64,000 nt of DNA, from NCBI GenBank assembly GCA_049322915.1, contig JBMOPW010000014.1, positions 794,764 through 858,763 on the forward strand, given 5' to 3'. The notes beneath the pieces are model-generated. The model did no database searches and was not told the DNA's origin. It saw only the letters and a list, made by a program, of their open reading frames with translations. Shown here piece after piece: positions 1 to 64,000 of the stretch (positions are counted from its first letter, which is position 1; each line of letters starts with the position of its first letter). Both the position numbers and the translations under genes were made by a program. The DNA is from Candidatus Zhuqueibacterota bacterium (GTDB lineage: Bacteria > Zhuqueibacterota > Zhuqueibacteria > Thermofontimicrobiales > Thermofontimicrobiaceae).

Positions 1-169
1 ATGATTCCAGATTTTCAGCTTCACGGAACAGCTCACCGACAGCCGATAAATCCAGCCCCTCGGCTATTTCTGAAGAGGGGGCAATGACGGTGATATTCTC
101 CTGAGCCAATCCAATGGAAACGCTCATGAATGCGAATAGCACTGTCAGAATAAAATAATTACGTTTCAT
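1..169 (-). CDS. Secreted hypothetical protein, 5' part only (runs off window edge)
   Basis: ATG at 169 with AGGAGG at 175-180 on the minus strand. Manual translation MKRNYFILTVLFAFMSVSIGLAQENITVIAPSSEIAEGLDLSAVGELFREAENLES begins with a signal peptide. Not in the ORF track because it is truncated. Confidence 0.75.
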   Translation of the reverse strand, partial: MKRNYFILTVLFAFMSVSIGLAQENITVIAPSSEIAEGLDLSAVGELFREAENLES

Positions 170-207
170 GACATCCTCCTGTATCAAAAGTGAGTAAATT
201 GATTTTC

Positions 208-236
208 TACATACGTCGTGAATCGGGCAAAGTTCT
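208..236 (-). promoter_or_regulatory. Possible ECF sigma promoter for the edge gene
   Basis: Minus strand reads GAAC-TTTGCCCGATTCACGA(16)-CGTATG about 40 nt upstream of the ATG, resembling the ECF GAAC-N16-CGT consensus. Confidence 0.35.
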
Positions 237-573
237 CATTCTTTTTTCAGGGAGCTGATCCACGAAATAATATTCGAATTGTTGTAACTACGCAACTCAC
301 GTATTCCGGAAGCCGCTGGTTAGCTGGCTGGTTGCTTTTTGAACACCATGATACATCGTGGTGTTGGTACAATTTTAAACCAGCGCCATGGTTCAGCATG
401 GTCGCCTGAGTCGTTACAAATAGTTTTGAAATTTAGACGATGGCAATCCGAATTCAATCAGTCGGGAACCGCTATTACAATCGATCAACTTACTTTTTTT
501 CTGGATTATAATACTAAATAAACCCGTCATTGTCAAACACTTTTTCCGGACCAGACCATCAGCCTCATCCGGA

Positions 574-613
574 TAAAAAAAACCGTCTGCCCCGGGAACG
601 ATGGACAGACGGT
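574..613 (-). terminator. Intrinsic terminator after the secreted-protein array
   Basis: Minus-strand ACCGTCTG...CAGACGGT stem followed by a T-run, about 60 nt after the stop at 672. Confidence 0.7.
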
Positions 614-671
614 GCGTGCAACGAGATAATTCTCGTCCGTTGGATTTACTTTCGTGTGAGGAAGTCTTACC

Positions 672-3659
672 TCACTTCACCAGAATCATTTTCTGCATCT
701 CTGAAAAATCATTGACTTCGATTCGGTAAATATAAACGCCGGAGGAGAGCTCGCTCGCATCGAATACTACGGAATGGTAACCGGCGTCTTTCGCCCCTTC
801 AAAAATTGTGTCCATTTTTTGTCCGTTCACATTGTAGAGCGATATTTTCACGAGACCCGCCTCTTTCAGATCGTACTGAATGGTGGTCGACGGATTGAAC
901 GGATTGGGGTAGTTCTGATGCAGCCGATACTCGGTCGGTATTTCGTTCCTCGCTTCCAGGGTGATGGCTGTGTACGAATACCCGATTTCGATATCGCTGT
1001 TATCGGTGGACCGCACAATGGCATTGCCAAATTGAATCTCGGTGTCTTCGCCCACAATGGCGAATTCGAGTTTGGCAATGACACCGGTTCCCAACATCAC
1101 GCCGGGATTGCCCAGAGCAGCGCCGTCAATACTCAGGCTGCTGACCTGGCTGTTCGTCATGAAGAAATCTGTTTCCTTCCAGATGCTGCCCCTCTCGACG
1201 GATTGCAGGGCCAGACCTGCGCCAAAATTGACAGGGATGCTCATACCCTTAATCGCTCCGGAATTTTCTGCTAATTGTACTTCAGCAATGAGCGTGGTGG
1301 TTTGTTTTGTAAGTGACATATTGAGCGAAATCGGTGCCATCTTTTCGGACGATTGCTTCTTCGTCAGCCCCTTCCTGCCACCCATGTTTTCATAGTTCAT
1401 GGCAAAGATCATCAGGTCTTCGAAATCAATGATATTATCGGGAGTGGGGCGTCCATCCGTAAAATGGTTCAGCGTGGGACCCACATCGCACAGATTGTTC
1501 CAGTGGATGAACCCATCGCTCGTGAAATATGCGGCAGCGAGTATCGCAATATCAGCGGCATCCACATCGCCGTCCGGGTCGATATCGCCCAACCAGTACG
1601 AAAGCGACGAGTCCAGCACAGCCGCGCTGTAATGAAAGGCTAGGTCTTGGACGAAAATAGCGCAATAATAGAAATCTCTCAGTGGCGGTGTGTAGTCGAG
1701 GCTGGTGACGAATCCCTCGAAAATCTTTGTCCAGCCATTGGCCAATGCTTCGGCAGGGGTGGTTGGCAAATCAGGCGTCTGACCGTTGTATTCCGGGTAG
1801 CCGCCAAAGCCAATCACCCAGACCTGAATATAAAATGCATCGAGATCCGGATTGGTCCAATCCAAATGGAAGCCATTGGTGGAATCGTCGGCAGCGCCAA
1901 AATCCAGACCGGTCACCGGCTCGATGGGCGTGCCATCCCATCGATAGGGTCCAAATCGCAGCGTGCCGTTGGCAACGTCATCGCCGTTATAGCCTTTCAC
2001 AAAGACATAATAATCAGTGCCCGCCGTCGGAATGCCAAGCTGCAACAGGCCCTGGCTCCATTTTGTCTCCTGACCGGTCCAGTTGTACGAATCGCTATTG
2101 ACAAGCGCGTAGCGATAGTATTCCAGTGTGCCTTCGCCAAATCCACCCACAGCGGTCAGTGTGAGCGTTGTGCTGGCGTTGTCTCCGCTTCGGACGCAGG
2201 TGAGATTCAACGTGGATGGCGGAACCGATAATGTATGTTTGGAGGAAACCGGACTCCAGTCCGATTGATTGTACGCCGGCGTCGAATTGGGATCGTTCAC
2301 ACCATCCGAGACGCGGTATATGAATTCGTAAATATGATTGGGCGTCAGGCCGGTGCACTCATGCACGGAATCATCCTTTGCCCGCGACCGGTTGAATCTG
2401 CCGTCCGTGGTGCATTCGAAGTGATAATATTCTTCGCCCTGGGTAGCGTCTTCAACCGACGCTGCATTCACATGCATGGAGGTTGTGGTGACATTGTTGA
2501 TGTAAATTGTCAGGTCGCCCTGGGGAATTGTAATATCCTTTTTGAATGTCCATTTCCAGAAATTTAAATCCGGTTTGAGCGCTTCGATTGATTGGCCGGA
2601 TTTAGTACTTAATTTATTCAACGCGTCGTTGCTGAATTCATGGTACCCATCGTAATTGCCGGCGTCATCGTAGGCGCGCCAATAGATGGTGTGCAACGCG
2701 GTCTGTTCATCGAGCTTGTCGAAACCGGGAATTAACCAGCCATCATTGTTGTACTGCGTGCTGTTAATGTTGCTTGCGATAGTTTTCCAACTGTCTAAAT
2801 CGATTTTATATTCCACCTTGTCCAGGTTGTAATTGTCGTCGAATCCGAAATTGGAAAACTTGGGCACGTTCCGATACCAGACTTCCTGGACTTCGTTAAT
2901 GGTTTCCATGGTAGGCCGACCAGTGTCGACCACGATTTTCCCATGGCCGATCGAATCGACCGAGATTGCATGATTAACCACATCTCTGAATTTCACCGAG
3001 CTCAGCAGGAAATTATTCCCGATTGTGGAAACCAGGTTGTCCGGCACCGGCATATCGGTTGTAGCTGCAATGGTGAATAAAATCCCGTCGCCGGTCTTGC
3101 CATCAGTGACGCCCAGAATGGAACAGTTGACAGTGTAGTCGCCGCCATCTTCCAGCAGTTCCCAGTGGGTGGGATCGCTTGTGCTGCTCAGAAAAGCGCC
3201 TTCCGTGAAAACGATGGAGGAAAACGCGCTGTCATTGAGTGAAATTTTCACCTCGTAGCCGCGCATGCCGGGATAGACATTCGCAACGCGCACTGTGTAT
3301 GTGAATGATTGATTGCCGCGCAGCAGCGTGTCCGCCGGGGTCACCCAAATTATAATTGGCTCAGTTGTAAAATTGCCAACCTGGCCATAACCGCTGCCGG
3401 CCAACATGGTTATTGGCGAGGAGGCGGCTAAAACAGGAAAGTCATTTCCACTTACGGACGGCGCTGATGGATCGCCCAGTGTATTGCGCCAGCTATCGCC
3501 AGTTATAAATCTTGAACCAGACATTTTTACAGTATTAAATAAATCGACTGCATACGCATCCGAAGCAAATACCGCTTCATCGCCGGATTCAGCCAGCGCA
3601 GTGGATGTCGATAATAATCCGATCACGAAAACGCATAGTAAAATTTTCCAGCTTTTCAT
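672..3659 (-). CDS. T9SS-CTD secreted modular protein A (cohesin-like, Ig/FN3, dockerin-like, cohesin-like, CTD) with no large N-terminal head
   Basis: 995-aa ORF with AAGGAG RBS and signal peptide. Dockerin-like pair GDIDPDGDVDAADI...PDNIIDFEDL; C-terminal LHQNYPNPFNPST...SGVYIYRI...KMILVK. Confidence 0.85.
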   Translation of the reverse strand: MKSWKILLCVFVIGLLSTSTALAESGDEAVFASDAYAVDLFNTVKMSGSRFITGDSWRNTLGDPSAPSVSGNDFPVLAASSPITMLAGSGYGQVGNFTTEPIIIWVTPADTLLRGNQSFTYTVRVANVYPGMRGYEVKISLNDSAFSSIVFTEGAFLSSTSDPTHWELLEDGGDYTVNCSILGVTDGKTGDGILFTIAATTDMPVPDNLVSTIGNNFLLSSVKFRDVVNHAISVDSIGHGKIVVDTGRPTMETINEVQEVWYRNVPKFSNFGFDDNYNLDKVEYKIDLDSWKTIASNINSTQYNNDGWLIPGFDKLDEQTALHTIYWRAYDDAGNYDGYHEFSNDALNKLSTKSGQSIEALKPDLNFWKWTFKKDITIPQGDLTIYINNVTTTSMHVNAASVEDATQGEEYYHFECTTDGRFNRSRAKDDSVHECTGLTPNHIYEFIYRVSDGVNDPNSTPAYNQSDWSPVSSKHTLSVPPSTLNLTCVRSGDNASTTLTLTAVGGFGEGTLEYYRYALVNSDSYNWTGQETKWSQGLLQLGIPTAGTDYYVFVKGYNGDDVANGTLRFGPYRWDGTPIEPVTGLDFGAADDSTNGFHLDWTNPDLDAFYIQVWVIGFGGYPEYNGQTPDLPTTPAEALANGWTKIFEGFVTSLDYTPPLRDFYYCAIFVQDLAFHYSAAVLDSSLSYWLGDIDPDGDVDAADIAILAAAYFTSDGFIHWNNLCDVGPTLNHFTDGRPTPDNIIDFEDLMIFAMNYENMGGRKGLTKKQSSEKMAPISLNMSLTKQTTTLIAEVQLAENSGAIKGMSIPVNFGAGLALQSVERGSIWKETDFFMTNSQVSSLSIDGAALGNPGVMLGTGVIAKLEFAIVGEDTEIQFGNAIVRSTDNSDIEIGYSYTAITLEARNEIPTEYRLHQNYPNPFNPSTTIQYDLKEAGLVKISLYNVNGQKMDTIFEGAKDAGYHSVVFDASELSSGVYIYRIEVNDFSEMQKMILVK

Positions 3660-3765
3660 GCCTTGCTCCTTTTAAATCTATGACGATTTTTAATATTGAG
3701 CACACCCGGCGCTTATTATAATGCCGGGTCGCATTATAATTTTTCCAATAGAAAATTGCGCCCTG

Positions 3766-6700
3766 TTATTTCACGAGCATCATTTTCTTCATCTCTGTGA
3801 AGTCATTCACTTCAATTTTGTAGAAGTAAACGCCGGAAGGCAATTGATCCGCCTGAAGTTGATAGGTGTAATAACCGGCCTGTTGTTCTCCCTCGAACAG
3901 TGTTTTAATGGCCTGACCATTCACATTGTACAATGTCAGTTTCACCAGTCCGCGCTCTTTCAGCCCGTACCGAATGGAGGTTGCTGGATTGAACGGATTG
4001 GGGTAGTTCTGGCACAATTGATATTCGGATGGCGCTGCGTTTTCATCCGGCACAGAAGATGTGATGTATTCGAAGGTTACATCAATATCCGTATTGGCGG
4101 CTGACCGTACACAAGCCCGGGTCAACTCGTAATCAATACTGTCGCTTAGAATATCCATCACCGCAGTTCCGATGGTACCATTGCCCTGAATCACCGCGTC
4201 GTGGCCAAGCGCAGCGCCGGTGAAAATGACCTGGCCATTTTTTTCCACCGGTTCGAAGATATAATGATCCGTCCAGAGATCGCCTTTTTCAAAGCTGGCA
4301 ACGTGCAGCCCTTTCAATTCAAGGGTGAAGCAGAGCCCCTTCACGGCTGCCGGATTGTTCTCCAAATCCAGTCTCGCGTGAAATTGATTGGCCTCGAACC
4401 AGGCGCTGAGTTTCACGACGACCGGATCGGTCAGGCTCGGCGGCTCCGGCGTTGGGAAATCGTAATTCGTATTATCATAATTCATGGAAAAAATCATGAC
4501 ATCTTCAAAATCGATGTTTTGGTCCGGCAGCGGTCGGCTCAGCCTGGTGTGCTTTACCGTTGGTCCCACGTCGCACACCGGGTTCCAGTTGGCATCACCG
4601 GATTGTGAACCGAGCGCATTTCGGAGGATGTCGACATCGCCCATATCCACGTCGCCGTCCGGCGTTTCATCCACATCCCCCAGCCAGTACGACAGGGACG
4701 AATCGCAAATCGCTGAGCTATAGTGGCCGGCCACGTCTCTCACAAAAATGGCGCAGTAATAAAAATCGCGTTCGTCCGGGATGAATTCAAATTCAGAATC
4801 GACGCCGTCGTAGACATTGATCCAGCCGCCATTATCGGCTGCGGTCGTGTTTGCCGGCATGGTGGGGACGAATCCGGTGTATTGCGGATAGCCGCCATAG
4901 GCTTTCACCCACACTTCGACGCCGCCAATTTCCGGGCCGGGATTTTCCCAATTCATATTAATAATGTTGGCAGAGTCGATGCCGGCGCCATAGGTCAGAT
5001 CAGCGATGGGCGTAATGGGCGTGCCGTTCCATTGATAGGGGCCCATAATCAGGGTGCCATTGCCCACATGCGCTGCGTTGTAGCCTTTGATGTGTAGATA
5101 ATAATTGATGTCCGCCTGGCTTGCGCCGCACGTGAGCGTGCTGTCCTGCCAGATGGCTTCTGTATCCGTCCAGGTGTGGGCATTGGATGTGTCCCACACA
5201 AATCGGTAATATTCCACTTTTCCCTGGCCATATCCGCCCACGGCAGTGAACGTGAACGCGGCGGTGTTCACAACACCGCTTTTATCGCAAGTGATGTTGG
5301 CGTAGGTTGGCGCCACAGAAAGCGTGTATGTGGAAAATGTTTCGCTCCACGCTGTCTCGTTGCAGGCTGGCGTGGCATTCGGGTCGTTCACGCCATCGGA
5401 AACCCGATACCGGAATTGGTATTGTCTGTTCGGCGTCAGGTTGGAGCAGGTCATCTCCCGGTTTGCCAGGATTCGCGCCTGATCATAGCTTTCATCGGTG
5501 ACACAATCGAATTCATAATATTCATCGCCCTGGAATGCATCCTCGACCGCGGCGCCGGTCACTTTCATGCCGATGGAGGTGATTTCCGAGAAGGAGACGG
5601 TGAGGTTGCCGGCCGGCGCTGAAACGTCCTTTTTGAATCGCCACACCCAGTCCGCGTCGCCGGATTGATAATCCAGATCATCGACCGCGCGCCAGTAAAC
5701 CGTGTGGGGCGCGATGTTTTCGGACAATTCGGAGAAGTTCGGCGTCACCCAATTGCTGACCCGGTAGACGCTGTCGGCAATGGCGTCAGCGAGGATAGTC
5801 CACGCTCCGTCATTCAATTTATATTCAATTTTTTGCAGGTTCAAATTATCCCGGAAGACCAGGCTGCTGAACACCGGCGCAGAACGACGCCAGGTGTTTT
5901 GCGATTCAGTGACCGGCTGCATGGTTGGCGCGGCTGTATCGATGATGATTTTCGCGCCGCTGATGATGCTGCCCGGAATGGGATTGTTGTTCACATCGCG
6001 CAGATCAACGTCCGGGAATTGCAGATTTTCTTCGGCCGGAAAAACAAGGCCGCCGGGAACGGTTTCAGCCGTGGTGACGGTGACCGTGAAAAGTGTGCCG
6101 GAACCGGCCTTGCCCTCGGTGGGTCCCAGGATGGCGCAGTTCACGCGGTACTGCCCGTTGTCCCCTGTTGCCTGCCAGAAAGTCAAATCGCCGGTGCTGC
6201 TCAAAAATGCGCCTTCTGCGAATATGGGATTTGTAAAATGCGCCGGGTCGAACTGAACATAAATATCAAATCCGCGCATGGCTTCCACATTTCCAACATT
6301 CACGTTGAAGACAAGCTGCTGGCCGCCTTTGGCCACGAGCGAATCCGGCAGGGTATAGACCGGCACGTCCTGGCTTTCGAACGAGCCCATGTCCGGTGTG
6401 CCAATCCTGGCGAAACCGCGTTGATCGGTCGCCGGGGCGCCATCGGCCGTGCCGGAGTTGATGGCCGCGCTGCCGAACAACAGTGCGTGGGTTTTGCCCA
6501 TTCCGCCATTGTCGGCAAGATCTTCGAGCAGAGGATCGGTGTCGTTAAAATTGCCGTCGCCCACATCGGACAAGCTGGCGTCGCGGCAAATGGAATAACT
6601 TCGAACCAGGTTGAATGCTCCGTCGCCGCTCGTGGCGAAATTATCCGCCGCGCCGTTGTCCAGAATGCAGTTTTTCAGGGTGAGATTCACCACGCCGGCC

Positions 6701-7548
6701 TCGAAGCTGGTGTCCGTGGCCTCGGCAAAAATGCCTTTTCCCACGCCGCCGGCGGAATTGTCAGCAATGGTCACATTGGTGAACATGGCGGACAGCTTCC
6801 CGCTTTCCTGTTCGGCCGATGACGAACTCATGGCATGCAGCGATACCCCGCCGCCTTTGCCGGAAAAATTGCCGGCTGCGTTGCCGGAAATCGTGCAGTT
6901 GGTCACAGCGAGATTTTTCGGGTCTTTGCTCAATTGCATGAAAAGTCCGCCGCCATGGCTGCTGTTGATGAGTATGGAATTGCCGGCGATGGTGCTGTTT
7001 TCTATGGTCAAATGCCCATCGCGGCAAAAAATTCCGGCGCCGTCGTACTGGGACGTGTTCTCGCGAATGTCGCATCCCGCAATGGTCATCGATCCTGTTT
7101 TGCTGTACACGCCGCCTCCGCGCACGCCGCTATTCTTCCTGATGATGCAATTGCGCAGGGTCAGGTCCGCCTGGCTGTAAATGCCGGCGCCGTTCTCATT
7201 GGTGTTTCCGTGCCGGATCGTCAGATTTTTGAGGTGGATCTGGTAGCCTGCGCTCAACAGAAATACGCGGCGCCCAACGTCTGCGCCGGTGTCCGACGCC
7301 TGAATGACAGAGGTGAGCGGATTTTCGCCGCGGATGGTCACATGTTTTTCGACCGAAATGTTATAATCTGTAATGGTTCCGAACACGATGAGAGTATCGC
7401 CGTCGGTTGCGCTGAGCAGGGCATCGGTCACTGTGGCGTAACTATGGCCACTGCCGATCTCCAGAATTGCCCCGTGCAAAGGCGGCGATGAAAGCGCGAG
7501 TAAAAATAGGATATTTACAATAACTGCAAAGAGATGAAAGCGTTTCAT
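3766..7548 (-). CDS. T9SS-CTD secreted modular protein B (parallel beta-helix / choice-of-anchor-Q-like head plus shared core)
   Basis: Start refined to MKRFHLF at 7548 (AGGAGG RBS). GGG(I/V)-type beta-helix repeats and a DQRGFAR..PDMGSFE motif; same core as A, including GDVDETPDGDVDMGDV; CTD. Confidence 0.85.
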   Translation of the reverse strand: MKRFHLFAVIVNILFLLALSSPPLHGAILEIGSGHSYATVTDALLSATDGDTLIVFGTITDYNISVEKHVTIRGENPLTSVIQASDTGADVGRRVFLLSAGYQIHLKNLTIRHGNTNENGAGIYSQADLTLRNCIIRKNSGVRGGGVYSKTGSMTIAGCDIRENTSQYDGAGIFCRDGHLTIENSTIAGNSILINSSHGGGLFMQLSKDPKNLAVTNCTISGNAAGNFSGKGGGVSLHAMSSSSAEQESGKLSAMFTNVTIADNSAGGVGKGIFAEATDTSFEAGVVNLTLKNCILDNGAADNFATSGDGAFNLVRSYSICRDASLSDVGDGNFNDTDPLLEDLADNGGMGKTHALLFGSAAINSGTADGAPATDQRGFARIGTPDMGSFESQDVPVYTLPDSLVAKGGQQLVFNVNVGNVEAMRGFDIYVQFDPAHFTNPIFAEGAFLSSTGDLTFWQATGDNGQYRVNCAILGPTEGKAGSGTLFTVTVTTAETVPGGLVFPAEENLQFPDVDLRDVNNNPIPGSIISGAKIIIDTAAPTMQPVTESQNTWRRSAPVFSSLVFRDNLNLQKIEYKLNDGAWTILADAIADSVYRVSNWVTPNFSELSENIAPHTVYWRAVDDLDYQSGDADWVWRFKKDVSAPAGNLTVSFSEITSIGMKVTGAAVEDAFQGDEYYEFDCVTDESYDQARILANREMTCSNLTPNRQYQFRYRVSDGVNDPNATPACNETAWSETFSTYTLSVAPTYANITCDKSGVVNTAAFTFTAVGGYGQGKVEYYRFVWDTSNAHTWTDTEAIWQDSTLTCGASQADINYYLHIKGYNAAHVGNGTLIMGPYQWNGTPITPIADLTYGAGIDSANIINMNWENPGPEIGGVEVWVKAYGGYPQYTGFVPTMPANTTAADNGGWINVYDGVDSEFEFIPDERDFYYCAIFVRDVAGHYSSAICDSSLSYWLGDVDETPDGDVDMGDVDILRNALGSQSGDANWNPVCDVGPTVKHTRLSRPLPDQNIDFEDVMIFSMNYDNTNYDFPTPEPPSLTDPVVVKLSAWFEANQFHARLDLENNPAAVKGLCFTLELKGLHVASFEKGDLWTDHYIFEPVEKNGQVIFTGAALGHDAVIQGNGTIGTAVMDILSDSIDYELTRACVRSAANTDIDVTFEYITSSVPDENAAPSEYQLCQNYPNPFNPATSIRYGLKERGLVKLTLYNVNGQAIKTLFEGEQQAGYYTYQLQADQLPSGVYFYKIEVNDFTEMKKMMLVK

Positions 7549-7632
7549 TGGTATCCTCCTGAGTTGATCTTTGATGATGAATCCCTTTACGCTGAAGCAT
7601 AATTTCAATTAGGCATGGGAGTTTTCAGGAAA

Positions 7633-7659
7633 TATCGACATTCAGCGGAAAAGAATAAG
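7633..7659 (-). promoter_or_regulatory. Sigma28-like promoter motif, copy 1 (CTTAT-N15-GTCGATA)
   Basis: Same motif with identical 15-nt spacing occurs upstream of genes B, C and D. The -10 element resembles the FliA/SigD GCCGATA box. Confidence 0.5.
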
Positions 7660-7736
7660 AGCTAATTTGCAATGTGACCATAATTTATCAGATGTTACTA
7701 GTGAGAGAATAATCAGCGCGAACTCCGATCGCGATG

Positions 7737-7953
7737 GATCGGAACGTATGTTCCGGATCAGGGGAGCGGTTCGGGATAAATATCCCGAACGATCGATTTT
7801 CCAGAAAAAAAAAATTGCCCGGGATACATGATTCCGGGCGATCAATTGCGTTTCGGATCCCGATCGCGCTGGCTATGTATCCAGCGCGGACAATTCATGG
7901 AAACGTATGTTTCCGGGTAATGAAACCGTTCGGGATACATATCCCGAACGATC
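7737..7953. repeat. GATC-led hairpin (REP/BIME-like) cluster 1
   Basis: Palindromes GGAAC-GTAT-GTTCC and TTCGGGAT-N4-ATCCCGAA-CGATC, shared with 14551-14969 and 22396-22903. Confidence 0.8.
7805..7843 (-). terminator. Intrinsic terminator after gene C
   Basis: Minus strand GATCGCCCGGAAT...ATCCCGGGCAAT followed by a long T-run. Confidence 0.7.
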
Positions 7954-7972
7954 CGTTACCGTGATATTTTCG

Positions 7973-10900
7973 TTACTTCATCAACACCAGCTTGCGCACA
8001 TCGCGGAAGTCATTGACTTCAATCTGGTAAATGTACATGCCGGACGGTAAATTGCCGGCGTCAAACACGAAGCTGTGATAGCCAGCGTTTTTGACTTCAT
8101 CGAGCAGCGTGGCAATGCGCTGACCGTTGATGTTGTACAATGTCATCGTCACCTGTCCGTCCGCCTTCAAATCGTACAGAATGGTTGTGGACGGATTGAA
8201 CGGATTGGGATAGTTCTGGTGCAGCTTGTATTCCGTGGGAATCAGTCCTTCGGAAAGCAGTGCCACATCGGTGTAATCGTAGCTCACTTCGATGGCATCG
8301 TTGGTTTTGGTTCGGGCTGTGGCGTCGGCGAACTGAATGGCGGTGTTGGTCCCGCTCACTTTGAACACAATTTCCGCTACCACGCCGTCGCCATCGAATC
8401 CGCCAATGTTGTCCAATGAGGCCGCGCTGATGTAAACGGTCTGTCCTTCCTGGCTGGAATCGAAGAAGTCGCTGCTCGTTACCAGAGCGCCTTTTCTCAC
8501 ACTGGAAATGGCCAGATCAGCCCCAAATGCAACGGGAATTTCCATTGCTTTGACAAACGCATTATTGTTTTCCAGTTGAATTTGCGCGACGAACTGGGTG
8601 CCCACTTTTTGAATGTGCATCTTCAAAGCAATGGGATTCGCCTCGTTAGTCTCGCCGGATTTTTTCAGCTTGTGCGAACCGGTGTTCTCGTAATTCATGG
8701 CAAACACCATCAGGTCTTCGAAGCTGATGGACTGGTCCGGCACAGGACGGCTGGTTCGGCCATAATTTGTGGTCGGCCCCACATCGCACACGGCGTTGTA
8801 ATCATTATCGCCGGATTCTGTGCGGTACGCGCTGGCTAAAATAGCGATATCCGCAGAATTCACCAAACCATCCGGCGTGGCATTCACATCGCCAAGCCAG
8901 TAGGAGAGGGAGGAGTCGATTGCCGCGGCGCTGTAATGCTCGGCCAAATCTTCAACAAAAACCGCGCAATAATAAAAATCACGGTTGGATGGCGTGTAGG
9001 TGTAAGCGGTTGCCAGGGTGTCCATGAGTTGAGTCCAGCCGCCTTCGGACGCTTCGGTCGGCGTGGTCGGGAATTCCGGCTTTGACCCTGTGTACTGCGG
9101 GTACCCGCCAAATCCTTTCACCCACACTTCGATATAATGGGCGTCGTGTTCCGGGTTGGTCCAGCTCATGTCCGAGGAGTTGTTGTCTTCACCGGTGGCT
9201 TCGAACGATAATTCAGTGACCGGGGAAATAGGCGTGCCATCCCACTGATACGGGCCCAGGGCCAGCGTGCCATTGGCCACGTCTTCGGCATTGAAGCCTT
9301 TTACGTGGAGATAGTAATTTGTATTGGCCGTTGGAATGCCAAGCATCAAATTGCCGGTACTCCATTTGGTTTCCGAGTCAGTCCAGGTGTGGGTGGCGCT
9401 GTCGCTGAGCGCATAGCGATAGTACTCGACTTTGCCTGCGCCAAAACCCCCAACCGCATAGAAGGTCAGCGTGGTTGTGCTGATGGTGCCGCTTTTGTCG
9501 CATGTCACCGTGGATGTGGTTGGCGCAACGGACAGCGTGTATTTGGAATATTCAGTGCTCCACGCTGTGGCATTGTAAGCCGGGGTTTCATTGGGATCGG
9601 CCACGCCGTCGGACACCTGGTATTTAAACTTGTATTCGGTATTGGCATTCATTTCATAGCATTCGTGAACCGAATCGGCCAGGGTTCGGGCGCGGTCGTA
9701 GTAATCTTGCGATGTGCAATCGAATTGATAGTACACCTCGCCCTGTGTCGCGTCTTCGAACGCAGCGCTGACCACATTCATGGATCGCACGCCCACTTCA
9801 GTGAACGTAATGGCAAGTTCGCCATCAGGCGCGGTTTCGTCCTTGTAAAACGAAAAATGCCAACTGTCATCGTCGTAACCAGCGGTATTCATCGCATCGT
9901 CCACAGCGTAAAAATAGATGGTGTGGACTGTTGTTCGTTCAACTAACGAACTGTATGTCGGCAGGCTGATGCCGTCGTTATTGTATTCGGTTCCTGTGAT
10001 ATCGTCAGTAACCACATCCCATTCACCATCATTGATTTTGTAGCCAACAGCCTCCAGAGCGTAATTGTCATCGAACCCGAAATTGGACAGTGTGGGCCCG
10101 CTGCGATACCACACGCTGTCATCTTCGGCAATGGTTTCCAAGGTCGGCGGCGCCGTATCGATGACAATGGTCGAGCCATTGCTCTGGTCGCAGACAATGG
10201 GATCGTTTACAACATCGCGCATGGTGATGGATGAAATCGTAAGGTTGGCAGATTCCGGATTGACCAGACTATCGGTCACCGAAGATGCCGTAGTCAACTG
10301 CACCGTGAACAGCGTTCCGTCGCCGGTCTGGCCGTCGGTGGCGCCCAGAATAGCGCAGTCGATGTCATAGCTGCCATCAGAGCCGGCCGCGTCCCACTGG
10401 GTGGTGCCAACGCTGCTGAGATAGCTGCCCTCGGTGATGGTTGCCTCGGAAAAGTGCTCGCCATTGTAGCCCACATGCATGGTGTAGCCGCGCATGGCCG
10501 GCAGCACATTGGCGATGCTCACCGTGTAGGTGACCTGCTGGCCGCCTTTGAGCAGGGTATCGGCCGGAGTAATGGACACGATGATTTGTTCCGTGGTGAA
10601 TGTGGAATCAGCCCCGTAGCCGGTGCCGGCGCTGTTGGTGGCGTAGGCGCGCACGTGATAGGTGGTGCCGTGAGCCAGCCCGGTAATACTGCTGCTGAAC
10701 TCGCCGGTACCTTGTCCATCGCTGGTGTGACTGCTATCCACCGTGGGATTTTCAGCCAGACCCCAGCACACACCTCTCACTGTCACTGAATCGCCGCCAT
10801 CGGCAGTTACATTGCCGCCGCCGACCGCGGAGATCACGGTGATCGAATCAAACGTCGCTGTGGTTACGGTTGGCGGAGTGATGCCAACGCCTTCAATCGC

Positions 10901-13900
10901 GTAACTGTAGGGATCTTCATCAATGTCATTGTTGGGGAACTCCACAGTCGCGGACCGCGTGCCTCCTGCCGACGGATTGAATTGAATCGTGAATGATGTG
11001 GAGTCGCTAGGATCAATGTGATTTTCCGGGTTTAAAGTTACAGTAAAATCATCTCGATGATCTCCACCAATACGAATTATTTTTGGTGTCAACTGGTTTG
11101 ATGTCGAATGATTCATTGTCAGCTCGGATTTAGCCGGTGTCACAAAGTATAACCGTTCATTACCTGTATTGAAAATCTTGTATGTCCGGTTGATGGTTCC
11201 GCCATCCACGGCAGCAGAGCCGAAGCTGGTGGAGTCATCTGCCGAAGGAGTTGTATCGCCGTCAGCAATGGACAGGTAATTGCCGCGCACATCGATTTCA
11301 GGGGTGGTGCCAAGACCCTGAATATCGAACGAGAAGGGATTTTCATCGGAGTCGTTGTTCGTCATATTCACTGTGGCGCTGCGTGTCCCTATTGCTGATG
11401 GATCGAACTCGACGACAAATGTTGTGGAATCCCCGGCTGCCACTGAAGAGGCCGGCTGGGTTGTCACCGTAAAATCGTCGGAATGATCGCCGCTGATAGT
11501 GACAAAATCAGAGGGTGTTTCTATGGACGACGTCGCCGCGTTTTTCTCCCCTTGAGGACCGAGATACAACGTACCAGCCCCTGTGTTGTGAATGGTGTAT
11601 GTCCGTTGCTGCGTACCGTAACTGACGTTCACACTGTCGAAGTCGGTGTGATCAGTCAGTGAGGGACTGTCGTCGCCATTTACTATGGAAACGTAATTTC
11701 CCTGCACATCGATTTCCGGGGGAGCCACAGGATCAGTTCCATATTTGTATTCATAAGCGCCCATGTCAATGGTGCCTGCATTGCTGGTTGTTTTTTCCAG
11801 TTTGCGGCTAAATCCGGCTCCGCGAATGTCGGTGGTCTCGGAGTTGTAGACATCGTTCCCGGCATCGGCGCAGGGCGAAATATTGTAGATTCTGTAGTCC
11901 CCACCAGCCGCGTCCACAATTAGAGGATTGCTGGTGATGTTGTTGTTGGTCGTCGTGAAAGTATAAGCGAAATTCTCAACATCTCCGGAAGCGTTTCCAT
12001 AGCATGAATAATTCAACGTGACGACTGGATGAGCGCCATTATTATGCAGACAAAACTGAGATCCCCTTGTTCCTGTATTCCCGTAAATGATGCAATTGTT
12101 GTAGGTTCCAGATGCGCCCAACATGTGAACAACACCACCCCCGCTGCCTTTTGTAGTATTATTTGTGATGGTCACATTGGTCAGGGTGGTATTAGTTTGT
12201 AGGGAAGTGTTGTAAATGCCGCCACCGCTTGAAAAAGAGTAATTACAAGCAATCAAGACATTGGTCAAAAAAGGTGCTGCATTTAAAAAATGAATTCCTC
12301 CACCATTATAAATTGATTTATTCCATAAAACGTTTGAGTTGGTGATGACAGGCGAGGATGACTGGTTAAACATCCCTCCACCAGAAAAGGAAGCGTAGTT
12401 GTAAATTATATTCACAGAATTTAGTAATGGGGAATTCGAATCGTTATACATACCCGCCCCTGCTTCGTGCGGGGAAGCTCCATCACTATTTCCTCCTTTC
12501 AACGTGAAACCGTCAAGCACTGCGGTGGTATCAAGCCCCAAACTATCCGGATGATAGAAAACATGATAACAGTTCTCGGAATTATTGGAAAAGGAAAGCG
12601 TGTCACCCGCATCGGTCACCACATCGTCTTGGTTGAAATCGCCGCTGAGAATGGTTTCGTTGGCTTCGCCCATGCCATAATTGTCCCGCTCGCTGACGAC
12701 AGATTCTGTGCCTGCAAAACCGCCGTAAATAGCAACACCGTTTTTCATGCGAAAATGGTAGTAGCGTGACGTGTTCGTCAAATCGTACGCTGACGTGGGA
12801 AAATAGGTGCCAGCCTTCACCCAAATTTGGTCGCCGCTTGTGGCCAAATCCAGCGCCGCTTGCAGTGTTTTCTTGGCGGTTTCCCATGATGTGCCTGCGC
12901 CGGTGTCGTCGGCTTTGGTTGAATCGACGTAGAAGGTGACAGTACCACCTGTTGAGTAAGATTTTACATATATTTGAGTTTTATCGGAAGCATTTTTCTC
13001 AAACCAGGAGACGATTGGGTTGTCCGACGCGTCTATAGCCACGGCAGGTGCTTGTGCGTCTTTGCCGGCATCCACGTTCAGCGATTCGCCCATCAAATTC
13101 CAACTGCTTGTGCCGCTGTTCCAGCGCTTGACGTATATCTGATATATCTCGGAAGCATTATACTCAAACCAGGAGACGATTGGGTTGCCCGACGCGTCTA
13201 TAGCCACGGCAGGGAATTGTGCGGTTTTGCCGGCATTCAGGTTCAGCGATCCACCCATCAGATCCCAACTGCTTGTGCCGCTGTTCCAGCGCTTGACGTA
13301 TACCTGATATACCGAGGAAGCATTTTTCTCATACCATGAGACGATTGGGTTGCCCGACGCGTCCATGGCGATCGATGGCGATAATGCGCCTTGGTCAGAA
13401 TCCACGTTCAGCGATTCGCCTATCAGATCCCAACTGCTTGTGCCGCTGTTCCAGCGCTTGACGTATACCTGATTTTTGTAGGAAGCATTATACTCACACC
13501 AGGAGACGATTGGGTTGCCCGATGCGTCCGTGGCGATCGATGGCTTATTTGCGTTTTTGCCAGAATCCACGTTCAGCGATCCACCCATCAAATCCCAACT
13601 GCTTGTGCCGCTGTTCCAGCGCTTGACGTATACCTGTAGTAGCGAGGAAGCATTATACTCATACCAGGAGACGATTGGGTTGCCCAATGAGTCTGTGGCG
13701 ATCGATGGCTTACTTGCGTTTTTGCCAGAATCCACGTTCAGCGATCCACCCATCAAATCCCAACTGCTTGTGCCGCTGTTCCAGCGCTTGACGTATACCT
13801 GTAGTAGCGAGGAAGCATTAAACTCATACCAGGAGACGATTGGGTTGCCCGATGCGTCCATGGCAATCGATGGCGAATTCGCGGTTTTGCCAGAATTCAC

Positions 13901-14185
13901 GTTCAGCGATCCACCCATCAAATCCCAACTGCTTGTGCCGCTGTTCCAGCGCTTGACGTATACCTGATTTTTCCCTGAAGCATTATTCTCATACCAGGCA
14001 ACGACCGGGTTGCCCGGCGCGTCCATGGCGATCGATGGCGAAGATGCGCTTTGGCCAGAATCCACGTTCAGCGATCCACCCATCAAATTCCAACTGCTTG
14101 TGCTGCCGCCGCTGTAGCCACCAGCAAGCAAAACACCTGCGAGCCCCAGAATTAAAATCAATGTGTTGATTGTTAGTTTTCGCAT
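7973..14185 (-). CDS. T9SS-CTD secreted modular protein C (7x55-aa beta-propeller-like repeats, beta-helix, 2 choice-of-anchor-D/ASH-like domains, FN3, shared core)
   Basis: 2070-aa ORF with AAGGAG RBS and signal peptide. Seven WDLMGGSLN..PSIA.D..GNPIVSW.E..QVYVKRW repeats, PEIDV.GN domains, GDVNATPDGLVNSADI dockerin-like motif, CTD. Confidence 0.88.
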   Translation of the reverse strand: MRKLTINTLILILGLAGVLLAGGYSGGSTSSWNLMGGSLNVDSGQSASSPSIAMDAPGNPVVAWYENNASGKNQVYVKRWNSGTSSWDLMGGSLNVNSGKTANSPSIAMDASGNPIVSWYEFNASSLLQVYVKRWNSGTSSWDLMGGSLNVDSGKNASKPSIATDSLGNPIVSWYEYNASSLLQVYVKRWNSGTSSWDLMGGSLNVDSGKNANKPSIATDASGNPIVSWCEYNASYKNQVYVKRWNSGTSSWDLIGESLNVDSDQGALSPSIAMDASGNPIVSWYEKNASSVYQVYVKRWNSGTSSWDLMGGSLNLNAGKTAQFPAVAIDASGNPIVSWFEYNASEIYQIYVKRWNSGTSSWNLMGESLNVDAGKDAQAPAVAIDASDNPIVSWFEKNASDKTQIYVKSYSTGGTVTFYVDSTKADDTGAGTSWETAKKTLQAALDLATSGDQIWVKAGTYFPTSAYDLTNTSRYYHFRMKNGVAIYGGFAGTESVVSERDNYGMGEANETILSGDFNQDDVVTDAGDTLSFSNNSENCYHVFYHPDSLGLDTTAVLDGFTLKGGNSDGASPHEAGAGMYNDSNSPLLNSVNIIYNYASFSGGGMFNQSSSPVITNSNVLWNKSIYNGGGIHFLNAAPFLTNVLIACNYSFSSGGGIYNTSLQTNTTLTNVTITNNTTKGSGGGVVHMLGASGTYNNCIIYGNTGTRGSQFCLHNNGAHPVVTLNYSCYGNASGDVENFAYTFTTTNNNITSNPLIVDAAGGDYRIYNISPCADAGNDVYNSETTDIRGAGFSRKLEKTTSNAGTIDMGAYEYKYGTDPVAPPEIDVQGNYVSIVNGDDSPSLTDHTDFDSVNVSYGTQQRTYTIHNTGAGTLYLGPQGEKNAATSSIETPSDFVTISGDHSDDFTVTTQPASSVAAGDSTTFVVEFDPSAIGTRSATVNMTNNDSDENPFSFDIQGLGTTPEIDVRGNYLSIADGDTTPSADDSTSFGSAAVDGGTINRTYKIFNTGNERLYFVTPAKSELTMNHSTSNQLTPKIIRIGGDHRDDFTVTLNPENHIDPSDSTSFTIQFNPSAGGTRSATVEFPNNDIDEDPYSYAIEGVGITPPTVTTATFDSITVISAVGGGNVTADGGDSVTVRGVCWGLAENPTVDSSHTSDGQGTGEFSSSITGLAHGTTYHVRAYATNSAGTGYGADSTFTTEQIIVSITPADTLLKGGQQVTYTVSIANVLPAMRGYTMHVGYNGEHFSEATITEGSYLSSVGTTQWDAAGSDGSYDIDCAILGATDGQTGDGTLFTVQLTTASSVTDSLVNPESANLTISSITMRDVVNDPIVCDQSNGSTIVIDTAPPTLETIAEDDSVWYRSGPTLSNFGFDDNYALEAVGYKINDGEWDVVTDDITGTEYNNDGISLPTYSSLVERTTVHTIYFYAVDDAMNTAGYDDDSWHFSFYKDETAPDGELAITFTEVGVRSMNVVSAAFEDATQGEVYYQFDCTSQDYYDRARTLADSVHECYEMNANTEYKFKYQVSDGVADPNETPAYNATAWSTEYSKYTLSVAPTTSTVTCDKSGTISTTTLTFYAVGGFGAGKVEYYRYALSDSATHTWTDSETKWSTGNLMLGIPTANTNYYLHVKGFNAEDVANGTLALGPYQWDGTPISPVTELSFEATGEDNNSSDMSWTNPEHDAHYIEVWVKGFGGYPQYTGSKPEFPTTPTEASEGGWTQLMDTLATAYTYTPSNRDFYYCAVFVEDLAEHYSAAAIDSSLSYWLGDVNATPDGLVNSADIAILASAYRTESGDNDYNAVCDVGPTTNYGRTSRPVPDQSISFEDLMVFAMNYENTGSHKLKKSGETNEANPIALKMHIQKVGTQFVAQIQLENNNAFVKAMEIPVAFGADLAISSVRKGALVTSSDFFDSSQEGQTVYISAASLDNIGGFDGDGVVAEIVFKVSGTNTAIQFADATARTKTNDAIEVSYDYTDVALLSEGLIPTEYKLHQNYPNPFNPSTTILYDLKADGQVTMTLYNINGQRIATLLDEVKNAGYHSFVFDAGNLPSGMYIYQIEVNDFRDVRKLVLMK
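12955..14100 (-). repeat. Intragenic 165-bp tandem repeat, 7 copies
   Basis: Near-identical DNA blocks such as CCAACTGCTTGTGCCGCTGTTCCAGCGCTTGACGTATA recur every 165 bp. Confidence 0.95.
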
Positions 14186-14352
14186 GGTAACTCCTTAAAG
14201 ATGTGGTTAGAGTTGCTGGTTAGGCTATGACCGTTCAGTTAAGAGCAGATGTTTTTTTTACCCTGTCCTGAGCAGAGAAGAATTTGCTCAGCCTTTATAG
14301 TTTCAATTTTTATTAATTCCTTTTTGAAAGGCACTCAGAAATTTTCCTGAAA

Positions 14353-14379
14353 TATCGACAGGTCTTTTGAAAGAATGAG
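14353..14379 (-). promoter_or_regulatory. Sigma28-like promoter motif, copy 2 (CTCAT-N15-GTCGATA)
   Basis: Matches copies 1 and 3. An upstream GTAACATC-N4-AAATTAT-N-GTCA box is also shared with copy 1. Confidence 0.5.
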
Positions 14380-14550
14380 GGTTTTATTGAATTATGACAA
14401 TAATTTGATTGATGTTACAGGGGAGAGAAGAGAGAATAGAAAATGGGAAATAGGAATTGGGGAATAGGAATTAGAGTTTGTAGTAACGGCTTCAGCCGTT
14501 CAACCGGATCGAAAAGATGGTCTCCATCTTCGAGATGGAGACCATCTAAA

Positions 14551-14969
14551 TTTCCGGCGCGGATAATTCGTGGAAACGTATGTTTCCGAATAATGAAACC
14601 GTTCGGGATGAATATCCCGAACGATCGTTTTGTGTAATATTGTAAACCGTTCCGTTCCCACGCAGACCATGGGAACGAGTTATCATTTCCATGGAGTGCA
14701 GTCCCTTTATGGACTGCGCGCGACGCATAAAGGCGTCGCACTCCATGGTCGAATGCGCGGATAATTCGTGGAAACGTATGTTTCCGAATAATGAAACCGC
14801 TCGGGATGAATATCCCGAGCGATCTATTCCAATTATGTAGGGGACGAATATATTCGTCCCCTGCGTGTTAAAATTTCGATCGCGCCGGATATTCATCCGG
14901 CGCGGGCAATGGATCGGAACGTACGTTCCGGATCAGGGGAACCGTTCGGGATAAACATCCCGAACGATC
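14551..14969. repeat. REP/BIME-like hairpin cluster 2, mixing several hairpin types
   Basis: Three copies of the GGAA(A)CGTA..TTCC / CGGGAT..ATCCCG unit, plus CGTTCCCACGCAGACCATGGGAACG, GCAGTCC-CTTTAT-GGACTGC, and a GTAG-led GGGACGAATATATTCGTCCC palindrome at about 14837-14863. Confidence 0.8.
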
Positions 14970-14981
14970 GATTCCCCGGAC

Positions 14982-15019
14982 AAAAAAAAATCGCCCGGGA
15001 TACATGATCCCAGGCGATC
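14982..15019 (-). terminator. Intrinsic terminator after gene D
   Basis: Minus strand GATCGCCTGGGATC...TCCCGGGCGA followed by a T-run; homologous to 7805-7843. Confidence 0.7.
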
Positions 15020-15044
15020 AAATGGTTTACGTTTTAGGGTTAGG

Positions 15045-18000
15045 TTATTTCATCAGCACCAGCTTGCGCACATCGCGGAAGTCATTGACCTGAATCCGGT
15101 ACAGATAGACGCCGGACGGCAAATTACCGGCTTCGAACACGAAGCTGTGATAGCCGGCGTTTTTGACTTCATCGAGCAGCGTGGCAATGCGCTGACCGTT
15201 GATGTTGTACAATGTTATCGTCACCTGTCCGTCCGCCTTCAAATCGTACAGAATGGTTGTGGAAGGATTGAACGGATTGGGATAGTTCTGATGCAGCTTG
15301 TATTCCGTGGGAATCAATCCTTCGGAAAGCAGCGCCACATCGGTGTAGGCGTAGGTCAACTCCAGGTTAGCATTGCCCTGGGAGCGCGCCACAGCCTCGC
15401 CAAACTGAATGGAGCTGTTGCTGCCATTTACGGTGAAAACAATTTCCGCAACCACGCCATTGTCTTTGAAAATACCTTCATGCTCCAGCGCGGCCGCACT
15501 GATGTACAGACAATTGCCTTCCTGGCCGGCGTCGAAGAAATCACCGGAGGTAACCAGGCTGCCTCGTCGGACCTGCGAGAAGGACAGATCAGCGCCGAAA
15601 GTGATGGGGATGTACAATCCCTTGACAACGCCGGCGTTTTCATTCAACTGCACTTGCGCTACAAACTGAGCGCCAACCCGTTGAATGTTCAGCAACAGCG
15701 CAATGGGGCTGCTGGTCACTTTGGCCTTTGATTTATCCGTCTTATCCTTGCTGGTGTTTTCATAGTTCATGGCAAAGATCATCAGATCTTCGAAATTGAT
15801 ATCATCGTCTGGAAGCGGACGACTGATTCGACCAAAGTCCAGGGTTGGCCCGACATCGCAGTGGCCATTCCAGTCGGCGTCGATGGAACTGGTATGATAG
15901 GCGCTGGAGAGGATGGCAATATCGGACGCTGTCACTGAGCCATCCGGGGATGCGTTCACATCGCCCAGCCAGTAGGACAGGGAGGAATCGATGGCCGCGG
16001 CGCTGTAATGCTTGGCCATATCTTCGACGAACAATGCGTAATAATAGAAATCGCGATTGGCTGGTGCATATTTTTTGCTGGTGGCCAGCGAATCCAATAT
16101 TTTTGTCCAGCCATCACCAGACGCTTCGTCCGGCGTTGTTGGGAACGTCGGCACTGCACCGGTGTATTCCGGATAGCCGCCGAATCCCTTGAACCAGACT
16201 TCAATTTTATAGGCGTCGTTTTGGGGATTGGTCCAACTGCATTGCAACGAGTTGCCGGACGTACTGAGTTCCAGTTTGGTCACCGGCGAAATGGGCGTGC
16301 CATCCCACTGATACGGCCCAATCGTCAATGTACCGTTGGCGACGTCTTCGGCGTTGTAACCTTGCACATGGAGATAATAATTCTTATTGGCCGTGGGAAT
16401 ACCCATTTTCAAATCGCCGGATGCCCACTCGGACTCCGTGCCTTTGAAGGTATGGGCAATGCTGTCGTCCAGCGCATAGAGATAATACTGGACAGTGCCA
16501 GCGCCAAATCCACCCACTGCGGTGAACGTGAGGGTGGTGGTGCTGATGGTCCCGTGCTTGTCGCAGGTTACTGTTGATGTTGTTGGAGCCACGGACAGCG
16601 TGTATTTGGAATATTCGTTGCTCCACGACGTGGCATTGTAGGCCGGGGTAGCGCCGGGATCATTGACGCCGTCGGACCCCTGGTACTTGAATTTGTATTG
16701 GGTATTGGCTGCCATTGTAGCGCATTCGTGAATGGAATCGGCCAATGTTCGGGCGCGGTCGTACGTGTCATTCGTAGTACAATCGAACTGGTAATACTCC
16801 TCGCCCTGGGTGGTGTCAGCCAACGCAGCGCCGACCACCTTCATGGAATAAGCGGCCACATCTTTGAACGAAATGCTGAGGTCGCCCAGTGGGGCTGTTT
16901 CATCTTTGTAGAAACAGAAATCCCAGGTTTTATCGTAGCCGCCCAGATTGCCGGCATCGTCGCAGGCGCGCAAATAGAACCAGTGCAAGGCTTTACGTTC
17001 GGCCAGTTCGGCGTAGCCAGGCAACGGCGCATTGCTAGCAGAGGCAGTTTTACCCTTGATTCCACCCATAATGGTCGTCCAGGCGTCATCATTCAATTTG
17101 TAGCTGAGCGAATCCAGTTCATAATTATCCGCGACGCGAAAAACCTGAAGTACGGGCTGACTGCGATACCACACGCTGTCAGCTTCGGCCAGGGAATCCA
17201 TAGTCGGCGGCGCCGTATCGATGATGATTTTTGACCCGGCGCTGCTGTCGCACGGAATCGCGATATTGTTCACATCGCGAAGCAGAACATGAGACAGCAT
17301 CAGATTGTCACTCGATGGATTGACAAGACTATCGGTCACTGCATCCGCCGTTGTCAGCATCATGGTGAACAACGTGCCGTCGCCGGTGACGCCGTCTGTG
17401 ACGCCTAAAATAGCGCAATCAACGGTGTAACGGCCATTGGCCCCGGAGGCGTCCCATTGCGTGGTCTTACCGGTGCTGCTGAGGAACGTCCCTTCGGTAA
17501 ACTGAGGCGAAGTAAAATGATCGTCATTGAAATCGACCTGAACGCTGAAGCCGCGCATCGCCGGCAGCACATTGGCAATGCTCACGGTGTAGGTCACTTG
17601 CTGACCGCCTCGGAGCAATGTGTCAGAAGGCGTTGTTGTAATCAGAATCTGTTTTGTGGTGAACGTGGAATCAGCCCCATAACCTGTGCCGGCGCCGTTG
17701 GTGGCGTAGGCGCGAACATAATACGTGATCCCGTGGGCCAATCCTGTGATTGAACTGGAGAATGAGCCCGTGCCGTCGCCGTTGCTGGTGTGGCTGCTAT
17801 CCACTGTGGGATTTGCAGTCAAACCCCAGCACACGCCGCGGACTGTCACCGAATCGCCGCCATCGGCAGTCACATTGCCGCCGCCAACTGCGGAAATCAC
17901 GGTGATGGAATCGATGGCCGCTGTGACAACGGTGGGCACTGTGATGCCAACGCCTTCGATTTCGAAGTTGAAATCGCTTTCATCGCTATCATTGTTGCGA

Positions 18001-21000
18001 ACATAAACGTAGGTGGAACGGGTGCCGCCGTCCGATGGATTGAACTGAATTGTGAATGAAAGGGAATCTCCCGGGTTTATATAGAAATTCTCCGGCTGGG
18101 CCGTGACTTCAAAATCATACCCTTGGGGTCCTTTGAGAAGAATGAGGGCCCTGCCGGATGGCGAATTCATTGTAAACCCTGCCAATTCCATGTTTGAATC
18201 TCGGTCACCCAAATAAAGCCGTTCGTTTCCAGTATTAAAAATCCTGAACGTTCGATTGATGGTTCCGCCATCCACGGCAGCAGAGCCGAAACTGGTGGAG
18301 TCTGTGGCCGAAGGTGTGGTGTCGCCGTTTGCAATGGAGATGTAATTTCCGCGAACATCGATCTCAGGAGTAACGCCCGTGCCCCGGATGGCGAAAGTAT
18401 AGGGGCTGTTTGAGAAGTCGTCGCTATTGATGTCGATGGACGCAGAACGAATTCCCACTGCGGATGGATTGAATGCCACCGTGAACGTCGTGGAGTCGCC
18501 AGCCGCCACAGAATCCGATGGCTGCGTTGTCACCGTGAAATCACTGGCATGATCGCCGCCAATGTTCACGTTGTCTCTGTCGATGAAATTCACCCGGGAA
18601 ACAGCGTCCGCATTCTTGACAATCGGATTGAAATGGAGCGTGGCCGTTCCGGTATTAAGGATTGTGAAAATGTGTGTGGAAGAATCGCTGACAACGCTCA
18701 CACTGTCGAAATCGGTGAAATCAAGGAATGACGGCACTGTATCGCCGTTGGCGATGGTGGTATAATTCCCGCGCACTTCGATTGTCGGCGTTACTCCTGC
18801 GCCCAGAATGGCAAAGGTGTAGGGACTCTCATCGCCGTCGTTGCTGTAAAGACTGACGGTTGCGCGACGCTCGCCGCTGTCCGATGGATTGAACGTCACG
18901 ACAAACGAAGCGGAATCGCCAACAGCGATGGGGCTTGTCGGTTGCGTCTTCACAGTGAAATCAGCCGCATTGTCGCCGCTGATTGTGACAAGGTCGATTG
19001 GTCTGGAATTGCGAAGAGAATTATCCGTGTGAGTTATTATCTGGCCGAGCACCAGAGACGCTGTGCCGGTGTTGAAAATTTTGAAGGTGCGATCCATGGA
19101 TCCCAAAAGCACGCCGACGCTGTCAAAATCGGTGTGATCGGCTTGGGATGGAGTTTCGTCGCCATTTGCTATGGAAACGTAATTGCCCTGGATGTCGATT
19201 TCCGGGACAGCGCCAAAACCCTGGATGGAGAAGTTGTAGGGACTTTCGTCCGAATCATCGCTGTAAATGGAGATGGTGGCGCTGCGCACACCGTTTCCCG
19301 ACGGATCGAATTTTACCGTGAACGTTGTGGAATCGCCCGGGCTGATTTCGAGAGATGGCGCCTGGGTCACAGTAAAATCTGCTGAGTTTGTACCGCCAAT
19401 GACCACGGGATTTTCCAGTTCAATCGTCACCGGTTTTTCATTTCTGGCGTCAGATTGAGAGTTGCCCAGGTAAAGTGTTTTATTGCCGGTATTGTAGATG
19501 CTGTACGTCCGTTCGAGGTCGCCATTGCTTACAGCGACGCTGTCGAAATCTGTATGGTCGGTCAGGGACGGGCTGGCGTCGCCGTCTACAATAGAAACAT
19601 AATTACCGTGCACATCGATTTCCGCGGCAAGGCCAATACCCTGGATTGCGAACGTATAGGGGCTTTCATCGCTGTCGTTGTTGGGTATCGACACAGTCGC
19701 TGACCTGGTCCCGTTTGAAGATGGGTCGAATTGAACCATGAATGAAGCGGAATCGCCTGGTTCAAGATAGGCGACAGAGGGCTGAGTGGTCACTTCAAAA
19801 TCAACCGAATGATCTCCGCTTATTGTGACGATTTCGCTTGGTCCGGTTTGATTTAATCTTGATCTGTACATATCCATTTCAGCCTTATCCGGCTGCGATA
19901 AAAAAAGTATATCATTTCCAGTGTTAAAAATTTTGAAGGTGCTATTGATTGTTCCCCCATCGACATTGGCGGATCCGAAACTGGTGGAATCATCCGCAGA
20001 GGAGATAGTGTCACCGTCCGCAATGGAAAGGTAATTTCCGCGGACGTCGATTTCCGGGACAGCTACAGGATCTGTGCCAAATTTGTATTCATAAGCGCCC
20101 ATATCGATGGTGCCTGCACTGCCGTTCGTTTTATTCAGCTTGCGATCAAATCCGGCGCCGCGAATGTCGGTGGTCTCGGAGTTATACGCATCGTACCCGG
20201 CATCGGCGCAGGGAGAAACGTTGTAGATTCTATAATCTCCACCAGCCGCGTCCACAATTAGAGGATTGCTGGTAATATTATTGTTCGTCGCTGTGAAGGT
20301 TGTGCCTATATTAAAAACATCACGGGTTGCGTTTCCATAGCAGGAATAATTCAACGTAACAGTCCCGGCAGGAGCCATTCCGTTTTCCAGGTAGAACTCG
20401 TTTCCTGCTATCCCAGTATTACCGTAAATAATGCAGTTAAAGTATGTGCCTGATGAGCCGAACCAGTTTCTAACGCCTCCCCCGCCTCCATTGGCGGCGT
20501 TATTTGTAATTGTCACATTTATAAAAATCGGCGAAACTTCGGTGTGGTTGTAAATGCCGCCGCCGCCTGAATTAGAATAATTGCCGGCAATCAAGACGTT
20601 GGTAAAAACAGGATCCGCATTGTTTTGATTGATTATTCCGCCGCCATAGGATTCTGCGTAATTGTTCAGAACCATGGTATTAGTAAGGGAAGGATTACTG
20701 GACAGGTTGTACATTCCTCCGGCCTGGCTATATGATTTATTCCACGAAATGTTTGAATTGGTAATAACAGGAGAGGATGTGTCGTTAAACATTCCTGCGG
20801 CAGTATAGTAAGCATAGTTATAAATAATGTTCACAGAATTAAGTGAGGGGGAATTTAATTGATTATACATACCCGCTCCCGTTATGTGCAATAAACCGGG
20901 ATCTGAGGCATTTCCGCCCCTAACGGTGAATCCGTCAAGAACCGCGGTTGTGTCGAGCCCCAATCCGCTGGGATGATAGAACACATGAAAGCAGTTCTCG

Positions 21001-21851
21001 GAATTGTTGCTGAAGGACAATGTTTGTCCCGACCCGGTCACCACATCGTCCTGGTTGAAATCGCCGCTGAGAATGGTTTCATTGGCTTCGCCCATGCCAT
21101 AATTGGCGCGTTCGCTGACAGCAGATTCCGTGCCTGCAAAACCGCCGTAAATAGCAACGCCGTTTTTCATACGAAAATGGAAATAGCGTGACGTGTTAGT
21201 CAAATCGTATGCTGAGGTGGGGAAATAGGTGCCGGCTTTCACCCAGATCTTGTCGCCGCTTGTGGCCAAATCCAGCGCAGCCTGCAGTGTTTGTTTGGCA
21301 TTATCCCAGCTTAAACCATCGCCGCTGTCATCGGCTTTGGTTGAATCCACGTAATAGGTGGGCGACTCCCCGGTTCCCTTGATTGTAAACGTGTACGGAT
21401 TCTCATTAAAATCATTATTGGGGATGGAAACCGTGGCCTGCCGCGCGCCTGACGCACCCGGGGTGAATTTGATGGTAAACGACGCCGGCATCCCCATACT
21501 AACAAATTGGGAGGAGGGTTGGCTGGTAACCTCGAAATCGCCGGGGTTCGTCCCTGTAATCGAAACATAAGGGGTGCCCTGCAGTATTAAAACCGATTCA
21601 GGACCTCCCAAATTGCTGATTGAGAAACTCACCGATGAATCGCCGCCGACGGCCGAACTCCCAAAATCGAACTCCCCGGTCCCGCTGGGTATGGACGTGC
21701 CGTTTTGTTGGACATCAATTTCCGGTGGCATAATAATATTTTCCGGCGGCATAGGATCCTGAGCAAAAAGCCCCACCGCCAGGACGCAAATGAACCAGAG
21801 CGTCAAGGCGCTGATCCAGAATGTGCGATTACCTGTTAATCTTGTTTTCAT
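15045..21851 (-). CDS. T9SS-CTD secreted modular protein D (choice-of-anchor-D-like, beta-helix, 5 more choice-of-anchor-D-like domains, FN3, shared core)
   Basis: Start refined to MKTRLTG at 21851 (GGGAG RBS). Six EI(D/E)(V/I)..N..NTG..L..D.DE.PY.F.I.G domains; GDVNASPDGSVTASDI...PDDDINFEDL; CTD. Confidence 0.88.
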   Translation of the reverse strand: MKTRLTGNRTFWISALTLWFICVLAVGLFAQDPMPPENIIMPPEIDVQQNGTSIPSGTGEFDFGSSAVGGDSSVSFSISNLGGPESVLILQGTPYVSITGTNPGDFEVTSQPSSQFVSMGMPASFTIKFTPGASGARQATVSIPNNDFNENPYTFTIKGTGESPTYYVDSTKADDSGDGLSWDNAKQTLQAALDLATSGDKIWVKAGTYFPTSAYDLTNTSRYFHFRMKNGVAIYGGFAGTESAVSERANYGMGEANETILSGDFNQDDVVTGSGQTLSFSNNSENCFHVFYHPSGLGLDTTAVLDGFTVRGGNASDPGLLHITGAGMYNQLNSPSLNSVNIIYNYAYYTAAGMFNDTSSPVITNSNISWNKSYSQAGGMYNLSSNPSLTNTMVLNNYAESYGGGIINQNNADPVFTNVLIAGNYSNSGGGGIYNHTEVSPIFINVTITNNAANGGGGGVRNWFGSSGTYFNCIIYGNTGIAGNEFYLENGMAPAGTVTLNYSCYGNATRDVFNIGTTFTATNNNITSNPLIVDAAGGDYRIYNVSPCADAGYDAYNSETTDIRGAGFDRKLNKTNGSAGTIDMGAYEYKFGTDPVAVPEIDVRGNYLSIADGDTISSADDSTSFGSANVDGGTINSTFKIFNTGNDILFLSQPDKAEMDMYRSRLNQTGPSEIVTISGDHSVDFEVTTQPSVAYLEPGDSASFMVQFDPSSNGTRSATVSIPNNDSDESPYTFAIQGIGLAAEIDVHGNYVSIVDGDASPSLTDHTDFDSVAVSNGDLERTYSIYNTGNKTLYLGNSQSDARNEKPVTIELENPVVIGGTNSADFTVTQAPSLEISPGDSTTFTVKFDPSGNGVRSATISIYSDDSDESPYNFSIQGFGAVPEIDIQGNYVSIANGDETPSQADHTDFDSVGVLLGSMDRTFKIFNTGTASLVLGQIITHTDNSLRNSRPIDLVTISGDNAADFTVKTQPTSPIAVGDSASFVVTFNPSDSGERRATVSLYSNDGDESPYTFAILGAGVTPTIEVRGNYTTIANGDTVPSFLDFTDFDSVSVVSDSSTHIFTILNTGTATLHFNPIVKNADAVSRVNFIDRDNVNIGGDHASDFTVTTQPSDSVAAGDSTTFTVAFNPSAVGIRSASIDINSDDFSNSPYTFAIRGTGVTPEIDVRGNYISIANGDTTPSATDSTSFGSAAVDGGTINRTFRIFNTGNERLYLGDRDSNMELAGFTMNSPSGRALILLKGPQGYDFEVTAQPENFYINPGDSLSFTIQFNPSDGGTRSTYVYVRNNDSDESDFNFEIEGVGITVPTVVTAAIDSITVISAVGGGNVTADGGDSVTVRGVCWGLTANPTVDSSHTSNGDGTGSFSSSITGLAHGITYYVRAYATNGAGTGYGADSTFTTKQILITTTPSDTLLRGGQQVTYTVSIANVLPAMRGFSVQVDFNDDHFTSPQFTEGTFLSSTGKTTQWDASGANGRYTVDCAILGVTDGVTGDGTLFTMMLTTADAVTDSLVNPSSDNLMLSHVLLRDVNNIAIPCDSSAGSKIIIDTAPPTMDSLAEADSVWYRSQPVLQVFRVADNYELDSLSYKLNDDAWTTIMGGIKGKTASASNAPLPGYAELAERKALHWFYLRACDDAGNLGGYDKTWDFCFYKDETAPLGDLSISFKDVAAYSMKVVGAALADTTQGEEYYQFDCTTNDTYDRARTLADSIHECATMAANTQYKFKYQGSDGVNDPGATPAYNATSWSNEYSKYTLSVAPTTSTVTCDKHGTISTTTLTFTAVGGFGAGTVQYYLYALDDSIAHTFKGTESEWASGDLKMGIPTANKNYYLHVQGYNAEDVANGTLTIGPYQWDGTPISPVTKLELSTSGNSLQCSWTNPQNDAYKIEVWFKGFGGYPEYTGAVPTFPTTPDEASGDGWTKILDSLATSKKYAPANRDFYYYALFVEDMAKHYSAAAIDSSLSYWLGDVNASPDGSVTASDIAILSSAYHTSSIDADWNGHCDVGPTLDFGRISRPLPDDDINFEDLMIFAMNYENTSKDKTDKSKAKVTSSPIALLLNIQRVGAQFVAQVQLNENAGVVKGLYIPITFGADLSFSQVRRGSLVTSGDFFDAGQEGNCLYISAAALEHEGIFKDNGVVAEIVFTVNGSNSSIQFGEAVARSQGNANLELTYAYTDVALLSEGLIPTEYKLHQNYPNPFNPSTTILYDLKADGQVTITLYNINGQRIATLLDEVKNAGYHSFVFEAGNLPSGVYLYRIQVNDFRDVRKLVLMK

Positions 21852-22271
21852 ATAAAACTCCCTTATGATGTTAAACATATCCTGAAAATTTGTGTCACAT
21901 ACCGGTCTGAAAGCCGGAATGACTAAATGAGTTATTATCCTTTGAGAACAACTTCACTTAAGGTGGGGACAGCGCACATCTGATCAGCATAAAAGGTTTT
22001 TTCTTTGTCATTTGATTCCGTGTTTCCATAAGAAATCCTCCAGTTGGTAAATGTTTAAAAAGCGCAGCAATGGTGCGGCGCGCCTTGTTTCAGTGACATA
22101 GGTCGACGGATGGTTTCCTGTCTCATGAAATCGCCCCGTCAATTCGAAAAAATAATTCAGACACAACCTGCGTGCAGTACCCTGGCGTGTTCATGGGCTG
22201 CGCCATTCTATCGGTAAAAAGAGTATTCCGGGAAGAAAATAAACTCGATGCGCAACAAAAGTTAGATGAAG

Positions 22272-22298
22272 TATCGACAGGATTCCTGGGGAAATGAG
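22272..22298 (-). promoter_or_regulatory. Sigma28-like promoter motif, copy 3 (CTCAT-N15-GTCGATA)
   Basis: Same motif and spacing, about 420 nt upstream of gene D. Confidence 0.45.
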
Positions 22299-22395
22299 GG
22301 AAAAGTGAATAAGTAACGAAAATATCATTTTCTTGAATGGATTGAAACGATGGGTCATCGAAAAAGGAGAGGTATTCCGATCGCACCGTATCTCC

Positions 22396-22903
22396 GATCG
22401 CGCCGGATATGTATCCGGCGCGGGCAATGGATCGGAACGTATGTTCCCGATCAGTGGAGCGGTTCGGGATGAATATCCCGAACGATCCGCGTGGGCGACG
22501 AAACCGATCGCGCCGGATATTCATCCGGCGCGGGCAATGGATCGGAACGTATGTTCCCGATCAAGGGGAACCGTTCGGGATGAATATCCCGAACGATCCG
22601 GAAGGACAAACCGTTTGCCCGGAGCGCAGTCCCTTTATGGACTGCGTGCGACCCCATGATCGCGCCGGATATTCATCCAGCGCGGGCAATGGATCGGAAC
22701 GTATGTTCCCGATCAAGGGGAACCGTTCGGGATAAACATCCCGAACGATCCGGAAGGACAAACCGTTTGCCCGGAGCGCAGTCCCATTATGGACTGCGTG
22801 CGACCCCATGAACGCGCTGGATATTTATCCGGCTAGGGCAATGGATCGGAACATACGTTCCGGATCAGGGGAGCGGTTCGGGATGAATATCACGAACGAT
22901 CCG
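22396..22903. repeat. Tandem array of four ~93-bp three-hairpin units (BIME-like)
   Basis: Units at about 22396, 22506, 22658 and 22810: GATCGCGCCGGATATTCATCCGGCGCG-GGCAATG-GATCGGAACGTATGTTCC(C)GATC-..-GTTCGGGATGAATATCCCGAACGATC. A ~58-bp linker occurs twice. Confidence 0.92.
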
Positions 22904-22908
22904 GAATG

Positions 22909-22939
22909 AAAAAACGCCCGGGAAACACATCCCGGGCGA
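22909..22939 (-). terminator. Intrinsic terminator after gene E
   Basis: Minus strand CGCCCGGGA-TGTGTT-TCCCGGGCG-TTTTTT. Confidence 0.75.
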
Positions 22940-22972
22940 GCATGATATTTAAACGTTGGAGGAGAAGCGATA

Positions 22973-24346
22973 TTATTTCAATAAAGTCAGCGTGCGGATT
23001 TCTGAAAACTCGCCGGCTTCGATTTTATAGAAGTACACGCCGGAAGGGAGTTGATCGGCCATCAACGTGCACTGGTGCTGCCCGGCCGATTGTTCTCCGG
23101 CAAAAATGGTGGCGACGAGTTGACCGCAGAGATTGAACAGGGATAACCGGACAAAGCCGGCGGCAGGCAGGTGATACGGAATTATGGTGGAAGCATTGAA
23201 CGGATTGGGGTAATTCTGAAGCAGTTGAAAAGTCCCGGCAGTCACAGTCACTTCCACGGCCGCGCTGTAAGAGAAGGCGCCGTCCGTATCGATTTGCCTG
23301 AGCCGATATTGAACCTGGCCGGTGGGCGCGTTTCTGTCGGTGAACGAATAGGTCAGTGTGGCGCTGGAATTGCCGTGGCCGGCCACAAATCCGATGCGCG
23401 CCCAATCCTGCTGGCCATCTGCGCCAGCCAGTCGCTCGATTTCGAATCCATAATTGTTGGATTCGGACTGGGTTTCCCAGCTCAACGCTATGTGATCCTG
23501 GCGAAGGTCGACCCAAAACCCGGATAGTTCCACCGGCAGCGTGATGGTGCTTGTTTCGAAGCTTCGTGTTTCCGTGTACTTTGTCCCGCGATAGGAGGAG
23601 GCATAGGCGCGGAAAAAATAGGTGGCGCCTGGCTGCAAACCTGTGGCGTTCACGGTGAAGTCGCCGGTGTTGCCGACCACTATTTTTTTCCCGGTGTAGC
23701 TGGAAACTGTGGGAATGCCTGTTTGGCTCCATACCACGCCGCGCTCGATGATGGCCGAACCGCCGTCATCCACAACAGTCCCGCCGAGATATGCCGAATA
23801 GGCGGTGATATTCTGAACTGTCGGATCCGTGATGACCGGGAGCGCCGCACAATTAACAATGACCGTGCCTGGCTGCGTTGCGACATCCGGAATGATCTCT
23901 CCGTCCACGGCATAGTAGAATTCCTGGTCCACCACAGTCAAATTTTCGACGCCATCGCGGACATTGCGAAATGTCAGATCCAGAATGGCGCCGGAATCGT
24001 CGATGGACAGACCCGCGCCCAGCACGATGCATTCCACACGGATGACGTCTGCGGACTCCTGCACCACGCGCCACCAGTAGCTGCTGAAGCCGGAAACCAG
24101 CGCGCCCTTTTCAGCCGAAATGAACTGGCACAGTTCAGGGTTGTATTTCAAATACACTTTGAATCCCCGGAAACCGTCGCTATTCTGTTCGACGTTGAGG
24201 TCGATGTTGAAATTGCCGGTCTTGTTCACGTGAAGCGTGTCAGGCAGAAAACAGGTTTGAAAACTGTAGGCGTTTAAAGAGACGAGCAGGATGGCAAAAA
24301 AAATGATGATGCGGATCGGTCGAGTCTTTTTGGAATTCTTCTTCAT
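22973..24346 (-). CDS. T9SS-CTD secreted protein E (cohesin-like, FN3, LPVEL domain, CTD)
   Basis: Signal peptide after MKKNSKK. Cohesin-like FNIDLNV..FRGFKVYLKYNPE..EKGAL..GAILDLTF; FN3 GGTVVDDGGSAIIERGVVWS; LPVEL; LLQNYPNPFN. Confidence 0.85.
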   Translation of the reverse strand: MKKNSKKTRPIRIIIFFAILLVSLNAYSFQTCFLPDTLHVNKTGNFNIDLNVEQNSDGFRGFKVYLKYNPELCQFISAEKGALVSGFSSYWWRVVQESADVIRVECIVLGAGLSIDDSGAILDLTFRNVRDGVENLTVVDQEFYYAVDGEIIPDVATQPGTVIVNCAALPVITDPTVQNITAYSAYLGGTVVDDGGSAIIERGVVWSQTGIPTVSSYTGKKIVVGNTGDFTVNATGLQPGATYFFRAYASSYRGTKYTETRSFETSTITLPVELSGFWVDLRQDHIALSWETQSESNNYGFEIERLAGADGQQDWARIGFVAGHGNSSATLTYSFTDRNAPTGQVQYRLRQIDTDGAFSYSAAVEVTVTAGTFQLLQNYPNPFNASTIIPYHLPAAGFVRLSLFNLCGQLVATIFAGEQSAGQHQCTLMADQLPSGVYFYKIEAGEFSEIRTLTLLK

Positions 24347-24454
24347 CGTAAGTCCCTTCATCCCAGGTTGCAGTTCATTCCCCCGATCATTCACTCTGAT
24401 TTTAAAAATGTAACAGGTATTGCAAAAAAGTCATTGTTGAGTCAGCCGTGTTAA

Positions 24455-24471
24455 GGCAATTCATATACCAG
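24455..24471 (-). promoter_or_regulatory. Possible sigma54 promoter for gene E
   Basis: Minus strand CTGGTAT-ATGAA-TTGCC gives correct GG-N10-GC spacing, about 110 nt upstream of the start. Confidence 0.45.
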
Positions 24472-24624
24472 AATTTTTCTGTTGCGTTTATCGTTTAATT
24501 TTAATATAATTATCACGCATGGGAAAAGTTACAGAATCCCAAAAAATTGACTCATGATAATCACAGTGTCTCAGCGGATGACATTGTGAATCTGATTTGA
24601 CCGCAACAAAAACACGGGAACTGA

Positions 24625-25401
24625 ATGATGAAAACTCTCAAAATGGTTTCATGGAATGTGAATGGTATTCGGGCGGTATTTCGCAAGGGCGCATTTCAAT
24701 GGCTTTTGCAGGAAGGCTGGGATATGTTTTGCCTTCAGGAGACGAAAGCGCATCCGGACCAGCTCAGCAAAGAGATTGTGGAACTGGAAGGGTATTCAGC
24801 CTGGTTCGCATCGGCAGAGCGGAAAGGCTACAGCGGCGTGGCGCTGTACACCAGGGAGAAGCCGCTGACCGTGACCAGCGGTTTTGGCGAACCCCGATTC
24901 GATTCTGAAGGCCGCATTCTCATTGCAGATTATGGGCGGTTTGTGCTGTTCAATATTTATTATCCCAATGGAAAGGGCTCCAAAGAGCGGCTGGCGTACA
25001 AGATGGAATTTTACGATGCGTTTCTGGATTATGCCGACAGGCTGAAACAGCAGGGGAGAAGCCTCATTGTGTGCGGCGATGTGAATACCGCGCATAAGGA
25101 GATCGACCTGGCGCGGCCCCGGGAGAACGAAAAGTCGTCAGGATTTCTGCCGGAGGAACGGGCCTGGATCGATCGATTGCTGAGTCACGGCTTTGTGGAT
25201 ACGTTTCGTCTGTTCCACAGCGAGCAAGACCAGTACACGTGGTGGGACATGAAAACCCGCGCGCGTGAACGGAATATCGGCTGGCGCATTGATTATTTTT
25301 ATGTGAGCGAGGATTTGCGGGACAATGTGAAGGCGGCGTACATTCTGCCGGATGTGATGGGATCTGACCATTGCCCCATTGGTATTGATGTGGAGGTTTG
25401 A
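24625..25401 (+). CDS. xth: Exodeoxyribonuclease III (AP endonuclease)
   Basis: Motifs [34 protein letters not shown] and GSDHCP. Confidence 0.96.
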
Positions 25402-25444
25402 TTTTGAGAAGTTCGCTTTAATTCTAAAATAAAATTCTGACCAT

Positions 25445-25746
25445 TTTTGGCAGAAAAAAATCACAAAAAACAAAACTCAAGCGCCAAATAAATCCCAGAT
25501 GCAAAAATCCAATTTTCTAACTGTTACCAAAAGAACAATCAAACGACCCTATCCGAAGTTGATTTTTTGGAATCTGGTTTTATAATTTCAGATGCATCCC
25601 TCGGCGCTATGACGCAGATGAAGAATCCGTGAAGATCAGCCTCATCCGTTTGATCAGCGTTCCATTCCTTTTTTGGTTCTGGCTTTGCCAGGTTGGGAAT
25701 TTGGCATTGTGATTTGTTTGTTATTTAGTTCTTGTATGTTGCTATT
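25445..25746. repeat. Degenerate short-period inverted repeat element between convergent genes
   Basis: An A/C-rich arm (AAATCACAAA..CAAATAAATCCCA..AAATCCAA) is mirrored by a T/G-rich arm (TTGGGAATTTGGCATTGTGATTTGTTTG). An internal ATCCGT..ATCAGC..TTTTGGTTCTGG..GTTGGG block recurs at about 46550-46680. Confidence 0.5.
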
Positions 25747-25760
25747 TCCGGTTAGAAAAT

Positions 25761-26675
25761 CTATTGCATTGCAATCCCCTGGAATTTCTTCTCCGCCTTC
25801 ATTCGCTGTTCCACAAGCTGAATGATTCTGGCTTTGGGTATTTCCCAGAGCGGCGCGATGAGCAGATCCTGCCGGATATCCCCAACCAGTCGATGCACTG
25901 AAATGTGCGCTGCCAGATGGGGCAGCAGTGTGACCAGCAGATTGATATATTCCTGTTCGGAGAAGACCGGCACGTTTCCCCCGGCGTACCAGTCCGCCAA
26001 TACTGTATGTTTCACAACCTGCAAATGATGCATTTTCACGCCATCCAGGTTGAGCCGGTTGATGGTTTGAATCGTGGCGATCATGTGGTCCGGCGTTTCA
26101 CCGGGCAATCCGAGAATGATATGCGCGCAGATGAGAATGTGGGGATAGCGCCGCGTTTGCCCGACCGCTCGATGGAAGCAGGCGACGTCATGGCCGCGGT
26201 TGATGCGCTCCAGCGTGCGGTCATGAGCCGATTGCAGTCCCAATTCCAGCCAGACCATGGTGCTTTCGCCGAGCTCGGAGAGAAGGGCGAGCGCCTCACC
26301 GGACAGGCAATCCGGGCGGGTTCCCACGGCCAGACCGACAATGTCGTCCCGGTGATTTTCAATTTCCCGCCACCAGGGTTCCAGCCGAGAAATGGGCGCG
26401 TAGGTATTGGTATCGGTTTGAAAATAGGCGATGAATTTTCCTGTGAAACCGGCGGCTCTCGACCGCGCAATGCCGTCAGCCATTTGCCGGCGCACATCCG
26501 GCAGATCGCAGGACAGAGAGCTGAAGCCGGGATTGTAGCAATAGACGCATCCGCCGGCGCCGGTGCGATTTTCGCGATGGGGGCAACCCAGATTCGTGTG
26601 CACCGGCAGCTTCCGAACCGGCCAGGGGAATCGCTCTTTGAGGAATTGTTTGAATGTGTAAATGGGTGGTTTCAT
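25761..26675 (-). CDS. Radical SAM protein, TIGR01212/YhcC family
   Basis: CPHR....G.GGCVYC cluster motif, IAYFQ..TNTY, GTRPDC, ELGLQS, INRGH, HIILGLPGE, GVKMH. Confidence 0.92.
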   Translation of the reverse strand: MKPPIYTFKQFLKERFPWPVRKLPVHTNLGCPHRENRTGAGGCVYCYNPGFSSLSCDLPDVRRQMADGIARSRAAGFTGKFIAYFQTDTNTYAPISRLEPWWREIENHRDDIVGLAVGTRPDCLSGEALALLSELGESTMVWLELGLQSAHDRTLERINRGHDVACFHRAVGQTRRYPHILICAHIILGLPGETPDHMIATIQTINRLNLDGVKMHHLQVVKHTVLADWYAGGNVPVFSEQEYINLLVTLLPHLAAHISVHRLVGDIRQDLLIAPLWEIPKARIIQLVEQRMKAEKKFQGIAMQ

Positions 26676-26923
26676 TTTTTATTCAAAATATTTTTGATTG
26701 CCGCGAAGTGTAAAAAATACCGGGATCGATCAGGACATTCGTCCTGATCCGGAAATAAAAAGGGATGTTTATCCGGTGACGTTTCGGTAAATACGACTTT
26801 TCTACCGCCGTTCGAATTCGTGCGACGGATAAATATCCGATTCCAACCAGCGTCCCGGATAAACATCAGGGACGATCCTTATTATATCTTTTTTCCGCGT
26901 CCCAGCGCCGTTGCAGCCAATAG

Positions 26924-27931
26924 TTAAAACGTCAAACTGCTCTTCTCCGATGAACCGCTCAGCAGCAGCCACAGGAAAAATGGCCCGCCCAACAATGCGG
27001 TGATTACGCCGACCGGTATTTCCGCCGGGGCAATGATGGTTCGCGCCAGCGTGTCGCATAAAACGAGAAACGCCCCGCCGAACACGAATGTGACCGGCGT
27101 GAGCTGCCGGTGATTGGCGCCGATGAGCAGCCGGCAGATGTGCGGCGCCATCATGCCCACAAATCCGATGGGCCCGCACACGGAGACAACGCCGCCCACC
27201 ATCAGCGAGGTCGCGAAAAAGAGCAGCGCCTTCACGCGCTTCAGCGAAACGCCCCGACTCACCGCCATGTCCTCGCCGATCAACAGCAGATTGAGGTCGT
27301 GGGTCAGAAATAAAATGATGACAGAGCCGACCGCGACAAAGGGCAACAGTGACAGGACGGGTCTGTAGCCGATGATTTCCACGCCGCCCATGAGCCAGCG
27401 GATGATTCGAAATGAATTGGCGAAGTCGCTCAGGTACTGAATGAACAGGATGAGACTGGAGAAGAAGAAGTTGATCGCAACCCCGGCGACGAGCATGATT
27501 TCGGTGGAGAAGCCCTTTTTGAATCGGGTCATTCCGTACACCAGCGCGATGGCAATCACGGCCCCTAAAAACGAACTGATTGTCTGGCCGGAAGTTCCCA
27601 ACACAGCAAAGACCAGGCCCAGCCTGACATACAATGCCGCGCCAAATGCTGCGCCGCTGGACACGCCCAGCGTGAACGGCGTGGCCAATGCATTTCGGAA
27701 CATGGCCTGAAACGCCATTCCGCTGATCGCCAGCGCCGCCCCGGCAGTGAATGCCGTCAGTACGCGGGGGACGCGAATCTTCCAGAAAATATCCGCCTTT
27801 AAATTGCCCGGACGCTGACCAATGATGTCCTGCAATGAAATCGATTCAATGCCAAAAAATGGCGCGGTGAAAACAACGACAGTCGCAGCAAGGAAAATGG
27901 CGGCGAGCAGGATAGACTTTTTTATTTTCAT
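26924..27931 (-). CDS. btuC: Cobalamin/iron-chelate ABC transporter permease (FecCD/BtuC family)
   Basis: Hydrophobic protein with RVPR, FRNALATPFTLGVSSGA, GPIGFVG and EIPVGVITALLGGPFFLWLL; lies in the riboswitch-led locus. Confidence 0.88.
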   Translation of the reverse strand: MKIKKSILLAAIFLAATVVVFTAPFFGIESISLQDIIGQRPGNLKADIFWKIRVPRVLTAFTAGAALAISGMAFQAMFRNALATPFTLGVSSGAAFGAALYVRLGLVFAVLGTSGQTISSFLGAVIAIALVYGMTRFKKGFSTEIMLVAGVAINFFFSSLILFIQYLSDFANSFRIIRWLMGGVEIIGYRPVLSLLPFVAVGSVIILFLTHDLNLLLIGEDMAVSRGVSLKRVKALLFFATSLMVGGVVSVCGPIGFVGMMAPHICRLLIGANHRQLTPVTFVFGGAFLVLCDTLARTIIAPAEIPVGVITALLGGPFFLWLLLSGSSEKSSLTF

Positions 27932-28716
27932 GCCGGGTGAACCTCGGGCACAATGAACCGCTGACCGGTGATCGGGTGATTGAAGAAGGTGAACGTCCGA
28001 TCGAACGCCTGTTCCAGCAGGCTATTTTGCATGATGTCGCCGGACTTGCCGGCAAAGAGCACCGTCCCCTGTTTGAGGATAACGGTGCGGTGACTGTTCA
28101 GCACGGCGTTATTGATATCGTGAGTGACCGCGATGATCGTGATGCCCAGGTCGCGATTGAGATGGGCGAGAATGCGATAGATGTCCGATTCGTGTTTCGG
28201 GTCGAGAAAAGTCGTGGGCTCATCCAGCAGCATGGTTGTTGCGCCCTGGGCAAAGGCGGCTGCGATGAGAACTGTCTGACGCTCGCCCCCGCTGAGACTG
28301 ACAATTCGTCGCCGGGCCAGATGTTCGGTCCCGGTGAGTTGCAGCGCCTGTTCGACCATTTTTTTGTCGTCCGGTGTCACGGAAGAAAAAGGGCTGAGAT
28401 GGGGATACCGCGCCATGAGCAGGAATTCTTCGACCGTGAACGGATTGAATCCGTCGGTGTTTTGAGACACGTAGCTCACCTGCCGGGCCAGTTGCTTTTG
28501 CGTATACTGCCTCAGCGATTTTTCCTTGAAATAAACGGCATTCGCGTTACCGGAGTAAATGCGCATCAGACATTTGAGCAGAGTGGTTTTGCCTGCGCCA
28601 TTGGGCCCGATGATTGTCAGATACTCCCCCTGCCCGATGGTCAACGAAATGTCGTTCAGAATCCGCTTATTGGCCACAGCAAAGGTGAGATTTTTTATTT
28701 CAAATAAAGCGCTCAT
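27928..28716 (-). CDS. btuD: Cobalamin/iron-chelate ABC transporter ATPase
   Basis: Walker A GPNGAGKTT, signature LSGGERQ, Walker B LLDEPT, HD loop; overlaps both neighbours by 4 nt. Confidence 0.88.
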   Translation of the reverse strand: MSALFEIKNLTFAVANKRILNDISLTIGQGEYLTIIGPNGAGKTTLLKCLMRIYSGNANAVYFKEKSLRQYTQKQLARQVSYVSQNTDGFNPFTVEEFLLMARYPHLSPFSSVTPDDKKMVEQALQLTGTEHLARRRIVSLSGGERQTVLIAAAFAQGATTMLLDEPTTFLDPKHESDIYRILAHLNRDLGITIIAVTHDINNAVLNSHRTVILKQGTVLFAGKSGDIMQNSLLEQAFDRTFTFFNHPITGQRFIVPEVHPA

Positions 28717-29624
28717 TGTTTGTCCCAGTCAATGTCCGGGTGAATCGTTCGGGCGATGTCCTCCAGCAGCAAAATGAACCGCGGCCCGGGAATCACGGTA
28801 TAGTCGGCGCGCAGCGTGACAACGCGATGATTTCGCACGGCAGACACGTCCGGAAGGTGTTGCCATCCCTTTTGTATCTGTTCAATGGAGAAACCCTTCA
28901 AATCCATGCCTGTGATGATATCGAATATATAGTCCGGATTGAGATGGATAATCCCCTCGGCGGACAGCAAGGGGTAGGCCGCGGATCCGCCTTGCAGCAC
29001 ATTGGTCGCTCCGGCCAGGGTCAGGATTTCGTTGAAATAGGTCATCCCGCCGGCGGCGTAAACCTCCTCCAGCGCGCCGGTTCCGATATTGCGCATCACT
29101 GAAATGAGCACTCTCGGCGCGCGGTGTCCTCGAACCTGTTCCTGAATTTCGTCCATTCGTCGCCGGATGTCCCTGATTAATTGCTGTGCGCGCTCTTCCG
29201 CATGACATGTTCTGCCAATGAGTTCAATGCCTTGCAGAATATCCGGGATGGTTTTATTGTTCACGGAAACGTAATGGATACCAAATCCATCCAGATACGG
29301 TCGGATGTTCTCATACTCCGGAAGGATAAAAACAACATCCGGCCTGAGCGAGGCGATGGCTTCATAATTGGCATCCATGTACCCGCCGACCTGCGTTTTT
29401 GTCCGGGCCTCCGGGGGATACTGGCAAAAGCGGGTGACGCCAACGACGCGGTCGCCCAATCCCAGCGCGAATAAAATCTCCGTGGTGCTCGGTGATAGCG
29501 ATATAATTCTGGAGTACTGTTTCTCAGTGGACTCCGGCCTGGACACAGGCGGCTCGGCGTCTCTCGTGCAATTCTGGAGCAGAGCGACGAAGAGCACCGG
29601 GAGAATGTGGTAGATGTTCTTCAT
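28713..29624 (-). CDS. btuF: Cobalamin-binding substrate-binding lipoprotein (BtuF-like)
   Basis: RIISLSPSTTEILFALGLGDRVVGVTRFCQYP and PGPR motifs; N-terminal lipobox-like Cys. Confidence 0.88.
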   Translation of the reverse strand: MKNIYHILPVLFVALLQNCTRDAEPPVSRPESTEKQYSRIISLSPSTTEILFALGLGDRVVGVTRFCQYPPEARTKTQVGGYMDANYEAIASLRPDVVFILPEYENIRPYLDGFGIHYVSVNNKTIPDILQGIELIGRTCHAEERAQQLIRDIRRRMDEIQEQVRGHRAPRVLISVMRNIGTGALEEVYAAGGMTYFNEILTLAGATNVLQGGSAAYPLLSAEGIIHLNPDYIFDIITGMDLKGFSIEQIQKGWQHLPDVSAVRNHRVVTLRADYTVIPGPRFILLLEDIARTIHPDIDWDKQ

Positions 29625-29740
29625 GAGTATTTATCAAAGTGAAATGATGCTGTTGCCGGAAATGAACTGCTCGCGTCCCAGGCGATGAATAGCCCCGCCC
29701 TTCATGGCCTAATCCTTACCCGTACGCTGGGGGATGTTAA

Positions 29741-30004
29741 CCCTACAACGTCATTTAGCCTGCATTATTCATAGTATTTTTAGAGGAGGCTGGCTAACCT
29801 GAATGGTGCTCTTTTTGGAATAAACGTATAAAAACTGAGTTTCAAAATAGCTTAGCCTTTAGCTAATTGAAAATCTGAATGTTGACTTAAATTCTGAGCA
29901 AGTTCATGAATAATTCAGGTTAGTAAATTTATCACAATATGTTGAGTTTTTCATCTATCAAAAATACAATATACAACGATAAAAAATCTAGTGACGTATT
30001 AGGG
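29741..30004. mobile_element. MITE family B (CCCT..AGGG, TTAA flanks), interrupted by a family A MITE
   Basis: TTAA|CCCTACAACGTCA ... TGACGTATTAGGG|TTAA. It measures 99 bp once the insert and its duplication are removed and is collinear with 49843-49942. Confidence 0.88.
29759..29919 (+). mobile_element. MITE family A, copy 1 (161 bp)
   Basis: TTAG|CCTGCATTATTCAT ... ATGAATAATTCAGG|TTAG; four near-identical copies occur in the window. Confidence 0.92.
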
Positions 30005-30279
30005 TTAACAAATCAAATGAAACGCAGAGGTCGCGAAGGGCGCAGAGAAAAGACCCGCGTTGAATTGGCCTGAGTGATTTTAAAATTTTCAATCAAACAA
30101 TGAAAATCATGTCCACCCATAGTAACTGAAGACCAAAATAACCAGGAAAATATCTGGTTTCATAAATTTGCAAACAGCTTTTTTTTCAGTAACAAAACTC
30201 TGCGTACCTCTGCGGTCTCTGCGTTAGAAAGGATATGGGTAAGGGTAAGCTTCTGGGCGGGGGACCAGTGCTCCCGCCT

Positions 30280-30526
30280 GATAATCGGGGCTAAAGCCCC
30301 CGGGTATCTCAGTACTGCTCCAACTACTCCGCCATAAATGGCGGAGCTATTCAAAATAAACCCCATGAGTCGGAGCGGTTTGATCCACGGAAAGGACTGA
30401 TTCCAGCCATGAATGAACTCAGACTAATGGCGTCCCAGGTGATGAATAGCCCCACCCTTAAGGGCGGGGACAGTCGCCAGCGCCCAGAATAAACGGGCTT
30501 TAGCCCATAGTAATAATCGGGGCTAC
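30280..30526. repeat. REP-like palindrome cluster (GGGCTAAAGCCC / TGAATAGCCCC type)
   Basis: GGGGCTAAAGCCCC, CTCCGCCATAAATGGCGGAGCTATTCA, TGAATAGCCCCCACCCTTAAGGGCGGGG and GGGCTTTAGCCC. Partial copies lie at about 29673-29708 and 61201-61227. Confidence 0.65.
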
Positions 30527-30549
30527 TCCATAATCCGCCATTCCCTGCC

Positions 30550-32718
30550 TTAATACTGAACGCCGAACGACAGCCTGACCTGTCGACCCGGCATTGGTTG
30601 ATCTCCGAACGTAACGTACTGCCTGTCAAATAGATTGAACACATCCAGTCGCATCTGGCCGGCGACGCCGAATACATTCCGGGTGACGGCGATATTCGCA
30701 TCGAACTGATGCGATGGTGAAATGCTTTGAGTGTTCAACTCATTTTTGTACGATTTATCCAGGTAGCGATAGATCACGTTCAAGCCGGCAAACGTCAGAT
30801 CGAGACCGATCCCGGCGTCGACTTTGTGCCGGGGTCGGTATTCCAGGTAATTGCCAAACAGCGGGGAATCCTCGCTGTTGTAGGTGGCATCCAGATAGGT
30901 GTGCGCCGCGCGCACATTCATTTTGTTCTGAAACAGCGACCATGACAATTGCACCTCAGCGCCGCGAGTCAGGGATTTATCGATATTCTGCGGCTGCCAG
31001 AACCAGGGACTGACTTCCTTCCATATATTAAGATTCTCGATGTCGTTGACAAAATACGAGATTTCAATGTTGACCTTTCCTGCCTCCGGATTGAATTCAG
31101 CCAACAGCCCGAGATCGTAATTCAATCCCCGCTCCGGCTTCAAATCCGGGTTGCCGGCAGACCACATGTCAGCAGGCCAGTAAAGATCATTGAACGTGGG
31201 TGCGCGAAACGAACTGCCCACATTGCCGCGCAGCGAGAGCGCATATTGGCTGGCATGCGAGAAGACAACGCCAAATTTAGGGCTAAGCTCGCCTTCGTAA
31301 TCCGTGAATTTGTCGTAGCGCAGCGCCGGAACCAAAATGATCTTCTGAAAGACCGGCATCCTGACCGACCCTGTCGTCACTTCGCCCATCAGATAAAAGC
31401 CGTGGATGTCCCGGCTGCATTTTTGGTACTTAGTGCTGTTCAATTTGTCCTGGCGGAAATCGTAACCGGAAGAAATCTGTAGCCAGTCGCTCAGGGAGTA
31501 CCGATTCTGGAAATCGAATCCGATTGCATCGTTTTTGTGATCGGTATCCTCCGCGGCATAGGGGCTGGAGTCGGTATAATTTTGATCGGATCGATGAACG
31601 TAGGCATTGGTTTTGAACAACCACGACTCGGACGCGGAATTTTCATAGGCTAGGTTGTACATGTTTCGCGTCTCCTGAAGCCGCTGGGTCGTGGATGGGA
31701 ATGTAATCGAGCCGGGCAGTCCGCGCTCCCATGTCCCGTACGAGGCGAACAGTTGCAGCGATGATGAATCCGTGACTTTGTAATTGGCCTTGACAAAGGC
31801 TTCATTTTTCTTCAAATCGTTATTCGCTCGCGTCTTCGAGGTCCCGTCACTGGCCTTGTAGCTGTAGTCTCCGTCGCTGCGGAGATTGTTGTAAGCGATG
31901 AAGTAGTTGAATTTGCCGATCTGCTGCGCCATGTGAATGGTGTTGAATTGGGAGTTCCATGAACCAAGGCCGGACTTGATCCCGGCGCTGAGATTTCGAT
32001 CCATCGGGCTGGATTTGGAGATAATGTGGATCACTCCGCCGACCGCATTGGTCCCGTACAGGGCGGAATGCCCGCCTTTGACAATTTCAATCTTCTCGAT
32101 AAAATCCACCGGAAGGGTGCTGAAGTCCAGGCTTGCGCTTTGCGAATTGTTCAATCGCTGACCGTCGAGAAGCACGAGAACCTGACTGTCCGTGGACCCT
32201 CGCAGGGAGATCGTCTGAAGCGAATTGAGATCGGCGTTCCCCTTCATGGTGATGCTGCTGAATGAGGAAAGCGCTTCGCCGGCATTCTGCGCCGGTATCT
32301 GCTGGATTTTCTTGCTGGTGATAACATGAGTCGCCACCGGCACGTCGGCGATATTTCGCTCCAGGCGCATGGCAGTGACCGTCACTTTTTCCAGATCGAT
32401 TGGCGCCTGCTGCATGATGAAGCGCAATTCCAGAGTCTGGTTTGACTTCACTTCAACGCGCGCCATCGTGGATTTGGCGAACCCGATCCGCGATGCGGTA
32501 ATTGTGTACACGCCTTCGGGAATCGCGCCAATGTGAAAATGGCCACCGGCATCGGTCGCAGCGCCCAGCGTTGTGCCGTCGATGATGATATTCACCCCTT
32601 CGAGGGGAGTTCCTTCGGAACTGGCGACTGCGCCACGGATGGCGCCCGGCGTCTGAGCCTGAATTGAGATAATAAAGGAAAGAATGAGTGCGAGCGTGAT
32701 GATGATTGTTTTATACAT
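30550..32718 (-). CDS. btuB: TonB-dependent receptor, BtuB-like, with N-terminal carboxypeptidase-regulatory-like domain
   Basis: Start refined to MYKTIII at 32718 (AGGAG RBS). Plug motifs LRG..VLVLLDG and IEKIEIVKGGHSALYGTNAVGGVIHI; FRAPTFNDLY, GNPDLKPE, C-terminal PGR..FGVQY; downstream of a B12 riboswitch. Confidence 0.9.
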   Translation of the reverse strand: MYKTIIITLALILSFIISIQAQTPGAIRGAVASSEGTPLEGVNIIIDGTTLGAATDAGGHFHIGAIPEGVYTITASRIGFAKSTMARVEVKSNQTLELRFIMQQAPIDLEKVTVTAMRLERNIADVPVATHVITSKKIQQIPAQNAGEALSSFSSITMKGNADLNSLQTISLRGSTDSQVLVLLDGQRLNNSQSASLDFSTLPVDFIEKIEIVKGGHSALYGTNAVGGVIHIISKSSPMDRNLSAGIKSGLGSWNSQFNTIHMAQQIGKFNYFIAYNNLRSDGDYSYKASDGTSKTRANNDLKKNEAFVKANYKVTDSSSLQLFASYGTWERGLPGSITFPSTTQRLQETRNMYNLAYENSASESWLFKTNAYVHRSDQNYTDSSPYAAEDTDHKNDAIGFDFQNRYSLSDWLQISSGYDFRQDKLNSTKYQKCSRDIHGFYLMGEVTTGSVRMPVFQKIILVPALRYDKFTDYEGELSPKFGVVFSHASQYALSLRGNVGSSFRAPTFNDLYWPADMWSAGNPDLKPERGLNYDLGLLAEFNPEAGKVNIEISYFVNDIENLNIWKEVSPWFWQPQNIDKSLTRGAEVQLSWSLFQNKMNVRAAHTYLDATYNSEDSPLFGNYLEYRPRHKVDAGIGLDLTFAGLNVIYRYLDKSYKNELNTQSISPSHQFDANIAVTRNVFGVAGQMRLDVFNLFDRQYVTFGDQPMPGRQVRLSFGVQY

Positions 32719-32950
32719 GAAATACTCCTGAAATTTTTTGTTCGTCCTGAGACCACTGGTAGCATGGACGAAGTTGCAGCGCGCGAGAAGCAAAAGCAAT
32801 CCGCCCATGAAATGAATGATTATCCGAAACAATCATGATAGGAATTGTAAATAAGATGTTTTGGAACGACACGATGATGTCGATCCTCTGTCAGGGTGGT
32901 CTTATCTGAACTGAAAAAAGCTGCTGTACATCATTCGAACAAAGCGCAAA

Positions 32951-32984
32951 TAAAAAACCCCGGTCTTCATGAGAAGCCGGGGTT
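32951..32984 (-). terminator. Leader terminator, probable riboswitch expression platform
   Basis: Minus strand AACCCCGGCTTCTCATGAAGACCGGGGTTTTTT, located between the aptamer and btuB. Confidence 0.75.
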
Positions 32985-33039
32985 AAAATCCAGAAAAATC
33001 TATCCATACCTCGCCCTCGAAGGTTTTTTGGAAAAATGA

Positions 33040-33218
33040 GCGCGGCAGGTTTCCTGGCTTAAAGCTTCTGACCTACTTGTCACACCTTCCCGTTCACTCA
33101 TCGCGAACAGTGGCTCACTGATTTGCATCAGCCGTGACGTTCGTAGCTTTTACAGTAGCGGGGCTGCAACGGATTTTCACCGTTTTCCCTTTTATCCCTT
33201 TCGGGCACCGTCTTCAAA
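33040..33218 (-). ncRNA. Cobalamin riboswitch
   Basis: Minus strand GGTGCCC..AAAAGGGAAAACGGTGAAAATCCG..GCAGCCCCGCTACTGTAA..GCCACTG..GGGAAGG..AAGCCAGGAAACCTGCC (B12 box). Confidence 0.95.
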
Positions 33219-33339
33219 ATGATTTGGCAAAGAACGCGGTTGAAAAGTAACTAATTTAAAAGTAAAAATCAAGACAATTTTTTGATGAATGGCGCATGAC
33301 TCATTTCGCCCTGTCGCCGCCGATGTGGCATCAAAAAAA

Positions 33340-36300
33340 TTACAGCCACAGTTTGATGGTCACAATTCGATTGGATGCCAATTTCACCGTCACTGTGTTT
33401 TTCTCCACCGGGAGCGGCTCGCCGTCTTCCTCCAGTAAATTGGAGACTACCGCGCGTTTCACATGCTGCGGCAGAGTGATTTTCGCTTCGGTCTCCTTGC
33501 CGGCGGATTCGTACAGCCTGAGAATCCATATCATCTCCGCAGCGGCAGGCGCAGTTGGGGCAAAGCTGAATGCCGGCTCGGCCTTTTTAGCGGTGTTCAA
33601 AACAACGCCGGCAGGCGCCACCGAGATGAACGAGCGTGTTTTGTCCAATTCGCCAGTATGGGGTGTGGCCAGCCGGGCAATGAGCGGATTGTTGTATTCG
33701 TATCCCTTGCGGACTGACCCAGCGGTTTTCCAGCATGCAGCATGCGGATAGAGCGCATATTCCAGACGGTGACTGCCCATGTCTGCCATTTCATCGGGCC
33801 ATTTCGGCGAACGCAGCAGACTCAGGCGCATCTCGCTGCCGTGAATATTTCCACCGTATTTCGCGCGGTTCAACAGGCTGATGCCATAGCTGTTGCTGAC
33901 GTCGGTGAGGTCAGACCATTTCTGCTGACTCACCTCGTAGCGCGCTTTTTCCCAATCCGTCCGTTTGGTCGTGGGGCGCTGTATTGTGCCAAATGGAATT
34001 TCGTAGGTGGCGACAGAATCGCTGGCAGTTACATTGAAGGCCACTTTCAGCATCACATGATCTTCCCACCAGTCCGCGTGCGTGCAAAAATCGATGCGGT
34101 CGATGCCGTGGTAAAGGATGATATCCTGCTCAAAATAGCTATTGGGATTATTCGGCGTCGGGTAGCTCTTGATGATCCCCGGCTTCAAAAAATCGTGTTT
34201 CACCCGAATCACCGATCGCACCGGGCCGGACTCGATCAGCTCGATCCCCCGAAATGAACTGGGGTATCGCTCGCCAAGCCCGAGATTCCAGGCATCGTAC
34301 GCAGCCGGCGTGTCTTTGATCAGTTGCAGCTCGTTACCATACCCGGCGAGAAGCTCCCTGGTCAGCCGCTTGTCATACACGCTGTTCAGCCAGCCGGTCT
34401 CTGTATCCACCTTCACGATGTAGAACTCATTTTCCAGAGTCGTTTTCGTGGCTGTCAGCGTCGTGTGTTGTCGGCTCGCCGCCTGGTTTTTAAGATGATA
34501 AACGGTGTAGCCCAGCGCCGGAACGGTTGTGGCCACAAACAGGAGTTTTCTCTGGTAACGGTCAATGCTGACGATCTGGCACGGCAGTTCCCGGCCATTG
34601 GAATCGAAGACCGCATAGCGGCTCTGGTCGGATTCGGGCAGAGCCAATTCGACGAGGTCGGTCCGTTCCCAGGCCAGCGGATTGTAAATCAGAATCGGAG
34701 TGGCGCCTTTGGGAACGCGGGTATCGATTCGCTGAGCGAAAAAGTCCAGTGAGGCTTCCAACTCGTGTCGCGCAATCTGTTGGCTCTGTTCATAAAGCGC
34801 GTCCGAATCTTTGTAGACCGGATGAATGCTGGAGCCGGGGAGAATGTCGTGGAACTGGTTGAACAGCACGCCGCGCCAGCCTTCATAAAAATCGCTGGCG
34901 CTGTAAGGCCGTCCGTGGAGATTGGCACATGTGGCCAATTGCTCCGCCGTGGTGAATAAATTCTCACTCTCGCGGTTGTATTTTTTGGTATTGGACTGCG
35001 TGGTGTAGGTTCCGCGATGATACTCCAGATACAGCTCATCGTCCCACACCGGCAGCCGGGATAAATCGTGTTCCCGCAGCCAGGACAGGTAGCCGGCCGC
35101 GGTGCCATATTCCACGCGCGGATAAATGTCCAGTTGCTTCAAACGCTCGATCCGATCGATCATGGCCAGATCCGGGCCGCCGCCGTGATCGCCCACGCCG
35201 TACAACACCAGCATTTTCCTGAATCCTGTGTTGGATTCATACTGCCGGAGCCAATCGACCAGGCTGAATGGATTTTTGAGCGTGTTCACATAGTCGTACG
35301 GGAAATAGGTGAGTAGCCGGGAACCATCCGGCCCCTGCCACCAGAACAGCCGATACGGGAACATATTGGAATCGTTCCAGCCGATTTTCTGGGTGATGAA
35401 GGCGCTGATGCCGGCGTCCCGATAAAACTGGGGCATGTTCCAGTTATAGCCAAAGGAATCCGGGTTCCAGCCAATGGCGACGTCCACGCCGAATTTTTCC
35501 CTGAAATAGCGTTTGCCGTAGAGCAATTGGCGCGCCCAGGACTCCCCGGAGATGAGATTGCAGTCCGGCTCCACCCACATGCCGCCGACCATTTCCCACC
35601 GCTTATTTTTCACCTGTTCCTGAATTCGGGCGAATACGTCCGGGTGCATGGTCTCCATCCACCAGAACAGGTGAGCCTGACTCTGGGTATAGGTGAAATC
35701 CGGCCGGGCGTCCATCATGTCGAGCACCGAGGTGAATGTATTTTTCGCGACGTTGATCGTCTCCAGATAGCGCCACAGCCAGGCGCAGTCGATGTGAGCA
35801 TTGGCATCAAAGACCAGGGTGAACTGCCGGGCAAATTCTCCGATGGGCTTCAGAGCCTCGCGGGATTGGGCCAGCGATTTCTGGAACGCCTCCAGTTGCC
35901 CCTTTTTCAATGCGGATATATCGAGCAGTCGGGCCGCCTGTTCCAACTGGTTGCGAAGCTCAATCCGCTGTTGCTGCGGCACCTCGCTATGGTCGACGCC
36001 GCTATCCAGCCGGGTGCGGCCGATGCGCAGATAGGTATCGTTGCTCAGTAGTTTTTGCCCGACCTGAAGGCTGAGCGCATAGTCCTCTATCTGCTGCGAA
36101 ATGGGGGCGACGCGATCCCATACAATTTTCGCATCGATAATTCGCAGCGGCCCGCCGGTGTTGATCGCCTTGATGGCAATATCAAATTTTTGTCCGGGCT
36201 GCGCCTGCTCGGTGAGCACAAATGCGCCGTCCCATTTGAACAGCCCTTTTTTCTGCCCGTCGATCCAGCAGAACCCGGCGTCGTCCACTGTCACCAGAAA

Positions 36301-36609
36301 AGTCAGTCGACCGCCGTCCGGTTTTTTGCCCAGAATCGAATTGGGGATGACGATGGTGCGTCGCAGCCAGGCGGAATCCGGAAACACCTCCTCGTCCAGG
36401 GCCAGCGTTTTCCATGCGGCGTCGTTGAAGTCGGGTTTCCAGGCGTCCGGCGTCATGGTGGCGCTGTACTTCCAATGATCGAAACGGATATTCAACGCAC
36501 TATCGAGGTGGTTGCAAACCTGGTCAATGACCGTCGGATGCTGTTCCTGAGCCAGTATGCAGGACGCCGAAACAAGGACGATCCATATCAAAAGAAGGAT
36601 TTTTTTCAT
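33340..36609 (-). CDS. Exported GH38 alpha-mannosidase with N-terminal beta-sandwich domain
   Basis: Start refined to MKKILLL at 36609. Motifs AHIDCAWLW, GGMWVEPDCN, WNPDSFGY, YGVGDHGGGP, ELYLEYHRGTYT and NQFHDILPGSSI. Confidence 0.93.
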   Translation of the reverse strand: MKKILLLIWIVLVSASCILAQEQHPTVIDQVCNHLDSALNIRFDHWKYSATMTPDAWKPDFNDAAWKTLALDEEVFPDSAWLRRTIVIPNSILGKKPDGGRLTFLVTVDDAGFCWIDGQKKGLFKWDGAFVLTEQAQPGQKFDIAIKAINTGGPLRIIDAKIVWDRVAPISQQIEDYALSLQVGQKLLSNDTYLRIGRTRLDSGVDHSEVPQQQRIELRNQLEQAARLLDISALKKGQLEAFQKSLAQSREALKPIGEFARQFTLVFDANAHIDCAWLWRYLETINVAKNTFTSVLDMMDARPDFTYTQSQAHLFWWMETMHPDVFARIQEQVKNKRWEMVGGMWVEPDCNLISGESWARQLLYGKRYFREKFGVDVAIGWNPDSFGYNWNMPQFYRDAGISAFITQKIGWNDSNMFPYRLFWWQGPDGSRLLTYFPYDYVNTLKNPFSLVDWLRQYESNTGFRKMLVLYGVGDHGGGPDLAMIDRIERLKQLDIYPRVEYGTAAGYLSWLREHDLSRLPVWDDELYLEYHRGTYTTQSNTKKYNRESENLFTTAEQLATCANLHGRPYSASDFYEGWRGVLFNQFHDILPGSSIHPVYKDSDALYEQSQQIARHELEASLDFFAQRIDTRVPKGATPILIYNPLAWERTDLVELALPESDQSRYAVFDSNGRELPCQIVSIDRYQRKLLFVATTVPALGYTVYHLKNQAASRQHTTLTATKTTLENEFYIVKVDTETGWLNSVYDKRLTRELLAGYGNELQLIKDTPAAYDAWNLGLGERYPSSFRGIELIESGPVRSVIRVKHDFLKPGIIKSYPTPNNPNSYFEQDIILYHGIDRIDFCTHADWWEDHVMLKVAFNVTASDSVATYEIPFGTIQRPTTKRTDWEKARYEVSQQKWSDLTDVSNSYGISLLNRAKYGGNIHGSEMRLSLLRSPKWPDEMADMGSHRLEYALYPHAACWKTAGSVRKGYEYNNPLIARLATPHTGELDKTRSFISVAPAGVVLNTAKKAEPAFSFAPTAPAAAEMIWILRLYESAGKETEAKITLPQHVKRAVVSNLLEEDGEPLPVEKNTVTVKLASNRIVTIKLWL

Positions 36610-36803
36610 GGCACCTCTTGTTAAATGGAATAGATGAATGATTGAGAAAAAGGAACGGCCAGTAAAATCAGATTTTGTTCTGCGGGTTGGGGCTAATATA
36701 AAAAACATCATACTGGAAATCAAGAAGTTTTTCCAGGCCGATGGCCGAAGAAAGAGGGGGCGTCGTTCCCGGATCAAAGCGCGATGCCACCGGGGTTTAA
36801 AAT

Positions 36804-36840
36804 GAAAACAGACCGGTGGACATGGTAGCCGGTCTGTTTT
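36804..36840. terminator. Hairpin terminator after the SGNH-like gene
   Basis: AAAACAGACCGG-N-CCGGTCTGTTTT perfect stem. Confidence 0.65.
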
Positions 36841-36871
36841 CGATGGAATCAAGCAATGCGCTTGATTCAAT

Positions 36872-38368
36872 TCATTTTAACAGCGTCATCTTTTTGAACT
36901 GAGATGCTGCGTTGTCCATGTTGAGCTGATAGAAATAGACGCCTGAACTCACCGGCATCCCGGTGTCATCCAGGCCATTCCAGTACGCTGAATGTTGCCC
37001 CGGAGACTGCTGTTCATGCAGCAGATTTCGGACGACCTGCCCTGTCATTGAAAAGACGGTGAGCGTGATGTAGGCATGGCGCAGCAGCATGTAATGGATG
37101 CTGGTGCCGGCATTGAATGGATTTGGATAATTCTGGGCGATAGAAAAATCAGCCGGCAATTTGGCGTTCTGCTGAGCCGTAACGGAAGTTGCGCCTGCTT
37201 CCCAGCGGTTGACCACAGCGTTGATCCACGCGTTATAGGTTCGCGCCGGTTTGCCTGTGTGAGAATTGCTGTAGGAATCGGTTCCGCCACAGAAAATGGC
37301 AGCGGTTCGCTGGTTGAGCCATGATTCCGGATGATCCTCGGATCCTGCATTCCGGCCAAGTTTATTGGGATCGCTGGTGTCCAGCGTGTTATCCGGAAAC
37401 CCGCCCTGGGGGAACCAGAAATACTCGCCATCCAGCCGGCTGTCACTACCAGTCCAGGCCACTGTATTGTGAAAATCAAAGGGCACTACATTGACGCCGG
37501 GGTAGTCCTCAAACGTATCTGTCCCGGTGGGATCGAACTGATGCAGCCAATCCTCGCGCAGCCATCGGGCGAATTCCCGGCAATTGGCCGCGGCTTCGCT
37601 GCTGATACTCACCATCGGCGGCGCCTGCATGGCGATGAACAGAATATCCGGATGCTCCGCAAAAATATTGAGCATGCCGCGGTAGGCGCATTTCAATTGC
37701 GCCAGAGTGGACGAGGAACCCCACCAATCGCCGCCTGACCAGTAGGTCGAGGAATAGCCATCTTCCACAGAACCGCCGGAATTGAGGTAGGTGAAGTTAT
37801 TCGCGCCGTTGTCCGAATGAGGCGTTCCGCCGGTGACGTTGCCATAGCCGTTATTGGTGGTTGCGCCGTCGTATTGGGTATCGTCGTTGTAAATATCCGA
37901 GCCGGGATAGCATGGCTTGAACATGATGATGTCCATCCGCTCCGCGTTGAACTCATAGTAGTTCAGCATGAAATCGTCGGAATTGTCGTCGATCTGACTT
38001 CCCACCGTCGGTTCCCCGGCAGCGTCCGGCCCCAGATAGCGGTAATACGAATTGCCAACTTTTATTCCCAATTCCCGCTGAAAACGTTTGTACCAGTGCC
38101 GGTAATCCGTGTAATTATTTTCATGTTCATACTGAGTATCGATGTGCGAGTGAAGCGTATAACCCAGGTTGGTCAATCTACTGGCCAATCCGCCGCCCAG
38201 CAGATTCCCTCCGCAGGAGTGGTGGAAAAAATTGAAGACATGATTCTGAATGCCCGCAGGCGTGGAAAAATTGGGATTGCTGAACTGTTCATGCAGCAGG
38301 GAGCGCTGACTGAAACCAGGCGCTGCTGCGAACAGGATAAGGCCGGTCAAGAGTAATTTCAATTTCAT
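36872..38368 (-). CDS. T9SS-CTD (FlgD-Ig-like) secreted protein with putative SGNH-like hydrolase domain
   Basis: Signal peptide; FFHHSCGGNL, DIIMFKPCYP and EDHP motifs; QNYPNPFN..WNGLDD.G..VSSGVYFY CTD. Confidence 0.75.
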   Translation of the reverse strand: MKLKLLLTGLILFAAAPGFSQRSLLHEQFSNPNFSTPAGIQNHVFNFFHHSCGGNLLGGGLASRLTNLGYTLHSHIDTQYEHENNYTDYRHWYKRFQRELGIKVGNSYYRYLGPDAAGEPTVGSQIDDNSDDFMLNYYEFNAERMDIIMFKPCYPGSDIYNDDTQYDGATTNNGYGNVTGGTPHSDNGANNFTYLNSGGSVEDGYSSTYWSGGDWWGSSSTLAQLKCAYRGMLNIFAEHPDILFIAMQAPPMVSISSEAAANCREFARWLREDWLHQFDPTGTDTFEDYPGVNVVPFDFHNTVAWTGSDSRLDGEYFWFPQGGFPDNTLDTSDPNKLGRNAGSEDHPESWLNQRTAAIFCGGTDSYSNSHTGKPARTYNAWINAVVNRWEAGATSVTAQQNAKLPADFSIAQNYPNPFNAGTSIHYMLLRHAYITLTVFSMTGQVVRNLLHEQQSPGQHSAYWNGLDDTGMPVSSGVYFYQLNMDNAASQFKKMTLLK

Positions 38369-38403
38369 GCGATGATTCTCCTATTAAATTTGGGGTTGCC
38401 GGT

Positions 38404-39714
38404 TCATTCCTTCAAACCGATCACGATGTATTCGATGGGATAGGCCTGTGTGTCCGCAGTGGCATTGCTTGCAAACCGCCCGGTTTTTTCATCCCGTTTC
38501 TGAGGTAAAATCTTCGATGGGATTTCCCGTTTTATCACACGATCGAGTTTAAAACCGACATGCTGCAACAATTCGGCAAAAACTTCAGCGTTCAGAATTT
38601 CAACCCCTTTTAATTTTGTGTCGCCGATGACAAAGCAGCATCGGCCGCCTCGTTTCAAAATTCTGCAACTCTCCCGAAACACGCCTTCCATGTCCAGAAA
38701 AAACGCTTCGATCTCTTTGGCCATTTTCTTGCTGTGCGTCGCCATGCGTTCGATGATGTCGCGCGCAATCAGGCTGGGGACCACCTGGTTGTCGTAGCGT
38801 TTGTGCGCCGTTCCAATGAAGCTTTTCCGATATTCGGTCAGGTCGTCGGTGAAATCGAGCCAGATCGTGGATAGCTGATGCAGGTCCGCGTATTCATAGC
38901 TGGTCACGTACGGACTGGAGCTAACGATTAAATCAACGGAATTTTCTCCAGCCGGTTGATGACGGGCGTCACGTTGGGCAATTTGTAAATAGTGAGATAT
39001 GTCGCTGGCGACCCGGCTTGGCGCCACATTGAAAAAAGCGCGATTCCCGCGTTTCATTTTATTGATCTGCCGACGGATCATGTCCCTGGGTCGGGACGGA
39101 TTTTTCTTCATATCGCGCGTCGGCTTGGTGCTGCCCTGAAGCCAGATGGAGCAGTTCTTCAAAATATTGCTGAAGGCGACCAACAAAAAGTCCCGGAACA
39201 CAGGATCAGCCTCCTGGACAATGATGCGTAACAGGACGCCTAATTCATCCCGATTTTTCTCCGGAAACCAGTAGTTGATTCGATCGATATGCTTCTGAGG
39301 CAAAAGGGGCGTGGCGCTATTTTCCTGGTTCGAACCGAGCATTTCTCCGACCGCAGTCAGGAATTGCGTGGTTCGGTCTTCCAATCGCGCCGGATCGATG
39401 GGGGTGGCTTTCACTTTTGTGACCAGGTATGCAATCTTATTAATATCGGTCCCACTGGCGTGAAATCCGCGAGAAATGCCCGTCACGATGGTGGTGCCGC
39501 AGCCCATGAACGGGTCGTTGATATGAGCGTCTTCCGTTGTGATATACTCATCGACTAAGCGCTCGACTAATTGCGGGATAAACTTGGCAGGATAGCGATG
39601 GTAATCATGGGTCCATTTTCCGGTATCCGATGGTTTCGCCCCGGCAAATGCCCACTCTGAATCGATGGCTTTGTTCCGAAAGTAGCGACGAATTTCGTCA
39701 GGTCCCATAGGCAT
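38404..39714 (-). CDS. Orphan DNA amino-methyltransferase (alpha-class, N4C-like)
   Basis: HRYPAKFIPQL and SAM-binding DPFMGCGTT precede the catalytic-position motif DLIVSSSPY. No endonuclease gene is adjacent. Confidence 0.85.
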   Translation of the reverse strand: MPMGPDEIRRYFRNKAIDSEWAFAGAKPSDTGKWTHDYHRYPAKFIPQLVERLVDEYITTEDAHINDPFMGCGTTIVTGISRGFHASGTDINKIAYLVTKVKATPIDPARLEDRTTQFLTAVGEMLGSNQENSATPLLPQKHIDRINYWFPEKNRDELGVLLRIIVQEADPVFRDFLLVAFSNILKNCSIWLQGSTKPTRDMKKNPSRPRDMIRRQINKMKRGNRAFFNVAPSRVASDISHYLQIAQRDARHQPAGENSVDLIVSSSPYVTSYEYADLHQLSTIWLDFTDDLTEYRKSFIGTAHKRYDNQVVPSLIARDIIERMATHSKKMAKEIEAFFLDMEGVFRESCRILKRGGRCCFVIGDTKLKGVEILNAEVFAELLQHVGFKLDRVIKREIPSKILPQKRDEKTGRFASNATADTQAYPIEYIVIGLKE

Positions 39715-39917
39715 AGTGTCTCTTCAAATTGGGTTGATGTATTGGCGGAGAAAAAAAGAAAACATGTAAATTCCCAGCAACGAGTGCGTGGTCGTAGCGA
39801 CATGGCGCTATCTGTTCCCGACCCGGGTGAAGCCTGTCATCTCAATCAGCTTGCCCGCGGGGGAGTGCCATTCTCAATGTCGCCAATCAAAGATTCCGGC
39901 CGCGAGGATGAAGACCA

Positions 39918-40772
39918 TCATTTCCGGCCTGAACCATCTTTCATGAGATAGATGACAATCCCGTCGCTCAATGGCCGGCCATTCTTTTTCGTTTTTTGAA
40001 TGTACGAATAGAAATCTTCGTTGACGACCTTCATTGCCGTGGAAGACGCGTGAACAAAATTTTTGCCATCCAGAATCATGCCCTCGTGAGCAATGATAAT
40101 TCCCTTGCTGAACAGCGACGTTCGAACCAATCCGACGCCGACGACCCCGGGCAATCGTTTCAACAGGGCCGGCGTCACTTTTGATTGCGGGATGTAGGGT
40201 AATTCGATTTTCTTTTCCCAGGCAATGGGGAGGAAATGCGAACCATCGCGCTGCCGGTTCAACACCACGCGGGCGGTATCCAGTTCCGAAGGCCCGACTA
40301 TCGTCGCGGTGATGGCCTCGAAATAATCGGATGTGAGCAGCCGATCCGAAGTGAAATGGCGCCTGTTCTCGTACGAGATGGGGTTTGTCCCTGCGGCTGC
40401 CGGGTAGTAATTGATGTAGGCCATCAGCGATTCTGCTTGCTGATAGCTGAACGCGGACGCAAGAGCGACATTGGTGAGAATTTGCACGGTGCAATTGGTT
40501 CTATCCACGCGAAACACGGGATTGGGTTCGCGACCAGCGCCGTCGCCCAGCGCCTTGAGGTCATAGGGCGTATCCAGCCGCAGCCGGCACAATTCGCGAA
40601 GTCGATCGTCCAACGCTGGAAATTTTTGATGGAGCAGCGGCAGCAATTGGTCGATTTCCTGCCGGGTCATGGTAGTCATTTTTTTAGTGAGAAGATGTTC
40701 CTGGCAGCGCGTTGGTTGAAAACTGAAGAGCAGCAGGGAAAACGCAATGGTTTGAAAAATGATTCTCGCCAT
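39918..40772 (-). CDS. DUF1460 / NlpC-P60-like N-acetylmuramoyl-L-alanine amidase-like protein
   Basis: Start refined to 40772 (GGAGG RBS); signal peptide; TPY...LGDG..P.FR.D..NC, RRHF, HEGM and HASS motifs. Confidence 0.8.
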   Translation of the reverse strand: MARIIFQTIAFSLLLFSFQPTRCQEHLLTKKMTTMTRQEIDQLLPLLHQKFPALDDRLRELCRLRLDTPYDLKALGDGAGREPNPVFRVDRTNCTVQILTNVALASAFSYQQAESLMAYINYYPAAAGTNPISYENRRHFTSDRLLTSDYFEAITATIVGPSELDTARVVLNRQRDGSHFLPIAWEKKIELPYIPQSKVTPALLKRLPGVVGVGLVRTSLFSKGIIIAHEGMILDGKNFVHASSTAMKVVNEDFYSYIQKTKKNGRPLSDGIVIYLMKDGSGRK

Positions 40773-40805
40773 GGTCCCTCCAAAATTTTGAGGTGACTTC
40801 AAAAT

Positions 40806-40829
40806 AAAAACCCATCAATTTTGATGGGT
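40806..40829 (-). terminator. Terminator after tRNA-Pro
   Basis: Minus strand ACCCATCA-AAAT-TGATGGGT-TTTT. Confidence 0.7.
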
Positions 40830-40843
40830 ATGAAAAGATGAAA

Positions 40844-40921
40844 TGGTCGGGGCGCCGAGATTTGAACTCGGGACCTCCTGCTCCCAAAGCAGGCGCGCTA
40901 GCCGTGCTGCGCCACGCCCCG
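40844..40921 (-). tRNA. tRNA-Pro(TGG)
   Basis: CGGGGCG acceptor stem, anticodon arm CCTGC-TTTGGGA-GCAGG, GTTCAAATC T-loop, encoded CCA end. Confidence 0.97.
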
Positions 40922-40964
40922 TTTCGAGTAGACGAATATAGTGCATTTCGGATAAAAAATCAAG

Positions 40965-41564
40965 TCAATTTTTCTCGCGCAAAATCCGCTCCAGAACTGC
41001 TTTTGCCAATCGCAGCGCCTGTCCGCGGTGGCTGATTTCATTTTTCAGGGCCAGTGACATCTCGGCGAAAGTCTGGTTGTACCGGGGCACAAAAAACACC
41101 GGGTCATAGCCGAATCCGCCGCTCCCGCGTTTCCCGGTGAGAATCACACCCGGACAACTGCCCTCGACGAGTTCATGGATGCCGTTGCCAATGATGGAAA
41201 TGACGCAGCGAAAACGAGCGAGTCGCTTTTCATCCGGCACGCCCTGCATGGTCGCCAATAGCTTATTGACATTGTCATCGTACGAAGCATTCTCGCCGGC
41301 AAATCGGCTGGAATACACGCCTGGGCGTCCGTCCAGATAATCGACCTCCAGACCTGTATCATCAGCGACCGCCAGCAGACCGGTGGCGTTGTGCACCTCG
41401 GATGCCTTTTTGATCGCGTTCTGCTCCAGCGTCGCGCCGTCTTCTATCACTTCCGGAATATTAGGGTAATAATCCATGGTGATAATTTCGAGGGGAAGCG
41501 ATTTAAAAATCTCCTGTATCTCGCGAAGCTTGTCACGGTTTCGGGTTGCCAAGACAATTTTCAA
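40965..41564 (-). CDS. rdgB: dITP/XTP pyrophosphatase (Ham1 family)
   Basis: ATRNRDKLRE, ADDTGLEV, PGVYSSRFAG, GFGYDPVF and KNEISHRG motifs; TTG start. Confidence 0.95.
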   Translation of the reverse strand: MKIVLATRNRDKLREIQEIFKSLPLEIITMDYYPNIPEVIEDGATLEQNAIKKASEVHNATGLLAVADDTGLEVDYLDGRPGVYSSRFAGENASYDDNVNKLLATMQGVPDEKRLARFRCVISIIGNGIHELVEGSCPGVILTGKRGSGGFGYDPVFFVPRYNQTFAEMSLALKNEISHRGQALRLAKAVLERILREKN

Positions 41565-41699
41565 AATGTTGTCTTCCTTATTCTGACAATGAAATCAGGG
41601 ATGCAGCCTTTTAGGTCTCAATCCGGACTCTATAAAAATCCCATCCAAAGAAGCAATCAGTTTGTAATTGTAAGTCGAAGGTAACGCCGACCGGATCGG

Positions 41700-41894
41700 T
41701 TAGGCGTACACTTCTTTTTCATTGCAGCTACACACCGGGACGAATTTTTCTTTGAAGCGCCACGTGCCTTTTTCTGTCTTGACTTCAGATTCGATCACTT
41801 TCACAATATTCATGATCTGGCCGCATTTGGGGCATTGATTTGTTGCGATGGCGCCTTTCGCCATTTTCGCTGCAAAGCTACGATCTTTTCCCAT
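41700..41894 (-). CDS. Small basic Cys-containing protein resembling DUF4295 / ribosomal protein bL38
   Basis: 64 aa with AGGAG RBS. Lys-rich, with CPKC and CSC and a KVI.S....KG.W.FKE..V segment like DUF4295. Confidence 0.6.
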   Translation of the reverse strand: MGKDRSFAAKMAKGAIATNQCPKCGQIMNIVKVIESEVKTEKGTWRFKEKFVPVCSCNEKEVYA

Positions 41895-42067
41895 AGTTTT
41901 TCTCCTGACAATTTATGTATTCTTATCCGATGATTGTCCTGATTGTTAAAAAACAGAGCGTATAATTTAAAAAAAAATATGTAAAAGTCAACTAAAAACT
42001 TGCACATGAAAGTTGCATCTGAATAACTGGAGCAATTATTTCAAAAGGGCAGATGATTTCGAGCGGT

Positions 42068-43306
42068 TTACTGGTACTTGCTCAGTCTGGTTTTTAAATC
42101 TTGAATTTCGGTCTCCATTTGTAGCATGCGGGAATTGATCTCCTGGAATTTCTCAGGGGATAAAATAATGGGGGACTGAATGGGTTTGGTTTTGATTGGA
42201 TTGATCAAATCATGATATTGCTGGCGCGGCTTATGAATGCTGAAGCCATTGGGACGTTTGCTCTCCATCCGGGCAAATGTATTCAACTGCCGGTTTTCAC
42301 GGATGAAATTGATGGAGACCAGTTGCCCCGGACTCGTTTTTTCGATGATATCGCCGACAATGTCGGTGTTGTGAAGATAGGTTTCGTTCACTTTGAGAAT
42401 CTGGTCGCCTCGTTTCAGGCCGGCTTTTTCAGCCGGTGAGCCAGCCACCACCACGTCCAGCACTAATTTATGATGAGCGAGCGAATCGTCATTGAAAGAA
42501 ATTCCCAGCCAGCCTTTCTTCTCCTGCTGCATGCGGATGATTTCGTCGGCTAACTGCACAACTTCATTGATGGGAAGGGCGATGCCGCTCTGGTTGGAAT
42601 AGTCCAGAAAAGCGGGTCCCATCATAGAAATGTCGGCGTCCATTTGGGCGGTGATAATGCCGATGATTTCGCCCCGACTATTGATGACCGGACTGCCTGT
42701 ATTGCCGGGATTTATCGGCGCGGAGAGAATGAACAAGCCGCTGTCGGTAAATCCATTGATGAGTCCAAAAGAAGCGAACGGCGAAATTCCCATGGAGTTG
42801 CCCAGCACCATCACCAGCGAATGCAATTTCACATCGGTCGAATTACCAATTTTGGCCGGGGACAGATCCTCAACGTCGATCTTTAAAATGGCCAGTCGGG
42901 TGCGCTCATCAGTGCCGATGTATCTGGCCTCGTATTCTGAATTATCGCTCAAAATAACTTTGATCTTCTCGAAGTCGTTGAGCAGGCTGCTTTTCGTGAT
43001 GATATAGCCAGCTTCATTATAAATAATGCCGGACCCGACCATCCAGATATTATCCTTCTTTTCTTCCTTGTTGCTCTTCGAAAATGGCCACATCCCATCG
43101 TCTTTATCTATCGTGTACGAATAGGACGACATGGATGATACTGTCACCACCGAATGTTTTGTCTTGTCGATGATCGTGGAAATTTCAGTCTGAAGGTCTT
43201 CCAACAAGCTGGATGACTGGGAGAAACTGGCTGAAAACTGGCTGGCGATGAATCCAATGGAAACGAAAGGAATCCATAAACAATGTAGAGTATGCGCGCG
43301 CTTCAT
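42068..43306 (-). CDS. HtrA/DegP-like trypsin-PDZ protein lacking the catalytic triad
   Basis: GSGII...GYIIT, INPGNTGSP..GEIIGI and PDZ motifs GWLGI..GSPAEKAGLKRGD. Start probably MKRAH at 43306. Confidence 0.85.
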   Translation of the reverse strand: MKRAHTLHCLWIPFVSIGFIASQFSASFSQSSSLLEDLQTEISTIIDKTKHSVVTVSSMSSYSYTIDKDDGMWPFSKSNKEEKKDNIWMVGSGIIYNEAGYIITKSSLLNDFEKIKVILSDNSEYEARYIGTDERTRLAILKIDVEDLSPAKIGNSTDVKLHSLVMVLGNSMGISPFASFGLINGFTDSGLFILSAPINPGNTGSPVINSRGEIIGIITAQMDADISMMGPAFLDYSNQSGIALPINEVVQLADEIIRMQQEKKGWLGISFNDDSLAHHKLVLDVVVAGSPAEKAGLKRGDQILKVNETYLHNTDIVGDIIEKTSPGQLVSINFIRENRQLNTFARMESKRPNGFSIHKPRQQYHDLINPIKTKPIQSPIILSPEKFQEINSRMLQMETEIQDLKTRLSKYQ

Positions 43307-43438
43307 AGTCGTTATGATTTCACAATATCTAAAATCCTGATTTCGTGGGTAACTCGCCATAAAATCAGGGTTGTATCTTTTGTATTCAATGCGTTGAACC
43401 CTCGCTTAAAATAGAATGAGCGAATTATCGAAAGCGAA

Positions 43439-44044
43439 TTAGTAGACTCGCTCTCTACTTACATGCATAGGTTTATTCAGTTGGGACTTATTTCGATACT
43501 GCCCAAAGGTCGAGTCTGTCGTTGAGTCTGCTTTGACCTGAACATTGGAGGAAGCCCGATCCGGTTGAATGTACGGAACAGTCTGCCGTTCCATGACATA
43601 GACAACTCGCTCATTGGATGATGGGTGGTTCTGTTTTTCGCCACCATGGTACCACTGGTAGTTTGTAGAGGCATCCATTGGGTAGGAGGAACTGTGCTTA
43701 TTCAGTTGGGTGATAATGGCGATGGACCCGGCGAAAATCAACATCAAAGCCGCTGTTGCAAAAACAGGACGCTGAATTGGTAAAAATGAAAATCGCTCCC
43801 TTCGTCTTCTTTCGAGACCGCTCTCGACCCTGATTCGCGTTCGCAGCACTGTCTCGAAATCCGATGAAACTTTGAGTCGGGGCAGTTCTGAAAGAGACCG
43901 ATGCAATGATTTGAGTCGCGCAATCGTTTTCGAGCAATTCAGACAATCATTGAGATGCTGTTCCATGAGTAGCTTTGTGTGTTGATCAAGCCCTCCTTCA
44001 ATATAATCGGATAATAACGCTTTGAACTTTTTACAACTCTCCAT
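43439..44044 (-). CDS. Zinc-binding anti-sigma factor (zf-HC2) with transmembrane helix
   Basis: C..LLSDYIEG.L...HLNDCLNC motif, one hydrophobic helix, directly downstream of an ECF sigma gene. Confidence 0.88.
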   Translation of the reverse strand: MESCKKFKALLSDYIEGGLDQHTKLLMEQHLNDCLNCSKTIARLKSLHRSLSELPRLKVSSDFETVLRTRIRVESGLERRRRERFSFLPIQRPVFATAALMLIFAGSIAIITQLNKHSSSYPMDASTNYQWYHGGEKQNHPSSNERVVYVMERQTVPYIQPDRASSNVQVKADSTTDSTFGQYRNKSQLNKPMHVSRERVY

Positions 44045-44314
44045 CTCTTCCCTCGAAGTTTCGATAATGATGAATTTACTTTGTATCGTCTAATCAAACG
44101 AATGAATCGTCTGTTGATTAGCCAATTGAAAATATAGGTCTCACTCATTCAAAGACCAACAAAGACCTGTCACATCCACATCCTCAGTCACTGAAACGAC
44201 AAGAACCGATGGAATCCTTGAACCAGTATTTCTGATACACACCTGATTTTTCCTCAGGTTGAGCTTTATATCGGCTGGGCGCAAGCCTTTCTGCGACTTC
44301 CCCTGTGTGTTGTT

Positions 44315-44902
44315 TTATCGTTCCAATAAGTGCTTCAGTTTTTCTTGAAGTTTCAATCGTCCCCTGTTGACACGCGATTTCACTGTTCCCAACGGTATAT
44401 CTACAATTTGGCTAATTTCTTCGTACGATAATTGTTGAACGTCCCGCAATAAAATCACTTCTCGAAACTTAGGAGATAAATCATTAATTTCGCGATGGAT
44501 GATTTCTTCTTTCATCCTGCTGTCGACATCTTTTTCCGGATTATAGGCTTCATCAGAGATATCGTAATCCTTTTCATTATAGCCTAAATCGGATATTGAA
44601 AAGAACTTCCTCCTTTTTCTTTTTCTCAGTTCAGTCTTGGCTAAGTTGCCAGCAATGGTATAAATCCATGTAGAGAACTTAGCTACCTTCTGATACGCTC
44701 GCCGATTTCTGTAGACTCGTAAAAATGTTTCCTGAACAAGGTCTTCTGCTTCTTCGGCATTTCCCAAAAATCTATAAATAAAATTTAATAATTGGTTTTT
44801 GTATCTTTTGACTATTAAATCAAAAGCATACAAATCACCATTCTGAAATTTTTCAATTAAATCTTCGTCTGTTGGCTGTGTTACTTTTTCACGCTGTTCC
44901 AT
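44315..44902 (-). CDS. ECF RNA polymerase sigma factor (RpoE/SigW-like)
   Basis: AEDLVQETFLRVY, FSTWIYTIA.N and LSYEEISQIVDIPLGTVKSRVNRGR motifs. Confidence 0.95.
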   Translation of the reverse strand: MEQREKVTQPTDEDLIEKFQNGDLYAFDLIVKRYKNQLLNFIYRFLGNAEEAEDLVQETFLRVYRNRRAYQKVAKFSTWIYTIAGNLAKTELRKRKRRKFFSISDLGYNEKDYDISDEAYNPEKDVDSRMKEEIIHREINDLSPKFREVILLRDVQQLSYEEISQIVDIPLGTVKSRVNRGRLKLQEKLKHLLER

Positions 44903-44923
44903 TCATTCGTTCCTGCAAAAATT

Positions 44924-44951
44924 TTAACCCAATCTTATTCGCAAAAGTTCC
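44924..44951 (-). promoter_or_regulatory. Putative autoregulatory ECF promoter
   Basis: Minus strand GGAACTT-N16-GTTAA, about 20 nt upstream of the sigma factor ATG. Confidence 0.6.
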
Positions 44952-45002
44952 CATAATTCTCTCTTTAGAAAAAACATGACTTTGCAACATGTTTTGCCCA
45001 TG

Positions 45003-46028
45003 TTACTGCTTAATAATTTTGTAGACTAATAATTCTATAATCAACTTCGGTTGCTGATAGCTGCTTTTTAAATGAGAATCCGCTTCAGCCAAATGATGAA
45101 AAGAACGCCGGAGCTGTTCATCCGAATATTTTCGAAACTGGCTTTTCATTTTATTTATGACAAAGCCGGCCAGCCTAGTCATGGCAGCGATTTCATTGGT
45201 CGATGTCTTGCCCATTCGATTGGCGGAGGCGAGTTTTACCAGGTTGACCATGTGTTTGGAAATTTGAATGATCATCGTTGACGGATTTTCTCCCTGGTCC
45301 AACAGCTTGTCCACGATATTGATGGCCGCTGGAAAATTTTTCTCTCCGATTGCATTGCACAACTCAAAAATATTGAACTGTTTGGAAATGCTGGTCACCT
45401 TCTGAACATCATCAGGCGATATTCGGGTGCGTGGGAGAATATTCACCAGCACCTTCTCCAACTCATTGGTCAGGTTCAGCAGCGAACTTCCTACCTGCGC
45501 CAGCAACAGGGGAATCGCCTGGGTGTCAATTTGTATTTTTTTCGAACGCAGATGCTCTTCGATCCAGGGTATCAATTCATTGTCGTACAATTGCCGGCAG
45601 TCAACCGACAGCGCGAAATTGGAAATGGCGATTAAGCTTTTTCCAGTGACACTCTTTTGAGGCGATGTCAATACGAGACATGTCGTCGGTGTTGGTTTCA
45701 AGAGAGCATCGCCTAATAGTTTTTGAGCGGCAGGTTTGAGCAACTGAATATCTTTCAATATAACCAGGCGCCGCTGGGCCATCATCGGATAGGACCTGGC
45801 GATATTGATCACTTTTTCAATCTCGGCCTCATTGGCGTAGAACATATCAAAATTGAAATCGCGGTTGGTCGGGTCGACTACAACGTCGATTATTTTATCA
45901 ATGAGCTGATCGTGCTGGTATTTCTCCTCTCCAAAAATGAAATAGACCGGGGCGAGTTCTCTTTTCCCAAGCGAGGTAAGCGCCTGCTGGTAAGTGATCG
46001 ATTTAATTTTTGCCGCTGTCTTATTCAT
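45003..46028 (-). CDS. holA: DNA polymerase III delta subunit
   Basis: PVYFIFGEE.Y, DFNFDMFY, SYPMMAQRRLVI, NELEK, FNIFEL..AI and ADSHLKS motifs. Confidence 0.92.
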   Translation of the reverse strand: MNKTAAKIKSITYQQALTSLGKRELAPVYFIFGEEKYQHDQLIDKIIDVVVDPTNRDFNFDMFYANEAEIEKVINIARSYPMMAQRRLVILKDIQLLKPAAQKLLGDALLKPTPTTCLVLTSPQKSVTGKSLIAISNFALSVDCRQLYDNELIPWIEEHLRSKKIQIDTQAIPLLLAQVGSSLLNLTNELEKVLVNILPRTRISPDDVQKVTSISKQFNIFELCNAIGEKNFPAAINIVDKLLDQGENPSTMIIQISKHMVNLVKLASANRMGKTSTNEIAAMTRLAGFVINKMKSQFRKYSDEQLRRSFHHLAEADSHLKSSYQQPKLIIELLVYKIIKQ

Positions 46029-47021
46029 ATCCTCTCGTTGATTGAGGTGATCTTCTCCTGCTCTGGCTCGGTCAATTCAAAGCTCGAACCTGCCAATTCA
46101 GGCTCGAATGATGGCATCATAAGGACAACACAATAATAAGACGTCAAATTTCCCGGGAACGATGCATCCGAAAATCAACTCTATTTAATGAACCCGCCGC
46201 TTCATGTCCGGTTAATCATCTGATTGACGATAAAAATTTCCAAACGAACTGCGCTGAATAGAGCTAATTTAAGTTTTTAATATAGGATATTTAAACCATT
46301 ATTGCAAGAAAAAAACTGAGACGTCGGGGAAATGCCTGTGCCAGTGAAAGTGTCGGGTGTTGACTATTCAGACATGCAACTGGAAATTTGAAACTGATAC
46401 GGAGTTGGCAGCATTCAAATTGACCGTCGACGAATGGTCAATGCGTAACGCAGTGACCGCTTGTTTTTCGATACCCATTCAGGTTATTAGTAACGGGCAA
46501 TTTTTTTCTGTGTATTTTTGGCAGAAAATTTTAATACGTTTTTAATAGAACACGGATGACGCGGATAACACGGGTTTACACAGATAAAGATTCCGTGAAA
46601 ATCAGCGCGAAACGTCCGCCATCTTTCAGGAGGATCATCAGCGTTCTATTTTTTTTTGGTTCTGGTTTGTCCATGTTGGGTTTATTGTTCAGAGTTCAGA
46701 GCGAATAATTTTTTCGGTTCAATTCCCTGGCTGGTTGCCGGGCTGGAATTGCTTCAGGTTATTTCATTTTCATGTCTCGAAAACCTTGAACTGTAACTTT
46801 TAGAATTTTGAACCGGATTCGCTATGTTTTCGAATTACAAATTCGAGTTTTGAAAATGAGTTATGGGTGAAAAACCTGGTTTTTGACCCTGCGGTGGGAC
46901 GATCCTTCTGCTGGCTGTTCAATATTTTTATTGATTATTTATTGAAAAATGAGTAAACTTGTCAGCAAATTTTCTTCAACTTGGTTTGAATATTCATTGC
47001 CATCGCGATTTAGGAGTTATC

Positions 47022-47483
47022 ATGTCAATTCATGTTTTTGTCATTCACGGGCCAAATTTAAATTTGTTGGGAGAGCGCGAACCGGCGACCTACGGCTCAA
47101 CCACTCTGGAAGAGTTGAACCACATGCTCGTTCAGCGAGGCAGAGAACTGGGCGTCAAAATGCGGATTTTTCAAAGCAATTCCGAAGGCAGCATCATCGA
47201 TGCGATTCATGAGGGTCGAAGCTGGGCCCATGGCATTCTCATTAATCCCGGTGCGCTCACTCATTATAGCTACAGCCTCCGAGACGCGCTAGCCGCTGTG
47301 ACCAAGCCAACCATCGAAGTTCATTTATCAGATATTCACAGTCGCGAGCCATTTCGAAAAATATCTGTGATCAAGGATATTTGTATTGACCAGATCTATG
47401 GGCACGGTATCCAAAGCTATATCATCGGATTGGAGCGCTTGATTACACATCTTGAGAGCAGGAGCAACCATGAACAATTATGA
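47022..47483 (+). CDS. aroQ: Type II 3-dehydroquinate dehydratase
   Basis: HGPNLNLLGEREP..YG, FQSNSEG, INPGALTHYS and IEVHLSDIHSREPFR; start refined to 47022 (AGGAG RBS). Confidence 0.96.
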   Translation: MSIHVFVIHGPNLNLLGEREPATYGSTTLEELNHMLVQRGRELGVKMRIFQSNSEGSIIDAIHEGRSWAHGILINPGALTHYSYSLRDALAAVTKPTIEVHLSDIHSREPFRKISVIKDICIDQIYGHGIQSYIIGLERLITHLESRSNHEQL

Positions 47484-48315
47484 AATCGTCTTTCAGGGCG
47501 AACATTATGCATTCAGCGAACTGGCCGCCAAAAAGTTTTTGGGGGAATCCACTGTGTGCCACCCCAAAGAAAGCTTTGACCAGGTTTTTCAGACTGTGCG
47601 CAAAGAGAAAAGCATGTTGGGGATTATTCCCATCGAGAACACGCTGTCCGGCAGCATTCATCAAAACTACGACCTGCTGCTGGAAAACGAGGTCAAGATC
47701 GTCGGGGAGGTGCGCTTCAGGATCGAGCTGCATCTCATTGCGATGCCAGGCGTGAAATTTTCGGACATCAAGCGAGTCTATTCTCATCCGGCAGCGCTGG
47801 GCCAGTGTCGCGACTTTTGGGCGCGTCACCGCGATGTGAAAATCATTCCGTCCTATGACACGGCCGGCAGCGTCAAGCTCATTGCAGAGGAAGAAGCCAG
47901 AGATGCGGCAGCCGTTGCCAGCCGTCATGCGGCTGAAGATTACAAGATGAACATCATCTTCAGCGAAATAGAGGATTTCAAGGATAATTACACGCGATTC
48001 CTGATCATCGCCAATCATGACGTCAATTTTGGGCCGGCGAACAAAACATCCATCGTCTTCACAGCCGGACATAAGCCAGGCGCGCTGTTCAAAAGCCTCA
48101 GCGTGTTTTTCCTGCGCGACATCAATTTACTGAAAATCGAATCGCGGCCCCTGCGCTGGAAGCCGTGGCAATACCTGTTCTATCTCGACCTCGAGGGAAA
48201 CATGAACGATCAGCAGACCAAAAATGCCATGCGTCATCTCGAGGAGATTACGGAATTCATCAAAGTGCTCGGATCCTATCCGGCAGCCAAAGATGAAGAA
48301 AAAAGCGAGGCGTGA
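47470..48315 (+). CDS. pheA: Prephenate dehydratase with ACT domain
   Basis: FQGE..AFSE, PIENTLSGSI, SHP.ALGQC, NYTRF, PGALF and KIESRP motifs. Confidence 0.93.
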   Translation: MNNYEIVFQGEHYAFSELAAKKFLGESTVCHPKESFDQVFQTVRKEKSMLGIIPIENTLSGSIHQNYDLLLENEVKIVGEVRFRIELHLIAMPGVKFSDIKRVYSHPAALGQCRDFWARHRDVKIIPSYDTAGSVKLIAEEEARDAAAVASRHAAEDYKMNIIFSEIEDFKDNYTRFLIIANHDVNFGPANKTSIVFTAGHKPGALFKSLSVFFLRDINLLKIESRPLRWKPWQYLFYLDLEGNMNDQQTKNAMRHLEEITEFIKVLGSYPAAKDEEKSEA

Positions 48316-48372
48316 AGCGCGACGAGGGGCGAGTGTATTTTACCGCGAACGTCACCCGTTACACAGAGACCC

Positions 48373-49458
48373 ATGATCGAAAAGAAACGAATCACACAAA
48401 TCAGTCTTGGCGATGGCTATGCCGGCAGCGCCAAATTTGCCATCCTCTCTTCGGCAGCATTTGCCAGAATGGGGCACGATGTTCAGGTCGTCGTGTCGGA
48501 ATCCTCTTTGACGGAAAAGCGGGCGCGGGATATGGGACTGCTCACCGCAACGCTGTCAGTGGAGAATGAGGCGCTTCAACTGGCTACTTTGAAAAAAAAT
48601 CTGGACCAGTTCCGGCCGGAATTTGTCATTGCCCATCATTCGCGTGAACGGAAATTCCTCATGCAGCTGCGCCGGCAGGAGGGACGTAAATTTTTCGCCA
48701 TCGCGTTCCGGAATATCGTCTCGCGCAGCTTTCCCATTTTCAGCTCGATTCCTTATAACTTATGGCTGGACCTGAACGTGGCCTGCGGCAAAGGCGTGGC
48801 GCGCAGTCTCATCGTTCGGGGGATATTGCCATCAAAGGTACGCGTTGTCTACAACGGCATCGAACCGTATTCCGGTAACATCAAGCCAATCCAAAAATCA
48901 GAGCTGGGCTGCGATGCGGACTGCCACATCATTGGCATGAGCGCGTGGTTCCATCCAAAGCGTAAGGGATTTGACATTCTGTTCAAAGCGTTGTCCCAGG
49001 GATTGCCGCTGCCGTACAAAATTATGTTTTTAGGCATTGTGGATGAACATCGGGCGCAGGTACAGCAAATGGCGCAGCGCTATGGAATTGAACCGAACGC
49101 ATTCATTTTTCCCGGCTATGTGGAAAATACATGGCGTTATTACCAGGCAATGGATGTGTTCGTGCTGCCATCCCGGGAAGAGGGCTTTTCCCTGTCCCTT
49201 CTGGAAGCCATGACCTGCCGCCTGCCCTGCATTGCGTCAAATATACCAGGCAATAACGAAGCCATCCAGCACGATGTGACAGGAAAACTGTTTCCCATTC
49301 ATCGGCCGAACCTGCTGCGCGACGCTCTCATTGAACTGCTGACCGATTCGAGCAAGGCTGCCCGAATTGGCGAGGCAGCCTGTCAGAGGGTGCTGAATAA
49401 TTTTACCATTGAAAAAGTGACGGAGTCGTTCGATCGGGTGTTGGGAGAGTTGAAATAG
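48373..49458 (+). CDS. Glycosyltransferase family 4
   Basis: VVYNGI, RKG and DVFVLPSREEGFSLSLLEAM motifs. Confidence 0.9.
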   Translation: MIEKKRITQISLGDGYAGSAKFAILSSAAFARMGHDVQVVVSESSLTEKRARDMGLLTATLSVENEALQLATLKKNLDQFRPEFVIAHHSRERKFLMQLRRQEGRKFFAIAFRNIVSRSFPIFSSIPYNLWLDLNVACGKGVARSLIVRGILPSKVRVVYNGIEPYSGNIKPIQKSELGCDADCHIIGMSAWFHPKRKGFDILFKALSQGLPLPYKIMFLGIVDEHRAQVQQMAQRYGIEPNAFIFPGYVENTWRYYQAMDVFVLPSREEGFSLSLLEAMTCRLPCIASNIPGNNEAIQHDVTGKLFPIHRPNLLRDALIELLTDSSKAARIGEAACQRVLNNFTIEKVTESFDRVLGELK

Positions 49459-49738
49459 CTCTTGGATTGGACCGAGACTGGCTGCCCAGTGTCGTTTTTG
49501 AAAAGCCGAAGCGACGTCATTTGTGTTCACATAAAATTCTCGAAATCCTCGCCAGGCAACACAGCCTCGTTGAGCGGAGCTAACGACGAAAATAGTCATG
49601 ACGATCGGCTGGCTTATGATGCTTTGCTCAGCGTTGTAGGCTCAAGAAAATAGGACTTGCCGAAGATTCATCGAATGAAAGCGCGAATGCGCGACAGAAT
49701 TTTCTCTCGTAAACCTGCTTTTTCATTGTGAAAATTAA

Positions 49739-49838
49739 CCCTACTACGTCATTTAGCAAGTTCTGCACAATATATTGTATGTTATGTTGTCAGAAAATAC
49801 GCTATATTGTGCTAATAATTCTAAGTGACGTTGTAGGG
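49739..49838. mobile_element. MITE family B (100 bp), first of a tandem pair
   Basis: TTAA|CCCTACTACGTCA ... TGACGTTGTAGGG|TTAA. Confidence 0.88.
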
Positions 49839-49842
49839 TTAA

Positions 49843-49942
49843 CCCTACAATGTCATTTAACAAATTTATCACAATAGGTTGAATTTTTCATCTATCCAAA
49901 ATACAGTATATAACGATACTAAATCTATGTGACGTAGTAGGG
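49843..49942. mobile_element. MITE family B (100 bp), second of a tandem pair
   Basis: TTAA|CCCTACAATGTCA ... TGACGTAGTAGGG|TTAA. The right-hand TTAA contains the stop codon of the HutH-like gene. Confidence 0.88.
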
Positions 49943-51469
49943 TTAATAGGTCTTCAATTCCCCAATCGCGGCCTCCACAGTGTGAAGAATATCCCGATTT
50001 TTCACCGTCTCCATCATGGCGTTATGATCCCGATAAAGCGGCCTATCTTCTTCCAGATGCTCCACCACCTTGCGCACAGCGGCATGGGCGGCTCGTGTGC
50101 CTTTGCCTGGTTTGAAATTTCTGAAATCCAGCGCCTGAGCCGCAGCGATGAATTCAATTCCCAGAATGCCATAGGCGTTATCGATGATCTGCCTCGTCTT
50201 CAGCGCCGAATTCATGCCCATGCTGACGAAGTCTTCCTGATCTGCCGCTGCCGGAATGGACTGGATAGACGCCGGTGTGGACAGAATGCGCTGTTCCACA
50301 ATCATCATGTCCGCGGTGTACTGGCTGAGCATGTGACCGGAGAACATGCCGGCGCCTTTGGTCAAAAATGCCGGCAGTCCCACGCTGAGCGCAGGATTGA
50401 GCAATCGGTTCAGCCTTCGTTCAGAGATGACGCAGACCATGGTAATGCACGCGCCCAGCATATCCAGCGGCACGCTGATGGGTGAACCCTGGAAATTGGC
50501 GCCGGTGAGCACCACGCCATCCTCCGGCAGAAAAATCGGATTATCGCCCACGCCATTGAGTTCAATTTCGAACTGGCTGCGCGTCCAGCGGAGTTGGTCG
50601 CGGGCAGCGCCCAATACCTGTGGCGTGGACCGCATGCTGTACGCATCCTGCACTTTCACTTTCACGCCGCTCAGCAATTCTGAACCGGCGATTATTTTTT
50701 TTATATTCTCAGCCGAGGTCACCGCGCCCTGGAATCCCCGCAGTTGATGCAGCCGGGTGTCGTATGGTTTCATGTTGGCCATCAGCGCTTCGAGCGTCAT
50801 GGCAGCCGCTATTTCCGCCTGTTTCAGGAATCGCTCGGTCTCGTAAATCTGCAAACAGCCCATGCCTGAAATGAGGTTGCTGCCATTGATCGTGGCCAGA
50901 CCGTCTCTGGCGCTGAGTCCCGGCACAGGGATGCCGGCCTTTTCCAGCGCCTTTGCGCCGGGCATTCGCTGTCCCTGGTAAAACGCTTCGCCTTCGCCCA
51001 GCATCAGCAGAGCGATTTGGCTCATGGGCGAAAGGTCGCCGCATGCACCCACACTGCCTTTGCGACATACCACCGGGGTGACGCCCTTATTGAGCATCGC
51101 CAGCAGCGTCTGCGTAATTTCCGGGCGACAACCGGAATGGCCGTGCGCGTGCACGTTGGCCCGGGCGAGCATAGCGGCGCGAACTTCTTCGATGGGCACC
51201 GGTTCACCGATGCCGGCCGAGTGATTGTAAATCAGATATCTCTGAAACTGTTTCACCTGATCCTCGGTCAGAACAATTTCGGAAAATTCGCCAATGCCGG
51301 TATTCACCCCATACATAATTTCTTTTTCTTCGATCTTTCTCTCAATGAATCCGCGACATGTCCTGATGCGTTCCAGCGCCGCCGGATGGAGTTCCACTTT
51401 CTCCATTCCAACAGCCACGCGATACACATGCTCAATCGTTAAATCTTTTCCGGTTACCGATATGGCCAT
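49943..51469 (-). CDS. hutH: MIO-dependent aromatic amino acid (histidine-type) ammonia-lyase
   Basis: YGVNTGIG, GSVGACGDL, VQDAYSMR, DNP, GANFQG and QEDFVSMG; start refined to MAISVTG at 51469 (GGAGGAG RBS). Confidence 0.85.
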   Translation of the reverse strand: MAISVTGKDLTIEHVYRVAVGMEKVELHPAALERIRTCRGFIERKIEEKEIMYGVNTGIGEFSEIVLTEDQVKQFQRYLIYNHSAGIGEPVPIEEVRAAMLARANVHAHGHSGCRPEITQTLLAMLNKGVTPVVCRKGSVGACGDLSPMSQIALLMLGEGEAFYQGQRMPGAKALEKAGIPVPGLSARDGLATINGSNLISGMGCLQIYETERFLKQAEIAAAMTLEALMANMKPYDTRLHQLRGFQGAVTSAENIKKIIAGSELLSGVKVKVQDAYSMRSTPQVLGAARDQLRWTRSQFEIELNGVGDNPIFLPEDGVVLTGANFQGSPISVPLDMLGACITMVCVISERRLNRLLNPALSVGLPAFLTKGAGMFSGHMLSQYTADMMIVEQRILSTPASIQSIPAAADQEDFVSMGMNSALKTRQIIDNAYGILGIEFIAAAQALDFRNFKPGKGTRAAHAAVRKVVEHLEEDRPLYRDHNAMMETVKNRDILHTVEAAIGELKTY

Positions 51470-51677
51470 TTCTCCTCCAGAGCTTATTTTTAATGTCAAA
51501 TGACGCAAGAAAGGCTAATTTTATTTTGCGGCAATGTAGTCATTCCGAATGAAATAATCAATGGATTTTTTGAGGAAGGAATAAAAAACCAGGCCGTTGC
51601 CAACCGCCCGGAGTTCGTGGCGCTGAGGACGAAGCGGATAGTCCGCTGCTTTGGGCCGTGTGAAATGAGGGGTCGTC

Positions 51678-51720
51678 AAAAAAAAACCGCATCGGGAGTT
51701 GGCGCTCTCGCATGCGGTGA
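51678..51720 (-). terminator. Terminator after the lipoprotein gene
   Basis: Minus strand ACCGCAT-GCGAGAGCGCCAACTCCCG-ATGCGGT followed by a T-run. Confidence 0.65.
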
Positions 51721-51778
51721 CATTCAGGATCGTATCGTGTCCGATTCAGTTCGCTCTTCAGTTTGAAGTTACGTGAAA

Positions 51779-52318
51779 TCAATCCGGGAGATCCGAGCTG
51801 CGGATTTCCACCAATACCGATACACGCTGATCCGCCAGGTCTTTCCGGGCGACGACGCGGCCGCCGGAGATTTCAGCGGAAATGTGGCCAAAGTCCTGTT
51901 GAGACGGATTTGCATGCCATTTTTTTATGTAAGCTGCCCAGCGGTAGGCGTCCGCTGTGGCGGCCTGTTCTGCATATTTTGCCGCAATGGTTTCGGTGCT
52001 GGCCTGCTGAAGCGGTTTACCAAAACCAGCCGCGAGGATGGTCTCCCACGTGGTATCGAAACAGACGGCGACTAACTGCTGTCGCGCCTGAACATCGGTC
52101 GGGGATTGCATGACCGTTTCAATCATCGGCGCGATGACGGTCAACATGGAGTCGTAATTGATGGATTTGGGTTTGATGGTCTGCACGAACTGACTGTCAA
52201 TTGCGCCTTCAGTCTGAGAAATTTCAGCGGTCTGCTGTTCTTGCTTCTTGCCACATGTAACAAGCAGGCATGCCGCCAGAAGTGCGATGCCGGTCAGGAT
52301 AACGTAGTTACGTTTCAT
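51779..52318 (-). CDS. Hypothetical lipoprotein
   Basis: Start refined to MKRNYVIL at 52318 (GGAG RBS); signal peptide with lipobox-like LVTC-GKK. Confidence 0.75.
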   Translation of the reverse strand: MKRNYVILTGIALLAACLLVTCGKKQEQQTAEISQTEGAIDSQFVQTIKPKSINYDSMLTVIAPMIETVMQSPTDVQARQQLVAVCFDTTWETILAAGFGKPLQQASTETIAAKYAEQAATADAYRWAAYIKKWHANPSQQDFGHISAEISGGRVVARKDLADQRVSVLVEIRSSDLPD

Positions 52319-52503
52319 GGGATAACTCCATTTTTTTTCTCGAAGTGCATTGGGTAATGAACGAGGGATGCGCCACATGGCTCAGTCCCGCAGGTGAAGC
52401 CAATCCTGCTCCGGAAGAGATTCATCTGACATGAACTCGCATGGCACACCGGAAATTAATTACTGCTTAAACGTGCCGGCGCGGCAATTCGTTCAATCGG
52501 GCT

Positions 52504-52543
52504 AAAAAGAAAACCTCCCAGCGGCGTGCGCCATTGGGAGGTT
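52504..52543 (-). terminator. Terminator after ahcY
   Basis: Minus strand AACCTCCCA...TGGGAGGTTTTCTTTTT. Confidence 0.7.
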
Positions 52544-52560
52544 AAACTGGTAGAGCGCGC

Positions 52561-53889
<1,329 letters not shown>

Positions 53890-54019
53890 TTAATTATCGC
53901 CAGGCGCATGTGCGCCAGTGACGGAGACGTGACGTGGAGTCCCCCTGCACAGGGTGAACTCCGCGTCATGTTCGGTGCTTTGAAAAAAGTCAATGCCATG
54001 AATTTCTGAATCAATTGAA

Positions 54020-55153
54020 TCAGCCCAACAGCTTGTCGACCATGTTGGTCTGTTCCCACGAGAAGGTCGACTCGGTTCTTCCAAAATGGCCATAGGCGGC
54101 AGTTTTGCGATAGATGGGCCGGCGCAACTGCAGCGATTCGATGATACCTCGCGGTGTCAAATCGAAATGCTTTTTAATCAATGCCTGAATGTCCTTGTCC
54201 GGGCGCTTGCCGGTGTCATGGGTATCCACCATCACCGAAACAGGCTCTGCCACGCCGATGGCATAGGCCAATTGAATCGTGCATTTCTCGGCCAGCTTTG
54301 CAGCGACGATATTCTTGGCGACCCACCGGGCTGCGTAACAGGCAGAGCGATCGACTTTAGTTGGGTCTTTGCCTGAAAATGCGCCGCCGCCATGAGGCGC
54401 GTAACCACCGTACGTGTCCACGATAATTTTTCTGCCGGTGAGGCCGGCGTCGCCTTGGGGTCCGCCAATGACGAATCGACCGGTCGGATTGACATGATAG
54501 GTGATTTCATGATTCTCCGCCAGTTCCTGGGGCAGTACCGGTTTTACCACATGCTGAATGATATCATTGCGCAAATCGACCAGTTTGACGTCCGGGCTGT
54601 GCTGCGCTGCAATGACGACGGTATCGACCCATTTGGGTTTGCCGTTCTCGTAAAAAATGGTGACCTGGGATTTTCCGTCCGGGCGAAGATAGGGAAGTAT
54701 ATTCTTCTTGCGGACTTCGGCCAATCGTTTGGTCAGTTTGTGCGCCAATAAAATCGGAAGCGGCATCAATTCTTCGGTGTCATTATTGGCATAGCCAAAC
54801 ATCATTCCCTGGTCGCCGGCGCCTTCGCGATCCACGCCCATGGCGATGTCCGGGGATTGCTGGTCAATGGATGTCAGAATGCCGCATGTCTCGGAATCGA
54901 ATCCATAGGTCGCATCGATGTAGCCGATGTCTTTGACGACGCTGCGGACGATTTTCGGGATATCAACATAACAATCGGTTGTAATTTCGCCACCCACCAT
55001 CGCCAAACCCGTGGTCACAAATGTCTCACAGGCGACTCGGCCTTTGGGATCCTGTTCAAAGATCGCATCCAAAACAGCATCGGAAATTTGATCGGCCACT
55101 TTATCCGGATGGCCTTCGGTCACAGATTCCGAAGTGAATAGATAAGACTTCAT
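54020..55153 (-). CDS. metK: S-adenosylmethionine synthetase
   Basis: [28 protein letters not shown] and [14 protein letters not shown] motifs. Confidence 0.98.
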
Positions 55154-55387
55154 AGCTCGTTCTCCTTAAGTTAATTGTTTATTTCCCATAAATTTCTTCA
55201 CTGTGAGACATTCAAATTTTCAGTTTCATCTTTCAAAAACCATGTGAAAATGAATCTGAAAAAAATACCCCACCCTGTGCAGGACATTTCATTTATTTTG
55301 CTCAATCGTTCGATGTACATTTTTAATTGTAACAATGTGGCGCGCGAAAAAAAGTGAGGGAAGCGCTGAAAAAATCTTGTGATAAAG

Positions 55388-55776
55388 TGAGTGATTGCCC
55401 TCCCGCGGCCGACCCTCCCTCGTTACCGCTGATGCAGTAACCTGTTCAAAAGCGATAGCCCAATGTGATGGGCGGTTTTACAGACGCCATGATTCGCATG
55501 CCTCACGGCTGATTATCTAACCTGAATTATTCATGAACTTGCTCAGAATTTGAGTCAACATTCAGATTTTCAACTAGCTAAAAACTATGCTATTTTGAAA
55601 CTCAGTTTTTGTACGTTTATTTGAAAAGAGCACCATTCAGGTTAGCCAGCCTCCTTTATAAATACTATGAATAATGCAGGCTAAAGAATTTGGCTCCCTG
55701 CGATAGTATCAAAAAATTGGAACGCTCGAAAAAGCACGCGCCTTTTGTCCCTCCCGACGCCGGGATGATTCACTCA
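55388..55776 (-). ncRNA. Candidate structured RNA (~225 nt without the MITE insert); 6S-like or a novel motif
   Basis: Nested complementary segments found by eye: TGAGTGA/TCACTCA, TCCC.GCGTCG/CGG.CGCGGGA, CAAAAG.CG/CGCTTTTG, CAGG..GCC/GGC.TCTG. G-U pairs favour the minus strand. Confidence 0.4.
55521..55680 (-). mobile_element. MITE family A, copy 2 (160 bp)
   Basis: CTAA|CCTGAATTATTCAT ... ATGAATAATGCAGG|CTAA, the reverse complement of copy 1. Confidence 0.92.
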
Positions 55777-55970
55777 TTGCAAGCCGGAAGGAGCCGGACC
55801 TTGCTTTTCCTCTGTGCAATAAATAGAAGAATCTATTATTGAGTCCACTCTAAAAAGGGACTGACGCCCAAAAACCAACGGTAATATTCTGTTCCCGGAC
55901 TTAAAAATCGTAAGTGCCACAAAGGCGCCAGGTCACGATGTCAAAAGAAACAGAATTTCAATCAAGAAAT

Positions 55971-57743
55971 TCAGGAGATATTCATTTTATACCGCGTCGA
56001 CATCACATTGCGGATATAATTTTCGACCTGCTCGGATGTTTTCATCGACAGCGCTTTTTCAGCGATGCGCTGGGCGTCGGCGAATGTCACGGAACGGATG
56101 ATGTTTTTAATCTCAGGCAGCATGGCAGAAGTGACGCTCAACTCGTCCAACTCCAGCCCAATCAGGATCAACGTGGCCAGCGGATCCGCCGCCATTTCGC
56201 CGCACATGCCCACCCAGACTCCCTTGCTGTGCCCCTTGTCGACAATAGTTTTGATCATTCGCAGCACCGAAGGCGGCAGGCGCTTGTAGAGATGAGCGAT
56301 TCGCATATTGCCCCGGTCAACCGCCAGCATGTATTGAATCAAATCATTGGTCCCGATGCTCAAAAAATTGACCTCTTCGGCGATGACATCGGCCATGACT
56401 GCGGCGGATGGCACTTCGATCATGGCGCCGATCTCGATATTCTTATCGAACGGAATCTTTGCCTGCCGAAGTTCCAGTTTGACCTCTTCAATGATCTGTC
56501 TGGCTTTCAGTATCTCCTCCACTTCGGCGATCATTGGCAACAAAATTTTCACGTTGCCCATCACACTGGCTCTCAAAATCGCGCGGAGTTGGGTTTTGAA
56601 TATGCCGACTTCTTCCAGACAGAACCGAATGGCGCGCCAGCCCAGAAAGGGATTCTCTTCCACCGGGAATTGAAAACTGCGCGGATTCTTATCGCCGCCA
56701 ATATCGAGCGTCCGGATGATGACCGGGTGCGGATTCACTGTGGAGGCGACTTTGTAATATTCGAGAAATTCCTCCTCCTCAGTCGGCAATTCCTGTTTCG
56801 CGAGGTACAGATATTCCGTGCGATAGAGCCCAATGCCGCGCGCGCCGTAATTGATGATAGAATTGATTTCGTCAGCAAATTCCAGGTTGGCCGATAATTC
56901 GACATCCTTTCCGTCCAGCGTCCGGCCCGGGAGATTCCGTATCTTGGAAAGCTCTTTGGTCAATTCATGATATTGACTGCGTAGCTTGAGATATTTATTC
57001 ATCAGGACAGACGTGGGACGAATAATGACGATGCCGTTCAGACCGTCGACGATGATCGTCTCGCCGTTTTGCGCCTGGCAGGAGATGTCTTTCAATCCAA
57101 CGACTGAGGGTATTTCCAAAGAACGCGCCATGATGGCTGCATGCGACGTCTTGCCGCCTTTGTCCGTCGCAAACGCCAGTACTTTTCGTCGGTCCAACAG
57201 CACGGTATCGGACGGCGTTAAATCGTGCGCGACGACGACGGCCGGTTCCTTCAGATGATAGGTGATGTGATTGTTCTTCCCCTGAATGTTCCGAATGAGT
57301 CGGCGTTTCACGTCATTGATGTCAGCCAGCCGGCCTTTGAAATAGTCATTGTCCACAGTTTCCAGAGACTGCTGATATTTTCGCAGCACGTCGCTGTAAA
57401 TGAAATCCGCGTTTTTTCGCTCTTCCTGAATTCGCTGAATGGTCTGATCGGAAATGACTTTGTCGTCCAGGATGAGCTGGTGCACATCGAAAATGTCCTC
57501 GCCCTGCTGGCCAATTTTTTGCTTTGCCTTGACCTGTATTTCGCTCAATTCCTGCCGCGTCATTTCAATGGCGCGATGGAATTTTTGGATTTCTTCATCG
57601 ACATTTTCCCGGGGAATATTCACTTCGTTCACTTTGGTGCTGTCGCTGGACACGATAAAAACTGTGCCGATCACAATTCCGGGGGCAGCCGGGATGCCTT
57701 CCAGCTTAAGCATTGTGTGGGTTTCGCGTTTTTGGTCTTCCAT
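55971..57743 (-). CDS. ptsI: PTS enzyme I (PEP-protein phosphotransferase)
   Basis: GKTSHAAIMARS phospho-His motif, GIGLYRTE, EENPFLGWRAIR, SIGTNDLIQY and GMCGEMA. Confidence 0.96.
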   Translation of the reverse strand: MEDQKRETHTMLKLEGIPAAPGIVIGTVFIVSSDSTKVNEVNIPRENVDEEIQKFHRAIEMTRQELSEIQVKAKQKIGQQGEDIFDVHQLILDDKVISDQTIQRIQEERKNADFIYSDVLRKYQQSLETVDNDYFKGRLADINDVKRRLIRNIQGKNNHITYHLKEPAVVVAHDLTPSDTVLLDRRKVLAFATDKGGKTSHAAIMARSLEIPSVVGLKDISCQAQNGETIIVDGLNGIVIIRPTSVLMNKYLKLRSQYHELTKELSKIRNLPGRTLDGKDVELSANLEFADEINSIINYGARGIGLYRTEYLYLAKQELPTEEEEFLEYYKVASTVNPHPVIIRTLDIGGDKNPRSFQFPVEENPFLGWRAIRFCLEEVGIFKTQLRAILRASVMGNVKILLPMIAEVEEILKARQIIEEVKLELRQAKIPFDKNIEIGAMIEVPSAAVMADVIAEEVNFLSIGTNDLIQYMLAVDRGNMRIAHLYKRLPPSVLRMIKTIVDKGHSKGVWVGMCGEMAADPLATLILIGLELDELSVTSAMLPEIKNIIRSVTFADAQRIAEKALSMKTSEQVENYIRNVMSTRYKMNIS

Positions 57744-57750
57744 CTACGAT

Positions 57751-58017
57751 CTATTCTTCATCAAATTTCCTATTGATTAATGAGACCAGTTCGTCAATGA
57801 CCATCTGTTCATCCACCCCATCCGCTTTTATTATAAGTTCACTTCCCATCTCTGCGGCGAGCATCATAACCCCCATTATGCTTTTGCCATTTATTTCACG
57901 GTTGTTTTTTGACAGGTAAACATCCGATTTGTATTTCGAAGCCACTTTCACAAATTGTGCAGCAGGCCTGGCATGCAATCCCATTTTATTTTGTATTTTA
58001 ACTTTTCTGACTATCAC
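57751..58017 (-). CDS. ptsH: Phosphocarrier protein HPr
   Basis: GLHARPAA (His15) and INGKSIMGVM (Ser46). Confidence 0.96.
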   Translation of the reverse strand: MIVRKVKIQNKMGLHARPAAQFVKVASKYKSDVYLSKNNREINGKSIMGVMMLAAEMGSELIIKADGVDEQMVIDELVSLINRKFDEE

Positions 58018-58018
58018 G

Positions 58019-58771
58019 TTATAAAATTAATCCTAAAATAAAAGAAGTAAAAATGAATAAAAGAATCATTATGTCGATTGAGAGCGCGCGTTTCCGCGTC
58101 AAAAAATAGGCTGCAATTGAGGACGCTATAAAAATTAACGCGCCCTGCATCGGGTGCGGTTGATTGGAAATCAGCAGCGTCACGATGAGCATTTCAACTG
58201 CCAGCAGCAGGGTGAATAGAAATTTCAGCGCGCGGAAATATTTCTGAGTGCCCCGCATGGACAGGTCCCGCACAATGTCGAATCCCTTCAGATAGCTTTT
58301 GAGCAGACCGCGAATTCGAATGAACAGATGCAAGGCATTATAGCCCAAAAAGAAAAGCAGGGCGCCCCAAACACCAATGCTGTACAGCAGAACCACGCCA
58401 ATGATCCCCATGGCCGGTCGGAATAGCTGCCAGAACAGCGTGTCGCCGATGGCCCCCAGCGGACCAATGATACGCGTCTTTAGAATTCCGACGGAACGTT
58501 TGTCCTCCCAGCGTTTTTGGATGGCCTGCTGTTCAATATTGGCGACGGCTCCCAGCGCATACGTGACCATGTAGGGATGGGAATTGAAAAACTCGAGGTG
58601 GCGATTTAAAAAATTGACCAGTTCCTCCCTGTCCGTAAACAGCCGCCTGGCAACGGGAATCAGACAAAAGCAGAAACCCAATCCGATCATTCGTTCGCTG
58701 TTCCAGCTCGCCTGGATGAAAAACGAGCGGAACAGCATATTGAGGACATCTCTTTTTCTTATCTGAGCCAT
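58019..58771 (-). CDS. PTS mannose-family EIID component
   Basis: IQASWNSERM, RHLEFFNSHPY and GPLGAIGDTLFW motifs. Confidence 0.92.
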   Translation of the reverse strand: MAQIRKRDVLNMLFRSFFIQASWNSERMIGLGFCFCLIPVARRLFTDREELVNFLNRHLEFFNSHPYMVTYALGAVANIEQQAIQKRWEDKRSVGILKTRIIGPLGAIGDTLFWQLFRPAMGIIGVVLLYSIGVWGALLFFLGYNALHLFIRIRGLLKSYLKGFDIVRDLSMRGTQKYFRALKFLFTLLLAVEMLIVTLLISNQPHPMQGALIFIASSIAAYFLTRKRALSIDIMILLFIFTSFILGLIL

Positions 58772-58833
58772 TGTTCACGTGATTGGCGAGTGATTAACGC
58801 GCTGCTTCCTGATTTGAATCGGTCAAATGTCTA

Positions 58834-59538
58834 TTATAAAAATCGCACCAGCGCCATGATGATTAATCCGATACCCAGTACAGATAGAAAATGCCACTTC
58901 GTTTCACGGTTGAGAAAAAGCGTGGCGACCGCGCCGAATCCCAATCCCAATAAACTATATTTTGCCAGTCCGAACGCTGCATCAAATTTTGGATGAATGG
59001 AACTGACAATGGAAGGGAAGAGCAAGACGCCGATTGTAAAAAAGAATCCGACGAGAAAAAATCCCGTCACGAACGAATAGCCCAGCCCTGACAGATTCAG
59101 CCAGTGAATGCGCGACAGATCGGCGCGGCTGGCGGCGTCATCGGCGGCATGCTGCAATGAAATATTGACGCGTCGGACGAGCGTCACCAGCAGCCCCCCG
59201 ACGTAACTGACGCCAAGACTGTAAATTACTGAAACGAAGATTATTATATTGTCGGTCGAAATGTCCCGGGACTTGAGATAAATTGCCAGCGCCGTGGCCG
59301 TCACTGCGCCGAGATTTCCTTCGGAACCATGGGCTCCGCCGCTGGGAATGTCGACCAGCCAGGGCAATTCCAGCAATATCCCCAGAATCAATCCAATTTC
59401 CGGGTAGCCAAATATCAGCCCGATTACCGGACAGGAGACGACCGGCTGTGAAATCATCACCTGCCAGCCGGCTGTGGTGTCCACCGATACCAGACCGCCA
59501 ATCACACTGATGATCAAAATTGCCGGGAATAGGTCCAT
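58834..59538 (-). CDS. PTS mannose-family EIIC component
   Basis: Hydrophobic protein with D....QVMISQPVV, G..LG.LLEL.W..IP.GG; adjacent to EIID. Confidence 0.85.
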   Translation of the reverse strand: MDLFPAILIISVIGGLVSVDTTAGWQVMISQPVVSCPVIGLIFGYPEIGLILGILLELPWLVDIPSGGAHGSEGNLGAVTATALAIYLKSRDISTDNIIIFVSVIYSLGVSYVGGLLVTLVRRVNISLQHAADDAASRADLSRIHWLNLSGLGYSFVTGFFLVGFFFTIGVLLFPSIVSSIHPKFDAAFGLAKYSLLGLGFGAVATLFLNRETKWHFLSVLGIGLIIMALVRFL

Positions 59539-59701
59539 GGAGTTCCGCGCCCAATAAGTGTACACTGATGATGGAATGCAGCGCTACTGTCTGCGGCAGC
59601 GGCATTCTCAGCGCTTCGAATTCAGAAAATATCACAGCGACGAGCCGAACCTGGTATTGTCATGGGCTGTGCCTGCGCATTGTAAAACCGATGGCTCGGC
59701 G

Positions 59702-60673
59702 TCACGACTTTCGTTTCAAAATCCAGTCCAGCATGTCCGCCAGGTCGGATCGGGCAATGGACGCCGGTAATTTCATCAATTCCGAGTGGGCTTTTTTTAT
59801 TCCGGCATCCACGACGCGACGCGCTTCGGTCAATGTCCCTGATTTATCGAATATATCGCGCACAATGTCGATATCGGCCGCTGTGATTGTATTCTGGTGA
59901 TAGATTTTTATCAGCGAATCGCGCATGGCAGGGGAGGCGCCATTCAACGCATGCACAAACAGATATGTCTTCTTTTTCTGTTTGATGTCGCTCCCGAACG
60001 TTTTGCCGGACGTCAACTCGATATCGATGAGGTCGTCCTGAATTTGAAATGCATTGCCCAGTTGACGGGAAAATTCCACCAGAATCCGGCGCTGGCTCGA
60101 GTCCGCGCCGCCGATGATCGCGCCAATCTCAGAGGCTGTCATGAGTAAAATAGCCGTTTTCTTCTCGATCATTTCCATGTAGCGGCCCAGATCGATGTCG
60201 AAGCGATTCTCAAATTCTTTGTCCAGCGCCTGGCCTTCGCACAGCTCGATGATGCCTGATGTGAAAATATCGCAGATGTCTTTGAGTTGAGCGGTTTCCG
60301 TTTTGAGCAAATACTGATAAGCCAGCCCCACCAGCCCGTCGCCGACCAGGATGGCGGTCGCTTCATCCCATTTTTCGTGGACTGTCTGCCGACCGCGGCG
60401 CATGTCATCGTGGTCCATGATATCGTCGTGAACCAGCGTGAAGTTGTGCAGAATTTCAATGGCCAGGGCTGCATTTAAACTCTGCTCTGCGCGTCCGCCC
60501 ACTGCTTCGCACGAGAGCAGAACGAGTATTGGCCGGAGGCGTTTCCCGCCGGCGCTCATCACGTACTGCACCGGCGTATAAAATGATTCCGGCGTTTCTT
60601 TGTTCGAGACAGCCGCTAACTTTTGGTTGATGAGTTCGCGGTACTGATTGATTCGGGTGAAAAATTCATCCAT
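59702..60673 (-). CDS. Polyprenyl diphosphate (GGPP-type) synthase
   Basis: GGKRLRP, LVHDDIMDHDDMRRG, EGQALD, KKTA and FQIQDD motifs. Confidence 0.93.
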   Translation of the reverse strand: MDEFFTRINQYRELINQKLAAVSNKETPESFYTPVQYVMSAGGKRLRPILVLLSCEAVGGRAEQSLNAALAIEILHNFTLVHDDIMDHDDMRRGRQTVHEKWDEATAILVGDGLVGLAYQYLLKTETAQLKDICDIFTSGIIELCEGQALDKEFENRFDIDLGRYMEMIEKKTAILLMTASEIGAIIGGADSSQRRILVEFSRQLGNAFQIQDDLIDIELTSGKTFGSDIKQKKKTYLFVHALNGASPAMRDSLIKIYHQNTITAADIDIVRDIFDKSGTLTEARRVVDAGIKKAHSELMKLPASIARSDLADMLDWILKRKS

Positions 60674-60926
60674 GCAACACCTTTAAAAAGTGGAAGCATA
60701 CAGAAACAGATCCTGTTCCGCCGCCTGAAAATAAAAACGCTGTTTTATTCAATGAACGCACAATCGGTGTGCGACGCCTTGAAAATTGAATGAGCGCCTG
60801 CCAGGAAGGGAAGGCTCTCATTCTGTTGAGGTAGAATTAAATAATAGAAAAGAGGAAATGAATGGGAATCCATGTCCTCTTGATGTCATTGGATAATTTT
60901 TAACTATTCAGCCAGGAAGTCTCTAA

Positions 60927-61087
60927 CCTGAATTATTCATGAACTTGCTCAGAATTTGAGTCGACATTTAGATTTTCAACTAGCTAAAGGCTAAGCTATT
61001 TTGAAACTCAGTTTTTATACGTTTATTCTAAAAAGAGCACCATTCAGGTTAGCCAGCCTCCTTTAAAAATACTATGAATAATGCAGG
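60927..61087 (-). mobile_element. MITE family A, copy 3 (161 bp)
   Basis: CTAA|CCTGAATTATTCAT ... ATAATGCAGG|CTAA. Confidence 0.92.
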
Positions 61088-61597
61088 CTAAGACACAAAG
61101 AATTAGTTATATCGAAAATTATTAATTCTGAAAAGCTGAATTTGGTTTTGGAAATGAAATTGAATCGTTAACGCCCAAAAATCAAAGGTGAAAATCTGTT
61201 CCCGATTTAAATGTCGGGGCTATTCAAGGTGTCTGACTTTTAATTTTTTCAATTGAATTGCCACGTCATTGATGACGTGGAAACGATATTATAACCACCG
61301 TATCAAAGCCTTTTCAGAGTCGACCCGGGAATGAAAATGAAATTGACATCTTCGTGACCAGGCGTTTTTGTGGCAAGAATCCATGCCTGACTTGTTACGG
61401 ATAATTAAAAATATTTGTAATAAAATAATTGACTTAAAGATAACAAAGATTCCCGTGAGAATCAAGTAAAACTTTTGACAAAAATGGCCAATGTCGCACC
61501 CGAAAAAGGGCTATTCCAAAGACCATTCAGGGTGCGCAGCGAAAGATGTGATCCTGTCATTTCATAACGGCAGGAGGCGCTCCGCCTCTGGCGCCAA

Positions 61598-62665
61598 TCA
61601 GACGACAGCCCCTTCATCGAACGACAGCGTCTTGTTGGTCGCATCCAGCGTCACCTGAATGCCATTGGGCAGGGTTGGCTTGTCCGCCTCGTGCCCCAGA
61701 TTCAGTCCGTACAGGACCGGGCAGTCCAACTGGCTCAGTCGGTCAATCAGCACTTCTTCCAGGCTGAACGTGCTGCTGAAGGCCGGCTTGTATTCGCTGG
61801 GCTGGCAATCCGGGCAGCGGTCGAACATGACGCCGGCCACGCGCGACAGTTTCCCGGAAAGGATGAGCTGAGTCAGCATGCGATCGATGTCGTACGGTTC
61901 CTCTCCGGTCTCTTCCAGAAACAGAATGGCGCCCGCCGTATCCACGTCGTAGGGCGTGCCTAACAGCGCGGTGAGCAGCGTGAGATTACCGCCGATCAGC
62001 CGGCCGGCGGCTTTGCCGGGACGAATCGTATTGAGATGGGCCGTCGGACGCAGCGCATTATCCGGCGCCGGGTGCTCGATGAGACCGACAGGGTCTGGCG
62101 ATGAGCAAATGTGAGTGAAGTATTTGAGCGTATATTTTGAAAAGCTGGAAATCGCCACCGGGCCATGAAATGTGATAAGTCCGGTCTGAGCGAAAATTCC
62201 CAGGTTGAGCGAGGTGATGTCGCTGTACCCGATAAAGATTTTCGGATGCTTTCGGATGAGTTGATAATCGATGAGGTTGAGCAGCCGCATGCTGCCGTAA
62301 CCGCCGCGCAGGGCGAAAATGGCTGTCACGCTTTCATCTTCGAACATTCGGTGCAGATCATCGACGCGGTTTTTATCGCTGCCGGCCAGGTAGCCGTACT
62401 TCTGGTCGATGTGCTCGCCCACTTTCACGCGATAGCCCAGCGATTGCAGCGTTTCCACGCCTTCGCGAATGGTGGCCGGTTCGAACGCGGCGCTGGCCGG
62501 GGCAATCAGCCCGACCGTGTCCCCCGGACTCAGTCGGCCGGGCTTGATGATTGCTTTTTGCTCTTCACTGCGAAGTAATTTGACTGGAGAAAGCGCTCCC
62601 AGCGCAGATGCAGCCGCGATTCCCCTGATGAACGTCCGACGGGTGAATTCGATTTTTCGGTTCAT
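61598..62665 (-). CDS. ldcA: LD-carboxypeptidase (peptidase S66) with Tat signal
   Basis: TRRTFI twin-arginine signal; RGGYGS, GYSDITS, GGNLT, ILFLEE and GH motifs; start refined to 62665. Confidence 0.88.
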   Translation of the reverse strand: MNRKIEFTRRTFIRGIAAASALGALSPVKLLRSEEQKAIIKPGRLSPGDTVGLIAPASAAFEPATIREGVETLQSLGYRVKVGEHIDQKYGYLAGSDKNRVDDLHRMFEDESVTAIFALRGGYGSMRLLNLIDYQLIRKHPKIFIGYSDITSLNLGIFAQTGLITFHGPVAISSFSKYTLKYFTHICSSPDPVGLIEHPAPDNALRPTAHLNTIRPGKAAGRLIGGNLTLLTALLGTPYDVDTAGAILFLEETGEEPYDIDRMLTQLILSGKLSRVAGVMFDRCPDCQPSEYKPAFSSTFSLEEVLIDRLSQLDCPVLYGLNLGHEADKPTLPNGIQVTLDATNKTLSFDEGAVV

Positions 62666-62734
62666 AATTCCATCAGAATAAAGGTGAGATGCCATTGCAA
62701 CGCTATGATTTGTATGAGCAAACCCGGTTTCGGT

Positions 62735-63193
62735 CTATTTGACTTTGACGATCATCTCTAACTCAACAGCCGCGCCCCGGGGGAGTTCGGCCATGCCCAC
62801 GGCGCTGCGCGAATGCGCGCCTTTTTCGCCGAAGACTTTCTTCAGCAATTCCGATGCGCCGTTGATCACAGCCGGCTGGTCGGTGAATCCCTCTGCGCTG
62901 GCGACAAATCCCGTGACTTTCACCACCTGCTCGATGCGATCCAGGTCGCCGATGACATTTTTGATGGCGCTGAGCGCATTCAACACGCACACAACTGCGG
63001 CCTGATACCCTTGTTCGGTGGTGAATTCCCGGCCCAGTTTTCCAATGAATTTCAATTCGCCTTTTTGCACTGGCAGTTGTCCCGACGTGAATACGAGGTC
63101 GTTCACCTGAACAGCCGGAATGTAAGCCGCCACCGGTTTTGGCGTTTCGGGAATTTCCAATCCCAGCGATTTAATGTTGTCTTCGATGCTCAT
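62735..63193 (-). CDS. Rid/YjgF family protein
   Basis: Start refined to MSIEDNIK at 63193 (AAGGA RBS); AAYIP, SGQLP, NGASEL and HSRSAVG..LP.GAAVE motifs. Confidence 0.92.
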   Translation of the reverse strand: MSIEDNIKSLGLEIPETPKPVAAYIPAVQVNDLVFTSGQLPVQKGELKFIGKLGREFTTEQGYQAAVVCVLNALSAIKNVIGDLDRIEQVVKVTGFVASAEGFTDQPAVINGASELLKKVFGEKGAHSRSAVGMAELPRGAAVELEMIVKVK

Positions 63194-63288
63194 GAGTTTA
63201 TCCTTTCGGTTAAATGAGAATGATACAGGGCTATTTGTACTGAAGTTATTAATAACAAGAATAAGTGAAAAAAGCAAGGAATTTTTAG

Positions 63289-63449
63289 CCTGCATTATTC
63301 ATAGTATTTTTAAAGGAGGCTGGCTAACTTGAATGGTGCTCTTTTTAGAATAAAAGTATAAAAACTGAGTTTCAAAATAGCTTAGCCTTTAGCGAATTGA
63401 GAATCTGAATGTTGACTCAAATTCTGAGCAAGTTCATGAATAATTCAGG
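63289..63449 (+). mobile_element. MITE family A, copy 4 (161 bp)
   Basis: TTAG|CCTGCATTATTCAT ... ATAATTCAGG|TTAG. Confidence 0.92.
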
Positions 63450-63603
63450 TTAGGGAAAGTGGTTTGAAGAGATGGTGACCATCTGCCCACATGAGCTTTT
63501 CAGCAGAAAATATTTCATCCAAAAATCAAAACAAAGAATGATTGACATTCAGGACGATGGTGTGTATATTGTATTGTAAATTTTAATATTGAATGAAGGA
63601 CTA

Positions 63604-63777
63604 ATGAAAAAAATTCGGCTGACAAAACATGCACGTGAGCAGTGTTGCGAGCGAGGGGCGACTGAAACCGAAGTGGTAAAAGCGATTAGAAATGGCATTC
63701 GTGAACCTGCGAAATATGGGCGAGAAATTTGCCGATTCAACTTTGATTTTAATCATAACGCGCTGAAGCGCACGTGA
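63604..63777 (+). pseudogene. Truncated DUF4258-like (putative RNase toxin) gene
   Basis: GAAGGA RBS; MKKIRLTKHAREQC.ERGATE.EV..AI..G..EPAK.GR fits the family N-terminus, but the ORF is only 57 aa and runs into short repeats. Confidence 0.55.
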
Positions 63778-64000
63778 AACGTCAAACGTAAAACGTGAGA
63801 CGAGTAAAACTGATTTGATTTCTTTGTTTGACTTTTCTCTTTTCACGATTCACCATGAATAACAGTATTTACGAGACACGTACTATTGTTTTTTGCACAA
63901 AAATGCAAAAGTTATTTAGTAATATGAATGACCAGTTGACAGCATGTGCAATAAATTCGATGCTTTTTTGTATCTGTAGTGGACGGTCGCGACCGTCCAC

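Follow-up and report, generated by a model that had tools for sequence, protein, structure and literature searches.

Cohesin- and dockerin-like modules as a putative assembly base of T9SS-exported surface proteins in an uncultured bacterial phylum

Genes A–E are five co-oriented open reading frames on the minus strand of the window, the 64,000-nucleotide stretch of DNA analyzed here (Table 1). As the initial annotation had noticed, the four paralogs A–D share a collinear core of ~900 residues (672-21878), with pairwise BLASTP identities of 42-66% (A versus B, 42% over 908 aa; B versus D, 45% over 876 aa; A versus D, 50% over 911 aa; A versus C, 51% over 914 aa; C versus D, 66% over 1252 aa); because E = 0 for all core pairs, this likeness is far beyond chance. 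Gene E is a shorter relative. The core runs cohesin, Ig/FN3 stalk, FN3, dockerin, cohesin and CTD, with domain limits set by purpose-built HMMs. The motifs quoted in that annotation are present in the translations, and MRG, FLSS, CAILG, RDV..N, GYP.Y, RDFYY, HYS, SYWLGD, CDVGPT and FED.M.F.MNY form invariant columns of the A–D alignment. In relatives, the stalk region gives weak Big_13/fn3/OmpL47-type matches. The FN3-like domain of gene A, residues 1-114 of a cassette model, matches FN3 domains at Z 10.4-11.3. The alternative start M21 of gene B is located ahead of its signal peptide. A terminator-like hairpin (15019-14989) lies directly past the gene D stop. A sixth, partial paralog on another contig of the genome (G000:C36:6378-9128) comprises a stalk domain, FN3, dockerin, cohesin and CTD.

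Table 1. Genes A–E and their domains, in coordinates of the window
Feature	Position	Strand	Description or support
Gene A	672-3659	-	995 aa; signal peptide, N-terminal region of ~75 aa, then full core
A, cohesin 1 (N-proximal)	2901-3371	-	AF2 model and structure search
A, stalk	1920-2900	-	three Ig/FN3-like domains, residues about 251-580; kept in A–D
A, FN3-like (GYPEY...RDFYY...HYS), ahead of dockerin	1599-1937	-	cassette model
A, dockerin-like module	1374-1610	-	two Ca-loop + helix segments
A, cohesin 2 (adjoins CTD)	942-1358	-	cassette model residues 197-330 and profile
A, T9SS type A CTD	675-920	-	PF18962 7.6e-10, TIGR04183 1.3e-11
Gene B	3766-7608	-	1280 aa from TTG, 1260 aa from M21; beta-helix head and core
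B, cohesin 1	5914-6381	-	own HMM 9e-54
B, FN3	4690-5028	-	
B, dockerin	4459-4701	-	own HMM 3e-30
B, cohesin 2	4036-4452	-	own HMM 9e-22
B, CTD	3769-4014	-	own HMM 2e-25
Gene C	7973-14185	-	2070 aa; BNR_4 propeller repeats, beta-helix, 2 ASH-type Ig and core
C, cohesin 1	10133-10600	-	own HMM
C, FN3	8903-9241	-	
C, dockerin	8672-8914	-	own HMM
C, cohesin 2	8249-8653	-	own HMM and Pfam Cohesin
C, CTD	7976-8221	-	
Gene D	15045-21878	-	2277 aa from first ATG, 2268 aa from M10; ASH-type Ig, beta-helix, 5 ASH-type Ig and core
D, cohesin 1	17193-17663	-	own HMM
D, FN3	15975-16304	-	
D, dockerin	15744-15986	-	own HMM
D, cohesin 2	15321-15728	-	own HMM
D, CTD	15048-15293	-	
Gene E	22973-24394	-	473 aa; 457 aa, start 24346, if M17 is the start; signal peptide, lone cohesin, FN3, Ig-like domain, CTD
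E, lone cohesin	23828-24277	-	Pfam and cohesin 1 HMM
E, CTD	22976-23221	-	TIGR04183 34.4 bits

Both β-sandwich domains of the core had been described as cohesin-like, and their predicted models indeed adopt the cohesin fold, matching solved type I cohesins at Z 15.9-16.2 in VIA-align. For cohesin 1 of gene A (AF2 model m334b1c622567; pLDDT 88.9, pTM 0.85), the best 20 matches among 48,161 chains searched are all cohesins (Z 10.3-15.9), including 6kgc_A (Z 15.9, 2.4 Å, 137 residues aligned), and the next fold behind them is that of pilins, at Z 9.0. The gene A cohesin 2 model matches the type I cohesins 6kgf_C (Z 16.2, 2.8 Å, 133 aligned) and 1ohz_A (Z 16.0, 1.9 Å, 122 aligned) and is placed with cohesins by Foldseek as well, and the cohesin 2 profile matches the cohesins 2vn5_A, 1g1k_A and 2xdh_A (E 3e-5 to 7e-5). 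In a six-frame search, cohesin 2 of gene C passes the Pfam Cohesin cut-off (29 bits versus 24.1), whereas the gene E domain scores below it (19.6-21.2 bits). An HMM for which only the A–D cohesin 1 domains were used matches gene E (E 9.3e-7 among 156 proteins), which makes its cohesin one of the cohesin 1 type; together with the domain searches, this agrees with the first description of gene E as a lone-cohesin protein with FN3 and CTD, between which an Ig-like domain is also present.

Sequence profiles identify the Ca-loop region as a dockerin, although a divergent one. Dockerins account for 12 of the 13 PDB matches listed for its profile, 4u3s_B being aligned over both repeats at 6e-5, and two profiles agree on this homology to solved dockerins. 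Across 45 dockerin sequences, the first and twelfth positions of each Ca-loop (D9, D20, D42 and D65) are invariant or nearly so, the helix past loop 2 (FEDLMIFAMNY) is conserved, and the dockerin helices of the gene A cassette model (127-136 and 172-181) have pLDDT >90. The Pfam Dockerin_1 model reaches only 14.2 bits on gene A (E 0.05; cut-off 22.9), and none of 30 relatives matches it at E<=0.01. Moreover, the second Ca-loop of the A–D module is 12 residues longer than in solved dockerins, an insertion that could alter Ca binding and cohesin recognition.

The C-termini of all five proteins are T9SS type A sorting domains, as first proposed: each exceeds curated cut-offs (for gene A, TIGR04183 gives 44.3 bits versus 23), and the genome encodes the T9SS translocon components SprA (893.6 bits, with neighbors in frame) and PorV (133 bits). 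Ahead of the core, the proteins differ. Gene A has ~75 residues only, gene B a choice-of-anchor Q/NosD-like β-helix (Choice_anch_Q, 1.3e-19), gene C, in order, BNR_4 repeats (8e-21), a choice-of-anchor Q β-helix and choice-of-anchor D/ASH Ig domains, and gene D choice-of-anchor D in six stretches (9.6e-90) plus a β-helix, matches that uphold the earlier reading of the heads as propeller, β-helix and ASH-like stalks. Among the heads of 35 close relatives, Beta_helix occurs in 16 and NosD in 10, with no classical glycoside hydrolase family at E<=1e-5. The domain search of the five proteins likewise returned no glycoside hydrolase family at E<=0.1 and no CBM, so the label 'non-cellulosomal' given by the initial annotation is fair.

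A survey of the core across genomes, which that annotation had suggested, indicates that the base unit is widespread in related uncultured phyla. It was recovered in 518 cluster representatives at E<=1e-30 and, in a scan of species genomes, in 438 stretches, which carry the labels Cloacimonadota, where it is most abundant, Krumholzibacteriota, Eisenbacteria, Fibrobacteraceae and others. In a set of 153 proteins (5 from the window and 148 library representatives), the dockerin is present in 148, of which 116 have the upstream cohesin. At 75 loci in other genomes, 99 reading frames bear the dockerin; cohesin and CTD then follow in 98 and the upstream cohesin is found in 85. These loci also hold dockerin-less reading frames with cohesin matches, some with a CTD, like gene E. 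Outside A–E, the genome itself, which probably belongs to candidate division KSB1, has 17 cohesin and 8 dockerin matches of Pfam grade, and all 18 reading frames retrieved around them have a CTD-type tail. Elsewhere in the genome, proteins L085-L089 combine an N-terminal cohesin with a CTD, and the dockerins sit on FG-GAP, nuclease and other heads, a repertoire that would fit a working cohesin–dockerin economy on T9SS cargo.

From the domain identities, export signals and conserved architecture, we infer, with about even confidence, that A–D are T9SS surface cargo that oligomerizes through dockerin–cohesin pairing. Each protein would be exported through the T9SS to the cell surface, its base carrying a variable head. 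In studied T9SS cargo the CTD is removed upon export and the protein is tethered or released, and the same presumably happens here. Each calcium-loop dockerin would then insert into a cohesin of a second molecule, either a paralog or the lone-cohesin protein E with its own CTD anchor, and the resulting homo- and hetero-oligomers would keep the heads on the envelope. Because the heads resemble modules that bind carbohydrates or surfaces, or lyases, and not glycoside hydrolases, such an assembly is best understood as a coat for adhesion or substrate capture and not as a cellulosome. The branched surface mesh and the adaptor or cap role of gene E that the initial annotation put forward would depend on such pairing. 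Dockerin-less cohesin proteins in shared loci are potential partners in trans. Against this reading, each of A–D has its own CTD and thus needs no cohesin anchor to reach the surface.

The dockerin could instead pair within its own chain, with the next cohesin downstream and perhaps with cohesin 1 clasping it too, to give a rigid, calcium-stabilized pedestal beside the CTD that spaces the head from the membrane without polymerization. The constant position of the dockerin directly upstream of a cohesin (98 of 99 frames in other genomes, 5 of 5 in this one) fits this arrangement equally well, as does the pTM of 0.72 for a four-domain single-chain model, a score by which most domains would be confidently placed relative to one another; the linker of about 20 residues between dockerin and cohesin 2 is of low confidence and variable. 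A single-chain model, however, would draw a trans co-evolution signal as a cis contact as well, cohesin 1 and the lone cohesins of gene E and similar neighbors in other genomes would be left partnerless, and the measured precedents for cohesin and dockerin on one protein act in trans (PMC4611034). We regard intramolecular pairing as a rather unlikely alternative.

It is less probable still that dedicated lone-cohesin CTD proteins, E being one, are the sole partners of the A–D dockerins while the two A–D cohesins recruit other dockerin cargo, making A–D adaptor scaffoldins rather than self-polymers. Gene E adjoins the cluster with a cohesin of the cohesin 1 type, and the genome offers eight further dockerins and several N-terminal cohesin + CTD proteins; yet those dockerins are of a different subtype (hhalign probability 6% against the A–D dockerin), and the A–D subtype occurs in only five proteins of the genome, all with cohesin 2, which favors a self-contained set. 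Finally, the sandwiches and the Ca-loop module could serve T9SS cargo as spacers, structural or carbohydrate-binding, that have no cohesin–dockerin binding. Function does not follow from a fold match, most modules score under Pfam cut-offs and the second Ca-loop bears its insertion, but strict co-occurrence of dockerin and cohesin over many phyla and conservation of the Ca-ligand positions and post-loop helix make such reuse of the folds quite improbable.

Oligomerization in trans has partial precedents. In Ruminococcus bromii Amy4, a cohesin was measured to recognize the protein's own dockerin, which its authors read as a route to multimers (PMC4611034). A–D likewise carry cohesin and dockerin on one polypeptide, which by analogy may support pairing between molecules; Amy4, of the amylosome, is a single-cohesin GH13 amylase from Firmicutes, whereas A–D have two cohesins, no recognized catalytic domain, T9SS export and predicted binding. 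For the Cloacimonadota member Ca. Stygibacter, also of an FCB-group candidate phylum, published passages describe dockerin-bearing secreted proteins, among them enzymes with C-terminal dockerins, a single scaffoldin of 3,755 aa that combines tandem cohesins with CBMs, and a CTD for attachment to the surface; the whole is interpreted as a complex resembling a cellulosome (PMC8542988). These passages contain no single-chain cohesin–stalk–FN3–dockerin–cohesin–CTD unit, although its C-terminal dockerin proteins may be this cassette. Given that a CTD-anchored complex had already been proposed and a self-recognizing cohesin–dockerin protein measured, the idea of the initial annotation is less new than assumed (PMC8542988, PMC4611034). 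New here are the wide spread of the base unit, the further cohesin and dockerin modules in the genome and the finding of no glycoside hydrolase in A–E.

More broadly, cellulosome-type 'plug and socket' modules appear to form the base of exported surface proteins in uncultured phyla. Among cellulosomal pairs (C. thermocellum 1ohz), both A–D cohesins are closest to type I (Z about 16, versus 12-13 for type II), and the dockerin aligns over both repeats with that of A. cellulolyticus ScaA X-Doc (4u3s), a type II X-Doc likeness that extends to the Ig/FN3-type module directly ahead of the dockerin. In contrast to cellulosomes, A–E have no tandem-cohesin scaffoldin, CBM or dockerin-tagged glycoside hydrolase, their anchor is a T9SS CTD in a diderm rather than SLH or sortase, and the A–D dockerins differ from cellulosomal ones in the inserted loop and the missed Pfam cut-off. 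The non-cellulosomal Archaeoglobus fulgidus cohesin (2xdh; profile match E 6.5e-5) is among the best matches of both A–D cohesins (Z 15.9 and 15.2), although it is archaeal and has no T9SS. The protein that contains it also carries a dockerin.

Genes A–E, five neighbors on the minus strand, encode type IX-secreted proteins built from shared modules (see table). Pairwise comparison of A–D reveals a collinear C-terminal core of ~900 residues, with identities of 42% (A–B), 44% (B–C), 45% (B–D), 50% (A–D), 51% (A–C) and 66% (C–D), all at E = 0, in which the modules run cohesin 1, Ig/FN3 stalk, FN3, dockerin, cohesin 2 and the T9SS sorting domain (CTD). The initial annotation had described co-oriented paralogues with such a core; all five reading frames are present, the motifs it singled out occupy invariant alignment columns, and its domain anatomy is correct overall. 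By Pfam and NCBIfam, the head of gene C comprises, in order, BNR_4 repeats, a choice-of-anchor Q beta-helix and two choice-of-anchor D domains (ASH/HYDIN-type Ig); that of gene D has six choice-of-anchor D stretches together with a beta-helix of the gene C kind; gene B carries a beta-helix; and in gene A the head is nearly absent. The beta-helix regions of C and D are 61% identical, indicating that heads have been shuffled among the paralogues. As had been claimed from the sequence for glycoside hydrolases, none is recognizable: the Pfam scan matches no glycoside hydrolase or CBM family in any of A–E at E ≤ 0.1. Directly past the gene D stop lies a strong terminator-like hairpin (13-bp stem and T run), and a second 13-bp hairpin lies inside the 860-bp gap preceding gene C, so that C and D are probably separate transcription units.

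Genes A–E and other features mentioned in the text (window positions unless a contig is named)
Feature	Position	Strand	Product length
Gene A	within 672-24394	minus	995 aa
Gene B	within 672-24394	minus	1280 aa from TTG; 1260 aa from the Met preceding the signal peptide
Gene C	within 672-24394	minus	2070 aa
Gene D	within 672-24394	minus	2277 aa; 2268 aa from M10
Gene E	within 672-24394	minus	473 aa; 457 aa from M17
Hairpin in the gap preceding gene C	14597-14626	minus	
Hairpin past the gene D stop	14989-15019	minus	
FecCD/ABC/periplasmic-binding transporter	26924-29624		
TonB-dependent receptor	30550-32832		
498-aa protein and GH38 alpha-mannosidase	33340-38368		498 aa; 1176 aa
Methylase-like ORF	38404-39714		436 aa
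Second cohesin/dockerin cluster, ~490-505 kb before the window	C14:289902-306312		

Both beta-sandwiches of the core, previously called cohesin-like, are modeled as nine-stranded jelly-rolls that superpose on solved cohesins rather than adopting another fold. Single-sequence and Pfam searches of the gene A modules are nearly empty, with nothing at E ≤ 10 when gene A is compared with PDB sequences by phmmer and no Pfam match at E ≤ 10 for its excised cohesins 1 and 2, and profiles and folds were therefore needed. The AlphaFold2 model of cohesin 1, built on a 24-sequence alignment (pLDDT 88.9, pTM 0.85), aligns with 6kgc_A over 137 residues (Z 15.9, 2.4 Å) in a fold search independent of Foldseek; the best 20 of the 48,161 chains searched are all cohesins (Z 15.9–10.3), and the next fold, that of Gram-positive pilins, reaches Z 9.0. 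For the C-terminal 421 residues of gene A, aligned with 29 short relatives, the AlphaFold2 model has a pLDDT of 90.0 and a pTM of 0.72. Cohesin 2 (model residues 197–330) matches 6kgf_C (Z 16.2, 2.8 Å, 133 aligned) and 1ohz_A (Z 16.0, 1.9 Å, 122 aligned), type I cohesins coming out best and type II following at Z 12–13; Foldseek, with TM scores to the target of 0.72–0.74, agrees with the fold superposition.

Profile searches point the same way. The profile of the 421-residue alignment finds 2vn5_A, 1g1k_A and 2xdh_A, all of them cohesins, with E values from 3e-5 to 7e-5 (best 2.9e-5), and that of cohesin 1 finds solved cohesins at E 2.4e-4. Pfam Cohesin (PF00963) matches 10 of 30 cassette relatives (E ≤ 0.01) and, in a six-frame search, cohesin 2 of gene C, at 29 bits against a cut-off of 24.1, a match that whole-protein hmmscan does not list. 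The gene E cohesin scores 19.6–21.2 bits, just below that cut-off, and single-sequence phmmer with gene E against PDB sequences yields only weak Ig/FN3 matches. Its N-terminal domain, for which a cohesin-like nature had been proposed, belongs to the cohesin 1 type, being matched at E 9.3e-7 in a 156-protein set by an HMM made from cohesin 1 of A–D alone. HMMs of cohesin 1 and cohesin 2 match each other's domains, and it is on these cross-matches that we base the kinship of the two; an hhalign comparison of cohesin 1 with the cassette alignment was discarded as a kinship test, because some rows of the cassette alignment themselves contain cohesin 1 and it was these columns that matched.

The calcium-loop region, suspected from its motifs to be dockerin-like, is homologous to solved dockerins. 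It contains two tandem EF-hand-like 12-residue calcium loops, each with its helix: in gene A, loop 1 is DIDPDGDVDAAD, a canonical loop followed by a helix, and loop 2 starts with CDVGPT, ends with IDFED and leads into the helix LMIFAMNY, with a 12-residue insertion relative to 4u3s_B. In both loops, Asp is invariant or nearly so at positions 1 and 12 among 45 sequences, and the AlphaFold2 cassette model places helices 127–136 and 172–181 where they are expected, with pLDDT > 90. A profile of these 45 dockerin modules, taken from many genomes, gives 13 matches to PDB sequences at E ≤ 1, 12 of them dockerin-bearing chains, led by 4u3s_B (6e-5), 4wi0_B (7e-5), 2y3n_B (1.9e-4), 2b59_B (8.8e-4) and 5k39_B (9.7e-4) below E 1e-3, and the alignment to 4u3s_B covers both repeats; the 421-residue profile leads to the same result. 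Curated families miss the module. The gene A dockerin scores 14.2 bits against the Pfam gathering score of 22.9 for PF00404 (E 0.05), Dockerin_1 matches none of 30 relatives at E ≤ 0.01, and NCBIfam dockerin_GC gives 13–17 bits against a cut-off of 29. We interpret the module as a dockerin of a divergent subtype that comes closest to type II X-Doc, in which an Ig/FN3-type module likewise precedes the dockerin; in A–D the preceding module is FN3 by fold (Z 10.4–11.3). An hhalign comparison with the eight Pfam-grade dockerins of the same genome returned a probability of 6%, indicating that these and the A–D dockerins are different subtypes. That value does not count against dockerin homology, which rests on the comparison with PDB sequences.

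The CTDs had been assigned to T9SS export, and they exceed curated cut-offs in 5/5 proteins: at the C termini of A–E, TIGR04183 scores 34.4–44.3 bits (cut-off 23) and PF18962 32.4–39.4 bits (cut-off 27). All five translations begin with a signal-peptide-like N terminus, and the genome (6.25 Mb, 45 contigs, 96% complete) encodes the SprA translocon and PorV, giving A–E the full set of features of type A T9SS cargo. An HMM of the A–E CTD matches 211 reading frames of this genome. By a single housekeeping marker, the MetK encoded in the window, whose closest named relatives are labeled 'candidate division KSB1' (78–85% identity), the bacterium probably belongs to KSB1. PF19572 (PorV) has 19 matches, of which 16 exceed the cut-off, to reading frames ~320–370 aa long, far above the one or few expected; the extra PorV-like barrels might each shuttle or anchor some subset of the 211 CTD proteins.

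The base recurs widely. Against 1.84 billion cluster representatives, phmmer with gene A finds 518 matches at E ≤ 1e-30, most of which cover only gene A residues ~575–995 and do so at their own C terminus. Our domain HMMs were used to scan the architecture of 153 proteins (A–E plus 148 representatives), 148 of which have a dockerin; in 147 of these a cohesin comes after every dockerin and a CTD closes the chain, whereas the remaining one has no CTD match. An upstream cohesin is also present in 116 of the 148, and the spacer from this cohesin to FN3 is mostly ~100 residues or none in the scanned set, as opposed to ~300 in A–D. When one genome per species was scanned, 438 cassette-encoding stretches emerged, the closest other genome having 74% identity. 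One carrier of the cassette, Candidatus Syntrophosphaera thermopropionivorans (locus L023), is in culture. The 75 loci kept carry labels of Cloacimonadota (many), Krumholzibacteriota, Eisenbacteria, Fibrobacteraceae, Gemmatimonadota, Ignavibacteria and others, and contain 99 dockerin reading frames, with cohesin and CTD after the dockerin in 98 and an upstream cohesin in 85; several loci hold two or three cassette genes, with cohesin-only frames nearby. Such recurrence in library and species genomes marks the base as conserved and widespread among T9SS cargo, not as a peculiarity of the window. Heads of 35 close relatives match Beta_helix (16), NosD (10), pectinesterase-like (2), FG-GAP (1) and BNR (1) families, and no classical glycoside hydrolase family is among those matched at E ≤ 1e-5.

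Some relatives depart from this plan. One scanned protein has four tandem FN3-dockerin-cohesin units; by its length (3578 aa) and four matched stretches it is the library relative P0111, a poly-cassette scaffold with a single CTD after the units. Two FG-GAP proteins labeled Anaerolineae/Chloroflexota (P0154 and P0156) match the cohesin 1 and Ig part of gene A at 41% and 39%, and their precomputed Pfam lists contain no CTD family, so T9SS phyla may not be the only ones to carry the N-proximal cohesin module.

Within the genome itself, the A–D dockerin subtype occurs in 5–6 proteins, and there are further Pfam-grade matches to dockerin (8) and cohesin (18, including gene C cohesin 2). The 18 reading frames retrieved around these further modules all have a CTD-type tail, and their heads include FG-GAP/ASPIC, LTD with nuclease, C39-like peptidase with BACON, PKD/SGL, BNR and GxGYxYP, the last being the single putative GH-like head among these 18 proteins. 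Five of them resemble gene E in having an N-terminal cohesin and a CTD. This inventory of modules and heads points to a sizeable, largely non-glycolytic putative cohesin–dockerin system on the T9SS secretome. A second cluster on the same contig (loci L078, L083, L085–L087 and L089) encodes two dockerin-bearing FG-GAP proteins, one of which also has a cohesin, and then four proteins with a cohesin at the N-terminal end and a CTD at the other.

Of natural protein "plug and socket" systems, the cohesin–dockerin pair is the best understood, and it is known almost exclusively from Gram-positive fiber degraders. Here, hundreds of type IX-secreted surface proteins from poorly known uncultured phyla share a conserved base made of such modules. 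A–E differ from a cellulosome, whose scaffoldin combines tandem cohesins with a CBM and integrates dockerin-tagged glycoside hydrolases. Cohesins and dockerins outside cellulosomes have long been known, and were reportedly described by Peer et al. in 2009. For Cloacimonadota, Williams et al. 2021 (PMC8542988) inferred a cellulosome-like complex comprising signal-peptide enzymes with C-terminal dockerins and a 3,755-aa scaffoldin of tandem cohesins, with a CTD serving to attach to the surface. The general idea of T9SS-anchored cohesin–dockerin assemblies in FCB candidate phyla is therefore already published. In the main texts of openly available papers, we found no description of a cohesin-stalk-FN3-dockerin-cohesin-CTD base on a single chain, of how broadly it is spread across phyla or of its Pfam-escaping dockerin.

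Beyond the domain identities, export signals and conserved module order, which the sequences and models establish, how these proteins would bind one another is inferred. The dockerin of one molecule would plug into a cohesin of another, either one of the paralogues or protein E with its lone cohesin; as each chain has a single plug and two sockets, both chains and branches would be possible. We regard this mechanism as plausible and assembly in trans as the most economical reading, with the chances of its being right about evenly balanced. A measured precedent is Amy4 of R. bromii, the cohesin of which binds the protein's own dockerin, a route to multimers according to its authors (PMC4611034). 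Prediction of a three-chain complex of cohesin 2, cohesin 1 and a dockerin partner scored 0.01 against a mark of 0.32, for a partner of uncertain fold, with no controls and by a method calibrated on pairs, and speaks neither for nor against binding.

The main alternative is that the dockerin pairs with a cohesin of its own chain. Cohesin 2 always directly follows the dockerin, over a linker of ~20 residues, and the pTM of the four-domain single-chain model (0.72) suggests that the model is confident of how most domains sit relative to one another; a single-chain model would draw a trans contact as a cis contact in any case. We consider pairing in cis possible but on the improbable side. That A–D serve in one-way anchoring or as adaptors seems unlikely to us, and a complete lack of cohesin–dockerin binding more unlikely still. 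For assembly in trans a broader version can be framed, in which the base serves T9SS-bearing FCB candidate phyla generally (KSB1, Cloacimonadota, Krumholzibacteriota, Eisenbacteria, Fibrobacterota and others) as a means of self-assembly, and head-to-tail chaining, with branching through two cohesins and one dockerin, would produce a calcium-dependent outer-membrane coat of exchangeable heads. We hold this coat to be a rather doubtful extension; if it exists, the surface organization of T9SS cargo would be independent of, or added to, lipopolysaccharide anchoring. More generally, if the modules bind as expected, they would explain how very large secretomes, such as the 211 CTD frames here, are organized at the surface, improve the annotation of many 'hypothetical' T9SS cargo proteins and provide new orthogonal cohesin–dockerin pairs for protein engineering.

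Elsewhere in the window, a GH38 alpha-mannosidase gene lies directly downstream of one for a protein with a FlgD_ig/CTD-type tail. Near it are genes for a TonB-dependent receptor with a carboxypeptidase-regulatory-like N-domain and for a FecCD/ABC/periplasmic-binding transporter. Another ORF in the window has an N terminus that matches only positions 137–213 of the 221-position N6_N4 DNA methylase profile, and may encode a truncated or fused methylase.
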